45,600 bases of DNA from assembly GCA_000434635.1 (NCBI GenBank), contig HF988135.1:26448-72047 (forward strand), in the 5' to 3' direction. Origin of the DNA: Firmicutes bacterium CAG:110. Its GTDB lineage: Bacteria > Bacillota > Clostridia > Oscillospirales > Oscillospiraceae. Position 1 is the first letter of the stretch; every line of letters begins with the position of its first letter. Positions 1 to 45,600 of this stretch are shown one piece after another. Both the position numbers and the translations under genes were made by a program. Below the pieces are notes generated by a model that was given only the letters and a program-made list of their open reading frames with translations, made no database searches and had not been told where the DNA came from.

Positions 1-273
1 GAAGGCCAGCCACTGGCTGCCGCTGTTGGCCTGCGCCCAGTCGATGCCCGTATTCCGGGCGGCGGAAAGGCCGCCGTTTTTCTGATGAATGACATGGATT
101 CGACCGTCTTTCCGGGCGTATTCCTCGCAGATATCGCCGCAGCTGTCCGGGCTGCCGTCGTCCACCAGCACAAGGTCAAAATCCGCAAACGTCTGGGCAA
201 GGATGCTGTCCACGCACCGGTGCAGGAACGCCTCCACCTTGTAGATCGGGACAATTACGCTGATCGCGGCCAT
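1..273 (-). CDS. Family 2 glycosyltransferase, 5' part only (runs off the window edge)
   Basis: Not in the ORF track. Manual translation from ATG at 273 gives MAAISVIVPIYKVEAFLHRCVDSILAQTFADFDLVLVDDGSPD...KNGGLSAARNTG, a typical GT2 N-terminus. GGGGAG RBS lies upstream. Confidence 0.93.
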   Translation of the reverse strand, partial: MAAISVIVPIYKVEAFLHRCVDSILAQTFADFDLVLVDDGSPDSCGDICEEYARKDGRIHVIHQKNGGLSAARNTGIDWAQANSGSQWLAF

Positions 274-295
274 AGGCTTCTCCCCTTTGTATCGT

Positions 296-1066
296 TCAGC
301 GCTTCAGAAAAAGCGCTTTCAGCTTGTGATAGGTCTTCTCTCCCAGCAGTTTTGTAAAGAACGCATACCGGGCGGCGGACACCTTTTCGTAGTGCAGCCG
401 CGCCCGCTCCGCTTCCAGCAATCTTCGCTCCTCCTCCGTCTTCCAGCTGCTGGCAAACCAGTGAATGGCAACGGTTTTCCTCGTTCTGTGCAGCTGCTCC
501 GTGTCAAAGTCCACCGGGCAGAACACTTCCTTGGGGTAGACCGCAAAGCCGTCCACGACCTGAAATTTTCCATTCGGCACCAGCCCATGTTCCCGGCACA
601 GGGACGTCAGGACGGAGACATTGGTGGTCACGTCGTGGGTGCCGTCGGGCTTTACAAAACTCGCGCTGTCATAATGCTGCAAAAATTCCTGAAACAGCGG
701 AAAGCCCGGACAGCAGGCAAGCAGCCCCGTCTGCACGCTGGCGTCCGTTTCAAATCCGGCGAAGGCGTCGTGGGCGAGGAAGGGCGTCAGGGGCTTCACC
801 AGCTCCACGTCCGTGTCCATATAAATGCCGCCCATTTCCGTCATAGCCTTCAAGCGAACATAGTCCGTGACAAACGCCCAGCGCTTAGCCGCGTAAGCCT
901 GACACACGTACTCCGGCGCGGCGGAAACGTCAAAATTCTCCTCGTTCCACTCGATGATCTGGTAGTCCGGGCAGAATTTCTTCCAGCTTTTAATGCACTT
1001 TTCCGCCAGCTTCGGCTTGGGATTTCCGCCAAACCAGCAGTAATGAATGATTTTTGGAACGCTCAT
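296..1066 (-). CDS. DXD-motif glycosyltransferase (GT32/Och1-like)
   Basis: PKIIHYCWFGG start, WAFVTDYVR and GGIYMDTDVE motifs. Confidence 0.92.
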   Translation of the reverse strand: MSVPKIIHYCWFGGNPKPKLAEKCIKSWKKFCPDYQIIEWNEENFDVSAAPEYVCQAYAAKRWAFVTDYVRLKAMTEMGGIYMDTDVELVKPLTPFLAHDAFAGFETDASVQTGLLACCPGFPLFQEFLQHYDSASFVKPDGTHDVTTNVSVLTSLCREHGLVPNGKFQVVDGFAVYPKEVFCPVDFDTEQLHRTRKTVAIHWFASSWKTEEERRLLEAERARLHYEKVSAARYAFFTKLLGEKTYHKLKALFLKR

Positions 1067-2091
1067 TCATGTTCTCCTTTCCGCAGATGCTTCCCGATTT
1101 TTCGCGTCAGGCCGGACACGCCGTCTTCCCGCAGTGTCCGCGCCGCCCCTTCCAGCGGCCAGTAAAGCCGCACAAGTTTGGGGTGCATGGCGCTGAACAT
1201 GGTCTCAAACTGCGCTTTCGTGAACGGGATCTCCCGTCTGAGCCGCCGGGCTGCTTTTTCGATATTCCGGGCGGCCTTGGTGTCGTTCAGCTCATATTTG
1301 ACCCGATAATAGCACCCCGCCGCTTCTTCGGCATACAGAGTACCGAAGCGCTCCCGGAGGGTCGTGTACCCCACCGAGGAATAAAAACGGATGATCCCTT
1401 CCAGCGCCCACAGATAGTCCAGCTTCTTCATGGAGAATCGGCTCTGGGTGGTGCTGTTGGGGTTGGTGCGGTAAAAATACAGGCTGTAGGGAATGCTCGC
1501 AATGGTTTTCGCCCCGTAAATCCAGTGGCACACGGCCTCGTTGTCCTCATACACCCGTCCGGGGCAGAACAGATAGGACTGAACCAGTTCCCGACGAACC
1601 AGCTTGGCACATGCCACCCATCCGGGGTAATTCCCCGCGTCAAACAGCGCCACCAGCGGCGCTTCCTCCATGGAAAGCCGTTCCCAGCTGACCTCCACCG
1701 GCGCGGAAAAGTCTTCCGGGATTTCCGGCGCTTCCAGCATCCGGCACATGCTCATGTCCGCGCCGCTCTCGGCAGCGGCCTGCCGCAGGCGTTCCAGCAT
1801 CTGCGGATGCACGGCGTCGTCGCTGTCCACAAAGCAGACCCATTCTCCTTCGGCAGAAGCAAGGGCGTGGTTTCTTGCCGCGGCCTGTCCCTGATTTTCC
1901 TGATGGATGACCCGCACCCGGCTGTCCCGCGCCGCGTAATCGTCGCAGATGGCGCCGCAGCCGTCCGGGCTTCCGTCGTCCACCAGAATCAGCTCAAAAT
2001 CAGAAAACGTCTGGGAAAGGATACTGTCGATGCAGGCATGGAGATAGGCTTCCGCCCTGTAAACCGGCACGATCACGCTGATCTCAGGCAT
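1063..2091 (-). CDS. Family 2 glycosyltransferase
   Basis: ISVIVPVY, VDDGSPD, AARN, FVDSDD and YEDN motifs; ATGA overlap with the downstream gene. Confidence 0.93.
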   Translation of the reverse strand: MPEISVIVPVYRAEAYLHACIDSILSQTFSDFELILVDDGSPDGCGAICDDYAARDSRVRVIHQENQGQAAARNHALASAEGEWVCFVDSDDAVHPQMLERLRQAAAESGADMSMCRMLEAPEIPEDFSAPVEVSWERLSMEEAPLVALFDAGNYPGWVACAKLVRRELVQSYLFCPGRVYEDNEAVCHWIYGAKTIASIPYSLYFYRTNPNSTTQSRFSMKKLDYLWALEGIIRFYSSVGYTTLRERFGTLYAEEAAGCYYRVKYELNDTKAARNIEKAARRLRREIPFTKAQFETMFSAMHPKLVRLYWPLEGAARTLREDGVSGLTRKIGKHLRKGEHE

Positions 2092-3079
2092 CTTTCTTCC
2101 TCTCCAATTGCGCCCGCACCTCCAGCCACAGCCGGTAGGCTCTGGTTCTCAGAGGGAAAAAGCGGTACAGAAAATCAAAATCCGGCCAGAATGCAATACA
2201 GCCGTGCCTCCATGCAAGGGGGATCAGCCTGCGGATTTTCTTTTCGATCTGCCCGATCTCCGCCGTCAGCTCCGCCGCGTTGTCCGCCTGCTCGGCGGTG
2301 TACAGATTCGCCAGGGCGTTATCCAGATACCCCCGCACCCGGAATTTGACCAGTTCCTCGTCTCCCATGGCGGTAAAAAACGCCAGCTGCTGGTCATACG
2401 CCTCCCATGCGTGGAACCGCTTCGGCGACCACGCACTGCGGATGATTCCCTTGGGATTGATAAAATAGGCGTACAGCGGTGCGGGAACCACCGCAATTTC
2501 CTTCTGCGCAAACAGGAGGCGGTAAGTCACGAATTCGTCCTCGTGGATTTTCCCCACGGGATAGCGGATGTCCCGGAAGCAGCTCCTGCTGTAGAGCTTC
2601 CCCCATGCAACGGTGGCGTTGACAAAATGCTCCATGTAAAACTGCTTCGGCGTACAGCGGTGGGGGCGCATATCCTCCGGCAAAACCGCCGGGTCTGCCC
2701 CCTCCGTCTCCTGATAACCGCAGACGCTGATTTTCAGGTCAAACGCCGTGGCGGCGTCCAGCAGCCGGGCAAGCAGCTCCGGATGTACCCAGTCGTCGCT
2801 ATCGGCAAAAATCAGCCACTGGCTGTCGCTGTTGGCTTCCACCCAATCAATGCCTGCGTTCCGGGCATCGGACAGGCCGCCGTTTTCCTTGTGGATGACA
2901 TGGACGCGGCCGTCCTGACGGGCGTATTCGTCGCAGATTTCCCCGCAGCGGTCGGGACTGCCGTCGTCCACCAGAATCAGCTCAAAATCCTGATAAGTTT
3001 GCCTTAGAATGCTGTCCACGCACCGGTTCAGGTAAGGCTCGACCTTGTACACCGGCACGATCACGCTAATTGTGGGCAT
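2084..3079 (-). CDS. Family 2 glycosyltransferase
   Basis: ISVIVPVY, VDDGSPD, NGGLSDARN, DSDD, WGKLY and HEDE motifs. Confidence 0.93.
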   Translation of the reverse strand: MPTISVIVPVYKVEPYLNRCVDSILRQTYQDFELILVDDGSPDRCGEICDEYARQDGRVHVIHKENGGLSDARNAGIDWVEANSDSQWLIFADSDDWVHPELLARLLDAATAFDLKISVCGYQETEGADPAVLPEDMRPHRCTPKQFYMEHFVNATVAWGKLYSRSCFRDIRYPVGKIHEDEFVTYRLLFAQKEIAVVPAPLYAYFINPKGIIRSAWSPKRFHAWEAYDQQLAFFTAMGDEELVKFRVRGYLDNALANLYTAEQADNAAELTAEIGQIEKKIRRLIPLAWRHGCIAFWPDFDFLYRFFPLRTRAYRLWLEVRAQLERKKDA

Positions 3080-4175
3080 CTTTTCTCACGACCTCCGCTA
3101 ATTTATCAAACCATGGGCGCAGGGGCGCATTGTCATACCGGCAGTTTTCCATCGCCAGCAGCTCCGGCAAATACCGCTCCACTTCCTCAGGGGTTTTTGC
3201 GTAGCGGACGTAGGGCAGGTAGGAAATCCATTCATAGGTTCCCCGAACCTTATGGTTGCTGCTGCTCATGGCAATGCAGGGCGTACCGGCGAGAGCACAG
3301 AACACCATGCCGTGAAGCCGGTCTGTAATTACCAGCCGCGCCGAGGCAAGCTCCTCCATTTTCTCCCGAACTTGCATTTCCCGGCTCTGCTTTGTGACCT
3401 TCTGGCCGGAATACATATCCGTATAGCCGAACGCAATGCCCTTCGATCGCAGCATTTCTTCCAGATTCTCCCGTTCCTCCACAGGAAGGGAACGCTCCTT
3501 GTCACTGCGCAGACACAGAAGAACGCCCTCCCGCCGCTTTTGTTTCGCGCCGAAGGTGTCCATGGACGCCGAAAGCACGATGTCCGGGGTCAGGAGCACC
3601 CGCGTGTTGGGGTACAGCGACGTCATGATGTCGTAGGACTGCTTTTCCCGCGCCACCATGGTCAGCTTTTTCCGTCCGTCGTAGACCTCCGTGGAGGCTT
3701 TTCCCTCCGCATCTCCGTCTTCCCCCGGCAAATAGCAGATCGTCTGTGGGAAGATGACATTCCGGTTTTTTGCAAAGGCGGAGACCTGACGGCGGTGGAG
3801 ATTTTCCTCATTCCGCCACTGATTTCCCAGATGCCCGCCGCCGAGCTGGGCAATGAAGCCGTTCTTCGGCACCCATTTCCGAATTCGCTCCCAGTCCCGG
3901 GCATAGTCCTCGTCGGTCAGCTCCACGATCCGATCTTCCTCCCAGCCGCAGGACTTGAGGAACGCCTTCTGCGCCAGAACGATCGCGCTGTCCCCCAGAT
4001 TGTCATGGGACGGCGTTCCGATCAGGTAGACCTTTTGCCCCAGAGGGAATACGATCTCCCGCCACTTTCTCAGGCGGCGCTTCCGTTCCAAGTGGTGCTC
4101 CCACTGCCTGTGATACCACCAGTAGACCGGGCGCAGGAATCGTTTCAGGGAATCCGCAATGCGCATTGTTGTCAT
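3066..4175 (-). CDS. Polysaccharide pyruvyltransferase family protein
   Basis: PSHDNLGDSAI, GGGHLG, FPQT, ARE, PDIV and ITDRLHGMVFC motifs. Start revised to 4175 (ATGA overlap with the upstream stop); 4166 is an alternative. Confidence 0.88.
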   Translation of the reverse strand: MTTMRIADSLKRFLRPVYWWYHRQWEHHLERKRRLRKWREIVFPLGQKVYLIGTPSHDNLGDSAIVLAQKAFLKSCGWEEDRIVELTDEDYARDWERIRKWVPKNGFIAQLGGGHLGNQWRNEENLHRRQVSAFAKNRNVIFPQTICYLPGEDGDAEGKASTEVYDGRKKLTMVAREKQSYDIMTSLYPNTRVLLTPDIVLSASMDTFGAKQKRREGVLLCLRSDKERSLPVEERENLEEMLRSKGIAFGYTDMYSGQKVTKQSREMQVREKMEELASARLVITDRLHGMVFCALAGTPCIAMSSSNHKVRGTYEWISYLPYVRYAKTPEEVERYLPELLAMENCRYDNAPLRPWFDKLAEVVRKDAHN

Positions 4176-5305
4176 CTCTCCCGTCTGTCCAGACGCAGAA
4201 TTTTGAAAACCGTCCGCTTCCCCCAGCGCAGGAAGCTGTGGAGCCATGAATCAGGATACCACTTTTTCAGTTCCTTCACCGTGAGCCGGGAGCGGTAATA
4301 GCGGAGCTTGCCGGCAAAAACGCTGTTGCTGTCCGCCAGCTTCCCGCTGAGGAATGCTTCCATCTCCGGCGTGTACCATTTGGCCTCCGGCCGGTTTCTC
4401 AGCTGGGCGTATGTAGGCGTTTTCAGGCTGGGGATCACCCCCAGACTCATGAAGTGGCTGGAATTGATGCAGTAGGGACTGCCGCAATGCTTTCCCACCG
4501 CTTCAAAGGGAATAGGCGCGTCCACATCCTCGAAAATGTTCACACCGTCGTAATCGGCATAGCATTTGGTCAGCACGCCGGTCTGTAAATTCAGCGTTCC
4601 CGACCAGTCCCCGGCGAAGCAGAATTCCTTCCGCTTCACGCAGAAATTTTTTGTGGTGAAATCAAACAGCGGCGAGTGGAATTTTTCGCCGTTGGCAAGG
4701 TATTCCTCCCGCGTTCCCTTCGTGAAAATCCCGAAGGGCTTGCGCTGCTCATCTCTCGTCAGCGCTACCTGAGGGTACGCCCCCACCTTTTCCATGGACA
4801 GCCGCTGAATTTCCTCGATGTAAGGAACATACTCGTCGCACAGGTTCAGCTGTAACAGAATGGACGCCCCGGCGTCGCGCATTTTCCGGATGTTGTCGAA
4901 AAACGTCTCCACCCAGCCTTTGCGCAGCAGCTCCGTATAGTGCATGGAGAAGGAAAGGTGCAGATGGCCGATGTTCTCCCCGCAGGCCTCGATCAGTTCG
5001 TCAAAGCGGCGGCTCAGCGTCCCGTTGGTGGTGATATTGACAAAATGCCCCTCTTTCAGCAGCTCCCCCACGATGGGGACAACCTCTTTCTGCGCCAGCG
5101 TCTCTCCCGCGCCGCAGATGCTGATGAAGCACGTTCCCCCCACCCGTTCCGGGCGCAGGGCACGGGCGATGTGCTCCGGGGAATAGGGCATGTCCGCCAG
5201 CGCCATCTTCCGTCTGTCTTCCTGAATGATATAGCAGTAGGGGCATTCCAGATTGCACACCGACACCGGCACCAAACACTCAAAGAACCGCTTGATCTTA
5301 GCCAT
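4172..5305 (-). CDS. Radical SAM protein with C-terminal cysteines (possible twitch/SPASM-like auxiliary cluster)
   Basis: CNLECPYC (CxxxCxxC), GAGET and TNGT motifs, then CFAG...KC...CGSPYC. Start revised to ATG 5305 after a GGAGG RBS. Confidence 0.88.
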   Translation of the reverse strand: MAKIKRFFECLVPVSVCNLECPYCYIIQEDRRKMALADMPYSPEHIARALRPERVGGTCFISICGAGETLAQKEVVPIVGELLKEGHFVNITTNGTLSRRFDELIEACGENIGHLHLSFSMHYTELLRKGWVETFFDNIRKMRDAGASILLQLNLCDEYVPYIEEIQRLSMEKVGAYPQVALTRDEQRKPFGIFTKGTREEYLANGEKFHSPLFDFTTKNFCVKRKEFCFAGDWSGTLNLQTGVLTKCYADYDGVNIFEDVDAPIPFEAVGKHCGSPYCINSSHFMSLGVIPSLKTPTYAQLRNRPEAKWYTPEMEAFLSGKLADSNSVFAGKLRYYRSRLTVKELKKWYPDSWLHSFLRWGKRTVFKILRLDRRER

Positions 5306-6569
5306 TCTTCCCCTCCAGAACCCGGACGTCGTCAAAGTGGATGCTTCCCCAGCCGTTGGTGTTCCACTTCATATTGTACAGCGGCTCGTCCTCCTCCACG
5401 GTAAAGGCGAAGGCGCGCACCACGATATCGTGGCGGGTCTGGGTCGTACCGTCGTAGGAAATGGTAATGAGGTCGGCGACATACTCCCCGGGAGCCAGAT
5501 TTTTCCCGTCAAATTCCAGCTGTACCGTGCTTTCTCCCGGCCGGAGGGTAAAGGTCTGGGAATAGGCCGTTCCGACGGCGGCGCCCCCGGCGCTGCACAA
5601 CACAAAGCGGAGCATCACGTCGGGGATCTCGCGCCTGCTGTCATAATCCAGCGAAAAACGCAGCTTCTTCTCCCGCGCCATACTGCCGCAGTCCAGATGC
5701 ACCGCGTTGAGATGGCACGCCTCCGTAATGCCTTCCATACGCTTGATTTTGGACACGTCGTAATCGCTTTGCAGCGCCAGCATATTGCCTTTGGCATATA
5801 CCCCGATGGCGTCCTCCACGTCTCCGTCAAAGATAATTTTTCCCTTGTCCATCACGATGCACCGGTCGCACAGCTGCCGGATGGTGCCCATATTGTGGCT
5901 GACGTAAAGGACAGTCCGTCCCTCGACCTGGGCGACCTCCCGCATTTTTTTCAGACACTTCTGCTGGAAATTCACGTCGCCCACCGCCAGGACCTCGTCC
6001 ATGATCATGATCTCGCTGTCCAGATGCGCAGCAACGGAGAAGGCCAGCTTGACGAACATACCGGAGGAATACCGCTTCACCGGGGTGTCGATAAAGTCCC
6101 GCACCTCGGAAAATTCGATGATGTCCTCCATTTTGGCGTCGATCTCTGCTTTGGTCATGCCGAGAATCGCACCGTTCATGTAGATATTCTCCCGGCCGGT
6201 CATTTCTCCGTTGAACCCGGTGCCCACCTCCAGCATGGAGGCAATACGGCCGTAGATGTCAATCTCACCCTCGGTGGGGGCAGTGACGCGGCACAGCAGC
6301 TTCAGAAGCGTGCTTTTTCCCGCGCCGTTGCAGCCGATGATCCCCAGCGCCTCGCCCTTGTGTACCGTCAGGTCAACGCCGTTCAGCGCCATAAATGTCT
6401 GCCCCACAAGGCGCTGATCCATATTCACGGGCAGATTGGGGTCTTCCTTTCCCCGCACACGCGCCCACCAGCTCTGCAAATCCGCGGTCAGCGTGCCGCC
6501 GCCGATCTGCCCCAGCTTGTAGCGCTTTTTCACGCCGGTCAGGCGGATGGCAATATCCTGTTCGTTCAT
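5298..6569 (-). CDS. wzt: Polysaccharide ABC exporter ATPase with a C-terminal Wzt_C-like extension
   Basis: Walker A GCNGAGKST, signature YSSGM, Walker B IMIMDE and VSH, plus a roughly 160 aa C-terminal extension. Confidence 0.92.
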   Translation of the reverse strand: MNEQDIAIRLTGVKKRYKLGQIGGGTLTADLQSWWARVRGKEDPNLPVNMDQRLVGQTFMALNGVDLTVHKGEALGIIGCNGAGKSTLLKLLCRVTAPTEGEIDIYGRIASMLEVGTGFNGEMTGRENIYMNGAILGMTKAEIDAKMEDIIEFSEVRDFIDTPVKRYSSGMFVKLAFSVAAHLDSEIMIMDEVLAVGDVNFQQKCLKKMREVAQVEGRTVLYVSHNMGTIRQLCDRCIVMDKGKIIFDGDVEDAIGVYAKGNMLALQSDYDVSKIKRMEGITEACHLNAVHLDCGSMAREKKLRFSLDYDSRREIPDVMLRFVLCSAGGAAVGTAYSQTFTLRPGESTVQLEFDGKNLAPGEYVADLITISYDGTTQTRHDIVVRAFAFTVEEDEPLYNMKWNTNGWGSIHFDDVRVLEGKNG

Positions 6570-6581
6570 GTTCCGCCCTCC

Positions 6582-7433
6582 TTACACCGTATCCATAAAG
6601 GTGCGTTCCACCTTGTTGAAGACCACAATGCCCAACACAGCGATCACCAGCGTCACGCCCCATGACAGGAAATAGTAGCCCCAGTTCACCGTTCCCTGCC
6701 CCAGAATCGCATAGCGCATCAGCTCCACGGACTCGGTGACGGGGTTGATCTGAAGCAGCGTGCGCATCCAGCCCTCGCCCAGCATGGACAGGGGATAGAC
6801 CACCGGCGTGGCGTACATCCACAGCGACACACCGAAATCCACCAACACCGTGAGATCCCGGTATTTCGTGGTCATGCTGGAAATGATGATGCCGAAGCCC
6901 ATGCCCAGAATGCCCAGATGCACCAGCTCCACGGGAATCATCAGCCACCACAGCCAGTTGGGATGCACCACGCCCTGAATGAGATAGTACACCATAAACA
7001 CCAGCACCAGCGCCATCTGAATGCCAAAGCGGATGACCGTGGAGATGACATTGGAGATGGGTGTGGTCAGCCGTGGGAAATAGACCTTGCCAAACATATA
7101 GGCGTTGGCCGTAAAGGTGTTGGCGTTGCTGGTCAGGCAGTTGGCAAAATACGCCCAGACGGCATTGCTGCACAGGTAAAACAGGAACGTGGGAATCCCG
7201 TCGGTGCCGATACCGGCAATACCGCCGAAGACGAACGCCTGCACGATACTGGTAAACAGGGGCGTCAGGAATATCCACGCGGGACCAAGGATGGTCTGCT
7301 TGTAGCTCACCACAAAATTCCGTTTGGTGAACAGGTAGATTAAGTCCCGGTACTGCCAGACCTCTTTCAGGTTCAGATCCATCCAGCGGTGCTTTGCCGA
7401 GATATGGGTGTGATACATGGAATTCTCTGCCAT
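6582..7433 (-). CDS. wzm: Polysaccharide ABC exporter permease
   Basis: YKQTILGPAW, KVYFPR, YRDL, YATPVVYP and NP motifs; multiple hydrophobic helices; adjacent to wzt. Confidence 0.93.
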   Translation of the reverse strand: MAENSMYHTHISAKHRWMDLNLKEVWQYRDLIYLFTKRNFVVSYKQTILGPAWIFLTPLFTSIVQAFVFGGIAGIGTDGIPTFLFYLCSNAVWAYFANCLTSNANTFTANAYMFGKVYFPRLTTPISNVISTVIRFGIQMALVLVFMVYYLIQGVVHPNWLWWLMIPVELVHLGILGMGFGIIISSMTTKYRDLTVLVDFGVSLWMYATPVVYPLSMLGEGWMRTLLQINPVTESVELMRYAILGQGTVNWGYYFLSWGVTLVIAVLGIVVFNKVERTFMDTV

Positions 7434-7437
7434 AGGA

Positions 7438-8328
7438 TTACCTCTTTTTTCGGATAAATTGCAGCAGGTTATGGAATGTCTTCATAGGCGCAACCAGCCA
7501 GCGGGGCATATCGATATATTCCGCAATCTGGGCGTCGGTACAGCGATCCATAGCGTCGCAGGTGAAGCCGTACCACATGCCCAGCTTGGTTTTCAGGGGA
7601 TAGTGGAAGAATACCGCCTTCTCCCGGAAGAACAGCGCCGTTCCCCGGGGGTTGTCCAGAAAGACCTTGTACCCCGCCTTGGTCAGGCCGTCGTCCTTGT
7701 ACTCCCAGATCCAGATAATGTCGTCGTAGTAGCGAATGCGGTAGCCGTCGTAGGCCATCCGGTTCCAGGTCACCGCTTCGGTCATGAATTTCTCTCCGGG
7801 AAATTCCGGATACAGGTAGTTTCTGTGGATTTCCGTATAGAAAATCAGTGCCCGCTCTCCGTCGATTCTGCCGTACATATCAAAGGCGTTGCCGTCCAGA
7901 TACGCTTCCCCAAATCGGGTGTTGGGCGTTTCGGTAGGGCTTTGTCCTCCGTTTGCCACGATGCCGCAGAATTTCTGATCTTTCGGAAGCGTCGACTCCC
8001 AGAGTGCCACCTTTTCCAGTGCGTCATCCGTCAGGTAGTCGTCGGAATCCACTGTGAAAAACAGTTCTCCCTGCGCCAGCTTCAGACCGTAGTTGATGGC
8101 GCGGCACTTGCCGCCGTTCTCCTTATAGCAGTAGCGGATAGGAAAGGGATTGTCTTCCTTCTGCCACCGTTCAAACAGCGCCTTTGTCCCGTCGGAGGAG
8201 CCGTCGTCCACCACCAGCCATTCAAAGTCCGTGAAGCTCTGACGCTGTAGGGAGCGGTAGAGATTTCCCAATATGTACGCCCGGTTGTAGGTTGGGGTGA
8301 AAACCGTTATTTTATAAGAAAACGCCAT
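7438..8328 (-). CDS. Family 2 glycosyltransferase
   Basis: TVFTPTYNRA, VDDGSSD, NGGK and VDSDD motifs. Confidence 0.92.
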   Translation of the reverse strand: MAFSYKITVFTPTYNRAYILGNLYRSLQRQSFTDFEWLVVDDGSSDGTKALFERWQKEDNPFPIRYCYKENGGKCRAINYGLKLAQGELFFTVDSDDYLTDDALEKVALWESTLPKDQKFCGIVANGGQSPTETPNTRFGEAYLDGNAFDMYGRIDGERALIFYTEIHRNYLYPEFPGEKFMTEAVTWNRMAYDGYRIRYYDDIIWIWEYKDDGLTKAGYKVFLDNPRGTALFFREKAVFFHYPLKTKLGMWYGFTCDAMDRCTDAQIAEYIDMPRWLVAPMKTFHNLLQFIRKKR

Positions 8329-8329
8329 T

Positions 8330-9316
8330 TCATTCGCTTCCTTTCCCGTTTCTGCGCTCCAAGCAATTCATCAGGTGACAGCTGCCTTCAAAGGACAGCT
8401 GTCCCAGAACCAGCCACACATTCCCGGCAGGCGACAGCTTTCTGCTGGGCAAAAGCGGCGTCAGCCCGGAAACCGTCTTCCGCAGACTTTCCTTTGCCTG
8501 ACGCAGCTCCTCTCCGGACAGGTACTGAATACTCATTTGCATTGCATACTGGCAATATAGGAACAGATTTGCCCTGCCCTCATATTCCAGCGACGGCATA
8601 TGCGTTTTCAGATACGCCAGCCGCTGCTCCTGTGCCTGAACGCCCTCCAGTCTGCGCAGCGAAAAGCCGCCATGCATAACGCTGTCCGGCTGCTGACGGT
8701 AGGCATAGAGCTTTCTGGTGGAGCGAACCAGCCGCTTCGCGTTTCCCAGCACCCGATAGGTGAAAAATTCATCATCGATTTTCGTCCCGACCGGGAACCG
8801 GATATCCCCGACGGTTTCCCGGCGGTACAGCTTGTTCCAGATCAGCTGGCGAAACGCCGTATCCCGAATGTGGCAGCGCATGGCTTCCAGGGGTGTATAG
8901 AAGGAAATCTCTCCGGCATCCGTGCCGAAAACAGCGTCGTTACGCTCCGTCTCCACGAAATCACATTCAGCGATATCCGCCCCTTCTTCCAGAAGCGTGT
9001 GCAGATATTGGTAACAGCCAGGGGCGATATAGTCGTCGCTGTCCACGAACGCAATTCGTTCTCCCCGCGCCGCATCCAGTCCGGCATTCCTGGCCGCGCC
9101 GCCTCCCGCGTTTTTTTGATGAATCACTCGAATCCGGCTGTCTTTTTCTGCCCAGGCATCGCACATGGCGCCGCTGGCGTCCGGGGAGCCGTCGTCGATC
9201 AGGATAATTTCCAGGTTGGAATAGGTCTGATTCACGATGGATTGGACACAGCAGTCCAGATAGTTTTCCACTTTATAGACAGGGACAATCACGCTGATCA
9301 ATGGCAGCTGCGTCAT
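8330..9316 (-). CDS. Family 2 glycosyltransferase
   Basis: ISVIVPVY, IDDGSPD, FVDSDD and WNKLY motifs. Start revised to ATG 9316 (MTQLPL), with a GAGG RBS. Confidence 0.92.
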   Translation of the reverse strand: MTQLPLISVIVPVYKVENYLDCCVQSIVNQTYSNLEIILIDDGSPDASGAMCDAWAEKDSRIRVIHQKNAGGGAARNAGLDAARGERIAFVDSDDYIAPGCYQYLHTLLEEGADIAECDFVETERNDAVFGTDAGEISFYTPLEAMRCHIRDTAFRQLIWNKLYRRETVGDIRFPVGTKIDDEFFTYRVLGNAKRLVRSTRKLYAYRQQPDSVMHGGFSLRRLEGVQAQEQRLAYLKTHMPSLEYEGRANLFLYCQYAMQMSIQYLSGEELRQAKESLRKTVSGLTPLLPSRKLSPAGNVWLVLGQLSFEGSCHLMNCLERRNGKGSE

Positions 9317-9327
9317 AGTGTATCCTC

Positions 9328-10314
9328 TCAGTGTTCCTCTTCCCGCCGGAAGAGCTTCTCGTACAGTCTGTAAGTCAACCCAAACAGACCCGGCATCCTG
9401 CAAACCATTTTTGCCAGCAGCCGGTTTCGCTTTGACAGCAAATGGAAATACCCTTCCTGTTCTTCCATCTCGGTGCGAACCCGCCGGCGCCATTCGTCAT
9501 ACCGTTTCTCCGGATGCACGGAGAGCTGGGCGTAGGCAAACAGGAGATTCCGCATCAGCGCCCGGCGGGCGTCCTCCCGGATTTCACTGCCGCTGTCCTC
9601 CACAATCAGCTCCCGAACCCGGATGGGGTCGAACAGGCTGTGCTCGTTCAGCTGCCGGAAGGAGGCGGAATTTTCCCGCAAAATATAGCGGTAGGGGCAA
9701 AAATCCTCATATACCGACCGTTTCGCCCGGGAAAACAGGAAGTAATTCATGAGATAATCTTCGTTGTTCTTGATGGCGGGGTTCATCCGTTCCGCCAGTC
9801 CGGCGAACAGCTCCCGGCGGTACAGCTTGGTACACAGGCTGGACTCGACCTGCCCGCCGTCCAGCAAATCCCGCAGACCGGTCAGATTGTCCTGCTGCCG
9901 CAGCCGGCCGGTATTGTGGACATAGGCCACCCGGCCGTCGGGAAACTCCACCCGGTGTCCGCAGTGGGAAATGTCCGCGCCGTAGGCATGGGCGTTTTCC
10001 AGAAGATGGCGGTACATATCCGGGTCTATGGCATCGTCGCCGTCGGCGAAGCCGACCCATTCTCCCGTGGCCGCCGCTACGCCCGCAAGGCGGGCAGAGG
10101 TCACGCCGCCGTTTTCCTTGAAAATCGGTCTGATACGCCCGTCCCGGGCGGCATAGTCCTCCATCACCTGCCGGGTGTTGTCGGCGGAACCGTCGTCCAC
10201 CACAATGATTTCCAGCTTTGAATAGGTCTGCGCAAGGACGCTGTCCAGACACCGCGGAAGCCATGGAGCGACATTATACGCCGGTATGATGACCGAGATG
10301 GTTTCGCCCTCCAT
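9328..10314 (-). CDS. Family 2 glycosyltransferase
   Basis: ISVIIPAYN, VDDGSAD, NGGVTSAR, DGDD and NED motifs; GGAGG RBS. Confidence 0.92.
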   Translation of the reverse strand: MEGETISVIIPAYNVAPWLPRCLDSVLAQTYSKLEIIVVDDGSADNTRQVMEDYAARDGRIRPIFKENGGVTSARLAGVAAATGEWVGFADGDDAIDPDMYRHLLENAHAYGADISHCGHRVEFPDGRVAYVHNTGRLRQQDNLTGLRDLLDGGQVESSLCTKLYRRELFAGLAERMNPAIKNNEDYLMNYFLFSRAKRSVYEDFCPYRYILRENSASFRQLNEHSLFDPIRVRELIVEDSGSEIREDARRALMRNLLFAYAQLSVHPEKRYDEWRRRVRTEMEEQEGYFHLLSKRNRLLAKMVCRMPGLFGLTYRLYEKLFRREEEH

Positions 10315-10326
10315 TTTGCTTCCTCC

Positions 10327-11406
10327 TTATTTTTTCGCCGCTAAGCGCTCATATTCTTCACAATATCGTTTCGCCATGGTCTCCGCGGAAAAACGGACGC
10401 TGTCCGCCAGCGCGTTCTGCCCAAGGGTTCTGCGCAAGTCCTCGCTGTCGATCAGCCTTTCGCAGGCCGCACACACCTCGCCGGGGTCGCAGCCGACCAG
10501 CAGTCCGCTCTCCCCATCCCGAAGCATATCCGGCACGCCGCCGACTCTGGACGCCACAATGGGCAGTCCCGTTCCCATGGCCTCGATGATGGTCATGGGC
10601 ATTCCCTCATATTTGGACGGCAGCAGGAACATATCCGCGTCGTGGAGATAGGGATGGACGTCCGCCTGATTTCCCAGAAAATGGGCGGCATGGCCGATGC
10701 CCAGTTCCCGTGCGTAATTTTCCATGTCCGTCCGCAAATGCCCGTCCCCCAAAAGGTTCAGGCAGCAGTTGGGGTGGGTTTTCAGGAGCTTTGCAAAGGC
10801 TTGCAGCAATCCTGCGTGGTTTTTCTGCTCGTCAAACCGGCCAATGTGCAGCAGGGAAACGGTATCCCCCAACCCATAGTCCGTTTTAGGAACGCACCGG
10901 CGGAGATTCACGCCGTTGAAAATCACGGGAACGCGGTCAAGGCCATAGAATTCCGTCACCGTCCGCTGAACCTCCGGGCTGAGCGCCACCGGCACAGACC
11001 AGCCCCGGTGATAGTAAAACCGGTTGAAAATGGCCTGGGCAGTCCCCTCTGCCTCCACCTTCGCCACGTTGTGAACCGTGTGGACGCAGGGAATGCCCCC
11101 CGCCAATCTAGCCGCCATCACCGCGTACAGAATCACGTTCAGGTGGGTGTGGACTACGTCCGGCCGTTCCTCCCGGAAAATCTTCATGAGCTTCGGCACC
11201 ACGGACATATCCAGCCCCGGCTTTTTGCTTAAGTACCGGATGCGGACGCCTGCTGCCTCCATGCGGTCGGAAATCTTTGTCCGCTCATCAAACAGACTCA
11301 CCACGACCACGTCGTGGCCCAGCTCCCGCAGGGCGTAAGTCAGATTTTCGCACATGGTTTCCGCCCCGCCGAAGCAGAAATAGGGGATGACCTGCAATAT
11401 TTTCAT
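10327..11406 (-). CDS. Family 4 (GT-B) glycosyltransferase
   Basis: GGAE, HTVH, GRFDEQKN and EGMPMTIIEAM motifs. Start revised to 11406 (ATGA overlap). Confidence 0.92.
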   Translation of the reverse strand: MKILQVIPYFCFGGAETMCENLTYALRELGHDVVVVSLFDERTKISDRMEAAGVRIRYLSKKPGLDMSVVPKLMKIFREERPDVVHTHLNVILYAVMAARLAGGIPCVHTVHNVAKVEAEGTAQAIFNRFYYHRGWSVPVALSPEVQRTVTEFYGLDRVPVIFNGVNLRRCVPKTDYGLGDTVSLLHIGRFDEQKNHAGLLQAFAKLLKTHPNCCLNLLGDGHLRTDMENYARELGIGHAAHFLGNQADVHPYLHDADMFLLPSKYEGMPMTIIEAMGTGLPIVASRVGGVPDMLRDGESGLLVGCDPGEVCAACERLIDSEDLRRTLGQNALADSVRFSAETMAKRYCEEYERLAAKK

Positions 11407-12452
11407 AGCGTTCCTCCCCATTGGCGGTAACAGGCGAGAATGGTGTCGTTATATTTCTGTTCGTCGTTGATTTTGGCGAATTTCTTCGCCGCGTTTTCGG
11501 ACAGAAGCCGTCTATGGTCAGGATTTTCCACGATTTTCAGAATATCCTCCGCCAGCACGACGTCTTCGTCACTTAAGTATCCGTCCACGCCGTTTTCGAT
11601 CAGGTCTTTCATCCCGTCGGACGGGGTGCTGACCACCGGCGTTCCCAGCGCCATGGCTTCCAGGGCGCACATGGGCGTTCCCTCCCAGCGGGAGGTCAGG
11701 ATTATCGCCTTGCTGTCCGCCACCATTTTGATGGGGTTGCTCTGGAAGCCCAAAAAATGCACATTGTCCTGCAAGTCCAGTTCCCTGCACAGCGCTTTTG
11801 TCTCTTCCTCCAGTTCTCCCGCACCGACCACCGCCACTTTGATGTCCGGCTTGCGTTCCTTCAGAGCGGCGCTCAGACGCATCAGGCGCTGGGGATCCTT
11901 CTGATAAGTCAGACGGCCGAGGTAGATCATGTCAAAATCGTAGGTATTTCCATCACTGTCCCGCATGGCAAAAATCCGCTTGGCGTCGATGATGTTGTAC
12001 AGCACGCTGCTCTTTTTGGCGAACAGCCTGTGGAACACATACCCCTCGTAGGAGCTGTTGGAGACCCAGAAAATATGCTTTGCCCGGAAGCCCGCCAGCA
12101 GATAGGCGATGGACTTCGCGGACAGTCCTCTGGCGTCGTAGGCGTTGTTATGGATGTGGGAAATCAGGGGGATTTTGCCGCAGCACAGCGCCGCGACGAA
12201 GCTGGTGCGCATGTCGTGGGCGTGAATCACGTCCGGCTGATACTCCCGAATCACCCGGCTGAGGGTCGCAGGGGTCAGCTCCTCCACGCCATAGTGCCGG
12301 ATGCCCATGCCGTCCAGAATTTCCCAGACTTCCTCGCATTCCAGACTGCAATAGGCCATGTCCACCCTGCCCTCAAAGGCTTTGATGATCTGGGCGGCAA
12401 CCTTTTCCGCGCCGGTGTAAATTTTGGAATACAGAACGTGCAGTACCTTCAT
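11403..12452 (-). CDS. Family 4 (GT-B) glycosyltransferase
   Basis: GAE, GRLTYQKD and EGTPMCALEAM motifs. Confidence 0.92.
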   Translation of the reverse strand: MKVLHVLYSKIYTGAEKVAAQIIKAFEGRVDMAYCSLECEEVWEILDGMGIRHYGVEELTPATLSRVIREYQPDVIHAHDMRTSFVAALCCGKIPLISHIHNNAYDARGLSAKSIAYLLAGFRAKHIFWVSNSSYEGYVFHRLFAKKSSVLYNIIDAKRIFAMRDSDGNTYDFDMIYLGRLTYQKDPQRLMRLSAALKERKPDIKVAVVGAGELEEETKALCRELDLQDNVHFLGFQSNPIKMVADSKAIILTSRWEGTPMCALEAMALGTPVVSTPSDGMKDLIENGVDGYLSDEDVVLAEDILKIVENPDHRRLLSENAAKKFAKINDEQKYNDTILACYRQWGGTL

Positions 12453-12471
12453 GTCTCCGCCCTCTTTTCTT

Positions 12472-13425
12472 TTATTTTCCCGCTGCTTCCCGCATATTCA
12501 GGCTTTCCATGCCGTATTTTTCTTTCAGTTCGGCGTAATAGCGGAAGATTTCTTCCAGCTGCGCCATGTGTTCCGCCGTGCGGACGCCGATGTTGTGGGG
12601 GTGCCACCACAGATGGAAGGTCAGGCCGTTTTTCGCCGCGTGGAGCATCTGGCGTTTGATTCTGTGGACCTTTAAGCCCTCCATGAAATGAAGCGGCCCC
12701 AAAATCGGCCGGAACATCTGGGTTCCCCGCAGGTTCCAGATGCCGTCTTCCTGCTTTGGCGTGTAGCTGCCGTACCCGGTGATGGGGAAATAGGTGTCCG
12801 TCAGCCGCAGTACCCGCAGGGGAAAATGGACGTGGACTTTATTTTCCACCCAGTTGTCTTCCATTCCCCGGTAGGCGGTGAAGCCCAAGTCCCGCAGCAC
12901 CCGGATGTATGCCGGGTCGCACTGATTCCGGGGCAGCACCGCAGAGGTCAGGGTGTAGCCGTATTTCGCGGCAATGGCCTTCGCCGCGGTCATATCCGCC
13001 GCGAACTGCTCCGCTGTCTGCCCCTTTTCCTTGCAGTAGTAATGGGAAAAAGTGTGGCTGCCGATCTCCTGCCCCGGCGTTCCCGCGACCAGCTCAATCA
13101 GTGACGGGGCAAAAAAGCAGGGCGCGTCCGCTTCCGCTTCTCCGATTTTGGAGAACTCGGCATAGGAATTCAGCGCCGGGTCATCATAAGCAGGCCGCAG
13201 ACCTTCCTCCGGGAAAAACGAGGCCGCTTCCTGTGCGCTCCTGGCGAACAGATATCCCACCGTCGCCCACGTGGCATGGATGCCGTATTTCTGAAACAGC
13301 GCCAGCAGCCCGGGAATCGCCTTTCTGCCGCCCAGAACGTGATCCTGATACTTCTCCAGCGGACACACGTCCAGCATTCCCCAAAACAGCTCAAAATCCA
13401 GCGATATGATCAGCGTTCCGGCCAT
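12472..13425 (-). CDS. Polysaccharide deacetylase (NodB/CE4-like)
   Basis: ISLDFE, ATWATVG, EIGSHTFSH and FHLWWHPHN motifs. Confidence 0.88.
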   Translation of the reverse strand: MAGTLIISLDFELFWGMLDVCPLEKYQDHVLGGRKAIPGLLALFQKYGIHATWATVGYLFARSAQEAASFFPEEGLRPAYDDPALNSYAEFSKIGEAEADAPCFFAPSLIELVAGTPGQEIGSHTFSHYYCKEKGQTAEQFAADMTAAKAIAAKYGYTLTSAVLPRNQCDPAYIRVLRDLGFTAYRGMEDNWVENKVHVHFPLRVLRLTDTYFPITGYGSYTPKQEDGIWNLRGTQMFRPILGPLHFMEGLKVHRIKRQMLHAAKNGLTFHLWWHPHNIGVRTAEHMAQLEEIFRYYAELKEKYGMESLNMREAAGK

Positions 13426-13443
13426 GCCGCCGCCCCCCTTCGT

Positions 13444-14574
13444 TCATACACTTAAGTAAATTTCCTTCATCTTTTGCTGTACCGCTTTCGCGTCGAACCG
13501 GGAAACCGTCTGCGACGCAGCGCGTCCCAGCTGTTCCCGCAGCGCCGGGTCATGGTACAGCTTCAGGATGGCCGCCGCCACGCCCTCGGGCGTGTTCTCC
13601 GCAAACAGGCCGTCAACGCCGTGCTCGATCAAATCCGTGTTGCCCCGGATCTTCGAGCAGACCGCAGGCAGGCCGCAGCTCATGGCCTCCATCAGCGCCA
13701 CCGGCATTCCTTCCCGGAAGGACATAAACGCGAATATGTCGCTGCACCGGCACAGTTCCGGCACATCATGGCGATAGCCAAGGAAGTGGACATGCTCCCA
13801 GATGCCCAGCTGCCGCGCTTCGGCTTCCAGCGCGTCCCTCTGCTCTCCCCGGCCGCAGATGAGATAGTGCATGCTTTCATAGCCCGGCTCGTTTTTCAGC
13901 AGCGCCAGCGCCTTGAGCACCGTAGAATGGTTCTTGTTTTTCGTCATTTCCGCCACGGTGAGGATCAGGAAATCCTGCCCGGTCAGTCCCAGCTCCCGGC
14001 GCTTTTCCGCCCGGTCTACGGTGCCGACGTGGAATTTCGCCGTATCCACCCCCACGCCGGGGACGTATTCAATACGCTTCGCGCGGATTTTTCTCTTTGC
14101 CAGCGCGTAGTCCTCTTTGTTGATGGTCACGAGAACATCCGTCAGCGGTGCAAGCAGCCATTCCGCCGGGTAGAACATCAGCCAGTTTTTCACGGGCGCA
14201 CCCTTGAAAAAGTGGAAGCCGTGGGCGGTGTAAATCACCTTGGTTCCCCGCTTCCGGGCGTCCCGCGCCGCCAGGCGGGCGATCATGGCGCCCACGGGGG
14301 TATGGCAGTGAATGATGTCGAAATGCTCCCGGTCGATAATGGCTTTCAGCTCCCGGTAGGCTTTGATGTTGGCCGCCTTCCACGGGAGACGTTCAAAGGG
14401 AATGTCATAGTAAGTATCGCAGAATGGAATCTGGCAGTCGGCGGGGTCTTCATAGTCGTTCCGCGCCGCCACTGCTGTCTCCCAGCCCATGTCCTGAAAC
14501 ATTTTCAGATAGGGGATATGGAATTCCATTATGTGGGTTTTGACCACCGTTGCCACGAACAGCACCTTTTTCAT
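13444..14574 (-). CDS. Family 4 glycosyltransferase (EpsD-like), first gene of the downstream unit
   Basis: HCHTP, YTAHGFHF and REGMPVALMEAM motifs. Start revised to ATG 14574, which lies downstream of the predicted promoter. Confidence 0.92.
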   Translation of the reverse strand: MKKVLFVATVVKTHIMEFHIPYLKMFQDMGWETAVAARNDYEDPADCQIPFCDTYYDIPFERLPWKAANIKAYRELKAIIDREHFDIIHCHTPVGAMIARLAARDARKRGTKVIYTAHGFHFFKGAPVKNWLMFYPAEWLLAPLTDVLVTINKEDYALAKRKIRAKRIEYVPGVGVDTAKFHVGTVDRAEKRRELGLTGQDFLILTVAEMTKNKNHSTVLKALALLKNEPGYESMHYLICGRGEQRDALEAEARQLGIWEHVHFLGYRHDVPELCRCSDIFAFMSFREGMPVALMEAMSCGLPAVCSKIRGNTDLIEHGVDGLFAENTPEGVAAAILKLYHDPALREQLGRAASQTVSRFDAKAVQQKMKEIYLSV

Positions 14575-14598
14575 TCCATTCCCTCTTTTCGGATACAA

Positions 14599-14605
14599 TG
14601 TCGAA
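14599..14605 (+). promoter_or_regulatory. Putative Spo0A box (TGTCGAA) over the predicted transcription start
   Basis: Exact match to the TGNCGAA consensus, 3 bp downstream of the -10 hexamer. The same heptamer occurs in the 32276-32304 promoter. Confidence 0.5.
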
Positions 14606-14608
14606 TGT

Positions 14609-14637
14609 ATTATACACCATTCCACGTCCTATTTCAA
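14609..14637 (-). promoter_or_regulatory. Sigma-A-type promoter for the downstream (Wzm/Wzt) unit
   Basis: Minus strand reads TTGAAA-17 bp-TATAAT, 34 bp upstream of ATG 14574. Confidence 0.8.
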
Positions 14638-14648
14638 CCACAAGCGCG

Positions 14649-14674
14649 AAAAAAGGCCGGGCAGCCAGCCCGGG
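14649..14674 (-). terminator. Putative intrinsic terminator ending the Wzx/Wzy unit
   Basis: Minus strand reads CCGGGC-TGGCT-GCCCGG, then CC and TTTTTT. Confidence 0.6.
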
Positions 14675-14704
14675 ACGGCGGAGATCAGCATCCCGCAGAA
14701 CTCA

Positions 14705-14871
14705 TACTGAACTCCAATTAAAATCTTTAGAAAAGATTTTAATTGCCCGAAGGGCAAGGAGTTCATACGAGACTTGTTTTGTGATTTCTTTCCTTATAAA
14801 TCACAAAACTGGCAGCGCCATCAGGCGATGCCTTCCTGATTGAAATCAAAGATTTTAATCAGGAAATAGTA
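14705..14871 (-). mobile_element. 167-bp structured MITE-like element, copy 1
   Basis: TAC...GTA ends flanked by TCA direct repeats (14702-14704 and 14872-14874). Both ends read TACT-N8-ATTAAAATCTTT inward. Contains five hairpins. Confidence 0.78.
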
Positions 14872-16263
14872 TCAGATCAATACTTTCCGCTTTCTGATTC
14901 GCAAAAGCTCCCATAGGCCAATGGCCGCGCCCAGTCCCCAGCGCGCCAGCCACAGTCCATCCGCCGCCACGGACGCCACGGCCACAGCGGCGAACACCGC
15001 CGCGTACCCGACCCACATTTTCAGCGGGAAGGGGTATTCTTTCCCGCCCAGAGCGAAACGGACGTACAGATAGTGCAGCGTCAGCTGCAAACTGTGGGAA
15101 ATCAGCGTCGCCACCGCCGCGCCGGCCATGCCGATGCGCAGGATCAGCAGGTAATTCAGCCCCACATTTATCAGCGACGACACAATAGTGATGATCGAGA
15201 CGACCTTGGTCTTTTTGTGGTAATACTCGAAATTCACCGGGAAGGTACACAGGAAATTGGTGTAGTAGCTGGACACAAAAATGGGAATGAGCATGGTGCT
15301 TCCCCAGAAATCCCGGGAAACGTAGACATAGCGGTACACTTCGCTGGCCAGCAGCACGAAGCCCACGGAAAGCACCGTGAAAAGCTCCAGAAAATTCCCC
15401 GCCTTTTCCCGCAGATTCTCCCGGTTGCCCTGCTTCATGTCCTCGAAGAAAAAGGGGCACCATGAATTGTTCAGGGCGGTGAACAGAGTGAACATGATGC
15501 CGCCGAAATTCAGCGCCGCGCCGTAGCAGCCCACCGTGGCCTCGTCCATCATCTGCTGGAGCATCACCTTGTCGCTCTGCCCCAGAATCAGGTCTGAAAG
15601 GTTGTAAAATACCGTCGGAATGGCAAGAACAATGCAGAATTTCCAATATTCCTTGTTGTAAAAGGTCTTCCCCTTCGCCAGAATCCAGATGCACACCGGA
15701 ATGCCCAGCACGCCGTAGGTCACGGCGATAGCGGAAATGCGGCCTAAGTAGTTGATCTGCTTGGGCAGCAGCAGAATCAGCACAATGGAGAGGATCAGGG
15801 TGGTCAGCGTCACCACAAGGGACATGGCCATGTTCCGCCCTGCCTTGAATTCGTAGACGAATTTGGTGTTCAGGAAGTTGACGCAGAAGGTGCCGAAGCC
15901 CTGAATGAGCATCAGCACGATCAAAAACCAGCTCAGCTTCAGCGCCCCGGAAATGGGGCCGATAAAGCACAGCACCAGTGCGCTGAAAATCAGATACACC
16001 AGCGTGGACAGGCTCATGGCCGAGGACTGGTAGCGCAGCTGGTCTCCCTCCGGGTACTCCACCCGGGCGTTGACCAGCGTCCCCTGGGTTTGCAGCGTGA
16101 ACACAATGGCGATCACCGCCACCCATGTGTTGTAAATTTGGGTAACGCCGTAACCGCTGGTTCCCAGCAGACGGGTAAACAGGGGCGCTGTGAATATGGA
16201 AATGCCTCTGAGCAAAACGGTGCTCAGAATGTTAAAAAAAGCAACCCGGTTTCGTCGATTCAT
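14872..16263 (-). CDS. wzx: Oligosaccharide flippase (Wzx/MOP family)
   Basis: About 12 hydrophobic segments; PLFTRLL..YG, SDKVML, VGCYGAA and LNYLLI..GMAGAAVAT patterns. Confidence 0.9.
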   Translation of the reverse strand: MNRRNRVAFFNILSTVLLRGISIFTAPLFTRLLGTSGYGVTQIYNTWVAVIAIVFTLQTQGTLVNARVEYPEGDQLRYQSSAMSLSTLVYLIFSALVLCFIGPISGALKLSWFLIVLMLIQGFGTFCVNFLNTKFVYEFKAGRNMAMSLVVTLTTLILSIVLILLLPKQINYLGRISAIAVTYGVLGIPVCIWILAKGKTFYNKEYWKFCIVLAIPTVFYNLSDLILGQSDKVMLQQMMDEATVGCYGAALNFGGIMFTLFTALNNSWCPFFFEDMKQGNRENLREKAGNFLELFTVLSVGFVLLASEVYRYVYVSRDFWGSTMLIPIFVSSYYTNFLCTFPVNFEYYHKKTKVVSIITIVSSLINVGLNYLLILRIGMAGAAVATLISHSLQLTLHYLYVRFALGGKEYPFPLKMWVGYAAVFAAVAVASVAADGLWLARWGLGAAIGLWELLRIRKRKVLI

Positions 16264-16266
16264 AGT

Positions 16267-17280
16267 TCACTCCGCGCTTTTTGCATCCGTTTTCCCGGGA
16301 CGCACCCCGTGGTAAAGCCCCCGCATGGGGCGGTACAATCCGGCGGCCAGCAGCAAATCCGTCACCCGCTCCTGCCTGCCAAACAGCGGGCTGGTCAGCA
16401 AAAAGGAAATATGCCTGCAAAGCGCCTTCCGGGACAGGCGGTATTCATCTGCAAATTTCTGCCGGGTATCCTTGTCCGCCAAATCCAGCGTCAGCAGATT
16501 GTAGGCGAGGGAACGCACCCGCAGATACCGCGCCGCATCCGCGATTCCCGGATAATTGTCCCGGATAAACGGGTAGACTTCTGCCGTATGTCTGGAAAAG
16601 TGGAAGGTTTTCTCCGAAACCGAGGACGAGGTGATGCTCCCCGGCCGGTGGTAATAATTGTAAACGGGGCAGGGCAGCATAGCCGCCTGTCCGGCATCCA
16701 GCGCAATGCGGTAGGTGGTAGGAACGTCCTCGCAGATCACCCCAAGGGGATAGCGGGCAGACGCAAAAAGGCTTCTATGATACAGCTTGTCCCATGCGGC
16801 GGAGTCGATGTTCTCCCAATGGAAAATCCGGCGCACTAGTTCTTCCCCGGAAATGACCTCCTCTTTTGGCGGGCACAGCCCCAGCGTCTTCTCCCCGGTC
16901 TCGCTGCCGACGTCCCAGCGCCCCGCGCAGACCAGACGGACGCCGTATTTTTCCATCAGCGCCATCATTTTCTCGTACATATCCGGCTCGATCCAGTCGT
17001 CGCTGTCCACGAAGGAAAGGTACTCCCCTGTCGCCGCGTCTATTCCGGCGTTCCGGGCGCTGCTCAGGCCGCCGTTTTTCTTGTGAATTGCTTTGACTCT
17101 GGCGTCCTGCCGGGCGTAGGCGTCGCAGATGGCGCCGCTGTTGTCCTTCGTGCCGTCGTCCACCAGAAGAATCTCCAGATTCTCATAGGTCTGCGCCAGA
17201 ATGGATTCCACGCACCGGGGAAGGTACTGCTCCACATTGTACACCGGAACAATGACGCTGATCCGCGGGTTCTGATTCAT
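16267..17280 (-). CDS. Family 2 glycosyltransferase
   Basis: ISVIVPVYNVEQYL, NGGLSSARN, FVDSDD and WDKLY motifs. Confidence 0.93.
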   Translation of the reverse strand: MNQNPRISVIVPVYNVEQYLPRCVESILAQTYENLEILLVDDGTKDNSGAICDAYARQDARVKAIHKKNGGLSSARNAGIDAATGEYLSFVDSDDWIEPDMYEKMMALMEKYGVRLVCAGRWDVGSETGEKTLGLCPPKEEVISGEELVRRIFHWENIDSAAWDKLYHRSLFASARYPLGVICEDVPTTYRIALDAGQAAMLPCPVYNYYHRPGSITSSSVSEKTFHFSRHTAEVYPFIRDNYPGIADAARYLRVRSLAYNLLTLDLADKDTRQKFADEYRLSRKALCRHISFLLTSPLFGRQERVTDLLLAAGLYRPMRGLYHGVRPGKTDAKSAE

Positions 17281-17298
17281 GCCGCATTCCTTCCTTTC

Positions 17299-18558
17299 TC
17301 ACCCTTCGGCGCTGTTTTTGGCAAGTCTTTCGTAAATTTCCAGCAAATCCGCCAGATTCTTTTCCGGGTCGTGGGTCACACCGGCGTGGGCGCGCGCCGC
17401 CGCGCCCATGGCTTCGGCCGCCTCGCCCTGTGCAAAAATGTTTTCCACATAAAACGCCAGCATATAGGGCGCGGTGGAGGGGTAGACCTCTCCTTCCAAC
17501 CTGTGGCGCATCATGGTCGTGACGCCGCCCACGTCCGCCGCCACACAGGGCACGCCCAGCAGCATGGCCTCCCCCAGAGAATTGGGGGAATTCTCAATGG
17601 TGGATGGCAGCACGAACACGTTCGCGTCAAGGAACGCCTGCTTCATTTCCTCCCCGCTGAGACTGCCCAGAAATTCGATCTTATCCTCCACGCCGTACTG
17701 CTCCGCCAGATCTGCCAGATATTTCTGGTAGTTGGTTCTGCGGAGCTTGCTCGCCGTCAGGAAGCTCTTTCCCGGCACCGCCAGCGTGGCATCCGGGTAG
17801 GTCTTGACGATCTGGCCAAAGGCTTCCAGCAGATAGTGAAAGCCCTTCACGGGATAGGCGCAGCTGGAAGCGAAAATCCGGTGTTTCCGGCAGCTGTCAT
17901 AGCGCCAAGTCCCCTGATAAAAGGGCTGGCGCAATGTCTCGTTGCAGAAATGGTACTTTGCTTCCGGATTGATCCGTCGGACGCAGGCCAAGTCCCAGTC
18001 CGTTCTGCCGATAATATGGCGCGCCTTTTGCAGGGCTTTTTCTTCCAGAAGCCCCCGAAGCACGAACTTTTCCCGCTGCTTCACGATATTGTCCCGCCGG
18101 ACAACATCACGGAAGGTGCTGCCCCGCTGAACCGACTCCGGAACGCCCTCGGCATAATGCCCGGCATAAACCGAACAAAGTCCCTGAATGCTGACCACCA
18201 GACTGTCCAGCCGCCCCGCCTTTTCCGCAGCGTTAACCATGGCAAGGGTGTGGCCGTACTCCGTCCCCCAGACGTGGATCACGTCCGGCTGGAAGGTATC
18301 CAGCTCCCCCCGGAACTGCGTTTCCAGCTCCGTCAGGTACACATAGGGCAGCCCCTCGGAAAAGAAAGCGTAGGAGCATCGTTCACTCACGCGCCCCTCG
18401 CCGCCGTCGCCGGGGCAGAGAATGCGGATATTCAGGTCTTCCCGTCCCAGCAGCCCTTCCAGCACGCTGTCAACCCACAGTCCGCCGCCGGTGGAACCGC
18501 CGCTTACGGCTTCTTTCACCTTTCCGGGCACCATATTGCACAGCCACAGCAGCTTCAT
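17299..18558 (-). CDS. Family 4 glycosyltransferase
   Basis: GGGLW, HVWGTE, KG and ENSPNSLGEAM motifs. Confidence 0.9.
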   Translation of the reverse strand: MKLLWLCNMVPGKVKEAVSGGSTGGGLWVDSVLEGLLGREDLNIRILCPGDGGEGRVSERCSYAFFSEGLPYVYLTELETQFRGELDTFQPDVIHVWGTEYGHTLAMVNAAEKAGRLDSLVVSIQGLCSVYAGHYAEGVPESVQRGSTFRDVVRRDNIVKQREKFVLRGLLEEKALQKARHIIGRTDWDLACVRRINPEAKYHFCNETLRQPFYQGTWRYDSCRKHRIFASSCAYPVKGFHYLLEAFGQIVKTYPDATLAVPGKSFLTASKLRRTNYQKYLADLAEQYGVEDKIEFLGSLSGEEMKQAFLDANVFVLPSTIENSPNSLGEAMLLGVPCVAADVGGVTTMMRHRLEGEVYPSTAPYMLAFYVENIFAQGEAAEAMGAAARAHAGVTHDPEKNLADLLEIYERLAKNSAEG

Positions 18559-19721
18559 TGCACCCCGTCCCTTTCAAGCATGGCCAGAATTTTCCCGGCC
18601 TGCGTCACGTTGTTTTTTTCTTTTAAGATAAATTCACGGGCTTTCATGCCCTTCTCAAGCAGGGCATCAGCGGGCTGGGCAAAAATCTGCCCCAGTTTTT
18701 CCGCAATGGCGTCAGCGGTTTCTTCCTCCAACAGGTACACGTAGGGGTGATATTCCTTGGGCATCCCCGGCAGAACCGTGGTCAGCACCGGGGTTCCCGT
18801 GGACATATACTCCATGGTCTTGGATGGGAAGGAGTATTTCACGTATTCTTCCCCCGTCGGCCTGGGGTTGACCAGCAGCGTCGCCGCCATCTCCCGCTCC
18901 ACGATTTCCGCGTTCAGCAGCATTCCGCCGTAGAAAATCCGGGAATCCTCCGCGGCGATCTGGGAAAGCTCCTGCACATAATCCCCGGGGCCATAAATTT
19001 CCAGCCGGGCGTCCGGCAGATCTGCCTTCCGGAAGCCCTTCACCAGATTTTCAAGCCCATATTGCTTGCTGACGCCCCCGGCGTACATGCACACCCGCGG
19101 GCTGGTCTTTCGCGCCAGAGACGGCTCCTGCCGCTCCATGGCGATGTCGCTGTGCCCCTCCAGAATCACGTGGGGCTTGCCCTCCGGATTCAGATAGTCG
19201 TTCATGGCCTGCGTCAGCAGCACATAGTCCGTGCAGTGACGGATGACAAAATTGGAAAGCTTCTTGGAAAAGGCGCTGCCCCCCAGCATATCCGGCAAGT
19301 CCGTCACAATGCCCACGCACCGTCTTCCCCGCAGCTTCGCCGCCAGCAGACCGGCCAGCGCCGTCGTCCTGTTCAGGCAGTCCACCACCACCGCCGAATC
19401 CTTCCCCGCAAGGCGCGCAGTGCGGAAAAAGGTTCCCACGCCCACAAATACAGCCTTGACAATGGAATTCCGGACGGCGGGAATATAGCGGTAGCACGCG
19501 CCGCCCTCGGTCTCCCGGGGCAGACGGACAAAGGACTTTTTCAGAACCTCCCGGTTCACCGGCGGATTCGCCACCACGTCCACCTTTGCCCCGGCGGCAA
19601 GCCCTTCAATGAGCAGGCGGTGATATTTCTGGGACTGAAAGGCGGGCTTCTGAGGGGCGTCCGCAAACAGCTGACGGTACACCCGGTCGGAGCAGGTCGT
19701 CACAGCGTAAATGATGTGCAT
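18555..19721 (-). CDS. Family 4 glycosyltransferase
   Basis: YAGG, LVNPR and SFPSKTMEYMSTG motifs. Confidence 0.88.
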   Translation of the reverse strand: MHIIYAVTTCSDRVYRQLFADAPQKPAFQSQKYHRLLIEGLAAGAKVDVVANPPVNREVLKKSFVRLPRETEGGACYRYIPAVRNSIVKAVFVGVGTFFRTARLAGKDSAVVVDCLNRTTALAGLLAAKLRGRRCVGIVTDLPDMLGGSAFSKKLSNFVIRHCTDYVLLTQAMNDYLNPEGKPHVILEGHSDIAMERQEPSLARKTSPRVCMYAGGVSKQYGLENLVKGFRKADLPDARLEIYGPGDYVQELSQIAAEDSRIFYGGMLLNAEIVEREMAATLLVNPRPTGEEYVKYSFPSKTMEYMSTGTPVLTTVLPGMPKEYHPYVYLLEEETADAIAEKLGQIFAQPADALLEKGMKAREFILKEKNNVTQAGKILAMLERDGVQ

Positions 19722-19724
19722 GGG

Positions 19725-20831
19725 TTAACCCCCATCTTTTTCAAAAATTGCAACGTGGGCTTTCGCCATGTTTTCAATGGTATAGGCGCGGATTTTTTCC
19801 AGAGAAGCCGTCCCCATTTTCTCCAAGTCCGAGGACAGAATCTCCTTCATCTTCCCGGCAAGGGCAGCATCGTCCCCCACAGGCACGATACTCCCGTTGA
19901 CGCCCTCCTCCACCAGCTCCAGACCGGCAACGCACCGGTCGGTGGTGATGACGGGCAGGCCGTAGGCCATGGCCTCGTTGATGACCAGCCCCCAGATGTC
20001 CTCCCGGGTGGGCAGGACGAACAAGTCCGCCGCCCTGTAATACCGGCTGAGGGCTTCCTTCTTCTGGAACCCCACAAAATGGACATTATCCAGCCCCAGA
20101 GACGCGCGCATCTGCAAATAGTCTTCTGTCGGCTCGCCGCCGACAATGTAAATCCCCACGTCCTTGTCAAGCGAGCAGGCGGCGTGCATCAGGATGTCGA
20201 AGCCCTTTCTGTGGATAAACTGGCCGATGGCCAGTACCATTCGCTTTTCCGGGACGCCCAGTTCCTCTTTCAGCGCCTGCTTTTCATCGGCGGAGGGAAC
20301 GGCAGGGAGGATATCCTTCTCAAACACGGAGGAGAAGGGATAAAAATGAATGCGGCTTTCCTCCGCCCCATAGTGGACGAGGAATTCCGTGGTGTACCGT
20401 CCCGAACTGAGCCACTGATCCGCCTTGCGCACCAGCGACTTCTTGAACAGATACTTTATCTTCCGCTCCTGCCGGATCAGGCCGCCGTCCACTTCCATGT
20501 AGAAGGGAATTTTTCTTCTGCGCAGCCACCGCATTGCAAGAATCGCCGTGGGCGAGGAATAGCCGCATATCACAATGGCGTCGTAGGGCTTTTTCAGCCA
20601 TTCGATCACATCCAGACACAGGTTTTCGTCCAGAAAATGGCCGACGCACCGCTTCAGCTGCACCGGGCGGTAAGCGCCACCCCCGGGAACGAACCAGTCG
20701 GCGCTGCGGTTTTTCTGATCCTCCACCCGGTCGGTAAACAGCACCGTCACGTCCATGCTTTTTGCCAGCTCATCGTAAAAATGGACCCGGTAGGGGGAAG
20801 CGTAGTTCGTCAGGAACAGCACTCGTTTCAT
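19725..20831 (-). CDS. Family 4 glycosyltransferase
   Basis: TNYASPYR, GQFIHRKG and EDIWGLVINEAM motifs. Start revised to ATG 20831. Confidence 0.9.
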   Translation of the reverse strand: MKRVLFLTNYASPYRVHFYDELAKSMDVTVLFTDRVEDQKNRSADWFVPGGGAYRPVQLKRCVGHFLDENLCLDVIEWLKKPYDAIVICGYSSPTAILAMRWLRRRKIPFYMEVDGGLIRQERKIKYLFKKSLVRKADQWLSSGRYTTEFLVHYGAEESRIHFYPFSSVFEKDILPAVPSADEKQALKEELGVPEKRMVLAIGQFIHRKGFDILMHAACSLDKDVGIYIVGGEPTEDYLQMRASLGLDNVHFVGFQKKEALSRYYRAADLFVLPTREDIWGLVINEAMAYGLPVITTDRCVAGLELVEEGVNGSIVPVGDDAALAGKMKEILSSDLEKMGTASLEKIRAYTIENMAKAHVAIFEKDGG

Positions 20832-20851
20832 ACCGTTGTAACCTCTCAATG

Positions 20852-21667
20852 TCAATCGCCGAAATCGATCTGCACGATCTGATGGCGGTTTTCCCGCTGA
20901 TCTTCCGGCGGGAGCTGCATGTAGTCTCCGTACAGCGTGGTCAGAAACTTGTCGTACTCCGCCGGCGCTTTGAAGGTTTCTCCTTCAAAGGTCACGTCCG
21001 TCAGCGCCTGACACCACGCTTTCTCGTAGGCGTCCGGCTTCGTCATGGCGCTCTGCTCGCAGACATAGCCGTTTTCCGGCAGTGCCGTCGCAAGCGCGTC
21101 ATACGCTTTTGCAAGGCTTTCCTGATCGGCAAACAGCGCCCGCGCCTGATAGTATAGGTAGCCAATCCGCTTTTTCCAGAGGATTTTCTCATTCTCCCGC
21201 CAAGGCTGATAATGGGATTTCATCAGCTTTGTCCGGTAGATTTTCAGCAAACGCCCCGCCGTTTCCTGCCGTTCTCCTACATCCAGGGACACGGCGTCGT
21301 AGGGAAAAATGTCCACATAGAAGCCGTTTTCTTCTAATCTGTGGGACTTGGCCTCCAAGTACAGCGTGCCGCGCTTGCGCACCTTGCCGAAGGGCAGGGC
21401 GTAGTTGGGGTCTGTGTACCAGCTCTGCCAGCAGTATTCCGGTTTCAGTTTCTCCGGGGCGATGCGGCAGAATTTCTCATAATTCTCCCGCAGCATTCCC
21501 ACGTCCATGTCGTCGTCCCACGGAATGAACCCCTGATGGCGCACCGCGCCCAGAAGGGTGCCGCAGGTGAGAAAATAGGGAATGTCGTTTTCCTCGCACA
21601 CCCGGCGGATCTCCTTTGCAATTTCCAGCTGGGTCAGCTGTACCTTTCTCAGCAGTTCCCGTTCCAT
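20852..21667 (-). CDS. licD: LicD-family phosphotransferase (CDP-choline or CDP-alditol donor)
   Basis: GTLLGAVRHQGFIPWDDDMD, VDIFPYD and YGDYMQLPP motifs. Confidence 0.92.
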   Translation of the reverse strand: MERELLRKVQLTQLEIAKEIRRVCEENDIPYFLTCGTLLGAVRHQGFIPWDDDMDVGMLRENYEKFCRIAPEKLKPEYCWQSWYTDPNYALPFGKVRKRGTLYLEAKSHRLEENGFYVDIFPYDAVSLDVGERQETAGRLLKIYRTKLMKSHYQPWRENEKILWKKRIGYLYYQARALFADQESLAKAYDALATALPENGYVCEQSAMTKPDAYEKAWCQALTDVTFEGETFKAPAEYDKFLTTLYGDYMQLPPEDQRENRHQIVQIDFGD

Positions 21668-21671
21668 ATGG

Positions 21672-22901
21672 TTACCCCCTTTTCATAAGCCGTTCCACCA
21701 GCGCCATGACCGGGAACAGCCATAAAAACACGTCCGCAATCAGATTCTGTGTGTTAAAGGACATGAACAGAATGACCACCAGCGCCAGATTCACCCATAT
21801 CTTCCGCTCCTTCCGCCACACCAGCGCGACCCAGCAGGCAATGTGGAGCAGCGCCGCCGGAATGCCGAAGGCGGAGAAAAGAATCAGCGTAGAGGTGGTA
21901 TTGTTGGCGGTGGCATACAGCACCTCCGCTATCTTCGCACCGAAGATGGGATGGTGCAGGAAAATGGAAATGTCCGTCACAACAGCGTCCATCCGCTCCA
22001 CCGAGGAATCCTGCCCGTTGACAAATTTGCCGATGGCCATGTCGTAAACTTCCCAGTAGAGGACGTTTTTCCGGGCAATGGAAACGCCCGCTATCACGGC
22101 GACGCACAAAATCAGCCCGACCGCCACGGCACATACTCGCTTGTCCCGATACCATTTCTTGTCAAAAAACAGCACGATCGCCAGCAGTCCCATTTCCGCG
22201 ACGCCGCCGGTGGCAAACGTGGACACCATCGTCGCGGCCAGAATGCCGTTGACCAGCCAGAGCTGCCACGGCCTTTTCCACTCGACCTCGTAATTGTTCA
22301 GATACAGCGCCGTAATCAGGAAAAACTGATAAACCCCCGGCTCCCGGAAAATGCCGAAATTCCGATTTTTGACATACGTATCCGGGACAATGGACAAAAA
22401 GAAATTGTGAAATTCAAAGCCCATGGAATTCCGGAACACCGGCACCGCGTAAGCACCCCTATCCACGCCGATACGCAGGATGTACGCCGCCAGCACGGAA
22501 TACGCCCCCAGCACAGACAGAATCGCCACGTAATATTTGGCCGCATCCCGCAACGTAAGGAAATAAGACAAAAACACCGCCGTGAGCAGGCACAGCAGAA
22601 CACTGAAATACATCAGCTGCCAGTCCCGCTTCACCAGCATGGGCAGCAGAAGCACCGCCGCCGCGATTCCGGCGACAATCATCCTCCGGTCTTTCAGAAT
22701 TTGGAACAGATTTCTCCGGTTGGTGATCAGGAAGGCCGCGCCCAGCAGGCAGATCACGCCCAGCATGAGAAACTGCGCCTTTTCAAAGCCGATCACCGCC
22801 GTGGTGAACATGCTGTCCCGCGCCAGAAAAAGCATGGCCGTGAAAAACGCGGCGAAGGCAATTTTTGTCCCACGGCTGTCCGGGAAGGGATAATGGGTCA
22901 T
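21672..22901 (-). CDS. Polytopic membrane protein, probable Wzy polymerase or O-antigen-ligase family
   Basis: About 11-12 hydrophobic segments with RNFGIFREPG, STFATGG, SSVER and HPIFG. Start revised to 22901 (ATGA overlap). Confidence 0.78.
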   Translation of the reverse strand: MTHYPFPDSRGTKIAFAAFFTAMLFLARDSMFTTAVIGFEKAQFLMLGVICLLGAAFLITNRRNLFQILKDRRMIVAGIAAAVLLLPMLVKRDWQLMYFSVLLCLLTAVFLSYFLTLRDAAKYYVAILSVLGAYSVLAAYILRIGVDRGAYAVPVFRNSMGFEFHNFFLSIVPDTYVKNRNFGIFREPGVYQFFLITALYLNNYEVEWKRPWQLWLVNGILAATMVSTFATGGVAEMGLLAIVLFFDKKWYRDKRVCAVAVGLILCVAVIAGVSIARKNVLYWEVYDMAIGKFVNGQDSSVERMDAVVTDISIFLHHPIFGAKIAEVLYATANNTTSTLILFSAFGIPAALLHIACWVALVWRKERKIWVNLALVVILFMSFNTQNLIADVFLWLFPVMALVERLMKRG

Positions 22902-24007
22902 TTGCGATTCTCCTTTGTGATCTGTTCCACGGCTTCCAGCAGATGCGCCGTGCCCCTTGGTACGGCGACGCCCCCGAACTGGCTGACGACCTCCTCGCAG
23001 GCAGTCCCCTGATAAACCACAGCCTCCGTGCCGCAGCACCGGGCTTCCAGCACGGTCATGCCGAAGGTCTCCTCCGTGCTGGGGTTGAGAAATACGTCGG
23101 CGGCGGTGTAAGCCTGCGCCAGTTCCTGAACACTGTTGGTACGGGGCAGCCCCAGAATTCCCGCCGGGAGGGACTGAATCTGCTTTGCGCTCAAGCCGAT
23201 CAGCACGATAGCATATTTATCGTCCAGCAGGTCGTGAAGCGCCAGAAAGTCCCGCAGTCCCTTGCGCTCGTCCCAGACGCTGGCAACGCCCAGCAGGATG
23301 ATTTTATTTTCCAAACCGTACTTTTCCCGGAAATTGCCGGGAGTGGGCTTGAAGATTTCCCGGTTCACCGTGTTGTATACCACTTTCACCGGGTAGTCCC
23401 TCAGAAAGCTCTCCTTTACCCGGCTTTCCAGCCAGTGGGAGGGGACGATGAGGGTCACATTGGGAATGCCCGTAAACAGTTCCCGCTTTTTTTCGTAATT
23501 TTTCCGGCTGTTGTCCAAAAGAATGCTGGCAGGATAAGCGCGTTTCTGTGGGCAGTCGTGGCAGCCGGTTTTCCAGCGGTCACAGCCCACATAGTCAAAA
23601 TAGGCACAGTGACCCGTGAAGCTCCAGCAGTCGTGAAGCGTCCAGAAAATGGTCTTCCCGCAGCCGCGCAGGTAAGGAAACAGCTCTCCCAAGTGAATGT
23701 AATAGCCGTGAACATTGTGCAGCCAGATCACGTCCGGGTCGTATTCCCTGACCCAATCCAGAAACCGCCGGGTCGCCCGCCGGGAGCCGAAGCCGGAATC
23801 GTCCAGCAGACGGCTTTCCGCCCCGTGGAGCCTATAGTCCATGGGCGTACCGATGCGCACCGTGGGAATATCGCTGCAATTTGCCTCTTCACGGCCAAAG
23901 GCGAGCACGCACTCATGCCCCTGCGCCATCAGCCCACGGCACTGCTCCGCCGCGATGCGCCCCGTGCTGCCAAAGCCGGCAACGGAGTTGATGAACAGGT
24001 ATTTCAT
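22898..24007 (-). CDS. Family 4 glycosyltransferase (WcaC-like)
   Basis: GSTGRI, LHNVHGYY, WTLHDCWSFTGHC and EETFGMTVLEA motifs. Confidence 0.9.
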   Translation of the reverse strand: MKYLFINSVAGFGSTGRIAAEQCRGLMAQGHECVLAFGREEANCSDIPTVRIGTPMDYRLHGAESRLLDDSGFGSRRATRRFLDWVREYDPDVIWLHNVHGYYIHLGELFPYLRGCGKTIFWTLHDCWSFTGHCAYFDYVGCDRWKTGCHDCPQKRAYPASILLDNSRKNYEKKRELFTGIPNVTLIVPSHWLESRVKESFLRDYPVKVVYNTVNREIFKPTPGNFREKYGLENKIILLGVASVWDERKGLRDFLALHDLLDDKYAIVLIGLSAKQIQSLPAGILGLPRTNSVQELAQAYTAADVFLNPSTEETFGMTVLEARCCGTEAVVYQGTACEEVVSQFGGVAVPRGTAHLLEAVEQITKENRK

Positions 24008-24092
24008 GCGTCTCGCCTCCCGATGTTGTGAAATTTTCCGGCTGTTTCATCATATCCAGAAAAAACAGCGCAATTTGTCGGCGTCTGGCTTC

Positions 24093-25277
24093 TTACGACT
24101 TTCTCCAGACCATTTTGTCCACCACGCCGGTGTAGGACTGGATGATCTTGACCACCTTGGTGGATACGTTTTCCTCCACATAGTCCGGCACGGGGATCCC
24201 CAGATCGCCGTCGCGGTTCATCTGAACGGCGGTGTCCACCGCTTGCAGAAGATTCTTTTCGTCAATGCCCGCCAGAATGAAGCAGCCCTTGTCCAGCGCT
24301 TCCGGGCGCTCCGTGGACGTGCGGATGCACACCGCCGGGAACGGATGTCCCACGGAGGTGAAGAAGCTGGATTCCTCCGGCAGCGTCCCGGAATCGGACA
24401 CCACCGCGAAGGCGTTCATTTGCAGGCAGTTGTAATCGTGGAAGCCCAGCGGCTCGTGCTGAATCACCCGGCTGTCCAGTATGAAGCCCGTGGCCTCCAG
24501 CCGCTTTTTGGAGCGGGGGTGGCAGGAATACAGAATGGGCATATCGTACTTTTCCGCCATGGCGTTGACGGCGCGGAACAGAGACAGGAAATTCTTCTCC
24601 GTGTCGATGTTTTCCTCCCGGTGGGCAGACAGCAGAATGTACTCTCCCTTGGTCAGTCCCAGCCGCTGGTGGATGTCGGAAGCCTCGATGGCGTTTAAGT
24701 TGGCGTGGAGCACCTCCGCCATGGGGGAGCCGGTAACGTAGGTGCGCTCCTTGGGCAGACCGCACTCATGGAGGTATCGTCTCGCGTGTTCGGAATAGGC
24801 CAGATTCACGTCGGAGATGATGTCCACAATCCGGCGGTTGGTCTCCTCCGGCAGGCACTCGTCCTTGCAGCGGTTTCCCGCCTCCATGTGGAAAATGGGA
24901 ATATGCAGCCGCTTGGCCGCAATGGCGGACAGGCAGGAATTGGTGTCCCCCAGAATCAGCATGGCGTCCGGCTGAATGGCCGTCATCAGCTTGTAGGAGC
25001 AGTTGATGATGTTGCCCACGGTGGCGCCCAGGTCGTCCCCCACCGCGTTCATATACACATCCGGGTCGGCAAGTCCCAAATCCCGGAAGAAGATTCCGTT
25101 CAGATTGTAGTCGTAATTCTGCCCCGTGTGGGCGAGAATGCAGTCAAAATATTTGCGGCACTTGTTGATGACCGCCGCCAGACGGATGATCTCCGGGCGG
25201 GTGCCTACGATGATGAGCAGCTTTAATTTTCCGTCATTGCGGAACGCCACGTCGGAATAGTCCAGCTTCATTTCCAT
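24093..25277 (-). CDS. fnlC: UDP-N-acetyl-sugar 2-epimerase (FnlC/WbjD/Cap5G)
   Basis: VGTRPEIIRL, HTGQNYD, LGDTNS, HMEAGNR, HREEN and SDSGTLPEE motifs; follows fnlAB. Start revised to 25277. Confidence 0.9.
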   Translation of the reverse strand: MEMKLDYSDVAFRNDGKLKLLIIVGTRPEIIRLAAVINKCRKYFDCILAHTGQNYDYNLNGIFFRDLGLADPDVYMNAVGDDLGATVGNIINCSYKLMTAIQPDAMLILGDTNSCLSAIAAKRLHIPIFHMEAGNRCKDECLPEETNRRIVDIISDVNLAYSEHARRYLHECGLPKERTYVTGSPMAEVLHANLNAIEASDIHQRLGLTKGEYILLSAHREENIDTEKNFLSLFRAVNAMAEKYDMPILYSCHPRSKKRLEATGFILDSRVIQHEPLGFHDYNCLQMNAFAVVSDSGTLPEESSFFTSVGHPFPAVCIRTSTERPEALDKGCFILAGIDEKNLLQAVDTAVQMNRDGDLGIPVPDYVEENVSTKVVKIIQSYTGVVDKMVWRKS

Positions 25278-25278
25278 G

Positions 25279-26478
25279 TCAAACCACCTCAAAGAATGTA
25301 TCCGGCTTTTTCGGGTCAAAGCACTCGTTTGCCCACATGAGCGTCACAAGATCGTCCGTTTCGCTCAGGTTGATAATGTTGTGGGTATAGCCCGGCAGCA
25401 TGTGGACGGCTTCGATTTTCTCTCCGGAAACTTCAAAATTCAGCACTTCCCCGGTGCCGACCTTCCGCTGCTGGATCAGGCCGTGACCGGATACTACGAT
25501 GAAAAATTCCCACTTGGTGTTGTGCCAGTGCTGTCCCTTGGTCACGCCGGGACGGCTGATGTTCACGCTGAACTGGCCGCAGCTCGCCGTTTTCAGCAGC
25601 TCCGTGAAGCTGCCCCGGGCGTCAACGTTCATTTTCAGGGGGAACGCCGCCTTTTCCCTGGGCAGATAGGAAAGATACGTAGAATACAGCTTTTTCGCGA
25701 AGCTGCCTGCCGGAATTTCCGGCATCAGCAGGGTTTCCGGCTGCGCCTTGAAGCTGTCCAGCAGCGCTACGATCTGCCCCAGAGTCGCCCGGTGGGTGAC
25801 GGGCGCGGCGCAGTAGCGCCCGGACGCCGTCAGAACCGTGTTCACACCGTCAAACTCGCAGTGATGCTCTCTGCCCTCCAGCGCTGCGATCATCTCGTCC
25901 ACCAGATCGTCGATGTACAGCAGCTCCAGCTCCACGCCGGGGTCGTTCACCGTGATGGGCAGGTCATGGGCATAGTTGTGGCAGAAGGTGGCTACGGCGG
26001 AATTGTAGTTGGGACGGCACCATTTTCCGAACAGGTTGGGGAAGCGGTACACCAGCACTTTCGCCCCGGTTTCGGCGGCATAGGAGAAAAACAGCTCCTC
26101 CCCCGCTTTTTTGCTCCTGCCGTACTCACTGCCCGCATAGCGCCCCACCATGGTCGCCTGAATGGAGGACGACAGCATTACGGGGCAGGTGTTATGGTAT
26201 TTTTTCAGCGTGTCCAGCAGCGTGGAAGCAAAGCCGAAATTTCCCTGCATGAACTCTTCCTGATTCTTCGGGCGGTTGACGCCGGCAAGATTGAACACGA
26301 AGTCCGCCTTCCGGCAGGCCGTTTCCAGCAGCGCCGGGTCGGAGTCGATGTCGTAGAGGTACAGCTCCCCCACCGTAAGTCCCGGATGGGTCTTGTCACG
26401 GCCGTCCCGGATGCACTCCAGCGCCGCCGTCAGGTTTTTGCCCACAAATCCGGCCGCACCGGTAATCAGAATGTTCAT
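25279..26478 (-). CDS. fnlB: Bifunctional reductase/epimerase with C-terminal cupin (FnlB/WbjC/CapF)
   Basis: TGAAGFVG, LAGVNRP, YGRSK, NLFGKWCRPNYNS and KGQHWHNTKWE motifs. Confidence 0.92.
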   Translation of the reverse strand: MNILITGAAGFVGKNLTAALECIRDGRDKTHPGLTVGELYLYDIDSDPALLETACRKADFVFNLAGVNRPKNQEEFMQGNFGFASTLLDTLKKYHNTCPVMLSSSIQATMVGRYAGSEYGRSKKAGEELFFSYAAETGAKVLVYRFPNLFGKWCRPNYNSAVATFCHNYAHDLPITVNDPGVELELLYIDDLVDEMIAALEGREHHCEFDGVNTVLTASGRYCAAPVTHRATLGQIVALLDSFKAQPETLLMPEIPAGSFAKKLYSTYLSYLPREKAAFPLKMNVDARGSFTELLKTASCGQFSVNISRPGVTKGQHWHNTKWEFFIVVSGHGLIQQRKVGTGEVLNFEVSGEKIEAVHMLPGYTHNIINLSETDDLVTLMWANECFDPKKPDTFFEVV

Positions 26479-26495
26479 GCCAGCTCACCCTTCCG

Positions 26496-27542
26496 TTATT
26501 TATTCTTCATGGCTTCCAGTTCTTCCCGGATGTAGCTCAGGCTCAGCAGCTTCTGCTGCACCTGCTCCACGTTCAGCAGCTCCGTGTTGTTGCTGTTGAA
26601 CTCCGTGAGGACGTTGCGCTGGGTGTCGCCGTCCTTGAAATATTTGTCGTAGTTTAAGTCCCGCTTGTCGCAGGGGACGCGGTAGAAATTGCCCAGATCG
26701 ATAGCGTGGGCACATTCCTCATTGGTCAGCAGTGTCTCGTACATCTTTTCGCCGTGGCGGATGCCGATGACCTTGATCTCGTGGCCGGGGGCAAACAGGC
26801 CGGTGACGGCTTTTGCCAGTGTCTCAATGGTGCACGCCGGGGCTTTCTGCACCAGAATGTCCCCGCTGACGCCGTTCTGGAAAGCGAACAGCACCAAGTC
26901 CACCGCTTCCTCCAGAGACATGATGAACCGGGTCATGTTCGGCTCGGTGATGGTGATGGGGTTGCCCGCCTTGATCTGATCGATCCACAGCGGAATGACG
27001 CTGCCCCGGGAACACATGACGTTTCCGTAGCGGGTGCAGCAGATTTTGGTCTTTTCCGGAGAAACCGTCCGGGATTTGGCGACAATGACCTTCTCCATCA
27101 TGGCCTTGGAGGTACCCATGGCGTTGACGGGATAGGCGGCCTTGTCCGTGGACAGGCAGATGACGGCCTTGACCCCTGCGTCAATGGCGGCGGTCAGCAC
27201 GTTGTCGGTTCCGAACACGTTGGTTTTCACCGCCTCCATGGGGAAAAACTCACAGGACGGCACCTGTTTGAGGGCGGCGGCATGAAAGATGTAATCTACG
27301 CCGTGCATGGCGTTCTTCACGGAAGCGAGATCCCGGACATCGCCGATGAAGAATTTGATCTTCCCAGCCGCTTCCGGCATTTTCGCCTGAAACTCATGGC
27401 GCATGTCGTCCTGTTTCTTCTCGTCCCGTGAGAAAATCCGGATTTCCCGGATATCCGTGTCCAGGAAGCGGTTCAGCACCGCGTTTCCGAAGGAACCGGT
27501 ACCGCCGGTGATCATCAGCGTTTTGTTGGCAAAAATACTCAT
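26496..27542 (-). CDS. fnlA: UDP-GlcNAc 4,6-dehydratase/5-epimerase (FnlA/WbjB/CapE)
   Basis: TGGTGSFG, FSRDEKKQDDMR, HAAALKQVPSCEFFP and LSTDKAAYP motifs. Confidence 0.93.
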   Translation of the reverse strand: MSIFANKTLMITGGTGSFGNAVLNRFLDTDIREIRIFSRDEKKQDDMRHEFQAKMPEAAGKIKFFIGDVRDLASVKNAMHGVDYIFHAAALKQVPSCEFFPMEAVKTNVFGTDNVLTAAIDAGVKAVICLSTDKAAYPVNAMGTSKAMMEKVIVAKSRTVSPEKTKICCTRYGNVMCSRGSVIPLWIDQIKAGNPITITEPNMTRFIMSLEEAVDLVLFAFQNGVSGDILVQKAPACTIETLAKAVTGLFAPGHEIKVIGIRHGEKMYETLLTNEECAHAIDLGNFYRVPCDKRDLNYDKYFKDGDTQRNVLTEFNSNNTELLNVEQVQQKLLSLSYIREELEAMKNK

Positions 27543-28777
27543 AATTCATTCTCCTCCCCTGTTTCCGGGTGTAAAAGTTCCCGGAAAAGAGATACATATT
27601 TTCCCGTGCAAATTTCGGTGGTGTACTTTTGCAGATACAGCTCCCGGCATTTTCTGCGCATGTCCCGGGCTTCCTCCGGGTTGTCCCGCAGGAAACGGAT
27701 GGCCTTGGCTAATCGCTCGCTTTCGCCGTTGCGCACCCAGAGCCCCGCGCCGGACTGGATATCCCGGACGATGTCGCACTCGTCCATGATGGCGAGCAGG
27801 GGGGTGCCCTGCATCATATAGCTGTAGGTCTTGCTGGGGACGCAAAGCCCCGTCGCACCCTTTTCCAGAGAAATCAGTGCGCAGTCGCTCACCGCCAGCG
27901 CGTCCTGAAAGTCCTGACCATGAAGGAAGCTGTGAATCCGGACATTCTCAATGCTCTCCTGAGCGATGATCTCTCGCAGCTTCTCCATTTTATTGCCGTG
28001 TCCGGCAAAGAGGAAGAAAACGTCCTTCTCCTCCCGCAGCGCCCGGATAGCGCCCAGAATGGTGTCCATGTCCTGCATGGTTCCCATATTGCCGAAATAG
28101 GACACCACGAAGCGCCCCGCCGTCAACTCCCGGAACCGGTTTTCCTCCCGGTCGCGCAGGCCACCCTCGTCCCGGTACCAGTTGGGAATCACCGTCACAA
28201 GTTCGTCAACGGCGTTCCGGGTGCGGAGAATGCAGTTCTTCTGCTCCGACGACAGCGCCACCACCCGGTCTGCCCGGCGGAACACACATTTGTTGATGTG
28301 GTTCATCAGCCTGCAGATCACGCTGCCTTCCCGGAGGGTGTTCGTCACCGTGGCCACCTCGGGATAGAGGTCGTAGGACACGAACACCAGCTTCGTACCG
28401 AACAGCGATTTTGCCCAAGAAGCAATCCACGGCAGAATCGGCGGGTTGGAGTACACCACCACCGCCCGGTATTTGCCGATCTCCGGCAGGTGCAGCAGCA
28501 CATGAAACGTAAAGGAAAAATAGTTGACGATCCGGCCAAGAAATCCCGCCCGGCCCGTCTGGATGTATTTCAGGCGGTGAATGTGGATGCCGTCCGCATC
28601 CTCCTTCGTGGGGACCTTCCCGCCCTCGGCGTATTCCCGTGGGTAGCCGCACAGCGCGCCCACGGAGAACCCGGCGTCCCGAAGCGCCAGCACCGTGTCA
28701 TAGGGCAGCTGGGCGGAGGAAATATATTCGGGATAGAAAAACTGGCACAAAAACAGGATATCCCGCTTCTTTTTCAA
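27539..28777 (-). CDS. Family 4 glycosyltransferase, WbuB-like (probable L-FucNAc transferase)
   Basis: QFFYPE, DLYPE, GNMGTMQ and VPSKTYSYM motifs; TTG start; directly upstream of fnlABC. Confidence 0.85.
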   Translation of the reverse strand: MKKKRDILFLCQFFYPEYISSAQLPYDTVLALRDAGFSVGALCGYPREYAEGGKVPTKEDADGIHIHRLKYIQTGRAGFLGRIVNYFSFTFHVLLHLPEIGKYRAVVVYSNPPILPWIASWAKSLFGTKLVFVSYDLYPEVATVTNTLREGSVICRLMNHINKCVFRRADRVVALSSEQKNCILRTRNAVDELVTVIPNWYRDEGGLRDREENRFRELTAGRFVVSYFGNMGTMQDMDTILGAIRALREEKDVFFLFAGHGNKMEKLREIIAQESIENVRIHSFLHGQDFQDALAVSDCALISLEKGATGLCVPSKTYSYMMQGTPLLAIMDECDIVRDIQSGAGLWVRNGESERLAKAIRFLRDNPEEARDMRRKCRELYLQKYTTEICTGKYVSLFRELLHPETGEENEL

Positions 28778-28805
28778 GCAACCGCCCTCTTTCGCTTCCT
28801 AAAAA

Positions 28806-29681
28806 TCAGGTTTTCTCCGTTTCCAGAATGGACTGCTCCAGCGTTTTTACGCAGTAATCCCGGCTGTACCGGCTCAGCGCAAAATCATAGCACAGGCTGC
28901 CAAAGGCCTTGTCCACCGCAGGCGAAAAAAACCGCAGCAGCTTCAGCGCCCAGGTAAAGCCCTTCACCATCAGGATGCCCTTTCCGTTGGCGTGGGCAAT
29001 CCAGTTGACCATGTCGCTGGTGTTGGTGTATTCGTTGTTCTGGGGGCAGAATATGCCCGCCGCCTCGTCGTCAATGAGCAGCCGGACAAATTCCGTCAGA
29101 TTCTCAATATACAGCATGGAACGCTGGTTGGAAACGTAAGGAAAAACCGGCAATTTTTTCGCCAGCTTCGCCATGGTCACGTAATTGCCCTTGCAGCCCT
29201 TGCCGTAGATCATGGGCGGGCGGAGAATTGCGACCTTGAAGCTGTCGTCCGCCAACGCCTGCAAATCCGCTTCCGCTCTGGCTTTGCTGACGCCGTAGTT
29301 GTCCGCAGGATGCAGCGGCGTGTTCTTCGTGATGACGACCGTTTTGCCGATGGGCGCAGTCAGGCCGTAAACGCTCTCCGAGCTCATAAACAGGAACTGA
29401 CCCACACCGTCGGCCTTGGCTTTTTCGGCAGTCCGCACCGCGAGAATGTGGTTGACCTGATCGTACAGGCCAGAGCTAGCCGGGTCGTTTTTGCTGTCCG
29501 GCTGATGCACCAGCCCCGCTACGTGGAACAACGCGTCGTAGCCGCGGAAAGAGTGGCTCTCCCAATCGGTGCCGCGCATATCCAGCGAATCCACCCGGTA
29601 GTTTTCCGGCCACTTCCCCAGATAGTTTTCCAGAGAAACCCCGATATAGCTTCCGGCGCCGGTGATGAGAATGTTCTTCAT
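28806..29681 (-). CDS. NAD-dependent epimerase/reductase (extended SDR, CapN/WbpV-like)
   Basis: TGAGSYIG, SSESVYG, YGVSK and RPPMIYG motifs. Confidence 0.88.
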   Translation of the reverse strand: MKNILITGAGSYIGVSLENYLGKWPENYRVDSLDMRGTDWESHSFRGYDALFHVAGLVHQPDSKNDPASSGLYDQVNHILAVRTAEKAKADGVGQFLFMSSESVYGLTAPIGKTVVITKNTPLHPADNYGVSKARAEADLQALADDSFKVAILRPPMIYGKGCKGNYVTMAKLAKKLPVFPYVSNQRSMLYIENLTEFVRLLIDDEAAGIFCPQNNEYTNTSDMVNWIAHANGKGILMVKGFTWALKLLRFFSPAVDKAFGSLCYDFALSRYSRDYCVKTLEQSILETEKT

Positions 29682-30292
29682 TCTTTCTTCTCCTTTTCCA
29701 GCTGGCCGGTGCCGCCTTCCACCACGCCGTCATGCTTCAGCACGGAAACGATGGTGCCGAAAAAGCATTTGCAGTCAAAGAGGAAGCTCAGTTTTTCCAC
29801 ATATTCCCCGTCGAACCGGGCCTTTACCTCAATGGGCAGTTCGTCCCGCCCGTTGATCTGCGCCCAGCCCGTCAGGCCGGGGCGCACGTCGTTGGCGCCG
29901 TATTTGTCCCGCTCGGCAATCAGGTCAAACTGATTCCACAGGGCAGGCCGGGGGCCGATGATGGACATTTTCCCCGTGAAAATCTGAAAGATCTGGGGCA
30001 GCTCGTCCAGGGATGACTTCCGCAGAAATTTCCCCACCTTCGTGATATACTGCTCCGGGTTTTCCAGCAGATGGGTGGGGGTGTCCTTGGGGGTGTCCAT
30101 TTTCATGGTGCGGAATTTCATGATGGAAAAATGGGTCTTGTGAATGCCTACCCGCTTCTGGCGGAACAGCACCGGGCCGGGGTCGTCGATCTTGATGGCG
30201 ACGGCAATGATCAGCAGCAGCGGCGACAATATCACGATGGCGCAGCCGGACAGGATAATATCCAGCAGGCGTTTGAAAAACGTTCGGTACAT
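29678..30292 (-). CDS. Initiating phosphoglycosyl transferase (bacterial sugar transferase)
   Basis: KRLLDI, KFRTM, SLDELPQ, MSIIGPRP and RPGLTGWAQINGR motifs. Confidence 0.93.
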   Translation of the reverse strand: MYRTFFKRLLDIILSGCAIVILSPLLLIIAVAIKIDDPGPVLFRQKRVGIHKTHFSIMKFRTMKMDTPKDTPTHLLENPEQYITKVGKFLRKSSLDELPQIFQIFTGKMSIIGPRPALWNQFDLIAERDKYGANDVRPGLTGWAQINGRDELPIEVKARFDGEYVEKLSFLFDCKCFFGTIVSVLKHDGVVEGGTGQLEKEKKE

Positions 30293-30325
30293 TCCGCTTT
30301 CCTCATTTTCTCTTATTTCGTTTGG

Positions 30326-32203
30326 TCAGACCTTACACTCGCGTTTGTAAGTAGGCACGATCTCCGCGACGATGTCCTTGATATCTTCGCTTTCCGCCCG
30401 GCTGGCTTCGTCCAGCCGCTTCAGCTGCTGCTCCAGCAGCGCGTCGTCCATTTCGATGGGCTTGCCGATGTGAATGAGCTTGTTGGCAGTCTCCTGCATT
30501 CCTTCTTCCTTCATCAGCAGCTCCTCATAGAGCTTCTCGCCCGGTCTGAGACCGGTGTACTCAATCTTGATGTCCACATCCGGTTCGTAGCCGGACAGAC
30601 GGATCATGTTCCGCGCCATGGTGTCGATCTTCACCGGCTCGCCCATGTCCAAAATGAAAATCTCGCCGCCCTTGGCATAGTATCCCGCCTGCAGCACCAG
30701 ACTCACCGCCTCGGGGATGGTCATAAAATACCGGATGATGTCGGGATGGGTGACGGTCACGGGGCCGCCGGCCTCGATCTGCTTCTTAAAAAGCGGGATG
30801 ACGCTGCCGTTGCTGCCCAGAACATTACCGAAGCGCACCGCCACGAATTCCGTTTTGGACTCCCGGTTCATCATCTGTATCACCATCTCGCACAGACGCT
30901 TGGACGCACCCATGATGTTGGTGGGGTTGACGGCCTTGTCGGTGGATATCTGCACAAACCGCTTGACGCCGTACTCCGCGGCGGCCTTCGCCAGCTTGTA
31001 GGTGCCGATGACGTTGTTCTTGATGGCCTCGTTGGGGCTTTCCTCCATCAGCGGAACGTGCTTATGGGCCGCAGCGTGGAACACAAGCTCCGGCCGGTAA
31101 GTTTCCATCACATGGTTCAGCCGGACGGCGTCACGGACAGAGCCGATGATGACCTCCAGATTCAGTTCCGGATGGGTGCGGCGCAGCTCCATTTGAATAT
31201 CATAGGCATTATTTTCGTAAATATCCAGAATAATAAGCTGCTTCGGCTTCGCATGGGCGATCTGACGGCACAGCTCGCTGCCGATGCTCCCGCCGCCGCC
31301 GGTGACCAGCACCACCTTGCCGGAAATATAGCCCACAATTTCATCCAAATTGACCTTGATGGGTTCCCGGCCCAGCAGGTCCTGGGGATCGACCTTGCGC
31401 AGCTTGCTGACGCTGACCTCTCCGTTGACCATCTGGAAAATGCCGGGAAGCATCTGTACCTCGCAGCCGGTGGTGGCACAGATGTCCAGAATTTCCTTCC
31501 GGGACTTTGCGGTACAGTTGGGAATGGCGAAGATGATCTTGCTGATCTTGTATTTTTTCACAGCCGTGGCAATGTCCTGACGGCCGCCCACAATGGGAAC
31601 GCCGCACAGCTGCTTGTTCCATTTCACCGGGTTGTCGTCAATGACGCAGGACAGGTGATCCTGAATATGGTCGCTGTTGGTAAATTCCACAGCCAGCGCC
31701 CGTCCGGCGTCGCCCGCGCCGATCAGCATGACGTTTTTCACGCCGTTGGCATGGGTGATGTGGCTGATGCGCCGCTGCGCCGTCCGGAGCAGCCGGTAGG
31801 AGAACCGGATGGCCACGGTGCTGACGAAGCTGAACAGGAAGCCCACCACCATGCTGGAACGGGGCATCAGATTGCCGTCAAAGTGGAATACCAGCACGCC
31901 GATCACGCCCAGCACCACATATGCACCAGTAATGCGGAACACCTCCGGCGTACTGACAAAGGCCCAGATGGAGTTGTACAGCCGGAAAATCCAGAATACC
32001 AGAAGCGTGATCACGCACCATAGGCCGATGGCGGACAGGAAGCCCTCCATATGGACGGGGCGAATTTCGGCAAAGGAAAAATCATACCGGAACCACAGCC
32101 CCAGAAAGAAGGAGACGACAGTAGCAAGCACGTCCAGCATCATAATAAAAATGACCTTCGGCGCCATGCCCAGATTCAGTTTCATCGGCTTTCGGGAACC
32201 CAT
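30326..32203 (-). CDS. capD: Membrane-anchored UDP-GlcNAc 4,6-dehydratase (CapD/WbpM/PglF family)
   Basis: Four N-terminal TM helices, then IGAGDAG, DLLGR, TGGGGSIGSELCRQ, HAAAHKHVP and STDKAVNP. Start revised to ATG 32203 so that it lies downstream of the promoter; exact start uncertain. Confidence 0.92.
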   Translation of the reverse strand: MGSRKPMKLNLGMAPKVIFIMMLDVLATVVSFFLGLWFRYDFSFAEIRPVHMEGFLSAIGLWCVITLLVFWIFRLYNSIWAFVSTPEVFRITGAYVVLGVIGVLVFHFDGNLMPRSSMVVGFLFSFVSTVAIRFSYRLLRTAQRRISHITHANGVKNVMLIGAGDAGRALAVEFTNSDHIQDHLSCVIDDNPVKWNKQLCGVPIVGGRQDIATAVKKYKISKIIFAIPNCTAKSRKEILDICATTGCEVQMLPGIFQMVNGEVSVSKLRKVDPQDLLGREPIKVNLDEIVGYISGKVVLVTGGGGSIGSELCRQIAHAKPKQLIILDIYENNAYDIQMELRRTHPELNLEVIIGSVRDAVRLNHVMETYRPELVFHAAAHKHVPLMEESPNEAIKNNVIGTYKLAKAAAEYGVKRFVQISTDKAVNPTNIMGASKRLCEMVIQMMNRESKTEFVAVRFGNVLGSNGSVIPLFKKQIEAGGPVTVTHPDIIRYFMTIPEAVSLVLQAGYYAKGGEIFILDMGEPVKIDTMARNMIRLSGYEPDVDIKIEYTGLRPGEKLYEELLMKEEGMQETANKLIHIGKPIEMDDALLEQQLKRLDEASRAESEDIKDIVAEIVPTYKRECKV

Positions 32204-32275
32204 TTTGTTCACATCCTGTATTTCACCGCGGGCAGTTGTCCGCGGGTACTTTGTTTTGTCTGCATAGTTCATTTT

Positions 32276-32304
32276 ATTATAACACAATATGTCGAATACA
32301 GCAA
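32276..32304 (-). promoter_or_regulatory. Sigma-A-type promoter with extended -10 for the upstream polysaccharide unit
   Basis: Minus strand reads TTGCTG-17 bp-TATAAT, with TGn immediately before the -10. Confidence 0.75.
32290..32296 (+). promoter_or_regulatory. Putative Spo0A box (TGTCGAA) inside the promoter spacer
   Basis: Exact TGNCGAA match between the -35 and -10 hexamers. Confidence 0.5.
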
Positions 32305-32430
32305 GGGAAAGTTTTGCCGTTACAACATCTCCAGAGGACCATTTTTGCATGCATAGAAAAATGGCGCAACCATAATAGGCAGGGCGCATCAAACAATTAT
32401 CAGGCGCAGTGGGATCATGAACTGCATCTC

Positions 32431-32713
32431 TTGCCTCTCCCTTTGGGAGAGGTGGCTGATACTAGTTTTCAATAAAACGGTTAAAAACCGTTTTATTCGG
32501 CTGCTGTTTCAGCAGCCAGCGGCGTAGCCGCAAAAAACGTAAGTCCATACATTTCTCGCCGCCGCCGGCGGCCTGCGAAGGATTCGCAGGATAAAATGGT
32601 GTTAACCATTTTATCGAGAAATCGTATGAGCGAAGCGAAGACGGAGAGGGTAAGCAAGTCTGCAAGGCCCTCTCAGTCACCTGCGGTGACAGCTCTCCCA
32701 GAGGGAGAGCCAA
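32431..32713. repeat. Inverted pair of REP-like palindromic repeats; the left copy is interrupted by the 167-bp element
   Basis: Left copy with the insert removed reads TTGCCTCTCCCTTTGGGAGAGGTGGCTGAGCGAAGCGAAGACGGAGAGGG. The reverse complement of 32668-32713 reads TTGGCTCTCCCTCTGGGAGAGCTGTCACCGCAGGTGACTGAGAGGG. Confidence 0.8.
32460..32626 (+). mobile_element. 167-bp structured MITE-like element, copy 2
   Basis: TAC...GTA ends flanked by TGA direct repeats (32457-32459 and 32627-32629). About 40 bp imperfect terminal inverted repeats and six hairpins. Removing it plus one TGA restores the REP-like repeat. Confidence 0.82.
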
Positions 32714-32749
32714 GGGGCCGTACCTCGTTAATAGCATGTTTGCACAAGA

Positions 32750-32781
32750 AATGGAGCGTATCTGCACCGATACGCTCCATT
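32750..32781 (-). terminator. Hairpin, probable terminator downstream of rnc
   Basis: Perfect 13-bp stem AATGGAGCGTATC / GATACGCTCCATT with a 6-nt loop; the minus strand ends TTTCTTGT. Confidence 0.65.
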
Positions 32782-32886
32782 CGCTATTTTACGATTACCC
32801 ATCAAACCGGCAAGGGAGGTTTCTTAGGGTCTATCTGAAAACCGTCAACACGCCCAAACAGTGAAAGACCGCGTCGTTTCGACATT

Positions 32887-33573
32887 TTACGCTTTGTCCG
32901 GGAAAAGGTTCTCGATGGCACAGCGGGCGGCGTCCTGCTCTGCCCTTTTTTTGCTGCTGCCGACGCCCTTGCCCACGATCGTGCCGTTGAGGGAGACCTC
33001 CACGGAAAACTGCTTGTCGTGGTCAGGGCCGGACTGCCCCACCAGCTCATAAGCCAGCACCTGATTTTTCTTCTGCTGCACCAGTTCCTGCAGCTCGGTC
33101 TTGTAGTCCGCGTTGTGCAGCTTGGTCACCGGCACCTCCACCAGAATGAACGTCCTGACCACCTGCAGCGCCGCGTCCAGTCCGCCGTCCAGAAAGCACG
33201 CGGCGATCACCGACTCCATGGCGTCCGCCAAAATGGAGTCCCGGCTCCGTCCGCCGCCCTGCTCCTCACCGTGGCCAAGGAGCAGATGGTTCCCAAGGCC
33301 GATGCGGTTGGCAGCACCCGCCAAGGTAGTCTCGCAGACCATGTCCGCCCGCATCCGGGTCAGCTCGCCCTCCGGGCGGTTGGGAAAATTGCGGTAGAGA
33401 TACTCCGCCACCAGCATTCCCAGCACGCTGTCCCCCAGAAATTCCAGCCGCTCGTTGCTGAGCAGGCTGTTGTGCCAGCGCTCGTTTGCGTAGGAGGAAT
33501 GGGTCAGCGCATTCTGCAAAAGGGAAATATTCCGGAACCGGTAGCCGATGACGGCCTCCAAGTCCTTAATCAT
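32887..33573 (-). CDS. rnc: Ribonuclease III
   Basis: ALTHSSY, NERLEFLGDSVL and a C-terminal dsRBD (YKTELQE...GSSKKRAEQDAA). Confidence 0.97.
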   Translation of the reverse strand: MIKDLEAVIGYRFRNISLLQNALTHSSYANERWHNSLLSNERLEFLGDSVLGMLVAEYLYRNFPNRPEGELTRMRADMVCETTLAGAANRIGLGNHLLLGHGEEQGGGRSRDSILADAMESVIAACFLDGGLDAALQVVRTFILVEVPVTKLHNADYKTELQELVQQKKNQVLAYELVGQSGPDHDKQFSVEVSLNGTIVGKGVGSSKKRAEQDAARCAIENLFPDKA

Positions 33574-34618
33574 GCTCCGTCACCTTCTCTTTTTCAGCAG
33601 CCAGCCGCTGTAAATTCTCTTCCAGCTCCCCGGTAATGTCCGACGCGGCCACATCTGCCGCCTGCTTTACCGCGTTGCGGAACGCCAGCACGTCGGAAGC
33701 GCCGTGGGCCTTGATGACCGGCTTGCGGATGCCAAGGAACGGCGTGCCGCCAATCTCCCGGTAGTCCAGCATCTTCATCAGGTCTTTGACCCCGGAGGCG
33801 CACAGAAGATAGCCCAGCTTGCTGAGCAGGTTTTTCTTGAACATTCTCTTCATCAGGCTGCCCATGAACATGGCAGTGCCCTCGATGGTTTTGAGAAGCA
33901 CGTTGCCGTTGAAGCCGTCGCAGACCACAACGTCCACCGCGCCCAAAGGCACGTCCCGGGCTTCCACATTGCCGACAAAGTTGGCAAGCCCCTTCTCCCC
34001 CGCGTCTTTCAGCAGCGCGTAGGCTTCCTTCTGCAAAGCGGTACCCTTACTGTCCTCGGTGCCGATGTTCAGAAGGCCGACTTTGGGATTCTCGATGCCC
34101 AGCTGCTTCTTCGCGTAGACAGAGCCGACCAGACCGAATTGCAGCAGGAATTCCGGCGTACACTCGGCATTCGCACCGCAGTCCACGATCACGGTCTTTC
34201 CCCCTGCCTTGTTGGGCATGGCGGGGCCCATGGCGGCACGGCGGATTCCCTTGACCCGCTTGACCAGCAGCGTCGCGCCGGTGAGCAGTGCGCCGGTGGA
34301 ACCGGCGGAGACGAAGGCGTCGCCCAGCCCGTCCGCCAGCATCTTCAGGCCGATCACCATGGAAGAATTCTTCCGCTTGTGGATGATGGATGCGGGATCG
34401 TCATGCATGTCCACCACATCGTCGGCATTGGAGATTTCCATGCCTTCCGGCAGGTTGTCAATGCCGTGCTTCTTGAGGACCGCAAGGATATCCTCTCCCC
34501 GGCCTACCAGCACGATCTCGATACCGTAGGTCTTTGCCGCTTCCACAGCGCCTAAAACGGGAGCCTCGGGGGCATTGTCGCCGCCCATCGCGTCAAGAAT
34601 GATCTTCAACCGTTTCAC
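33566..34618 (-). CDS. plsX: Phosphate acyltransferase
   Basis: DAMGGDNAP, SAGSTGA, LLNIGTE and KAHG motifs; GTG start. Confidence 0.96.
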   Translation of the reverse strand: MKRLKIILDAMGGDNAPEAPVLGAVEAAKTYGIEIVLVGRGEDILAVLKKHGIDNLPEGMEISNADDVVDMHDDPASIIHKRKNSSMVIGLKMLADGLGDAFVSAGSTGALLTGATLLVKRVKGIRRAAMGPAMPNKAGGKTVIVDCGANAECTPEFLLQFGLVGSVYAKKQLGIENPKVGLLNIGTEDSKGTALQKEAYALLKDAGEKGLANFVGNVEARDVPLGAVDVVVCDGFNGNVLLKTIEGTAMFMGSLMKRMFKKNLLSKLGYLLCASGVKDLMKMLDYREIGGTPFLGIRKPVIKAHGASDVLAFRNAVKQAADVAASDITGELEENLQRLAAEKEKVTEHD

Positions 34619-34627
34619 CTCTTTCTT

Positions 34628-35932
34628 TCAGATACCCTTCGCCACCAGCCTATCGATCACGTCCAGCGACCGCGCGGCAATGGCGAGATTTTTTTCTGCC
34701 TTCTTACGGATGCGCTTTTCCAGCGGTGCGATGATGCTGAAATTGATATTCATGGGCTGGAAATTCTCAATGCTTTCGTCGCTGACGTACCGCCCCAGCG
34801 CGCCGATGGCGGTCTCCTTGGGGAAGTCGGGCAGCTCCCGTCCCTGTACCTTCGCCGCCATGGCCACCGCCGCCAGATACCCGGAGGCCGTGGATTCCAC
34901 GTACCCCTCCACGCCGGTCATCTGCCCGGCAAAAGCCACCAGCGGGTTTCGGCGGTCTGCGTAATACTTATCCAGCAGCTTGGGGCTTTGCAGGAAGGTA
35001 TTCTGGTGCATCACACCGTAGCGGACAAATTCCGCGTTTTCCAGACCGGGTATCATGGAGAATACCCGCTTCTGCTCGCCGAATTTCAGGTGGGTCTGGA
35101 AGCCCACCAGATTGTACACGCTTTTTGCCGCGTTGTCCTGCCGCAGCTGCACCACGGCGTAAGGCTCATGGCCGGTGGCAGGATTTCTCAGCCCCACGGG
35201 CTTCATGGGGCCGTAGCGCAGGGTATCCACGCCTCGCCGCGCCATGACCTCCACGGGCATACAGCCCTCAAAGACGTTCTTGTCCTCAAAGCCATGCACC
35301 GGGGCTTCCTCGGCGTTTACCAACTCCCGGACGAAGGCTTCGTACTGCTCTTTGTTCATGGCGCAGTTGATGTAATCGGGCGTCCCCCGGTCGTACCGGG
35401 ACTGCCACCACGCGAGATTCATGTCGATGGACTCCGCCGAAACCAGCGGCGCCGCTGCGTCAAAAAAGTGCAGATACCCGGTCTCCCCGAAGTAATGCCC
35501 GATGGCCTCGCTCAAAGCATCGGAAGTCAGCGGCCCTGTAGCCACGATCACCGGCCCCTCGGGGACTTCGGTGATTTCTTCGGAAATCACCGTGATATTG
35601 GGGTGATTCCGGATTTTCTCCGTAACCATCCGGGAAAAGCCGCCCCGGTCTACAGCCAGACAGCCGCCCGCCTCCACCCGGGTAGCATCGGCGCAGGTGA
35701 GGATCAGGCTGCCGCAGCGGCGCAGCTCCTCCTTGAGAAGCCCCACGGCGTTTTCCAGCCGGTCGCCCCGCAGGGAATTGGAGCAGACAAGCTCGGCAAA
35801 ATCCTCGCTGTGGTGGGCGGGGGTCATCTTTTTGGGCTTCATTTCGTAAAGCGCCACTTCGATGCCCCGGTTTGCCAGCTGCCATGCCGCTTCGCTTCCG
35901 GCCAGCCCCGCGCCGATGACTTTTACCTTCAT
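34628..35932 (-). CDS. trmFO: Folate/FAD-dependent tRNA (uracil-54) methyltransferase
   Basis: [27 protein letters not shown] and [12 protein letters not shown] motifs; follows topA. Confidence 0.96.
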
Positions 35933-38244
35933 GCCTTGCTCTCCTTCTTAGAGGATGTTTTCGTCGTCTTCTTCGTTGTGGTCTTGGCGGCGGTCTTCTT
36001 CACCGCAGTCTTTTTCGCCGCAGTTTTCTTTGCTGCCGTCTTCTTTGCCGGGGCTTTTGCCGTCGTTTTCTTTGCCGCCGTCTTCTTCTCGGCAGACTTT
36101 TCCTCCGGGGTGGCCTCCCCGTCCTCGGCGGTCTTCTTTTTATAGTAGCCCCGCTGGTCCTCCGGGAGGAAACGGGAGCATTTCTCGTTGATGCAGAAGG
36201 GCTTCATGCGCCCCTTGCCGGATTTCTTGAACAGGGTCTGACCGCACTCCGGGCAATCCTCAGCGGTGGGAACGTCCCATGTCATGAAGCCGCACTCCGC
36301 GCCCCGCTCGCAGGCGTAGTAGGCGTAGCCCTTCTTAGACTTGCGCTTGAGCAAGCCGCTGCCGCACTTGGGGCAGCGCCCCGGCATCCGCTCCACGAGG
36401 GGTTTGGTGTTCTTGCATTCCGGGTAGCCCGGGCAGGCCAGAAATTTTCCGAACCGGCCGGTTTTCACCACCATTTTCCGTCCGCACAGCTCGCAGACCT
36501 CGTCGGTCTCCTCCTCCGGCACCTTCAGATGAACGCCCTCCAGCGCCGTCTCCGCGTCAGACAGCTCCTTGCTGAAATCCTTGTAGAAATCCGCCAGCAA
36601 GTCCTTCCAGTTCTGCTTGCCCGTCTCCACATCGTCCAGACGGGACTCCATATTGGCGGTAAACTCCACATCGATGATATCGGTGAAGCGCTCCACCATC
36701 AGCCCGGTGACGATCTCGCCCAGGGGCGTGGGGGCAAGGCGCTTGTCCTGCTTGACTACGTACTCCCGGTCTTCAATGGTGGACACGGTGGCAGCGTAGG
36801 TGGAAGGACGTCCGACGCCCTTTTCCTCCATGGCCTTAACCAGCGTCGCCTCGGTATACCGGGCGGGGGGCTGGGTAAAATGCTGCTCCTTCTGGATGTT
36901 GGAGGGGTGCGTCTTCTCCCCCACCGCCAGATCCGGCAGCGGAGAGCCGACGGCCTCCTGCTCATCATCCCGTCCTTCTTCGTAAACGGCAATGAAGCCG
37001 GCGAAGCGCAGGCTCTGGTGGCTGGCGCGGAACACATGCCCGGCGCACATGGTGTCGATGGACACGGTGTCATAAACGGCGCAGGCCATCTGCGTCGCGA
37101 GGAAACGGCTCCAGATCAGCTTGTAGAGCTTATACTGATCGGGGGTCAGACTGGTACGCACCCGTTCCGGCTCCAGTTCCACATGGGACGGCCGGATGGC
37201 TTCGTGGGCGTCCTGCGCCCCTGCCTTGGTCTTGAACACATGGTGCTGGCCGTAATAATACTCATTTCCGTAGCGGCTGCGGATAAACCCGGCGGCAGCG
37301 TCCATGGCCTCGTCGGAAAGCCGCAGAGAGTCGGTACGCATGTAGGTAATTAAACCGGTGGTACCTTCCCCTGCCACGTCCACGCCTTCATACAGCTGCT
37401 GGGCGACCATCATGGTCTTTTTCGGCGTGAAGCCCAGCTTCCGGGACGCCTCCTGCTGCAAAGTGGAGGTGGTGAAGGGCGGCGCGGAATAGCGCTTTTT
37501 CTCCGCTTTTTTGACGTTGGTAACGTCGAATTCCTTCCCGTCAATGTCGCCGATCACGGCAAGGGTATCAGCCTCATTCTCCAGCTCCCGCTTCTTTTCC
37601 TCGCCCCAGTAGTGGGCGACAAAGGCGCCGGGCTTGCCCATACGGTTCAATGTCACGTCCAGCGTCCAGTATTCCTTTGGCTGGAACGCGCGAATTTCGT
37701 TTTCCCGGTCAACCACCAGTCGGGTGGCGACGGACTGAACGCGGCCTGCGGACAGACCCCGCCGTATCTTCTTCCACAGCAGCGGGGAAAGCTCATAGCC
37801 CACGATCCTGTCCAGAATACGCCGCGCCTGCTGGGCGTCAACCAGATCATAGTCGATATCCCGGGGGTGGCGGATGGACTCCTTGACCACCTTCTGGGTG
37901 ATCTCGTTAAAGGTCACACGCTGCGCCTTCCCGTCGGGGAGGTTCAGCAGCTCTTTCAAATGCCACGAAATGGCCTCGCCCTCCCGGTCAGGGTCGGTTG
38001 CAAGGTACACGGTTTTCGCCTTTTCCGCATCGGTTTTCAGTTCCTTGATCAGGGATTCCTTGCCCCGGACGGGGATATAATGGGGCGTGAAATCATGCTC
38101 CAAGTCCACGCCCATGGTGCTTTTCGGCAGATCCCGGAGATGCCCCATGCTGGCCTTGACAACGTAATCGTCTCCTAAATATTTGCCAATGGTCTTTGCC
38201 TTGGAGGGGGACTCCACAATCACCAGATTTTCAGGTTTGCCCAT
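35929..38244 (-). CDS. topA: DNA topoisomerase I (type IA) with zinc ribbons and a Lys/Ala-rich tail
   Basis: [35 protein letters not shown] and C4 zinc-ribbon motifs. Confidence 0.97.
35932..36090 (-). repeat. Degenerate 15-bp coding repeat (KKTAA) in the TopA C-terminus
   Basis: Translation [43 protein letters not shown]. Confidence 0.85.
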
Positions 38245-38293
38245 GAATGAAAATTCTCCGTTTCGTTACTTCAGATTCAGCGGTTACGTCTCT

Positions 38294-39553
38294 CTATTTC
38301 CCGCTCAAAACAATGCGCTTGCCCGGCAGGCGCTTGATTATGCCCTTCAGTTCCAGCATGGTCAGGCTGGAAAGCAGCTTTCCGGTGGACAGGCCGGTTT
38401 CGGCGATCACATCGTCCACCAGCCGCTCGCCGCCGCTCAGGGCGTCCACAATGGTCTGCTCCTCCGGCGACAGCTTCGGCCTGACCGAGCCTACGTCACT
38501 ATAAGGCGCGCAAGGCGTCTTGTCAATGCCCTGATGGGCTAAATCTTTTTTAAGATTCTCATTTTTCCGGGGAAGACGCAGTTTCTGCGCCACTTTCAGC
38601 AGCGGTTTTTCCGCTTCCGCAGCCTTGTGCACCTCGTCCGGATAGGCCGTCTGGTGGGCGGGCGCATCTTCCTTCCGAATCTTATCCGGAAAGAGGGCTT
38701 CATATTCGCTCAGAATGTCCCAGCCGGAGGAAACCATGATCGCCCCGTCCCGCAGAAGCCGGTTGCTCCCCACAAAGGACGGCTGGTCGATGTTTCCCGG
38801 CACCGCGAACACGTCCCGCCCCTGCTCGGCGGCTAAGCGGGCGGTGATCAGCGCGCCGCTTTTCTCCGGCGCTTCCACCACCAGCACCCCGCAGCTCAGG
38901 CCGCTGATGATACGGTTCCGCTTGGGAAACGTCCATTTTGCCGGCGGCGTCCCCGGCGCGAACTCGCTGAGAATGCAGCCGTATTCCTCCGTGTCCCGGA
39001 ACAGCGCCCGGTTGGAAACGGGATAGACGATATCCGCGCCGCACCCCAGCACACCCACCGCAGGCGCGCCTGCGGTCAGCGCTCCGGACATGGCCATGCC
39101 GTCGATGCCGTAGGCCATTCCGGATACCACAATGCCGCCGCAGCGAGCAATCTGATAGCCCATGCGCTTGGCGGTGGTCAGGCCGTAGGCCGACGCCTTC
39201 CGGGTGCCGACCACGCCGATCACCGGGCTTCCGTCAAAATCCGGCAGCCGCCCCTTATAATACAGCACAACGGGCGGGTCGGCAATATTTTTGAGCCGTG
39301 CGGGATAAGCCGCATCCTGACAGGTCAGGATGTGGAGCTTTTCCCGGCCACAGGCTTCCAGAATTTCCTCCGCGGAGGTCAGATTTTTCTCCCGAAGGGC
39401 AGTCTTTGCCTCCTCGCTGAGACCGATGGCGTCAAACGCCCCGTCGTCGGCGAAGTAAATGTCCTCAGGATCCCGAAAATGCTGCAACAGTGCCATTTTG
39501 TCCCGGTCGTTCAGCCCGGGGCGATGGGCGAACCATATCCAGTGTACCAGCAT
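38294..39553 (-). CDS. dprA: DNA-processing protein DprA (Smf)
   Basis: YPARL, VGTR, VSGMAYGID, FPKRNRIISGLS, SGALITA and a C-terminal winged helix. Confidence 0.95.
   Translation of the reverse strand: MLVHWIWFAHRPGLNDRDKMALLQHFRDPEDIYFADDGAFDAIGLSEEAKTALREKNLTSAEEILEACGREKLHILTCQDAAYPARLKNIADPPVVLYYKGRLPDFDGSPVIGVVGTRKASAYGLTTAKRMGYQIARCGGIVVSGMAYGIDGMAMSGALTAGAPAVGVLGCGADIVYPVSNRALFRDTEEYGCILSEFAPGTPPAKWTFPKRNRIISGLSCGVLVVEAPEKSGALITARLAAEQGRDVFAVPGNIDQPSFVGSNRLLRDGAIMVSSGWDILSEYEALFPDKIRKEDAPAHQTAYPDEVHKAAEAEKPLLKVAQKLRLPRKNENLKKDLAHQGIDKTPCAPYSDVGSVRPKLSPEEQTIVDALSGGERLVDDVIAETGLSTGKLLSSLTMLELKGIIKRLPGKRIVLSGK
38498..38526 (-). promoter_or_regulatory. Putative internal sigma-A promoter inside dprA, facing topA
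   Basis: Minus strand reads TTGACA-17 bp-TATAGT, with an A-rich tract upstream. Confidence 0.65.
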
Positions 39554-39589
39554 TTTCTCACCTGTTTCTCTCTATATTATGCCGTTTCT

Positions 39590-40339
39590 CTATTGCTTCA
39601 TCTGCCACATGACGATGGCCGCCGCCACCGCCGCGTTCAGGGACTCACAGCGCTTATTCATGGGGATGATAAGCTCCCCGTCGGTGCTTTCCAGAATTTC
39701 CCGGCGCACGCCCTGCCCTTCGCTGCCAATGACCACCGCCATGCCGCGAAGGTCAGCATTGCGCAAATCCTTCGCCCGCTGACTCAGTGCCGTCACGGCC
39801 ACAGGAATTCCGGCAACCCCGCAGGCGGCCTTTACCTCCGCCCAGTCCGCTTTCACCGGCTGGGTGCGGAACACCGCGCCCATGCTGGCGCGTACCGTCT
39901 TGGGGCTGTAGGGGTCGGCGCAGCCTTCCAGCAGCGTCACAGGAATGTCCAGCGCGTCCGCCGTGCGCAGAATGGTTCCAAGGTTTCCCGGGTCCTGAAT
40001 GCCGTCCAGCAGCAGGCAGCCGGGTGTCGGCGCATATGTCTTCTTTTCCGGCAGGCGGCACAGAAACAGCGCCCCCTGCGGGCTTTCCATGGGGGAAATG
40101 GATGCCATCACGTCCTCCGGCACACGGAAAAGCCGCACCGATTCCGGCACGTCTGCGTGAACGCCGTCGGATAAGATCACCGTGTCCAGTCCCGGATACC
40201 AGCGGACGGCCTCTCCCAGAAGCTTGACCCCGTCGGCAGCGAACAGCCCCGCTTCCTCCCTGGCCTTCCGGGAAGAAAGCAGCTTTTTCACCTGTTGCAA
40301 CAGGGGATTTTTCCGGGAGGTGATTCTCTGCTCCGTCAC
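39590..40339 (-). CDS. TrmH/SpoU-family RNA 2'-O-methyltransferase
   Basis: IQDPGNLGTILRTA, VRASMGA, IGSEGQG and ESLNAAVAA motifs. Confidence 0.93.
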   Translation of the reverse strand: MTEQRITSRKNPLLQQVKKLLSSRKAREEAGLFAADGVKLLGEAVRWYPGLDTVILSDGVHADVPESVRLFRVPEDVMASISPMESPQGALFLCRLPEKKTYAPTPGCLLLDGIQDPGNLGTILRTADALDIPVTLLEGCADPYSPKTVRASMGAVFRTQPVKADWAEVKAACGVAGIPVAVTALSQRAKDLRNADLRGMAVVIGSEGQGVRREILESTDGELIIPMNKRCESLNAAVAAAIVMWQMKQ

Positions 40340-40983
40340 AGCTTCTGCACCCTGCTGAGGGCGTAATTGTCCCCCAGAACCACCATCACGTCCCCCTCCT
40401 GAATCCGATAATCCGCGGCGGGGGAAACGTTGGTCTTGTCCCCGTTTTCCACGGCGATGATGTTCACACCCAGCTTCGCCCGGACGTTCAGTTCATTGAT
40501 GCACTTGCCGATCCAGCTCTTGGGGGCGGGAACCTCCAGAATTCCGTAGTCCTGGGAAAGCTCGATGTAATCCAGCACATTGTGGGAATACATGCTTCTC
40601 GCCAGCCGCTGGGCGTGTTCCTGCTCCGGAATGACCACCCGGTCGGCACCCAGCTTTTCCAGAACCAGCCGGTGGGTCTCGTCGTGGGCTTTGCAGACGA
40701 TGTAGGGCGCGCCCAGCTCCTTTAAGTTCATGGTGATCAGCACGGAGGCCGCAAGATCGTCGCCGATGGCAATGACCGCGCAGTCAAAATTCCGCACGCC
40801 CAGCGCCCGCAGGACTTCCTTGTCCCGGGCGTCGCCCACCACCGCGTGGGTGACGTCGTTGGCAAGCTGCTGCACAAGGTCGTTGTGCACGTCCATGGCC
40901 AGCACCTCCGCCCCCAGCGTGCACAGCTGCCGCGCCAGAGAGCCGCCGAAACGGCCGAGACCGATGACAATGTAAGACTTCAT
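40336..40983 (-). CDS. ktrA: Potassium uptake regulatory subunit (KtrA/TrkA family, RCK domains)
   Basis: IGLGRFGGSLA Rossmann motif, LGADRVVIPE and an RCK_C domain. Confidence 0.92.
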   Translation of the reverse strand: MKSYIVIGLGRFGGSLARQLCTLGAEVLAMDVHNDLVQQLANDVTHAVVGDARDKEVLRALGVRNFDCAVIAIGDDLAASVLITMNLKELGAPYIVCKAHDETHRLVLEKLGADRVVIPEQEHAQRLARSMYSHNVLDYIELSQDYGILEVPAPKSWIGKCINELNVRAKLGVNIIAVENGDKTNVSPAADYRIQEGDVMVVLGDNYALSRVQKL

Positions 40984-40993
40984 ATTCTTCTCC

Positions 40994-42373
40994 TTATCCG
41001 ATCAGCAAATTGGTTTCCGCATAGCGGAACCGCTCCTCCGCCCGGTTTCCCGCCAGGAAGCCCAGGCTGATGGTCAGCACGCCGACCCGTCCGAAATACA
41101 TATAAATAATGATCAGAATCTGCGCCGGGATACTTAAGGAAGCCGTACCGCCCGCGCTTAATCCCACGGTCGCCAACGCCGAAACCGCCTCATACACGGC
41201 GTCCGTAAAGTCCATGGGCGACGTGGCGCTGATGAAAATGCCGCCGAAAACGGCCAGTGCCAGCACGATAAAGGCAATGATCATGGCGTTCTGGGTCTGC
41301 TCGTCGGGGATCGTCCGCTTGAAGGCGCAGACCGTGCTTTTCCCTCTGGCTCTCGCCCAGATGGTCAGCACCAGCACCAGAAACGTCACGGTCTTGATGC
41401 CGCCGGCGGTGGAGCCGGAGGAGCCGCCGATGAACATCAGCACGCTGGAAAAGGCCTTGCCGCTTTCCGTAAGCTTTGCCTGATCAATCGCCGCAAACCC
41501 CGCGGTGCGCAGTGTAGCGGACTGGAAAAAGCCGTTGAGCAGCTTTTCGCCCACAGTCATGCCGCCCAGCGTCTCCGGGTTGTTCCATTCCAGCAGACAG
41601 GTTCCCGCCCAGCCGACGGCAAGCAGCGCCGCCGTGATCAGCAGTACCAGCTTGGTGTACACGCTGAACTTGCGCAAGGAGCGCTTCCGGGCAATGTTCT
41701 CCCACACCAGAAAGCCCAGGCCGCCGATGATGATCAGCGCCGACAGCGTCAGAAGCACAACGGGGTCTGCGTTAAATTCTATCAGGCTCTGCCCCGGGGC
41801 AATGGCGCCGAAAATGTCAAAGCCCGCATTGCAGAACGCGGAAACAGAGTGAAAAATGCCCCAGCGCAGCGCTCTTGTAAACCCATACTCCGGCCAGAAC
41901 CGAAGGGTCAGAATGATCGCCCCCACTGCCTCCACGGAAAAGCTTCCGGTAAGCACCAGCTTTTGCAGCCGCACCACGCCCTTGATATCGTTCACGCTCA
42001 GGGACTGGGCGATCATCAGCCGCTGCTGGAGGCCGATCTTCCTGCGCAGCAGAAAAATCAGCAGTGTCGCCACGGACATGAAGCCCAATCCGCCAATCTG
42101 AATCAGACACAGAATCACAATCTGGCCGAAACCGCTCCACTGGCTCCAGGTATCGTACAGCACCAGTCCCGTCACACAGGTGGCGGAGGTGGCCGTAAAC
42201 AGCGCCGGGCGCAGCCCGCAGGACACCCCGTTCCGGGACGCGGCGGGCAGAGTCAGCAGCAGCGCCCCCAGGAGAATGATCGCGGCAAACATCAGTGCAA
42301 CCATCTGCGTGGTAGCAATGTGCCTGGGTCGGTGCTTCATCCAGAAGACCACCAGCTTTCCCCGCAGAGACAT
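40994..42373 (-). CDS. ktrB: Potassium uptake membrane subunit (KtrB/TrkH family)
   Basis: SATCVTGL, SAFCNAGF, RTAGF, STAGGIK and SALATVGLS motifs. Start revised to ATG 42373, with an AAGGAG RBS. Confidence 0.92.
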   Translation of the reverse strand: MSLRGKLVVFWMKHRPRHIATTQMVALMFAAIILLGALLLTLPAASRNGVSCGLRPALFTATSATCVTGLVLYDTWSQWSGFGQIVILCLIQIGGLGFMSVATLLIFLLRRKIGLQQRLMIAQSLSVNDIKGVVRLQKLVLTGSFSVEAVGAIILTLRFWPEYGFTRALRWGIFHSVSAFCNAGFDIFGAIAPGQSLIEFNADPVVLLTLSALIIIGGLGFLVWENIARKRSLRKFSVYTKLVLLITAALLAVGWAGTCLLEWNNPETLGGMTVGEKLLNGFFQSATLRTAGFAAIDQAKLTESGKAFSSVLMFIGGSSGSTAGGIKTVTFLVLVLTIWARARGKSTVCAFKRTIPDEQTQNAMIIAFIVLALAVFGGIFISATSPMDFTDAVYEAVSALATVGLSAGGTASLSIPAQILIIIYMYFGRVGVLTISLGFLAGNRAEERFRYAETNLLIG

Positions 42374-42422
42374 ATTTGCGCTCCTTTCCGGCAGGCACAC
42401 CCCGCCATCATACGTTTTCTCT

Positions 42423-42450
42423 ATTATAGCAACTTTACATTCTTTTGCAA
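42423..42450 (-). promoter_or_regulatory. Putative sigma-A promoter for the ktrB operon
   Basis: Minus strand reads TTGCAA-16 bp-TATAAT with a TGn extension. Confidence 0.6.
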
Positions 42451-42482
42451 GTCTCAATTCATCCCAGCCGCAAAATAGGCAA

Positions 42483-42511
42483 TTTACATTTTCTCCCGGG
42501 TGTGCTATACT
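42483..42511 (+). promoter_or_regulatory. Putative sigma-A promoter for the ade-NUDIX pair
   Basis: TTTACA-17 bp-TATACT with a TGn extension, 29 bp before ATG 42541. Confidence 0.65.
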
Positions 42512-42540
42512 GGTCAAAAACTTGGAAAGGGGCAGATTTT

Positions 42541-44274
42541 ATGAGTTATACAGAAAGCTGGTCGGGAAAGATCAACCGCAAGCTTCTAAAAAAGCTGCAC
42601 ATCATTGATGTCGCCGCCGGGCGGGAGAAAGCTGATCTGGTTCTGAAAAACGCCACCTATGTCAACGTGTTTTCCGGGGAGCTGGACACCGGCGACATTG
42701 CCGTGGCGGAGGGTCTGATCGTGGGCCTCGGCAGCTACGAAGGCCGGGAGGAAGCGGACATGACCGGCAAGATCGTCTGCCCCGGCTTCATCGACGCCCA
42801 CATCCATCTGGAATCCAGTCTGGTTTCCCCCGCGGAGTTTGCCCGGGCAGTCATCCCCCACGGCACCACCACCGTCATCACCGACCCCCACGAGATCACC
42901 AACGTCATGGGCACCGACGGCATCGACTATATGCTCTGCGCCACGGAAGGGCTGCCGGTGGACACCCAGTTTATGATTCCCTCCTGCGTCCCGGCGTCGG
43001 CGCTGGACGAAAGCGGCGCGAATCTGGACTACCGGGATATCGACAGCTTTTTCGACCATCCCCGGGTGCTGGGTCTTGCGGAAATGATGAATTTCCCCGG
43101 CGTGATCTCCGCCGACTCCCCCACCGTTGCCAAGATCATTGCGTCTCAGGCGCACCACAAGAAGATCGACGGCCACGCCCCCGGTCTTTCCGGCACCGAC
43201 CTGAACGCCTACATTGCCGCCGGTGTCTACTCCGACCACGAGTGCGCGGACATTGACGACGCCATGAAGAAGCTGAAGCTGGGTCAGTTCATCATGATCC
43301 GGGAGGGCACCGCCGCCCGGAATCTGGAGGCTCTGATGCCCCTGATCAAGTCCCAGAAATATTTCAGCCGCTGCATGTTCTGCACCGACGACAAGCACCC
43401 CAGCGATCTGCTGGAAAAGGGTCACATCGATTACATCTGCCGGGAAGCTGTCGCCATGGGTGCCGACCCCATCATGACCGTACAGGTGGCCTGTCTTCAC
43501 GCCGCCCGGTACTTCCTGCTGAATAACCGGGGCGCCATCGCCCCCGGATATCTTGCGGACTTCGCCATCGTGGAGGATTTGAAGGACTTCCACGTGGTGA
43601 CGGTGTACAAGCGGGGCAAGCGGGTCTACCACGACGGCATTGTGGAGGACTTCCCCCTGCCTGAGATCCCGGAACACCTGAACAAGCGCGCCCACGACAC
43701 CTTCCACCTGCCGGTGCTTTCTCCCGCGGACTTTGCCAACACCCGTCTGCGGGGCGTCATCGGCATGGTGCCGGGGCAGATCATCACCGAGGACGCGGGC
43801 TACGCCGCTGGAGTGGACGTATCCAAGGACATTCTGAAAATGGCCGTTGTAGAGCGGCATAAAAATACCCGCCACATCGGCATTGGCTACCTCAAGGGCT
43901 ACGGTCTGAAATCCGGCGCGGTGGCCACCTCCGTCGCCCATGACAGCCACAACATCATCTGCGTCGGCACAAATGACGAGGACATGGCCTTCGCCGTCAA
44001 CCGCATTGCCCGGAACCGAGGCGGCATCGTGGTCGTGGAGAACGGGCAGGTGCTGGCCGAGCTTCCTCTGGAAATTGCCGGCATCATCAGCGGCAAGCCC
44101 CTGCGGGAGGTCAACACCCTTCTGGAAGACGCCAAGAAGGCCGCCCACGCTCTGGGCGTCGGCACGGACATCGACCCGTTCATGACGCTGTCCTTCATGA
44201 GCCTGCCCGTTATCCCCACCCTGCGCCTGACGACCCGGGGCGTGGTGGATGTGAACACCCAGCAGTACGTATGA
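42541..44274 (+). CDS. ade: Adenine deaminase (AdeC)
   Basis: PGFIDAHIHLESS, DPHEI, AEMMN, DGHAPG, SDHE, CTDD and AHDSHN motifs. Start revised to ATG 42541. Confidence 0.95.
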   Translation: MSYTESWSGKINRKLLKKLHIIDVAAGREKADLVLKNATYVNVFSGELDTGDIAVAEGLIVGLGSYEGREEADMTGKIVCPGFIDAHIHLESSLVSPAEFARAVIPHGTTTVITDPHEITNVMGTDGIDYMLCATEGLPVDTQFMIPSCVPASALDESGANLDYRDIDSFFDHPRVLGLAEMMNFPGVISADSPTVAKIIASQAHHKKIDGHAPGLSGTDLNAYIAAGVYSDHECADIDDAMKKLKLGQFIMIREGTAARNLEALMPLIKSQKYFSRCMFCTDDKHPSDLLEKGHIDYICREAVAMGADPIMTVQVACLHAARYFLLNNRGAIAPGYLADFAIVEDLKDFHVVTVYKRGKRVYHDGIVEDFPLPEIPEHLNKRAHDTFHLPVLSPADFANTRLRGVIGMVPGQIITEDAGYAAGVDVSKDILKMAVVERHKNTRHIGIGYLKGYGLKSGAVATSVAHDSHNIICVGTNDEDMAFAVNRIARNRGGIVVVENGQVLAELPLEIAGIISGKPLREVNTLLEDAKKAAHALGVGTDIDPFMTLSFMSLPVIPTLRLTTRGVVDVNTQQYV

Positions 44275-44756
44275 GCGGCATAGACCTTTCTTTTGTCTCC
44301 GGCAAGGAAAAGTTCAATTACCGTGTCTGCGCCGTCATCCTTTCGGAGAGCAAACTGCTTGCCATGCACGACGAGCGCTCCCCCTACTATTACCTCCCCG
44401 GCGGGAGGGTGCAGATGGGGGAAACGGCGGAAGCCGCCGTGGTGCGGGAGGTTCAGGAGGAACTGGAGATCACCCCGGAAATCATCCGTCCCCTGTGGCT
44501 GAATCAGGCATTTTTCACGGAGGATGTGGACGGCCTGCACTACCACGAGCTGTGCCTGTACTTCCTGATGGACATTTCCCACACGGATTTGCTGTCCAAA
44601 GGCGAAAAGTTTACCCTGTTGGAACGGCACCACACCCACAAATTTGAATGGCTGCCCTTTGAACGGCTGGAACGGGAATATTTCTATCCCCTGTTCCTGA
44701 AAAAGGAAATTTTCCACCTGCCGGAAGCCCTCACCCTCCGCACGGAACTGGAATAA
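44271..44756 (+). CDS. NUDIX hydrolase
   Basis: PGGRVQMGETAEAAVVREVQEEL Nudix box; ATGA overlap with ade. Confidence 0.92.
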   Translation: MSGIDLSFVSGKEKFNYRVCAVILSESKLLAMHDERSPYYYLPGGRVQMGETAEAAVVREVQEELEITPEIIRPLWLNQAFFTEDVDGLHYHELCLYFLMDISHTDLLSKGEKFTLLERHHTHKFEWLPFERLEREYFYPLFLKKEIFHLPEALTLRTELE

Positions 44757-44760
44757 ACGC

Positions 44761-44803
44761 AAAACGCCCTGTCCGCTTTTCAGCGGACAGGGCATTTGTT
44801 TTT
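44761..44803. terminator. Bidirectional intrinsic terminator between the convergent NUDIX and clpB genes
   Basis: 12-bp stem GCCCTGTCCGCT / AGCGGACAGGGC, with an A tract before and a T-rich tract after. Confidence 0.85.
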
Positions 44804-44809
44804 GGGGAA

Positions 44810-45600
44810 TTATTTCATCACCAGTTCGCCGTTTTCGGCGTCCACGGTGACGGTCTGACCCGGGGTAACGTCGCCCCGAAGCAGACGCTTGCTGAGCATG
44901 GTCTCCACCGTATGCTGCACATAGCGGCGCAGGGGACGGGCGCCGTACTGCGGGTCATAGGCCGCGTCCACAATGGCGGCCTTGGCCGCAGGCGTCAGCT
45001 CACAGCGGATCTGCTGGTCAGCCAGACGGTCGTTGAGCTTGGCGATCTGCAGGTCGATGATCTTGGTCACATTCTCCTTAGTCAGGGGCTTGTAGAACAC
45101 GATCTCGTCCAGACGGTTGAGGAACTCCGGCCGGAAGGTGCGGCGCAGCAGCGCGCGAACCTGCTCCTTGGCACTTTCCTCAATGGTACCGTCGGCGTTG
45201 ATGCCGTTCAGGATATACTCAGAGCCGAGGTTGGAGGTCAGGATCAGAATGGTGTTCTTGAAGTCCACGGTTCTGCCCTGAGAATCGGTGATCCGGCCAT
45301 CGTCCAGCACCTGCAGAAGCACGTTGAACACGTCGGGATGCGCCTTCTCCACCTCGTCGAACAGGACGACGGAGTAGGGCTTGCGGCGTACCGCTTCGGT
45401 CAGCTGGCCGCCTTCCTCATAGCCCACGTATCCGGGAGGCGCGCCGATGAGACGGGACACGGAGTATTTCTCCATGTATTCGGACATATCGATACGCACC
45501 ATGTTGTTCTCGTCGTCAAACAGCGCCTGCGCCAGCGCCTTGGCAAGCTCGGTCTTGCCCACGCCCGTGGGGCCAAGGAACAGAAACGAGCCGATGGGGC
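44810..45600 (-). CDS. clpB: ATP-dependent chaperone ClpB, C-terminal AAA+ domain (5'-partial)
   Basis: [40 protein letters not shown] and GARPLRR motifs. No IGF-type ClpP-binding loop after TSNLG, which favours ClpB over ClpC. Confidence 0.9.

Follow-up and report, generated by a model that had tools for sequence, protein, structure and literature searches.

The closest known system to the repeats analysed here is RUP with IS630-Spn1 of Streptococcus pneumoniae, as far as the published account of that pair extends. RUP is described there as a Firmicutes miniature inverted-repeat transposable element (MITE) in the ~ 100–200 bp range, with no ORF and many intergenic copies, whose terminal repeats are similar to the ends of an IS630-family insertion sequence thought to mobilise it in trans, and which can insert into insertion sequences and inactivate their transposase genes (PMC2229807). 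The repeats of this study share these traits, including a type A copy that interrupts a transposase gene on contig C9. Compared by description, RUP is given as 107 bp long with TA as its target (PMC2229807), whereas copies here measure 165–168 bp and target TNA; the two ends of RUP form one long stem, unlike the array of five to six short hairpins seen here.

The transposase of ISY100 (ISTcSa) is described as sufficient on its own to bind the terminal repeats through two helix-turn-helix motifs and to perform cut-and-paste transposition, with insertion almost exclusively into TA and duplication of TA. The partner insertion sequence reported below resembles ISY100 and IS630/Tc1/mariner elements in its size of ~ 1.1 kb, terminal inverted repeats, two N-terminal helix-turn-helix domains and DDE_3 domain. 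It differs in requiring a − 1 frameshift to pass from orfA into orfB and in duplicating TNA, as opposed to the TA described for ISY100. Three-bp variants do exist in the same super-group, since eukaryotic Fot elements are described with TAA and TAAA duplications (PMC7386202). Correia/NEMIS, ERIC, CIR and BOX elements are likewise small, intergenic and very stably folded; some are described as affecting neighbouring mRNAs, and CIR as consisting of two arms and a linker, as in type B. Most of these have no assigned partner transposase, in contrast to the elements described here, in which several stems can additionally be accounted for by terminal repeats pairing with inverted copies inside the element.

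Two 167-bp elements and their copies

The window, a stretch of 45,600 nucleotides from Firmicutes bacterium CAG:110, contains two elements that agree with a preliminary description. Each is 167 bp long, starts with TACTA and ends with GTA when read on its own strand, and has TGA on either side, the left TGA being preceded by C and the right one followed by G. The AAGTC motif lies at 14771–14775 (reverse complement) in element 1 and at 32541–32545 in element 2. The parts are as follows:

14705..14871, minus strand: element 1, a type A MITE copy of 167 bp (from sequence and fold)
14872..14874, minus strand: left target duplication of element 1, TGA, which is the stop codon of ORF 14872..16263
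14702..14704, minus strand: right target duplication of element 1, TGA (from sequence)
14848..14871, minus strand: left terminal inverted repeat of element 1, TACTATTTCCTGATTAAAATCTTT
14705..14728, minus strand: right terminal inverted repeat of element 1
32460..32626, plus strand: element 2, a type B MITE copy of 167 bp (from sequence and fold)
32457..32459, plus strand: left target duplication of element 2, TGA (from sequence)
32627..32629, plus strand: right target duplication of element 2, TGA (from sequence)
32460..32480, plus strand: left terminal inverted repeat of element 2, TACTAGTTTTCAATAAAACGG
32606..32626, plus strand: right terminal inverted repeat of element 2
32374..32456, plus strand: left part of the type C repeat that hosts element 2 (from paralog comparison)
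32630..32806, plus strand: right part of the same type C repeat (from paralog comparison)

ORF 14872..16263 encodes a flippase-like protein of 463 aa, with 464 open codons in frame upstream of the TGA. Element 2 is antisense to both neighbouring genes. ORFs of at least 40 aa overlap both elements, none lies wholly inside either, and no coding signal was seen.

Fourteen full type A copies and approximately ten type B or B-like copies were identified in this genome, which places the elements far beyond chance. Element 1 shares 93–98% identity with 12 other full type A copies and 80% with one more, which carries an insertion; five other copies of element 2 in the genome are 98.8–99.4% identical to it. 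Type A and type B copies are 165–168 bp long. Besides full copies, the genome contains fragments, many contig ends inside elements, and mini versions of 44–51 bp in which two terminal repeats are fused directly, the 51-bp forms being the left terminal repeat of type A joined straight to the right one. Copy counts are lower bounds because many contigs end in 23–29 nt of element ends. The value of identifying the elements is mostly one of annotation, as they explain repeats that break assemblies of an uncultured gut Oscillospiraceae genus. Type B occurs in many species of this genus, with full-length matches in 16 or more of 200 further genomes (two candidates scored per genome), and the same element appears in database records named Faecousia sp. 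and similar.

BLAST detected no similarity between type A and type B. A covariance model built from type B only matched element 1 from end to end (24.1 bits, E = 2.5e-5). The relative orientation of the two elements given in the preliminary description is only weakly favoured, because the same model also matches the opposite strand of element 1 with 19.6 bits. The terminal repeats of both types are imperfect (by eye, 17/24 matching positions in type A, and 16/21 in element 2, or 17/21 in the commoner ...ATAGTA form) and follow the pattern TACTAnTTTC..AT.AAAA. A length of 167 bp recurs in type A, the type A subfamily of genome G043 and type B, but was rejected as the signature of one conserved RNA, as a 159-bp family in genome G013 has the same ends and folds as one long stem. 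Types A and B are two related MITE subfamilies and constitute no new class of element, contrary to what had been proposed.

The 3 bp flanking the elements differ between copies, yet are the same on both sides of each copy. Perfect TNA duplications were present at 13 of 15 distinct type A sites (TGA/TGA at seven, TAA/TAA at five, TCA/TCA at one; two imperfect) and at 44 of 46 type B sites (TGA/TGA at 40, TTA/TTA at four; two imperfect). Type B is thus nearly always flanked by TGA, in one orientation, and no perfect TCA duplication occurred among its 46 sites.

Empty sites and nesting

Both empty sites and dispersed copies with target duplications bear out the earlier reading of the elements as non-autonomous and mobile. 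At the empty sites (one orthologous, several paralogous), the insertion amounts to 166–167 bp plus 3 bp. The type A site on contig C140 has an empty ortholog on contig C295 of genome G121, where 91–94% identical flanks enclose 14 bp vs 183. For element 2, the orthologous locus on contig C32 of G121 carries 47 bp in place of the whole 537-bp repeat nest around it, and contigs C7, C249 and C71 of G121 have the type C parts adjacent, without the element. A paralogous repeat on contig C122 also lacks element 2 and reads ...GGTGGCTGAGCGAAGCG..., with a single TGA. Furthermore, in three of four metagenome runs compared (as contigs, probably of DNA), 32456 was joined to 32627, so that exactly 170 bp were skipped, with 3 letters fitting either side. 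The empty site CTGAG previously reconstructed stands for the two copies in the window, as in the C122 paralog, but not across copies, where the target is TNA.

In G043, the site orthologous to that of element 1 is occupied by a 332-bp composite of a 167-bp type A-like copy, positions 1–145 of which are 96–99% identical to other G043 copies, and a nested third-family MITE; the site therefore supplies no empty allele. No contiguous ortholog of the element 1 site was found in G121. Insertion differences between close relatives could be used as strain markers. Nesting occurs both ways, with a MITE inside an insertion sequence and an insertion sequence inside a MITE.

An immobile family of structured non-coding RNA genes, in which the TGA and the shared ends belong to the RNA gene or its regulatory context, would fit the very stable folds, covariation and intergenic position of the elements. 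It is extremely improbable: insertion polymorphism at orthologous and paralogous sites contradicts it, and so do flanking triplets that vary between copies but are identical within each, copies located inside a transposase gene and other repeats, and terminal repeats held in common with an insertion sequence. The type B model moreover scores both strands of element 2 (194 and 83 bits). Across the window Rfam gave no match at gathering score and, at E ≤ 1, nothing on either element and one chance 16.5-bit Vault match outside them; the absence of an Rfam family noted initially was confirmed at both thresholds, and the candidate ‘new RNA family’ is removed.

The IS630-family insertion sequence

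Longer, ORF-containing elements with the same ends were found in this genome (contigs C98 and C9) and in related species. They represent an insertion sequence of 1110–1119 bp, the ends and 3-bp TNA duplication of which match both MITE types. Autonomous elements with matching ends and duplication are located as follows:

Contig C98, positions 31..1146: 1116-bp insertion sequence with ends TACTATTTCTTAATAAAACG... and ...TTAATTAAGAATTAGTA, flanked by TTA/TTA and nested in a type A MITE
Loci L034, L035, L037, L038, L039 and L041: further elements of this kind

A second copy, of which contig C9 contains the left end and the initial portion, is interrupted there by a type A MITE. Related species yielded six full copies (1110–1119 bp) and one internally deleted copy (1045 bp), and the duplication was a perfect TNA in five of the six with both flanks visible (TGA in one, TTA in two, TAA in two).

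The insertion sequence consists of orfA, with two helix-turn-helix domains, and orfB (DDE), which lies in the − 1 frame downstream of an A AAA AAA run. Pfam matches comprised DDE_3 (2.9e-16), HTH_33 and HTH_23. The NCBIfam IS630 model NF033545 matched orfB with 128.5 bits (cut-off 100), with orfA spanning profile positions 2–129, and matched the C98 copy with 183.1 bits over positions 2–295. Family membership of the transposase is settled by these NCBIfam and Pfam matches. Translations contain the putative catalytic motifs FQDEAGF, CCDGAAWH and NPIEQIW. The transposase was present in 15 of 201 genomes of the genus that were searched.

IS630-family elements are ~ 1.0–1.4 kb long with terminal inverted repeats, a range into which the partner fits. 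TNA target duplications of 3 bp are a feature of IS5-family and PIF/Harbinger elements, but the partner transposase matches the IS630 model above cut-off, and not IS5. IS630 elements characterised so far duplicate TA, and this usual 2-bp trait was not found: the duplication is 3 bp, TNA, with T and A kept outermost, and the insertion sequence was for this reason filed as IS630-family with a variant target duplication. Among the papers searched, none relevant described bacterial members of the IS630 family with a 3-bp or TNA duplication, none joined Oscillospiraceae with miniature inverted-repeat transposable elements and none joined Faecousia with transposons; no claim is made here that the insertion sequence or its duplication is new.

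Taken together, the shared ends and TNA duplication, the many dispersed copies, the empty sites and the mutual nesting were all seen directly, and both elements are very probably gene-less MITEs that use the ends and, in trans, the transposase of this 1.1-kb insertion sequence. By analogy with ISY100, that transposase would move them by cut-and-paste. The MITEs retain the ~ 21–24-bp terminal inverted repeats of the insertion sequence; transposase provided in trans would bind to them and excise the element, which would then be pasted into a TNA trinucleotide by cuts staggered by 3 bp, and gap repair would leave TNA duplicated. Three observations speak against the IS630 explanation. Firstly, the family members characterised so far are described as duplicating TA, and here the duplication is TNA. 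Secondly, the one-sided orientation of type B with respect to the asymmetric middle base of its target is not obviously predicted by a symmetric DDE transpososome. Thirdly, the assembly of this genome offers no intact transposase gene: the copy on C98 is disrupted by an in-frame TAA and a change of frame, that on C9 is interrupted and contig C145 carries a fragment. Mobility is therefore not claimed for the present day in this genome. These three contigs hold the IS630-type matches of the genome, while the window belongs to contig C168, in agreement with the earlier statement that no transposase is present in it.

The preliminary description had envisaged recognition of a folded single strand or RNA. 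Movement as folded ssDNA by a Y1 transposase of the IS200/IS605 or REP-RAYT type would be in keeping with subterminal hairpins at both ends and with the strong orientation bias of type B relative to its target. Nevertheless, it is very unlikely, given that the elements have terminal inverted repeats and a target duplication (Y1-type elements, including IS200/IS605 and REPs, are not known to have either), that an insertion sequence of the DDE type shares their ends and duplication, and that PF01797 gave no match in this genome (98.2% complete, 182 contigs; 6 of 14 control genomes positive). Nothing requires recognition in folded form, as both strands fold equally well and no Y1 transposase was found.

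MITEs with an IS630 partner are an ordinary kind of bacterial repeat, here with a few unusual details. Unusual are the 3-bp duplication of TNA by a transposase of IS630 type, the excess of copies exactly on stop codons described below, and the nearly uniform TGA flanks of type B in one orientation; the first two may be of interest to transposon specialists.

Fold, stop codons and orientation

The predicted RNA folds are very stable: − 65.7 kcal/mol for element 1 (z = − 8.84) and − 76.5 kcal/mol for element 2 (z = − 9.02), with none of 200 shuffles as good in either case. Opposite strands fold equally well (− 65.7 vs − 68.6 kcal/mol for A, − 76.5 vs − 78.8 kcal/mol for B). The order of hairpins, previously given as the same, is similar but not identical. 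Element 1 comprises H1, H2, H3, a 10-nt linker and one closing stem that encloses two hairpins. Element 2 has a 5-bp closing stem around three hairpins, followed by a 9-nt linker and a closing stem with three hairpins inside.

Retention of pairing despite divergence of the stems was substantiated by compensatory changes. In type B, 98.4% of cells were paired and 10 of 55 pairs had changed on both sides, a level reached by 0 of 500 shuffles, with slid controls giving at most two. When type A was compared with the G043 subfamily, 96.2% of cells were paired and both bases had changed in 9 of 42 pairs; in the closing stem, to which the right terminal repeat itself belongs, this held for 4 of 8 pairs between subfamilies G000 and G043. 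Shuffle statistics overstate independence, because the events are few and type A vs G043 represents a single split. Loops and linkers diverge freely across subfamilies, down to ~ 75% identity, while stems stay paired.

Much of the structure formerly taken as a folded-recognition signal consists of terminal repeats that pair with their own inverted copies inside the element, as in H1, H5 and the closing stems; other stems are short GC-rich palindromes. Positions 7–21 of the left repeat of element 1 form the 5′ arm of H1 and pair with an adjacent inverted copy (14833–14865). In its right repeat, the outer part (14708–14715) makes up the closing stem with an internal inverted copy (14758–14765), and the inner part is the 3′ arm of H5. 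Likewise, the outer part of the right repeat of element 2 pairs with an internal inverted copy at 32548–32557 to give the closing stem. The co-variation of terminal repeats with their inverted counterparts inside the element provides a natural data set on the requirements for MITE mobility.

The co-variation of these stems, the equal quality of the structure on both strands and the fact that nearly all pair changes are from Watson-Crick to Watson-Crick, with few G-U intermediates, would also be expected if the hairpins were kept by mutation without function, through template switching in quasi-palindromes that copies one arm onto the other. We regard this as possible but doubtful; the pattern of free loops and linkers with paired stems is predicted equally by selection on master copies. 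Most likely, pairing in the MITEs is kept for their spread, as it would supply each end with transposase-binding sites in doubled, inverted form or give the ends a favourable geometry, with DNA-level palindrome correction as a possible further contributor. A strand-specific RNA function of the hairpins is less likely.

Of 23 copies in this genome, 8 had a target duplication that doubled as the stop codon of an ORF with 80 or more codons; in other genomes, the same was true of 13 of 37 type B sites. Roughly one copy in three is thus placed exactly on a stop codon, a fourfold excess over the 8.3% expected under a crude null (828 of the 9989 TNA trinucleotides that lie outside long ORFs; binomial p = 3.5e-4 for this genome and 4.6e-6 for the others). 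Such copies were co-oriented with the gene in 8/8 cases here and 11/13 in other genomes, a preference that fold stability cannot explain, because both strands fold equally well.

A role in shielding transcripts from 3′ exonucleases, or as attenuators, has been proposed for REP, ERIC and Correia elements. Many MITE copies could similarly have been exapted as structured 3′-UTR modules (3′ exonuclease protection or attenuators), with selection keeping both hairpins and orientation, as the stop-codon excess, the co-orientation and the compensatory changes would suggest; reviews describe MITE transcripts as commonly forming stable stem-loops able to affect neighbouring mRNAs. Such exaptation is nonetheless unlikely. 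Structure is as good on one strand as on the other, element 2 is antisense to its neighbours and inside a type C repeat, and orientation is unbiased in the type A subfamily of G043, with TGA, TAA, TCA and TTA all represented among seven copies. Stop codons may simply be the sole TNA sites beside genes where insertion is harmless.

A more elaborate version of the IS630 explanation, which we consider distinctly improbable, envisages an IS630-type clade with 3-bp (TNA) cuts, so that every target would be a stop codon on one strand. Its MITEs would be ~ 167-bp hairpin arrays of ~ 16 helical turns, with each terminal repeat co-evolving with an internal inverted copy, and would land directionally and preferentially on gene stops, regenerating the stop and serving as structured 3′-UTR modules, so that structure would be selected both for transposition and for a host RNA function. 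The two stop-codon copies of the 13 in other genomes that are not co-oriented with the gene belong to the TTA subfamily and abut the stop codon of an opposite-strand gene.

Identity and copies of the two elements

The two elements were located in the window as follows:

14705-14871, minus strand: element 1, a type A copy, 167 bp, TACTA...GTA, TGA on both sides
32460-32626, plus strand: element 2, a type B copy, 167 bp, TACTA...GTA, TGA on both sides

These repeats are real and well defined. They are MITEs of an IS630-family insertion sequence, a kind already known, and not the new element class or ncRNA family proposed in the preliminary description, as their ends and TNA duplication match those of such an insertion sequence. 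The equal length, shared ends and TGA duplication on which that proposal was built are all present, and both elements fold much more stably than shuffled sequence, with predicted RNA folding energies of -65.7 kcal/mol for element 1 and -76.5 kcal/mol for element 2 (z = -8.84 and -9.02, respectively). The comparison with Rfam that it suggested returned no matching covariance model for either element.

The left TGA of element 1 is also the stop codon of a 463-aa flippase-like ORF, and the element begins directly behind it. The surrounding polysaccharide-synthesis gene cluster (12472-17280, minus strand) includes genes which, when ORF translations were read by eye, appeared to resemble a deacetylase, a glycosyltransferase, a flippase and another glycosyltransferase. 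Element 2 is flanked by an RNase III gene on one side and a capsule-type gene on the other, both on the opposite strand. Positions 32253-32321, which fall either upstream of the capsule-type gene (30326..32392, minus strand) or at its start, had 82-95% matches in many genomes of the genus and may belong to a conserved leader or encode the N-terminal part of the protein.

BLAST searches of the genome (2.50 Mb in 182 contigs; the window corresponds to contig C168) yielded 14 full-length type A copies (93-100% identity, except for one of 80% carrying an insertion) and 10 type B copies (seven with 89-100% identity, two with 74-75% and one 121-bp deletion form), together with numerous partial copies of both types. 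Many contigs terminate in 23-29 nt of element ends, which shows that assembly breaks at the elements and makes these copy numbers lower bounds. The expectation of further copies was also borne out in other genomes of the genus, at least 16 of 200 having full-length type B matches and 3 of 24 type A-like matches, with none of the latter in 16 genomes from other families of the order. An exact 34-nt type B stretch occurred 40 times in public genome records (19 from a single MAG) titled Faecousia sp., uncultured Oscillospiraceae, Clostridiales and similar. MAGs frequently lose repeats, and absences from individual genomes consequently mean little.

Target site and IS630-family partner

Each copy has an identical 3 bp on both sides, while the wider flanks differ among copies. 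The duplication in type A (15 distinct sites) was TGA in seven cases, TAA in five, TCA in one and imperfect in two; in type B (46 sites across genomes) it was TGA in 40, TTA in four and imperfect in two. Since these triplets vary among copies yet match within each copy, the target is TNA, usually with C or T before it. The previously reconstructed empty site, CTGAG, holds for the two copies in the window but not as the general target. In its own orientation type B predominantly shows TGA, with a perfect TCA duplication at 0 of 46 sites; this orientation bias was absent in a type A subfamily of a related genome, G043.

The elements are bounded by imperfect inverted repeats ~21-24 bp long (TACTAnTTTC..AT.AAAA), and a length of 166-168 bp recurs in three subfamilies. 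TNA-flanked mini copies of 44-51 bp are made up of just two terminal repeats. Several loci carry such mini-elements as perfect or near-perfect palindromes, combining left and left, right and right, or left and right repeats. Among others, they were seen in this genome at:

C167, 4018-4062: mini-element
C145, 9345-9389: mini-element
C119, 19118-19162: mini-element
C142, 3686-3736: mini-element
C143, 1876-1926: mini-element, the only one of these five with matching flanks (TGA/TGA)

A search for longer, ORF-containing elements with the same ends, also suggested earlier, identified a 1.1-kb IS630-family insertion sequence on contigs C98 and C9 and in related species. The C98 element (1116 bp, ends TACTATTTCTTAATAAAACG... 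and ...TTAATTAAGAATTAGTA, TTA/TTA flanks) sits within hairpin H5 of a type A copy. On C9, a second insertion-sequence copy is represented by its left end (TGA, then TACTAATTCTTAAT...) and first part, where a type A copy interrupts it. The encoded transposase matches Pfam DDE_3, HTH_33 and HTH_23; orfB scored 128.5 bits against the NCBIfam IS630 model (cut-off 100), and orfA covers the N-terminal part of the profile. Copies in relatives are 1110-1119 bp long and comprise orfA, an A AAA AAA run and orfB in the -1 frame, with a perfect TNA duplication in five of the six that have both flanks visible. The copies assembled in the CAG:110 genome look defective (an in-frame TAA and a frame change on C98, the interruption on C9, a fragment on C145). 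Across the genus, the transposase was detected in 15 of 201 genomes.

The ISY100 transposase alone is reported to bind the repeats via two HTH motifs and to perform cut-and-paste transposition. By analogy, the MITEs are most likely mobilised in trans by a frameshift-fused OrfAB, which would bind their ends and carry out insertion at TNA through cuts staggered by 3 bp. With an internal inverted copy of its repeat, each end would offer the transposase twice the binding sites, so that the MITEs may compete well for the enzyme. Among described systems, pneumococcal RUP with IS630-Spn1 comes closest; both this pair and ISY100 are reported to duplicate TA, whereas the MITEs and partner insertion sequence found here duplicate TNA. 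Eukaryotic IS630 relatives with TAA or TAAA duplications have been described (PMC7386202), and no bacterial IS630 element with a 3-bp or TNA duplication was found in the literature searched.

Fold and covariation

The preliminary description had noted that pairing is retained despite divergent stems, and this was substantiated in both types. For type B, 55 predicted pairs were followed through 31 distinct copies drawn from many genomes: standard pairing held in 98.4% of cells, and 10 of the 55 pairs had changed on both sides; 0 of 500 shuffles reached these values, and slid controls gave at most two such pairs. Comparison of type A with the 166-167-bp subfamily of G043 gave 96.2% pairing and both-side changes in 9 of 42 pairs (four in hairpin H1, four in the closing stem), representing few events because the comparison is one split.

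The RNA reading is tempered by three observations: the pairing in H1, H5 and the closing stems is between a terminal repeat and its own internal inverted copy, both strands fold equally well, and a 159-bp family with the same ends in G013, another relative, folds as a single long stem. A right-repeat change from TGAACTCC to TGATTCTC is mirrored in the internal partner. The hairpins may be kept either by selection on master copies or by replication-slippage correction of quasi-palindromes; both fit these data. Recognition as folded ssDNA or RNA, as originally inferred, is disfavoured by the equal folding of both strands, and no Y1 transposase was found in the genome. The type B covariance model scored element 2 at 194 bits on one strand and 83 bits on the other. 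It also recovered element 1 end to end (24.1 bits, E = 2.5e-5; 19.6 bits on the opposite strand), with the next unrelated match in the window at 7.7 bits; types A and B are therefore related in layout.

Empty sites, stop codons and nested repeats

Among 23 copies in the CAG:110 genome, 8 have a duplication that coincides with the stop codon of an ORF at least 80 codons long, as do 13 of 37 type B sites in other genomes; 8.3% is expected under a deliberately generous null. Some of the sites counted in separate genomes could be orthologs of one another, so these tests overstate independence. One type A copy on a stop codon, on contig C140, has an element-free ortholog in the related genome G121, with a TAA stop at that position and flanks 91-94% identical.

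Element 2 is itself nested within a separate repeat:

32374-32456 and 32630-32806: type C repeat, interrupted by element 2

The region around element 2 spans 537 bp, compared with 47 bp in G121. Type C paralogs in G121 have an uninterrupted site with a single TGA where element 2 sits, and a paralog on contig C122 of the CAG:110 genome reads ...GGTGGCTGAGCGAAGCG..., likewise with a single TGA and no element 2. The empty sites comprise an orthologous one and several paralogous ones. In contigs from three of four metagenome runs, 32456 is followed directly by 32627; 170 bp are missing, and 3 letters can be assigned to either side. With sides only 24-31 nt long, these contigs probably represent paralogous repeats and lend weak support.

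The G043 locus L098 (contig C59, 26801-27132), orthologous to window positions 14702-14874, carries a type A-like copy at the same flippase-like stop codon. Positions 1-145, the type A-like part, share 96-99% identity with other copies in that genome but only ~75-80% with element 1, which suggests that one site has been used repeatedly or that a master copy has persisted for a long time. Nested in the L098 copy is a ~168-bp MITE belonging to a third family, whose ends read AAGGAAGCTCTGATTAAATCG and which numbers ~30 copies in G043.

The ends of type C, CCCCTTGCCTCTCCC...GGGAGAGCCAAGGGG, resemble inverted repeats, and the repeat contains two short hairpins. Its ~46-nt double-hairpin core (window ~32660-32726) gave 85-100% matches in many species of the genus with genes only ~80% identical; a regex search found 15 copies on 14 contigs of the CAG:110 genome, many were present in G121, and on contig C12 of the relative G007 the core forms tandem 46-bp units. 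On contig C144 (~11311-11353), a 43-bp type B right end is joined to type C flank with a junction identical to that in the window, which may reflect copying of the composite as a unit or an assembly variant. Immediately to the right of type C (window ~32815-32870) is another repeat, whose ends read GGGTCTATCTGAAAACC..., and metagenome contig depth peaked across 32793-32886. The same repeat is nested in a type B-like copy on contig C182 (92201-92530), forming a 330-bp composite.

Follow-up and report, generated by a model that had tools for sequence, protein, structure and literature searches.

The window analysed here, a stretch of 45,600 nucleotides from Firmicutes bacterium CAG:110, is part of contig C168 in a 2.5-Mb draft genome of 182 contigs. 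It carries two small non-coding elements, each 167 bp long and each with TGA on both sides, and they raise the question of whether a mobile element can choose its insertion site by base pairing. An earlier reading of the sequence without database searches (the sequence-only reading) had noted that an internal segment of each element pairs across its own 3' end into the duplicated target, and had tentatively suggested target selection by pairing, in the manner of IS200/IS605 guide sequences or of the EBS-IBS pairing of group II introns. In the present study, this proposal survived in part. The covariation that we found in one family of the elements (family A) speaks for it; the varied flanks of the B-type families, and a target that is an IS630-type TNA duplication, speak against it. 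The coordinates of the elements and of their parts are shown in Table 1.

Table 1. Positions in the window of the two elements and of their parts, with the basis of each assignment
Feature	Coordinates	Strand	Description and basis
Element 2	32460..32626	+	167-bp family-A (subfamily A1) MITE, TACTAG...CGTA
Element 2, left TGA duplication copy	32457..32459	+	empty-allele contigs
Element 2, right TGA duplication copy	32627..32629	+	empty-allele contigs
Element 2, left TIR	32460..32482	+	19 of 23 bases equal the reverse complement of the right end (by eye)
Element 2, 5' domain	32471..32531	+	three hairpins (32471-32497, 32499-32517, 32519-32531); RNA and DNA folds
Element 2, AAGTC linker	32541..32545	+	joins both folded domains; common to families A and B
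Element 2, closing stem, 5' arm	32546..32558	+	internal inverted copy of the right terminus; fold, alignment, RNAalifold
Element 2, hairpins inside the closing stem	32559..32614	+	three hairpins (32559-32571, 32573-32589, 32591-32614); folds, alignment
Element 2, closing stem, 3' arm	32615..32628	+	last 12 element bases (C 32623 bulged) and flank T, G
Element 1	14705..14871	-	167-bp family-B MITE; minus strand reads TACTATTTCC...TTCAGTA
Element 1, left TGA duplication	14872..14874	-	doubles as stop codon of frame 14872..16263 (463 codons)
Element 1, right TGA duplication	14702..14704	-	sequence, complete-copy scan
Element 1, closing stem, internal arm	14758..14770	-	TCGTATGAACTCC; centroid fold
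Element 1, closing stem, 3' arm	14702..14715	-	GGAGTTCA-G-TA and flank TGA; fold

The pairing itself was confirmed in both elements. In element 2, CATACATTTCTCG, which directly follows AAGTC (32546-32558), is complementary to CGAGAAAT-C-GTATG (32615-32628). The resulting stem has 13 pairs and one bulged C, and its outermost two pairs involve T and G at 32627-32628, which are no longer part of the element and belong to the right copy of TGA; the C at 32546 sits opposite the middle base of the flank. In the case of element 1, on the minus strand, the partner of TCGTATGAACTCC (14758-14770 in plus-strand coordinates) is GGAGTTCA-G-TATGA (14702-14715), with one bulged G, one G-T pair, and all three flank bases paired. 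The stem that this inverted internal copy of the terminus forms takes in the final 11-12 bases of the element and then continues into the flank, by 2 bases in family A and by 3 bases in family B.

In the modelled folds, this segment forms the stem that closes a 3' domain of several hairpins. As RNA, element 2 folded at -87.6 kcal/mol (z = -9.7) and element 1 at -72.6 kcal/mol (z = -8.5), and none of 200 shuffles was as good in either case. As single-stranded DNA, element 2 gave z = -11.7 and -10.8 on its two strands. With DNA parameters, its 5' half closed into a three-hairpin domain, and AAGTC joined the two domains. A further long-range helix, which would join the left terminus to AAAAACGTAGT, fitted subfamily A1 by eye and was lost in A2; it was thus dropped. 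No family of Rfam 15 reached its gathering score anywhere in the window, and searches by E-value gave only chance-level matches.

For the study of conservation, 77 family-A copies were aligned, namely element 2, 75 of the 80 listed locus references, and a rare variant (L334). One locus with an aberrant left flank (L099) and four duplicates of copies from this genome were left out. RNAalifold, given no structure, predicted the same stem from this alignment, both flank pairs included. Standard pairs made up 98.6% of the cells of the closing stem, in which three pairs were changed on both sides, and compensatory pairs were also present in helices 1 and 2 of the 5' domain. Over the whole specified structure, 96.7% of 4488 cells were standard pairs versus 90.5% in shuffles, none of 500 of which reached the observed value; when the partners were slid by 1-3 columns, 36-53% were paired.

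Six sequence versions of the inner 8-9 stem base pairs occur among the families, and all of them are complementary: ATTTCTCG/CGAGAAAT; ATTTCTTA/TAAGAAAT; ATTTCTCA/CGGGAAAT, with one G-T and one A-C mismatch; TGAACTCC/GGAGTTCA; GGAGCGCT/AGCGCTCC; and GGATTCTCT/AGAGAATCC. Within the stem, the fixed A1/A2 differences compensate each other (CG..CG to TA..TA), and one copy of family B2, from a sister species, has its last element base changed (GTA to GTG) along with the internal partner (TCATA to TCACA). As judged from these comparisons of copies, the closing stem is shown to be under selection and to be maintained through compensatory changes.

The genome contains 7 full copies of family A, with 90-100% identity, as well as fragments, which brings the family to about 10 copies in all. 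Family B is represented by about 50 left ends and 47 right ends, of which 20 copies are complete, and deletion derivatives down to 51 bp exist. Many of the family-B ends are at contig ends, which indicates that the repeats break the assembly. One A1 copy (L335:581-830) carries another small MITE, TACTAAAACCTGATTAAAAAC...GGTTTAGTA, in the loop of its last hairpin, with TTA/TTA flanks; these families therefore insert into each other.

Flanks were counted in scans that had no flank base fixed in the pattern. The left flanks of family B (n = 50) were TGA in 28 cases, TAA in 14, TCA in 4, TTA in 3, and TAG in 1, and its right flanks (n = 47) were TAA in 16, TGA in 16, TCA in 8, TTA in 3, and others in 4. 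The same TNA stood on both sides of 27 of the 30 complete copies in the genome (TGA 17, TAA 6, TTA 3, TCA 1). These counts show that the target duplication is real and is a 3-bp TNA. The shared CTGAG target that the sequence-only reading had seen holds for these two copies only; the flank is generally TNA.

Element 2 also has an empty allele with a single TGA. Public contigs of three runs (X1, X2, and X20) join 32456 to 32627 and skip 170 bases, with three letters that fit either side; one of these contigs has 168 bases on its shorter side. Flank matching for 18 elements against the collected DNA gave no empty site, and that of element 2 was found in the public contigs. For element 1, the public contigs gave no clean empty site; one of them has 18 other letters in place of 14674-14871.

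A partner for the elements is present on contig C98 (1176 bp), which holds a 1116-bp element with the structure TAA-TACTAATTCTTAAT...AAGAAATAGTA-TAA, and thus with the ends TACTAATTCTTAAT / TACTATTTCTTAAT. The first 5-14 bases of the left TIR of element 2 match these ends. This IS is nested in a family-B copy, the uninterrupted form of which reads GGCAAT-TAA-AATC. Its minus strand encodes an HTH part and a DDE part in two frames, which match Pfam DDE_3 (2.9e-16), HTH_33, and HTH_23, and also NCBIfam NF033545 'IS630 family transposase' (128.8 bits, cut-off 100). It is the sole DDE_3 match in the genome; PF01609 matched only two transposase fragments on short contigs, unlinked to the elements, and PF13359 had no match in the genome. 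On C98 (L136), the transposase occupies 43-1032 of the minus strand, split over frames of 148 and 181 codons.

Relatives of this IS were collected from public sequences with a peptide pattern, which matched 442 stretches; 418 of them encode a relative, and the best 80 were kept as loci. Both ends were found in 20 of the best 80 loci. These elements are 1050-1126 bp long (19 of them 1105-1126 bp), with TACTA..TT ends, TNA flanks, and equal triplets on both sides in 12 of the 20. Where insertions were nested, the uninterrupted host element had a single TAA or TTA. In the transposase orientation, the 5' flanks of 33 of the best 80 loci were TTA (8), TAA (7), TGA (5), TCA (2), and non-TNA (11), the last of which likely reflect misplaced ends; the 3' flanks of 32 of the best 80 were TAA (13), TTA (11), TGA (4), TCA (3), and AAA (1). 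One lineage of the IS shows all four N at the flank, and two copies with identical ends on one contig are at TCA/TCA and TGA/TGA. The full-length IS takes every N without orientation bias, and the bias is specific to the MITE.

The shared ends, the TNA target, and the partner IS together show that our elements are non-autonomous MITEs, which fall into two related families and rely on an IS630-family DDE transposase. The clade of this partner duplicates TNA, unlike the usual TA hallmark of IS630/Tc1-mariner: the TA dinucleotide duplication usual for IS630 was not found, the duplication here being 3 bp.

We then have to ask whether the internal base that faces the flank varies with it. The family-A core was scanned in public sequences with the base after AAGTC left free, and at least 113 stretches were obtained. 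Of at least 116 core matches, 27 had neither end; these came from truncated copies or arose by chance in unrelated phyla. Public genomes and this genome together contain at least 85 distinct complete family-A copies at no fewer than 83 distinct sites. Among the matches listed, A1 (left end TACTAG, internal C) had TGA/TGA flanks in 41 of 42 copies, and A2 (left end TACGAG, internal A) had TTA/TTA flanks in 34 of 43; the remaining A2 copies were at TGA/TGA with the internal A kept (2) or had unequal or mutated flanks (7). A third lineage (L049, with a copy in G020) combines A1-like 5' hairpins with an internal A and TTA flanks. In the 77 aligned copies, the internal base combined with the middle flank base as A:T in 38, C:G in 35, and G:C in 1, and was unpaired in 3, and the adjacent pair, between an internal A and the first T of the flank, was present in all 77.

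A scan for the rare variants with G or T at this position gave two matches in the metagenome collection and one in the genome collection, all of which were real family-A elements. The single copy with an internal G, which is A2-like, has TCA/TCA flanks, the predicted complement, and its left end keeps the G at position 4. The two copies with an internal T are A1-like and have TGA on their sole readable side (the right in L333, the left in L335), so that a T-G wobble pair is formed; they are probably C-to-T mutations in place. A search of 401 genomes of the genus for further family-A lineages with an internal G or T gave one chance match only, and a search of 151 genomes of the family for a family-A lineage with a different stem sequence gave no match. 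In family A, the covariation that the sequence-only reading had proposed to look for was thus found over many copies, the internal base tracking the middle base of the flank at independent sites, and we consider the coupling in this family very probably real.

The same check gave the opposite result in the B-type families, in which the internal C is fixed while the flanks vary. Family B keeps the internal TCATA whatever the flank, and B copies that are alike at the 11 tabulated variable columns occur at both TGA and TAA. A public scan with AAGTCTNNTATGAACT gave 116 stretches, 6 of which are family-B copies, all with internal CA (TGA 4, TAA 2). By eye, the nine B2 copies with the internal arm and a readable right end had TAA (5), TCA (2), and TGA (2), the complementary TGA being present in two of the nine. 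Family C, which is 159 bp long with perfect 14-bp TIRs, has no such stem. Its flanks (n = 19; 10 of 29 sites were left out as too diverged to orient) were TAA/TAA in 8 cases, TGA/TGA in 3, TTA/TTA in 2, and mixed in 6, with a purine preferred in one orientation. As family C is biased without the stem, some orientation bias has another cause. Within family A, the A1/A2 split is fully linked to whether T or G stands at position 4 of the left end, and the contrast between these subfamilies is essentially close to a single evolutionary event. Pairing-coupled flanks are therefore shown for family A only, and no general rule follows. Family C (e.g., L006:1373-1531) has an internal hairpin, GCCATAC-ATACA-GTATGGC, the stem of which repeats the CATAC/GTATG pairing of the family-A internal arm with the end and flank.

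A mechanism by which pairing might produce the coupling in family A can be outlined as follows. The element would act in a folded single-stranded state, DNA or RNA, with two multi-hairpin domains joined by AAGTC. In this state, the right terminus would be double-stranded by virtue of the internal copy, and two overhanging internal bases would be free to pair with the T and the N of the target. The pairing would bias where and in which orientation copies settle, and a one-base internal change (C, A, or G) would re-set the flank (TGA, TTA, or TCA). Our main reading, which we regard as evenly balanced, is that the TNA sites and the orientation in which family-A copies establish themselves are constrained by the folded strand. 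That the pairing is the cause of the coupling falls slightly short of this. We doubt that the pairing, if it matters, acts at integration and not via retention or excision. It also seems unlikely, while worth considering, that an IS630/Tc1-mariner passenger carries a one-base 'address' that pairs with the middle base of TNA, fixes the site and the orientation, and is re-programmed by a single mutation.

Several points weigh against guidance by pairing. The B-type families have the same kind of stem and the internal TCATA, yet their flanks vary; two A2 copies are at TGA/TGA with the internal A unchanged; and the A1/A2 split is about one event, with position 4 linked. An RNA or single-stranded DNA intermediate would be a feature of the proposal only. 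We know of no DDE transposase of the IS630 family that reads its target by nucleic-acid pairing.

The elements might instead be ordinary MITEs, a possibility to which we give a rather low probability. The stem would then serve otherwise, such as in joining the ends of a very short DNA or in RNA stability, and its complementarity to the flank would be coincidental, the family-A flank being set by another determinant, e.g., position 4 of the left end, or by a founder effect. This explanation accommodates B and B2, which keep the stem and not the complementarity, as well as family C, which is biased without the stem, and the full linkage between position 4 and the flank that is seen in A1, in A2, and in the L049 lineage. 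It does not accommodate the sole internal-G copy, which has TCA/TCA flanks though it retains the A2-like G at position 4 of its left end; moreover, pair 99:187 of the alignment behaves like the other covarying stem pairs, and B2 shows by eye no relation between position 4 and the flank. Another explanation is a carried flank: the excised element would keep its TNA as overhangs, as in piggyBac with TTAA, and would join best to a target with the same N. In that case, N and the orientation would be inherited, and the internal base would be selected to match only in active master copies. The uniformity of the young, near-identical family A beside the mixed flanks of the older B and B2 fits such a carried flank, as do the family-B switches, which are mostly G to A, a right flank that is still TTA in four of the six A2 copies with unequal flanks, and a weak haplotype-flank association within the genome. 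The full IS shows no such inheritance, since copies with identical ends differ in their flanks (TCA/TCA versus TGA/TGA) and all four N occur within one lineage, and Tc1/mariner-type enzymes are known to place their cut in the non-transferred strand within the element and not beyond its end, which also counts against a carried flank; we thus consider it improbable.

Selection by the host seems to us more improbable again. Here, elements at gene ends would act as structured RNA or DNA, e.g., in transcript protection or termination, and only copies with a complete stem or on stop codons would persist. Stop codons are indeed common at the insertion sites: among the matches listed, the left TGA of A1 terminates an open frame of 80 or more codons in 13 of 42 copies and the right TTA of A2 (TAA on the other strand) does so in 20 of 43, and the left flank of family B does so in 15 of 50, all of these shares being raw counts. 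Element 1 itself lies between the stop of the 463-codon frame and a terminator-like hairpin (14654-14673). On the other hand, the end that points to the neighbouring gene is opposite in A1 and A2, A1 is never at TAA though TAA and TGA stops are about equally frequent in long frames (1183 versus 1159), and no terminator-like site was found inside element 1 or element 2, which also counts against this explanation. The placement at stop codons fits a tolerance of stop-regenerating insertions, and leaves the base specificity unexplained. As to the neighbouring gene, another frame (14855..16126) overlaps the frame next to element 1 (14872-16263, minus strand).

The resemblance to guide-sequence systems noted by the sequence-only reading can now be put in its place. 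IS200/IS605 elements have no TIRs, make no duplication, and use a Y1 HUH transposase, whereas our elements have all three of TIRs, a duplication, and a DDE partner. Group II introns have a six-domain ribozyme fold, usually with a reverse transcriptase. That our elements are IS200/IS605-like transposons with guide sequences, or group II intron-like elements with EBS-IBS pairing, is highly improbable: the many hairpins and the short internal segment complementary to the end and flank suit such a reading, and the true 3-bp duplication, the TIRs, and the IS630-type partner contradict it. Membership in IS200/IS605 did not hold up in view of the TIRs (19 of 23 bases in family A), the 3-bp duplication, and the missing Y1 match; the genome, a 98.2% complete draft assembly, has no match to the Y1 HUH transposase (PF01797). 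The likeness to group II introns likewise found no support, as no Rfam family, group II introns included, was at threshold in the window. In piggyBac, a short fixed TTAA target is duplicated, and a model lets the flank bases travel with the element; its transposase is of a different family, and its TTAA is palindromic, so that no orientation information is carried.

What the elements do have in common with IS200/IS605 guide sequences (PMC10055086) is a few internal bases complementary to the end and the adjacent DNA, and oriented copies. The bridge or seeker RNA of IS110/IS1111, in the excerpted text of two reports (10.1101/2024.01.24.577089, 10.1101/2024.04.26.591405), is similar in that a nucleic acid encoded by the element pairs with the end and the target core, and in that the inserted element has the core on either side. 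According to the same excerpts (10.1101/2024.01.24.577089, 10.1101/2024.04.26.591405), those systems differ in having a DEDD recombinase, two internal loops, guides of several bases, and no TIRs; in our elements, at most one variable base would be read, and the partner is a DDE transposase. Membership in IS110/IS1111 was considered and rejected, as the elements have TIRs and no DEDD transposase is beside them. The sole PF01548 (DEDD_Tnp_IS110) match in the genome, a weak one (29.7 bits, cut-off 29), is on another contig (C140:32044-32247), at the start of a 1425-codon frame with a RuvC-like N-terminus.

The closest known kind is the IS630-mobilised MITE such as RUP. In the excerpted text of PMC2229807, RUP of Streptococcus pneumoniae is a MITE mobilised by an IS630-family transposase, and duplication of the TA dinucleotide is the familiar, usual hallmark of IS630. 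As described there, IS630-mobilised MITEs such as RUP share with our elements a length below 200 bp, the absence of coding sequence, and a multi-copy state; RUP further shares TIRs similar to those found on an IS630-family IS of the same genomes, the making of a target duplication, and insertion into other mobile elements (PMC2229807). Compared with RUP in that excerpt (PMC2229807), our elements duplicate a 3-bp TNA instead of TA, have two multi-hairpin domains kept by compensation and a third, internal copy of the terminus, and have a flank that is lineage- and orientation-specific and complementary to the internal base. Literature term searches, mostly at the abstract level, revealed no IS630 MITE with a TNA duplication or with a pairing-coupled flank.

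If pairing of the folded strand is the cause of the coupling, the target and orientation of a cut-and-paste DDE transposon would be set by the sequence of its cargo DNA, which would link the protein-guided Tc1/mariner elements with the pairing-guided IS200/IS605 and IS110, and could explain the upkeep of elaborate compensated hairpin architectures in these MITEs. If the one-base address is true, nucleic acids would guide the choice of target in a transposase family that is held to recognise targets by protein only. Even without causality, the findings aid the annotation of gut Oscillospiraceae genomes, the assemblies of which are broken by these repeats: they describe an IS630 clade with a TNA duplication, frequent positions exactly at stop codons, and nesting among families.

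Other repeats are present in and around the window. A second small repeat family, with ends like AGGGYCTATCTGAAAACCG, adjoins element 2 at 32816-32870, and the public contigs deviate from the window at 32861. Repeats of the AGGGYCTATCTGAAAACCG type are also found at C182:92180-92554, have right ends on C115, C132, and C162, and sit inside family-A2 and family-B copies elsewhere in the genome. The DNA flanking element 2 (32380-32457 and 32627-32700) is itself repeated; in the case of C144:11290-11400, the right flank of element 2 and part of its upstream sequence are joined to an internally deleted family-A copy. The first part of the window (1-17300) contains at least 7 diverged direct repeats of 50-270 bases, with 60-90% identity and a spacing of about 1 kb, which resemble a row of paralogous genes and might belong to a polysaccharide locus.
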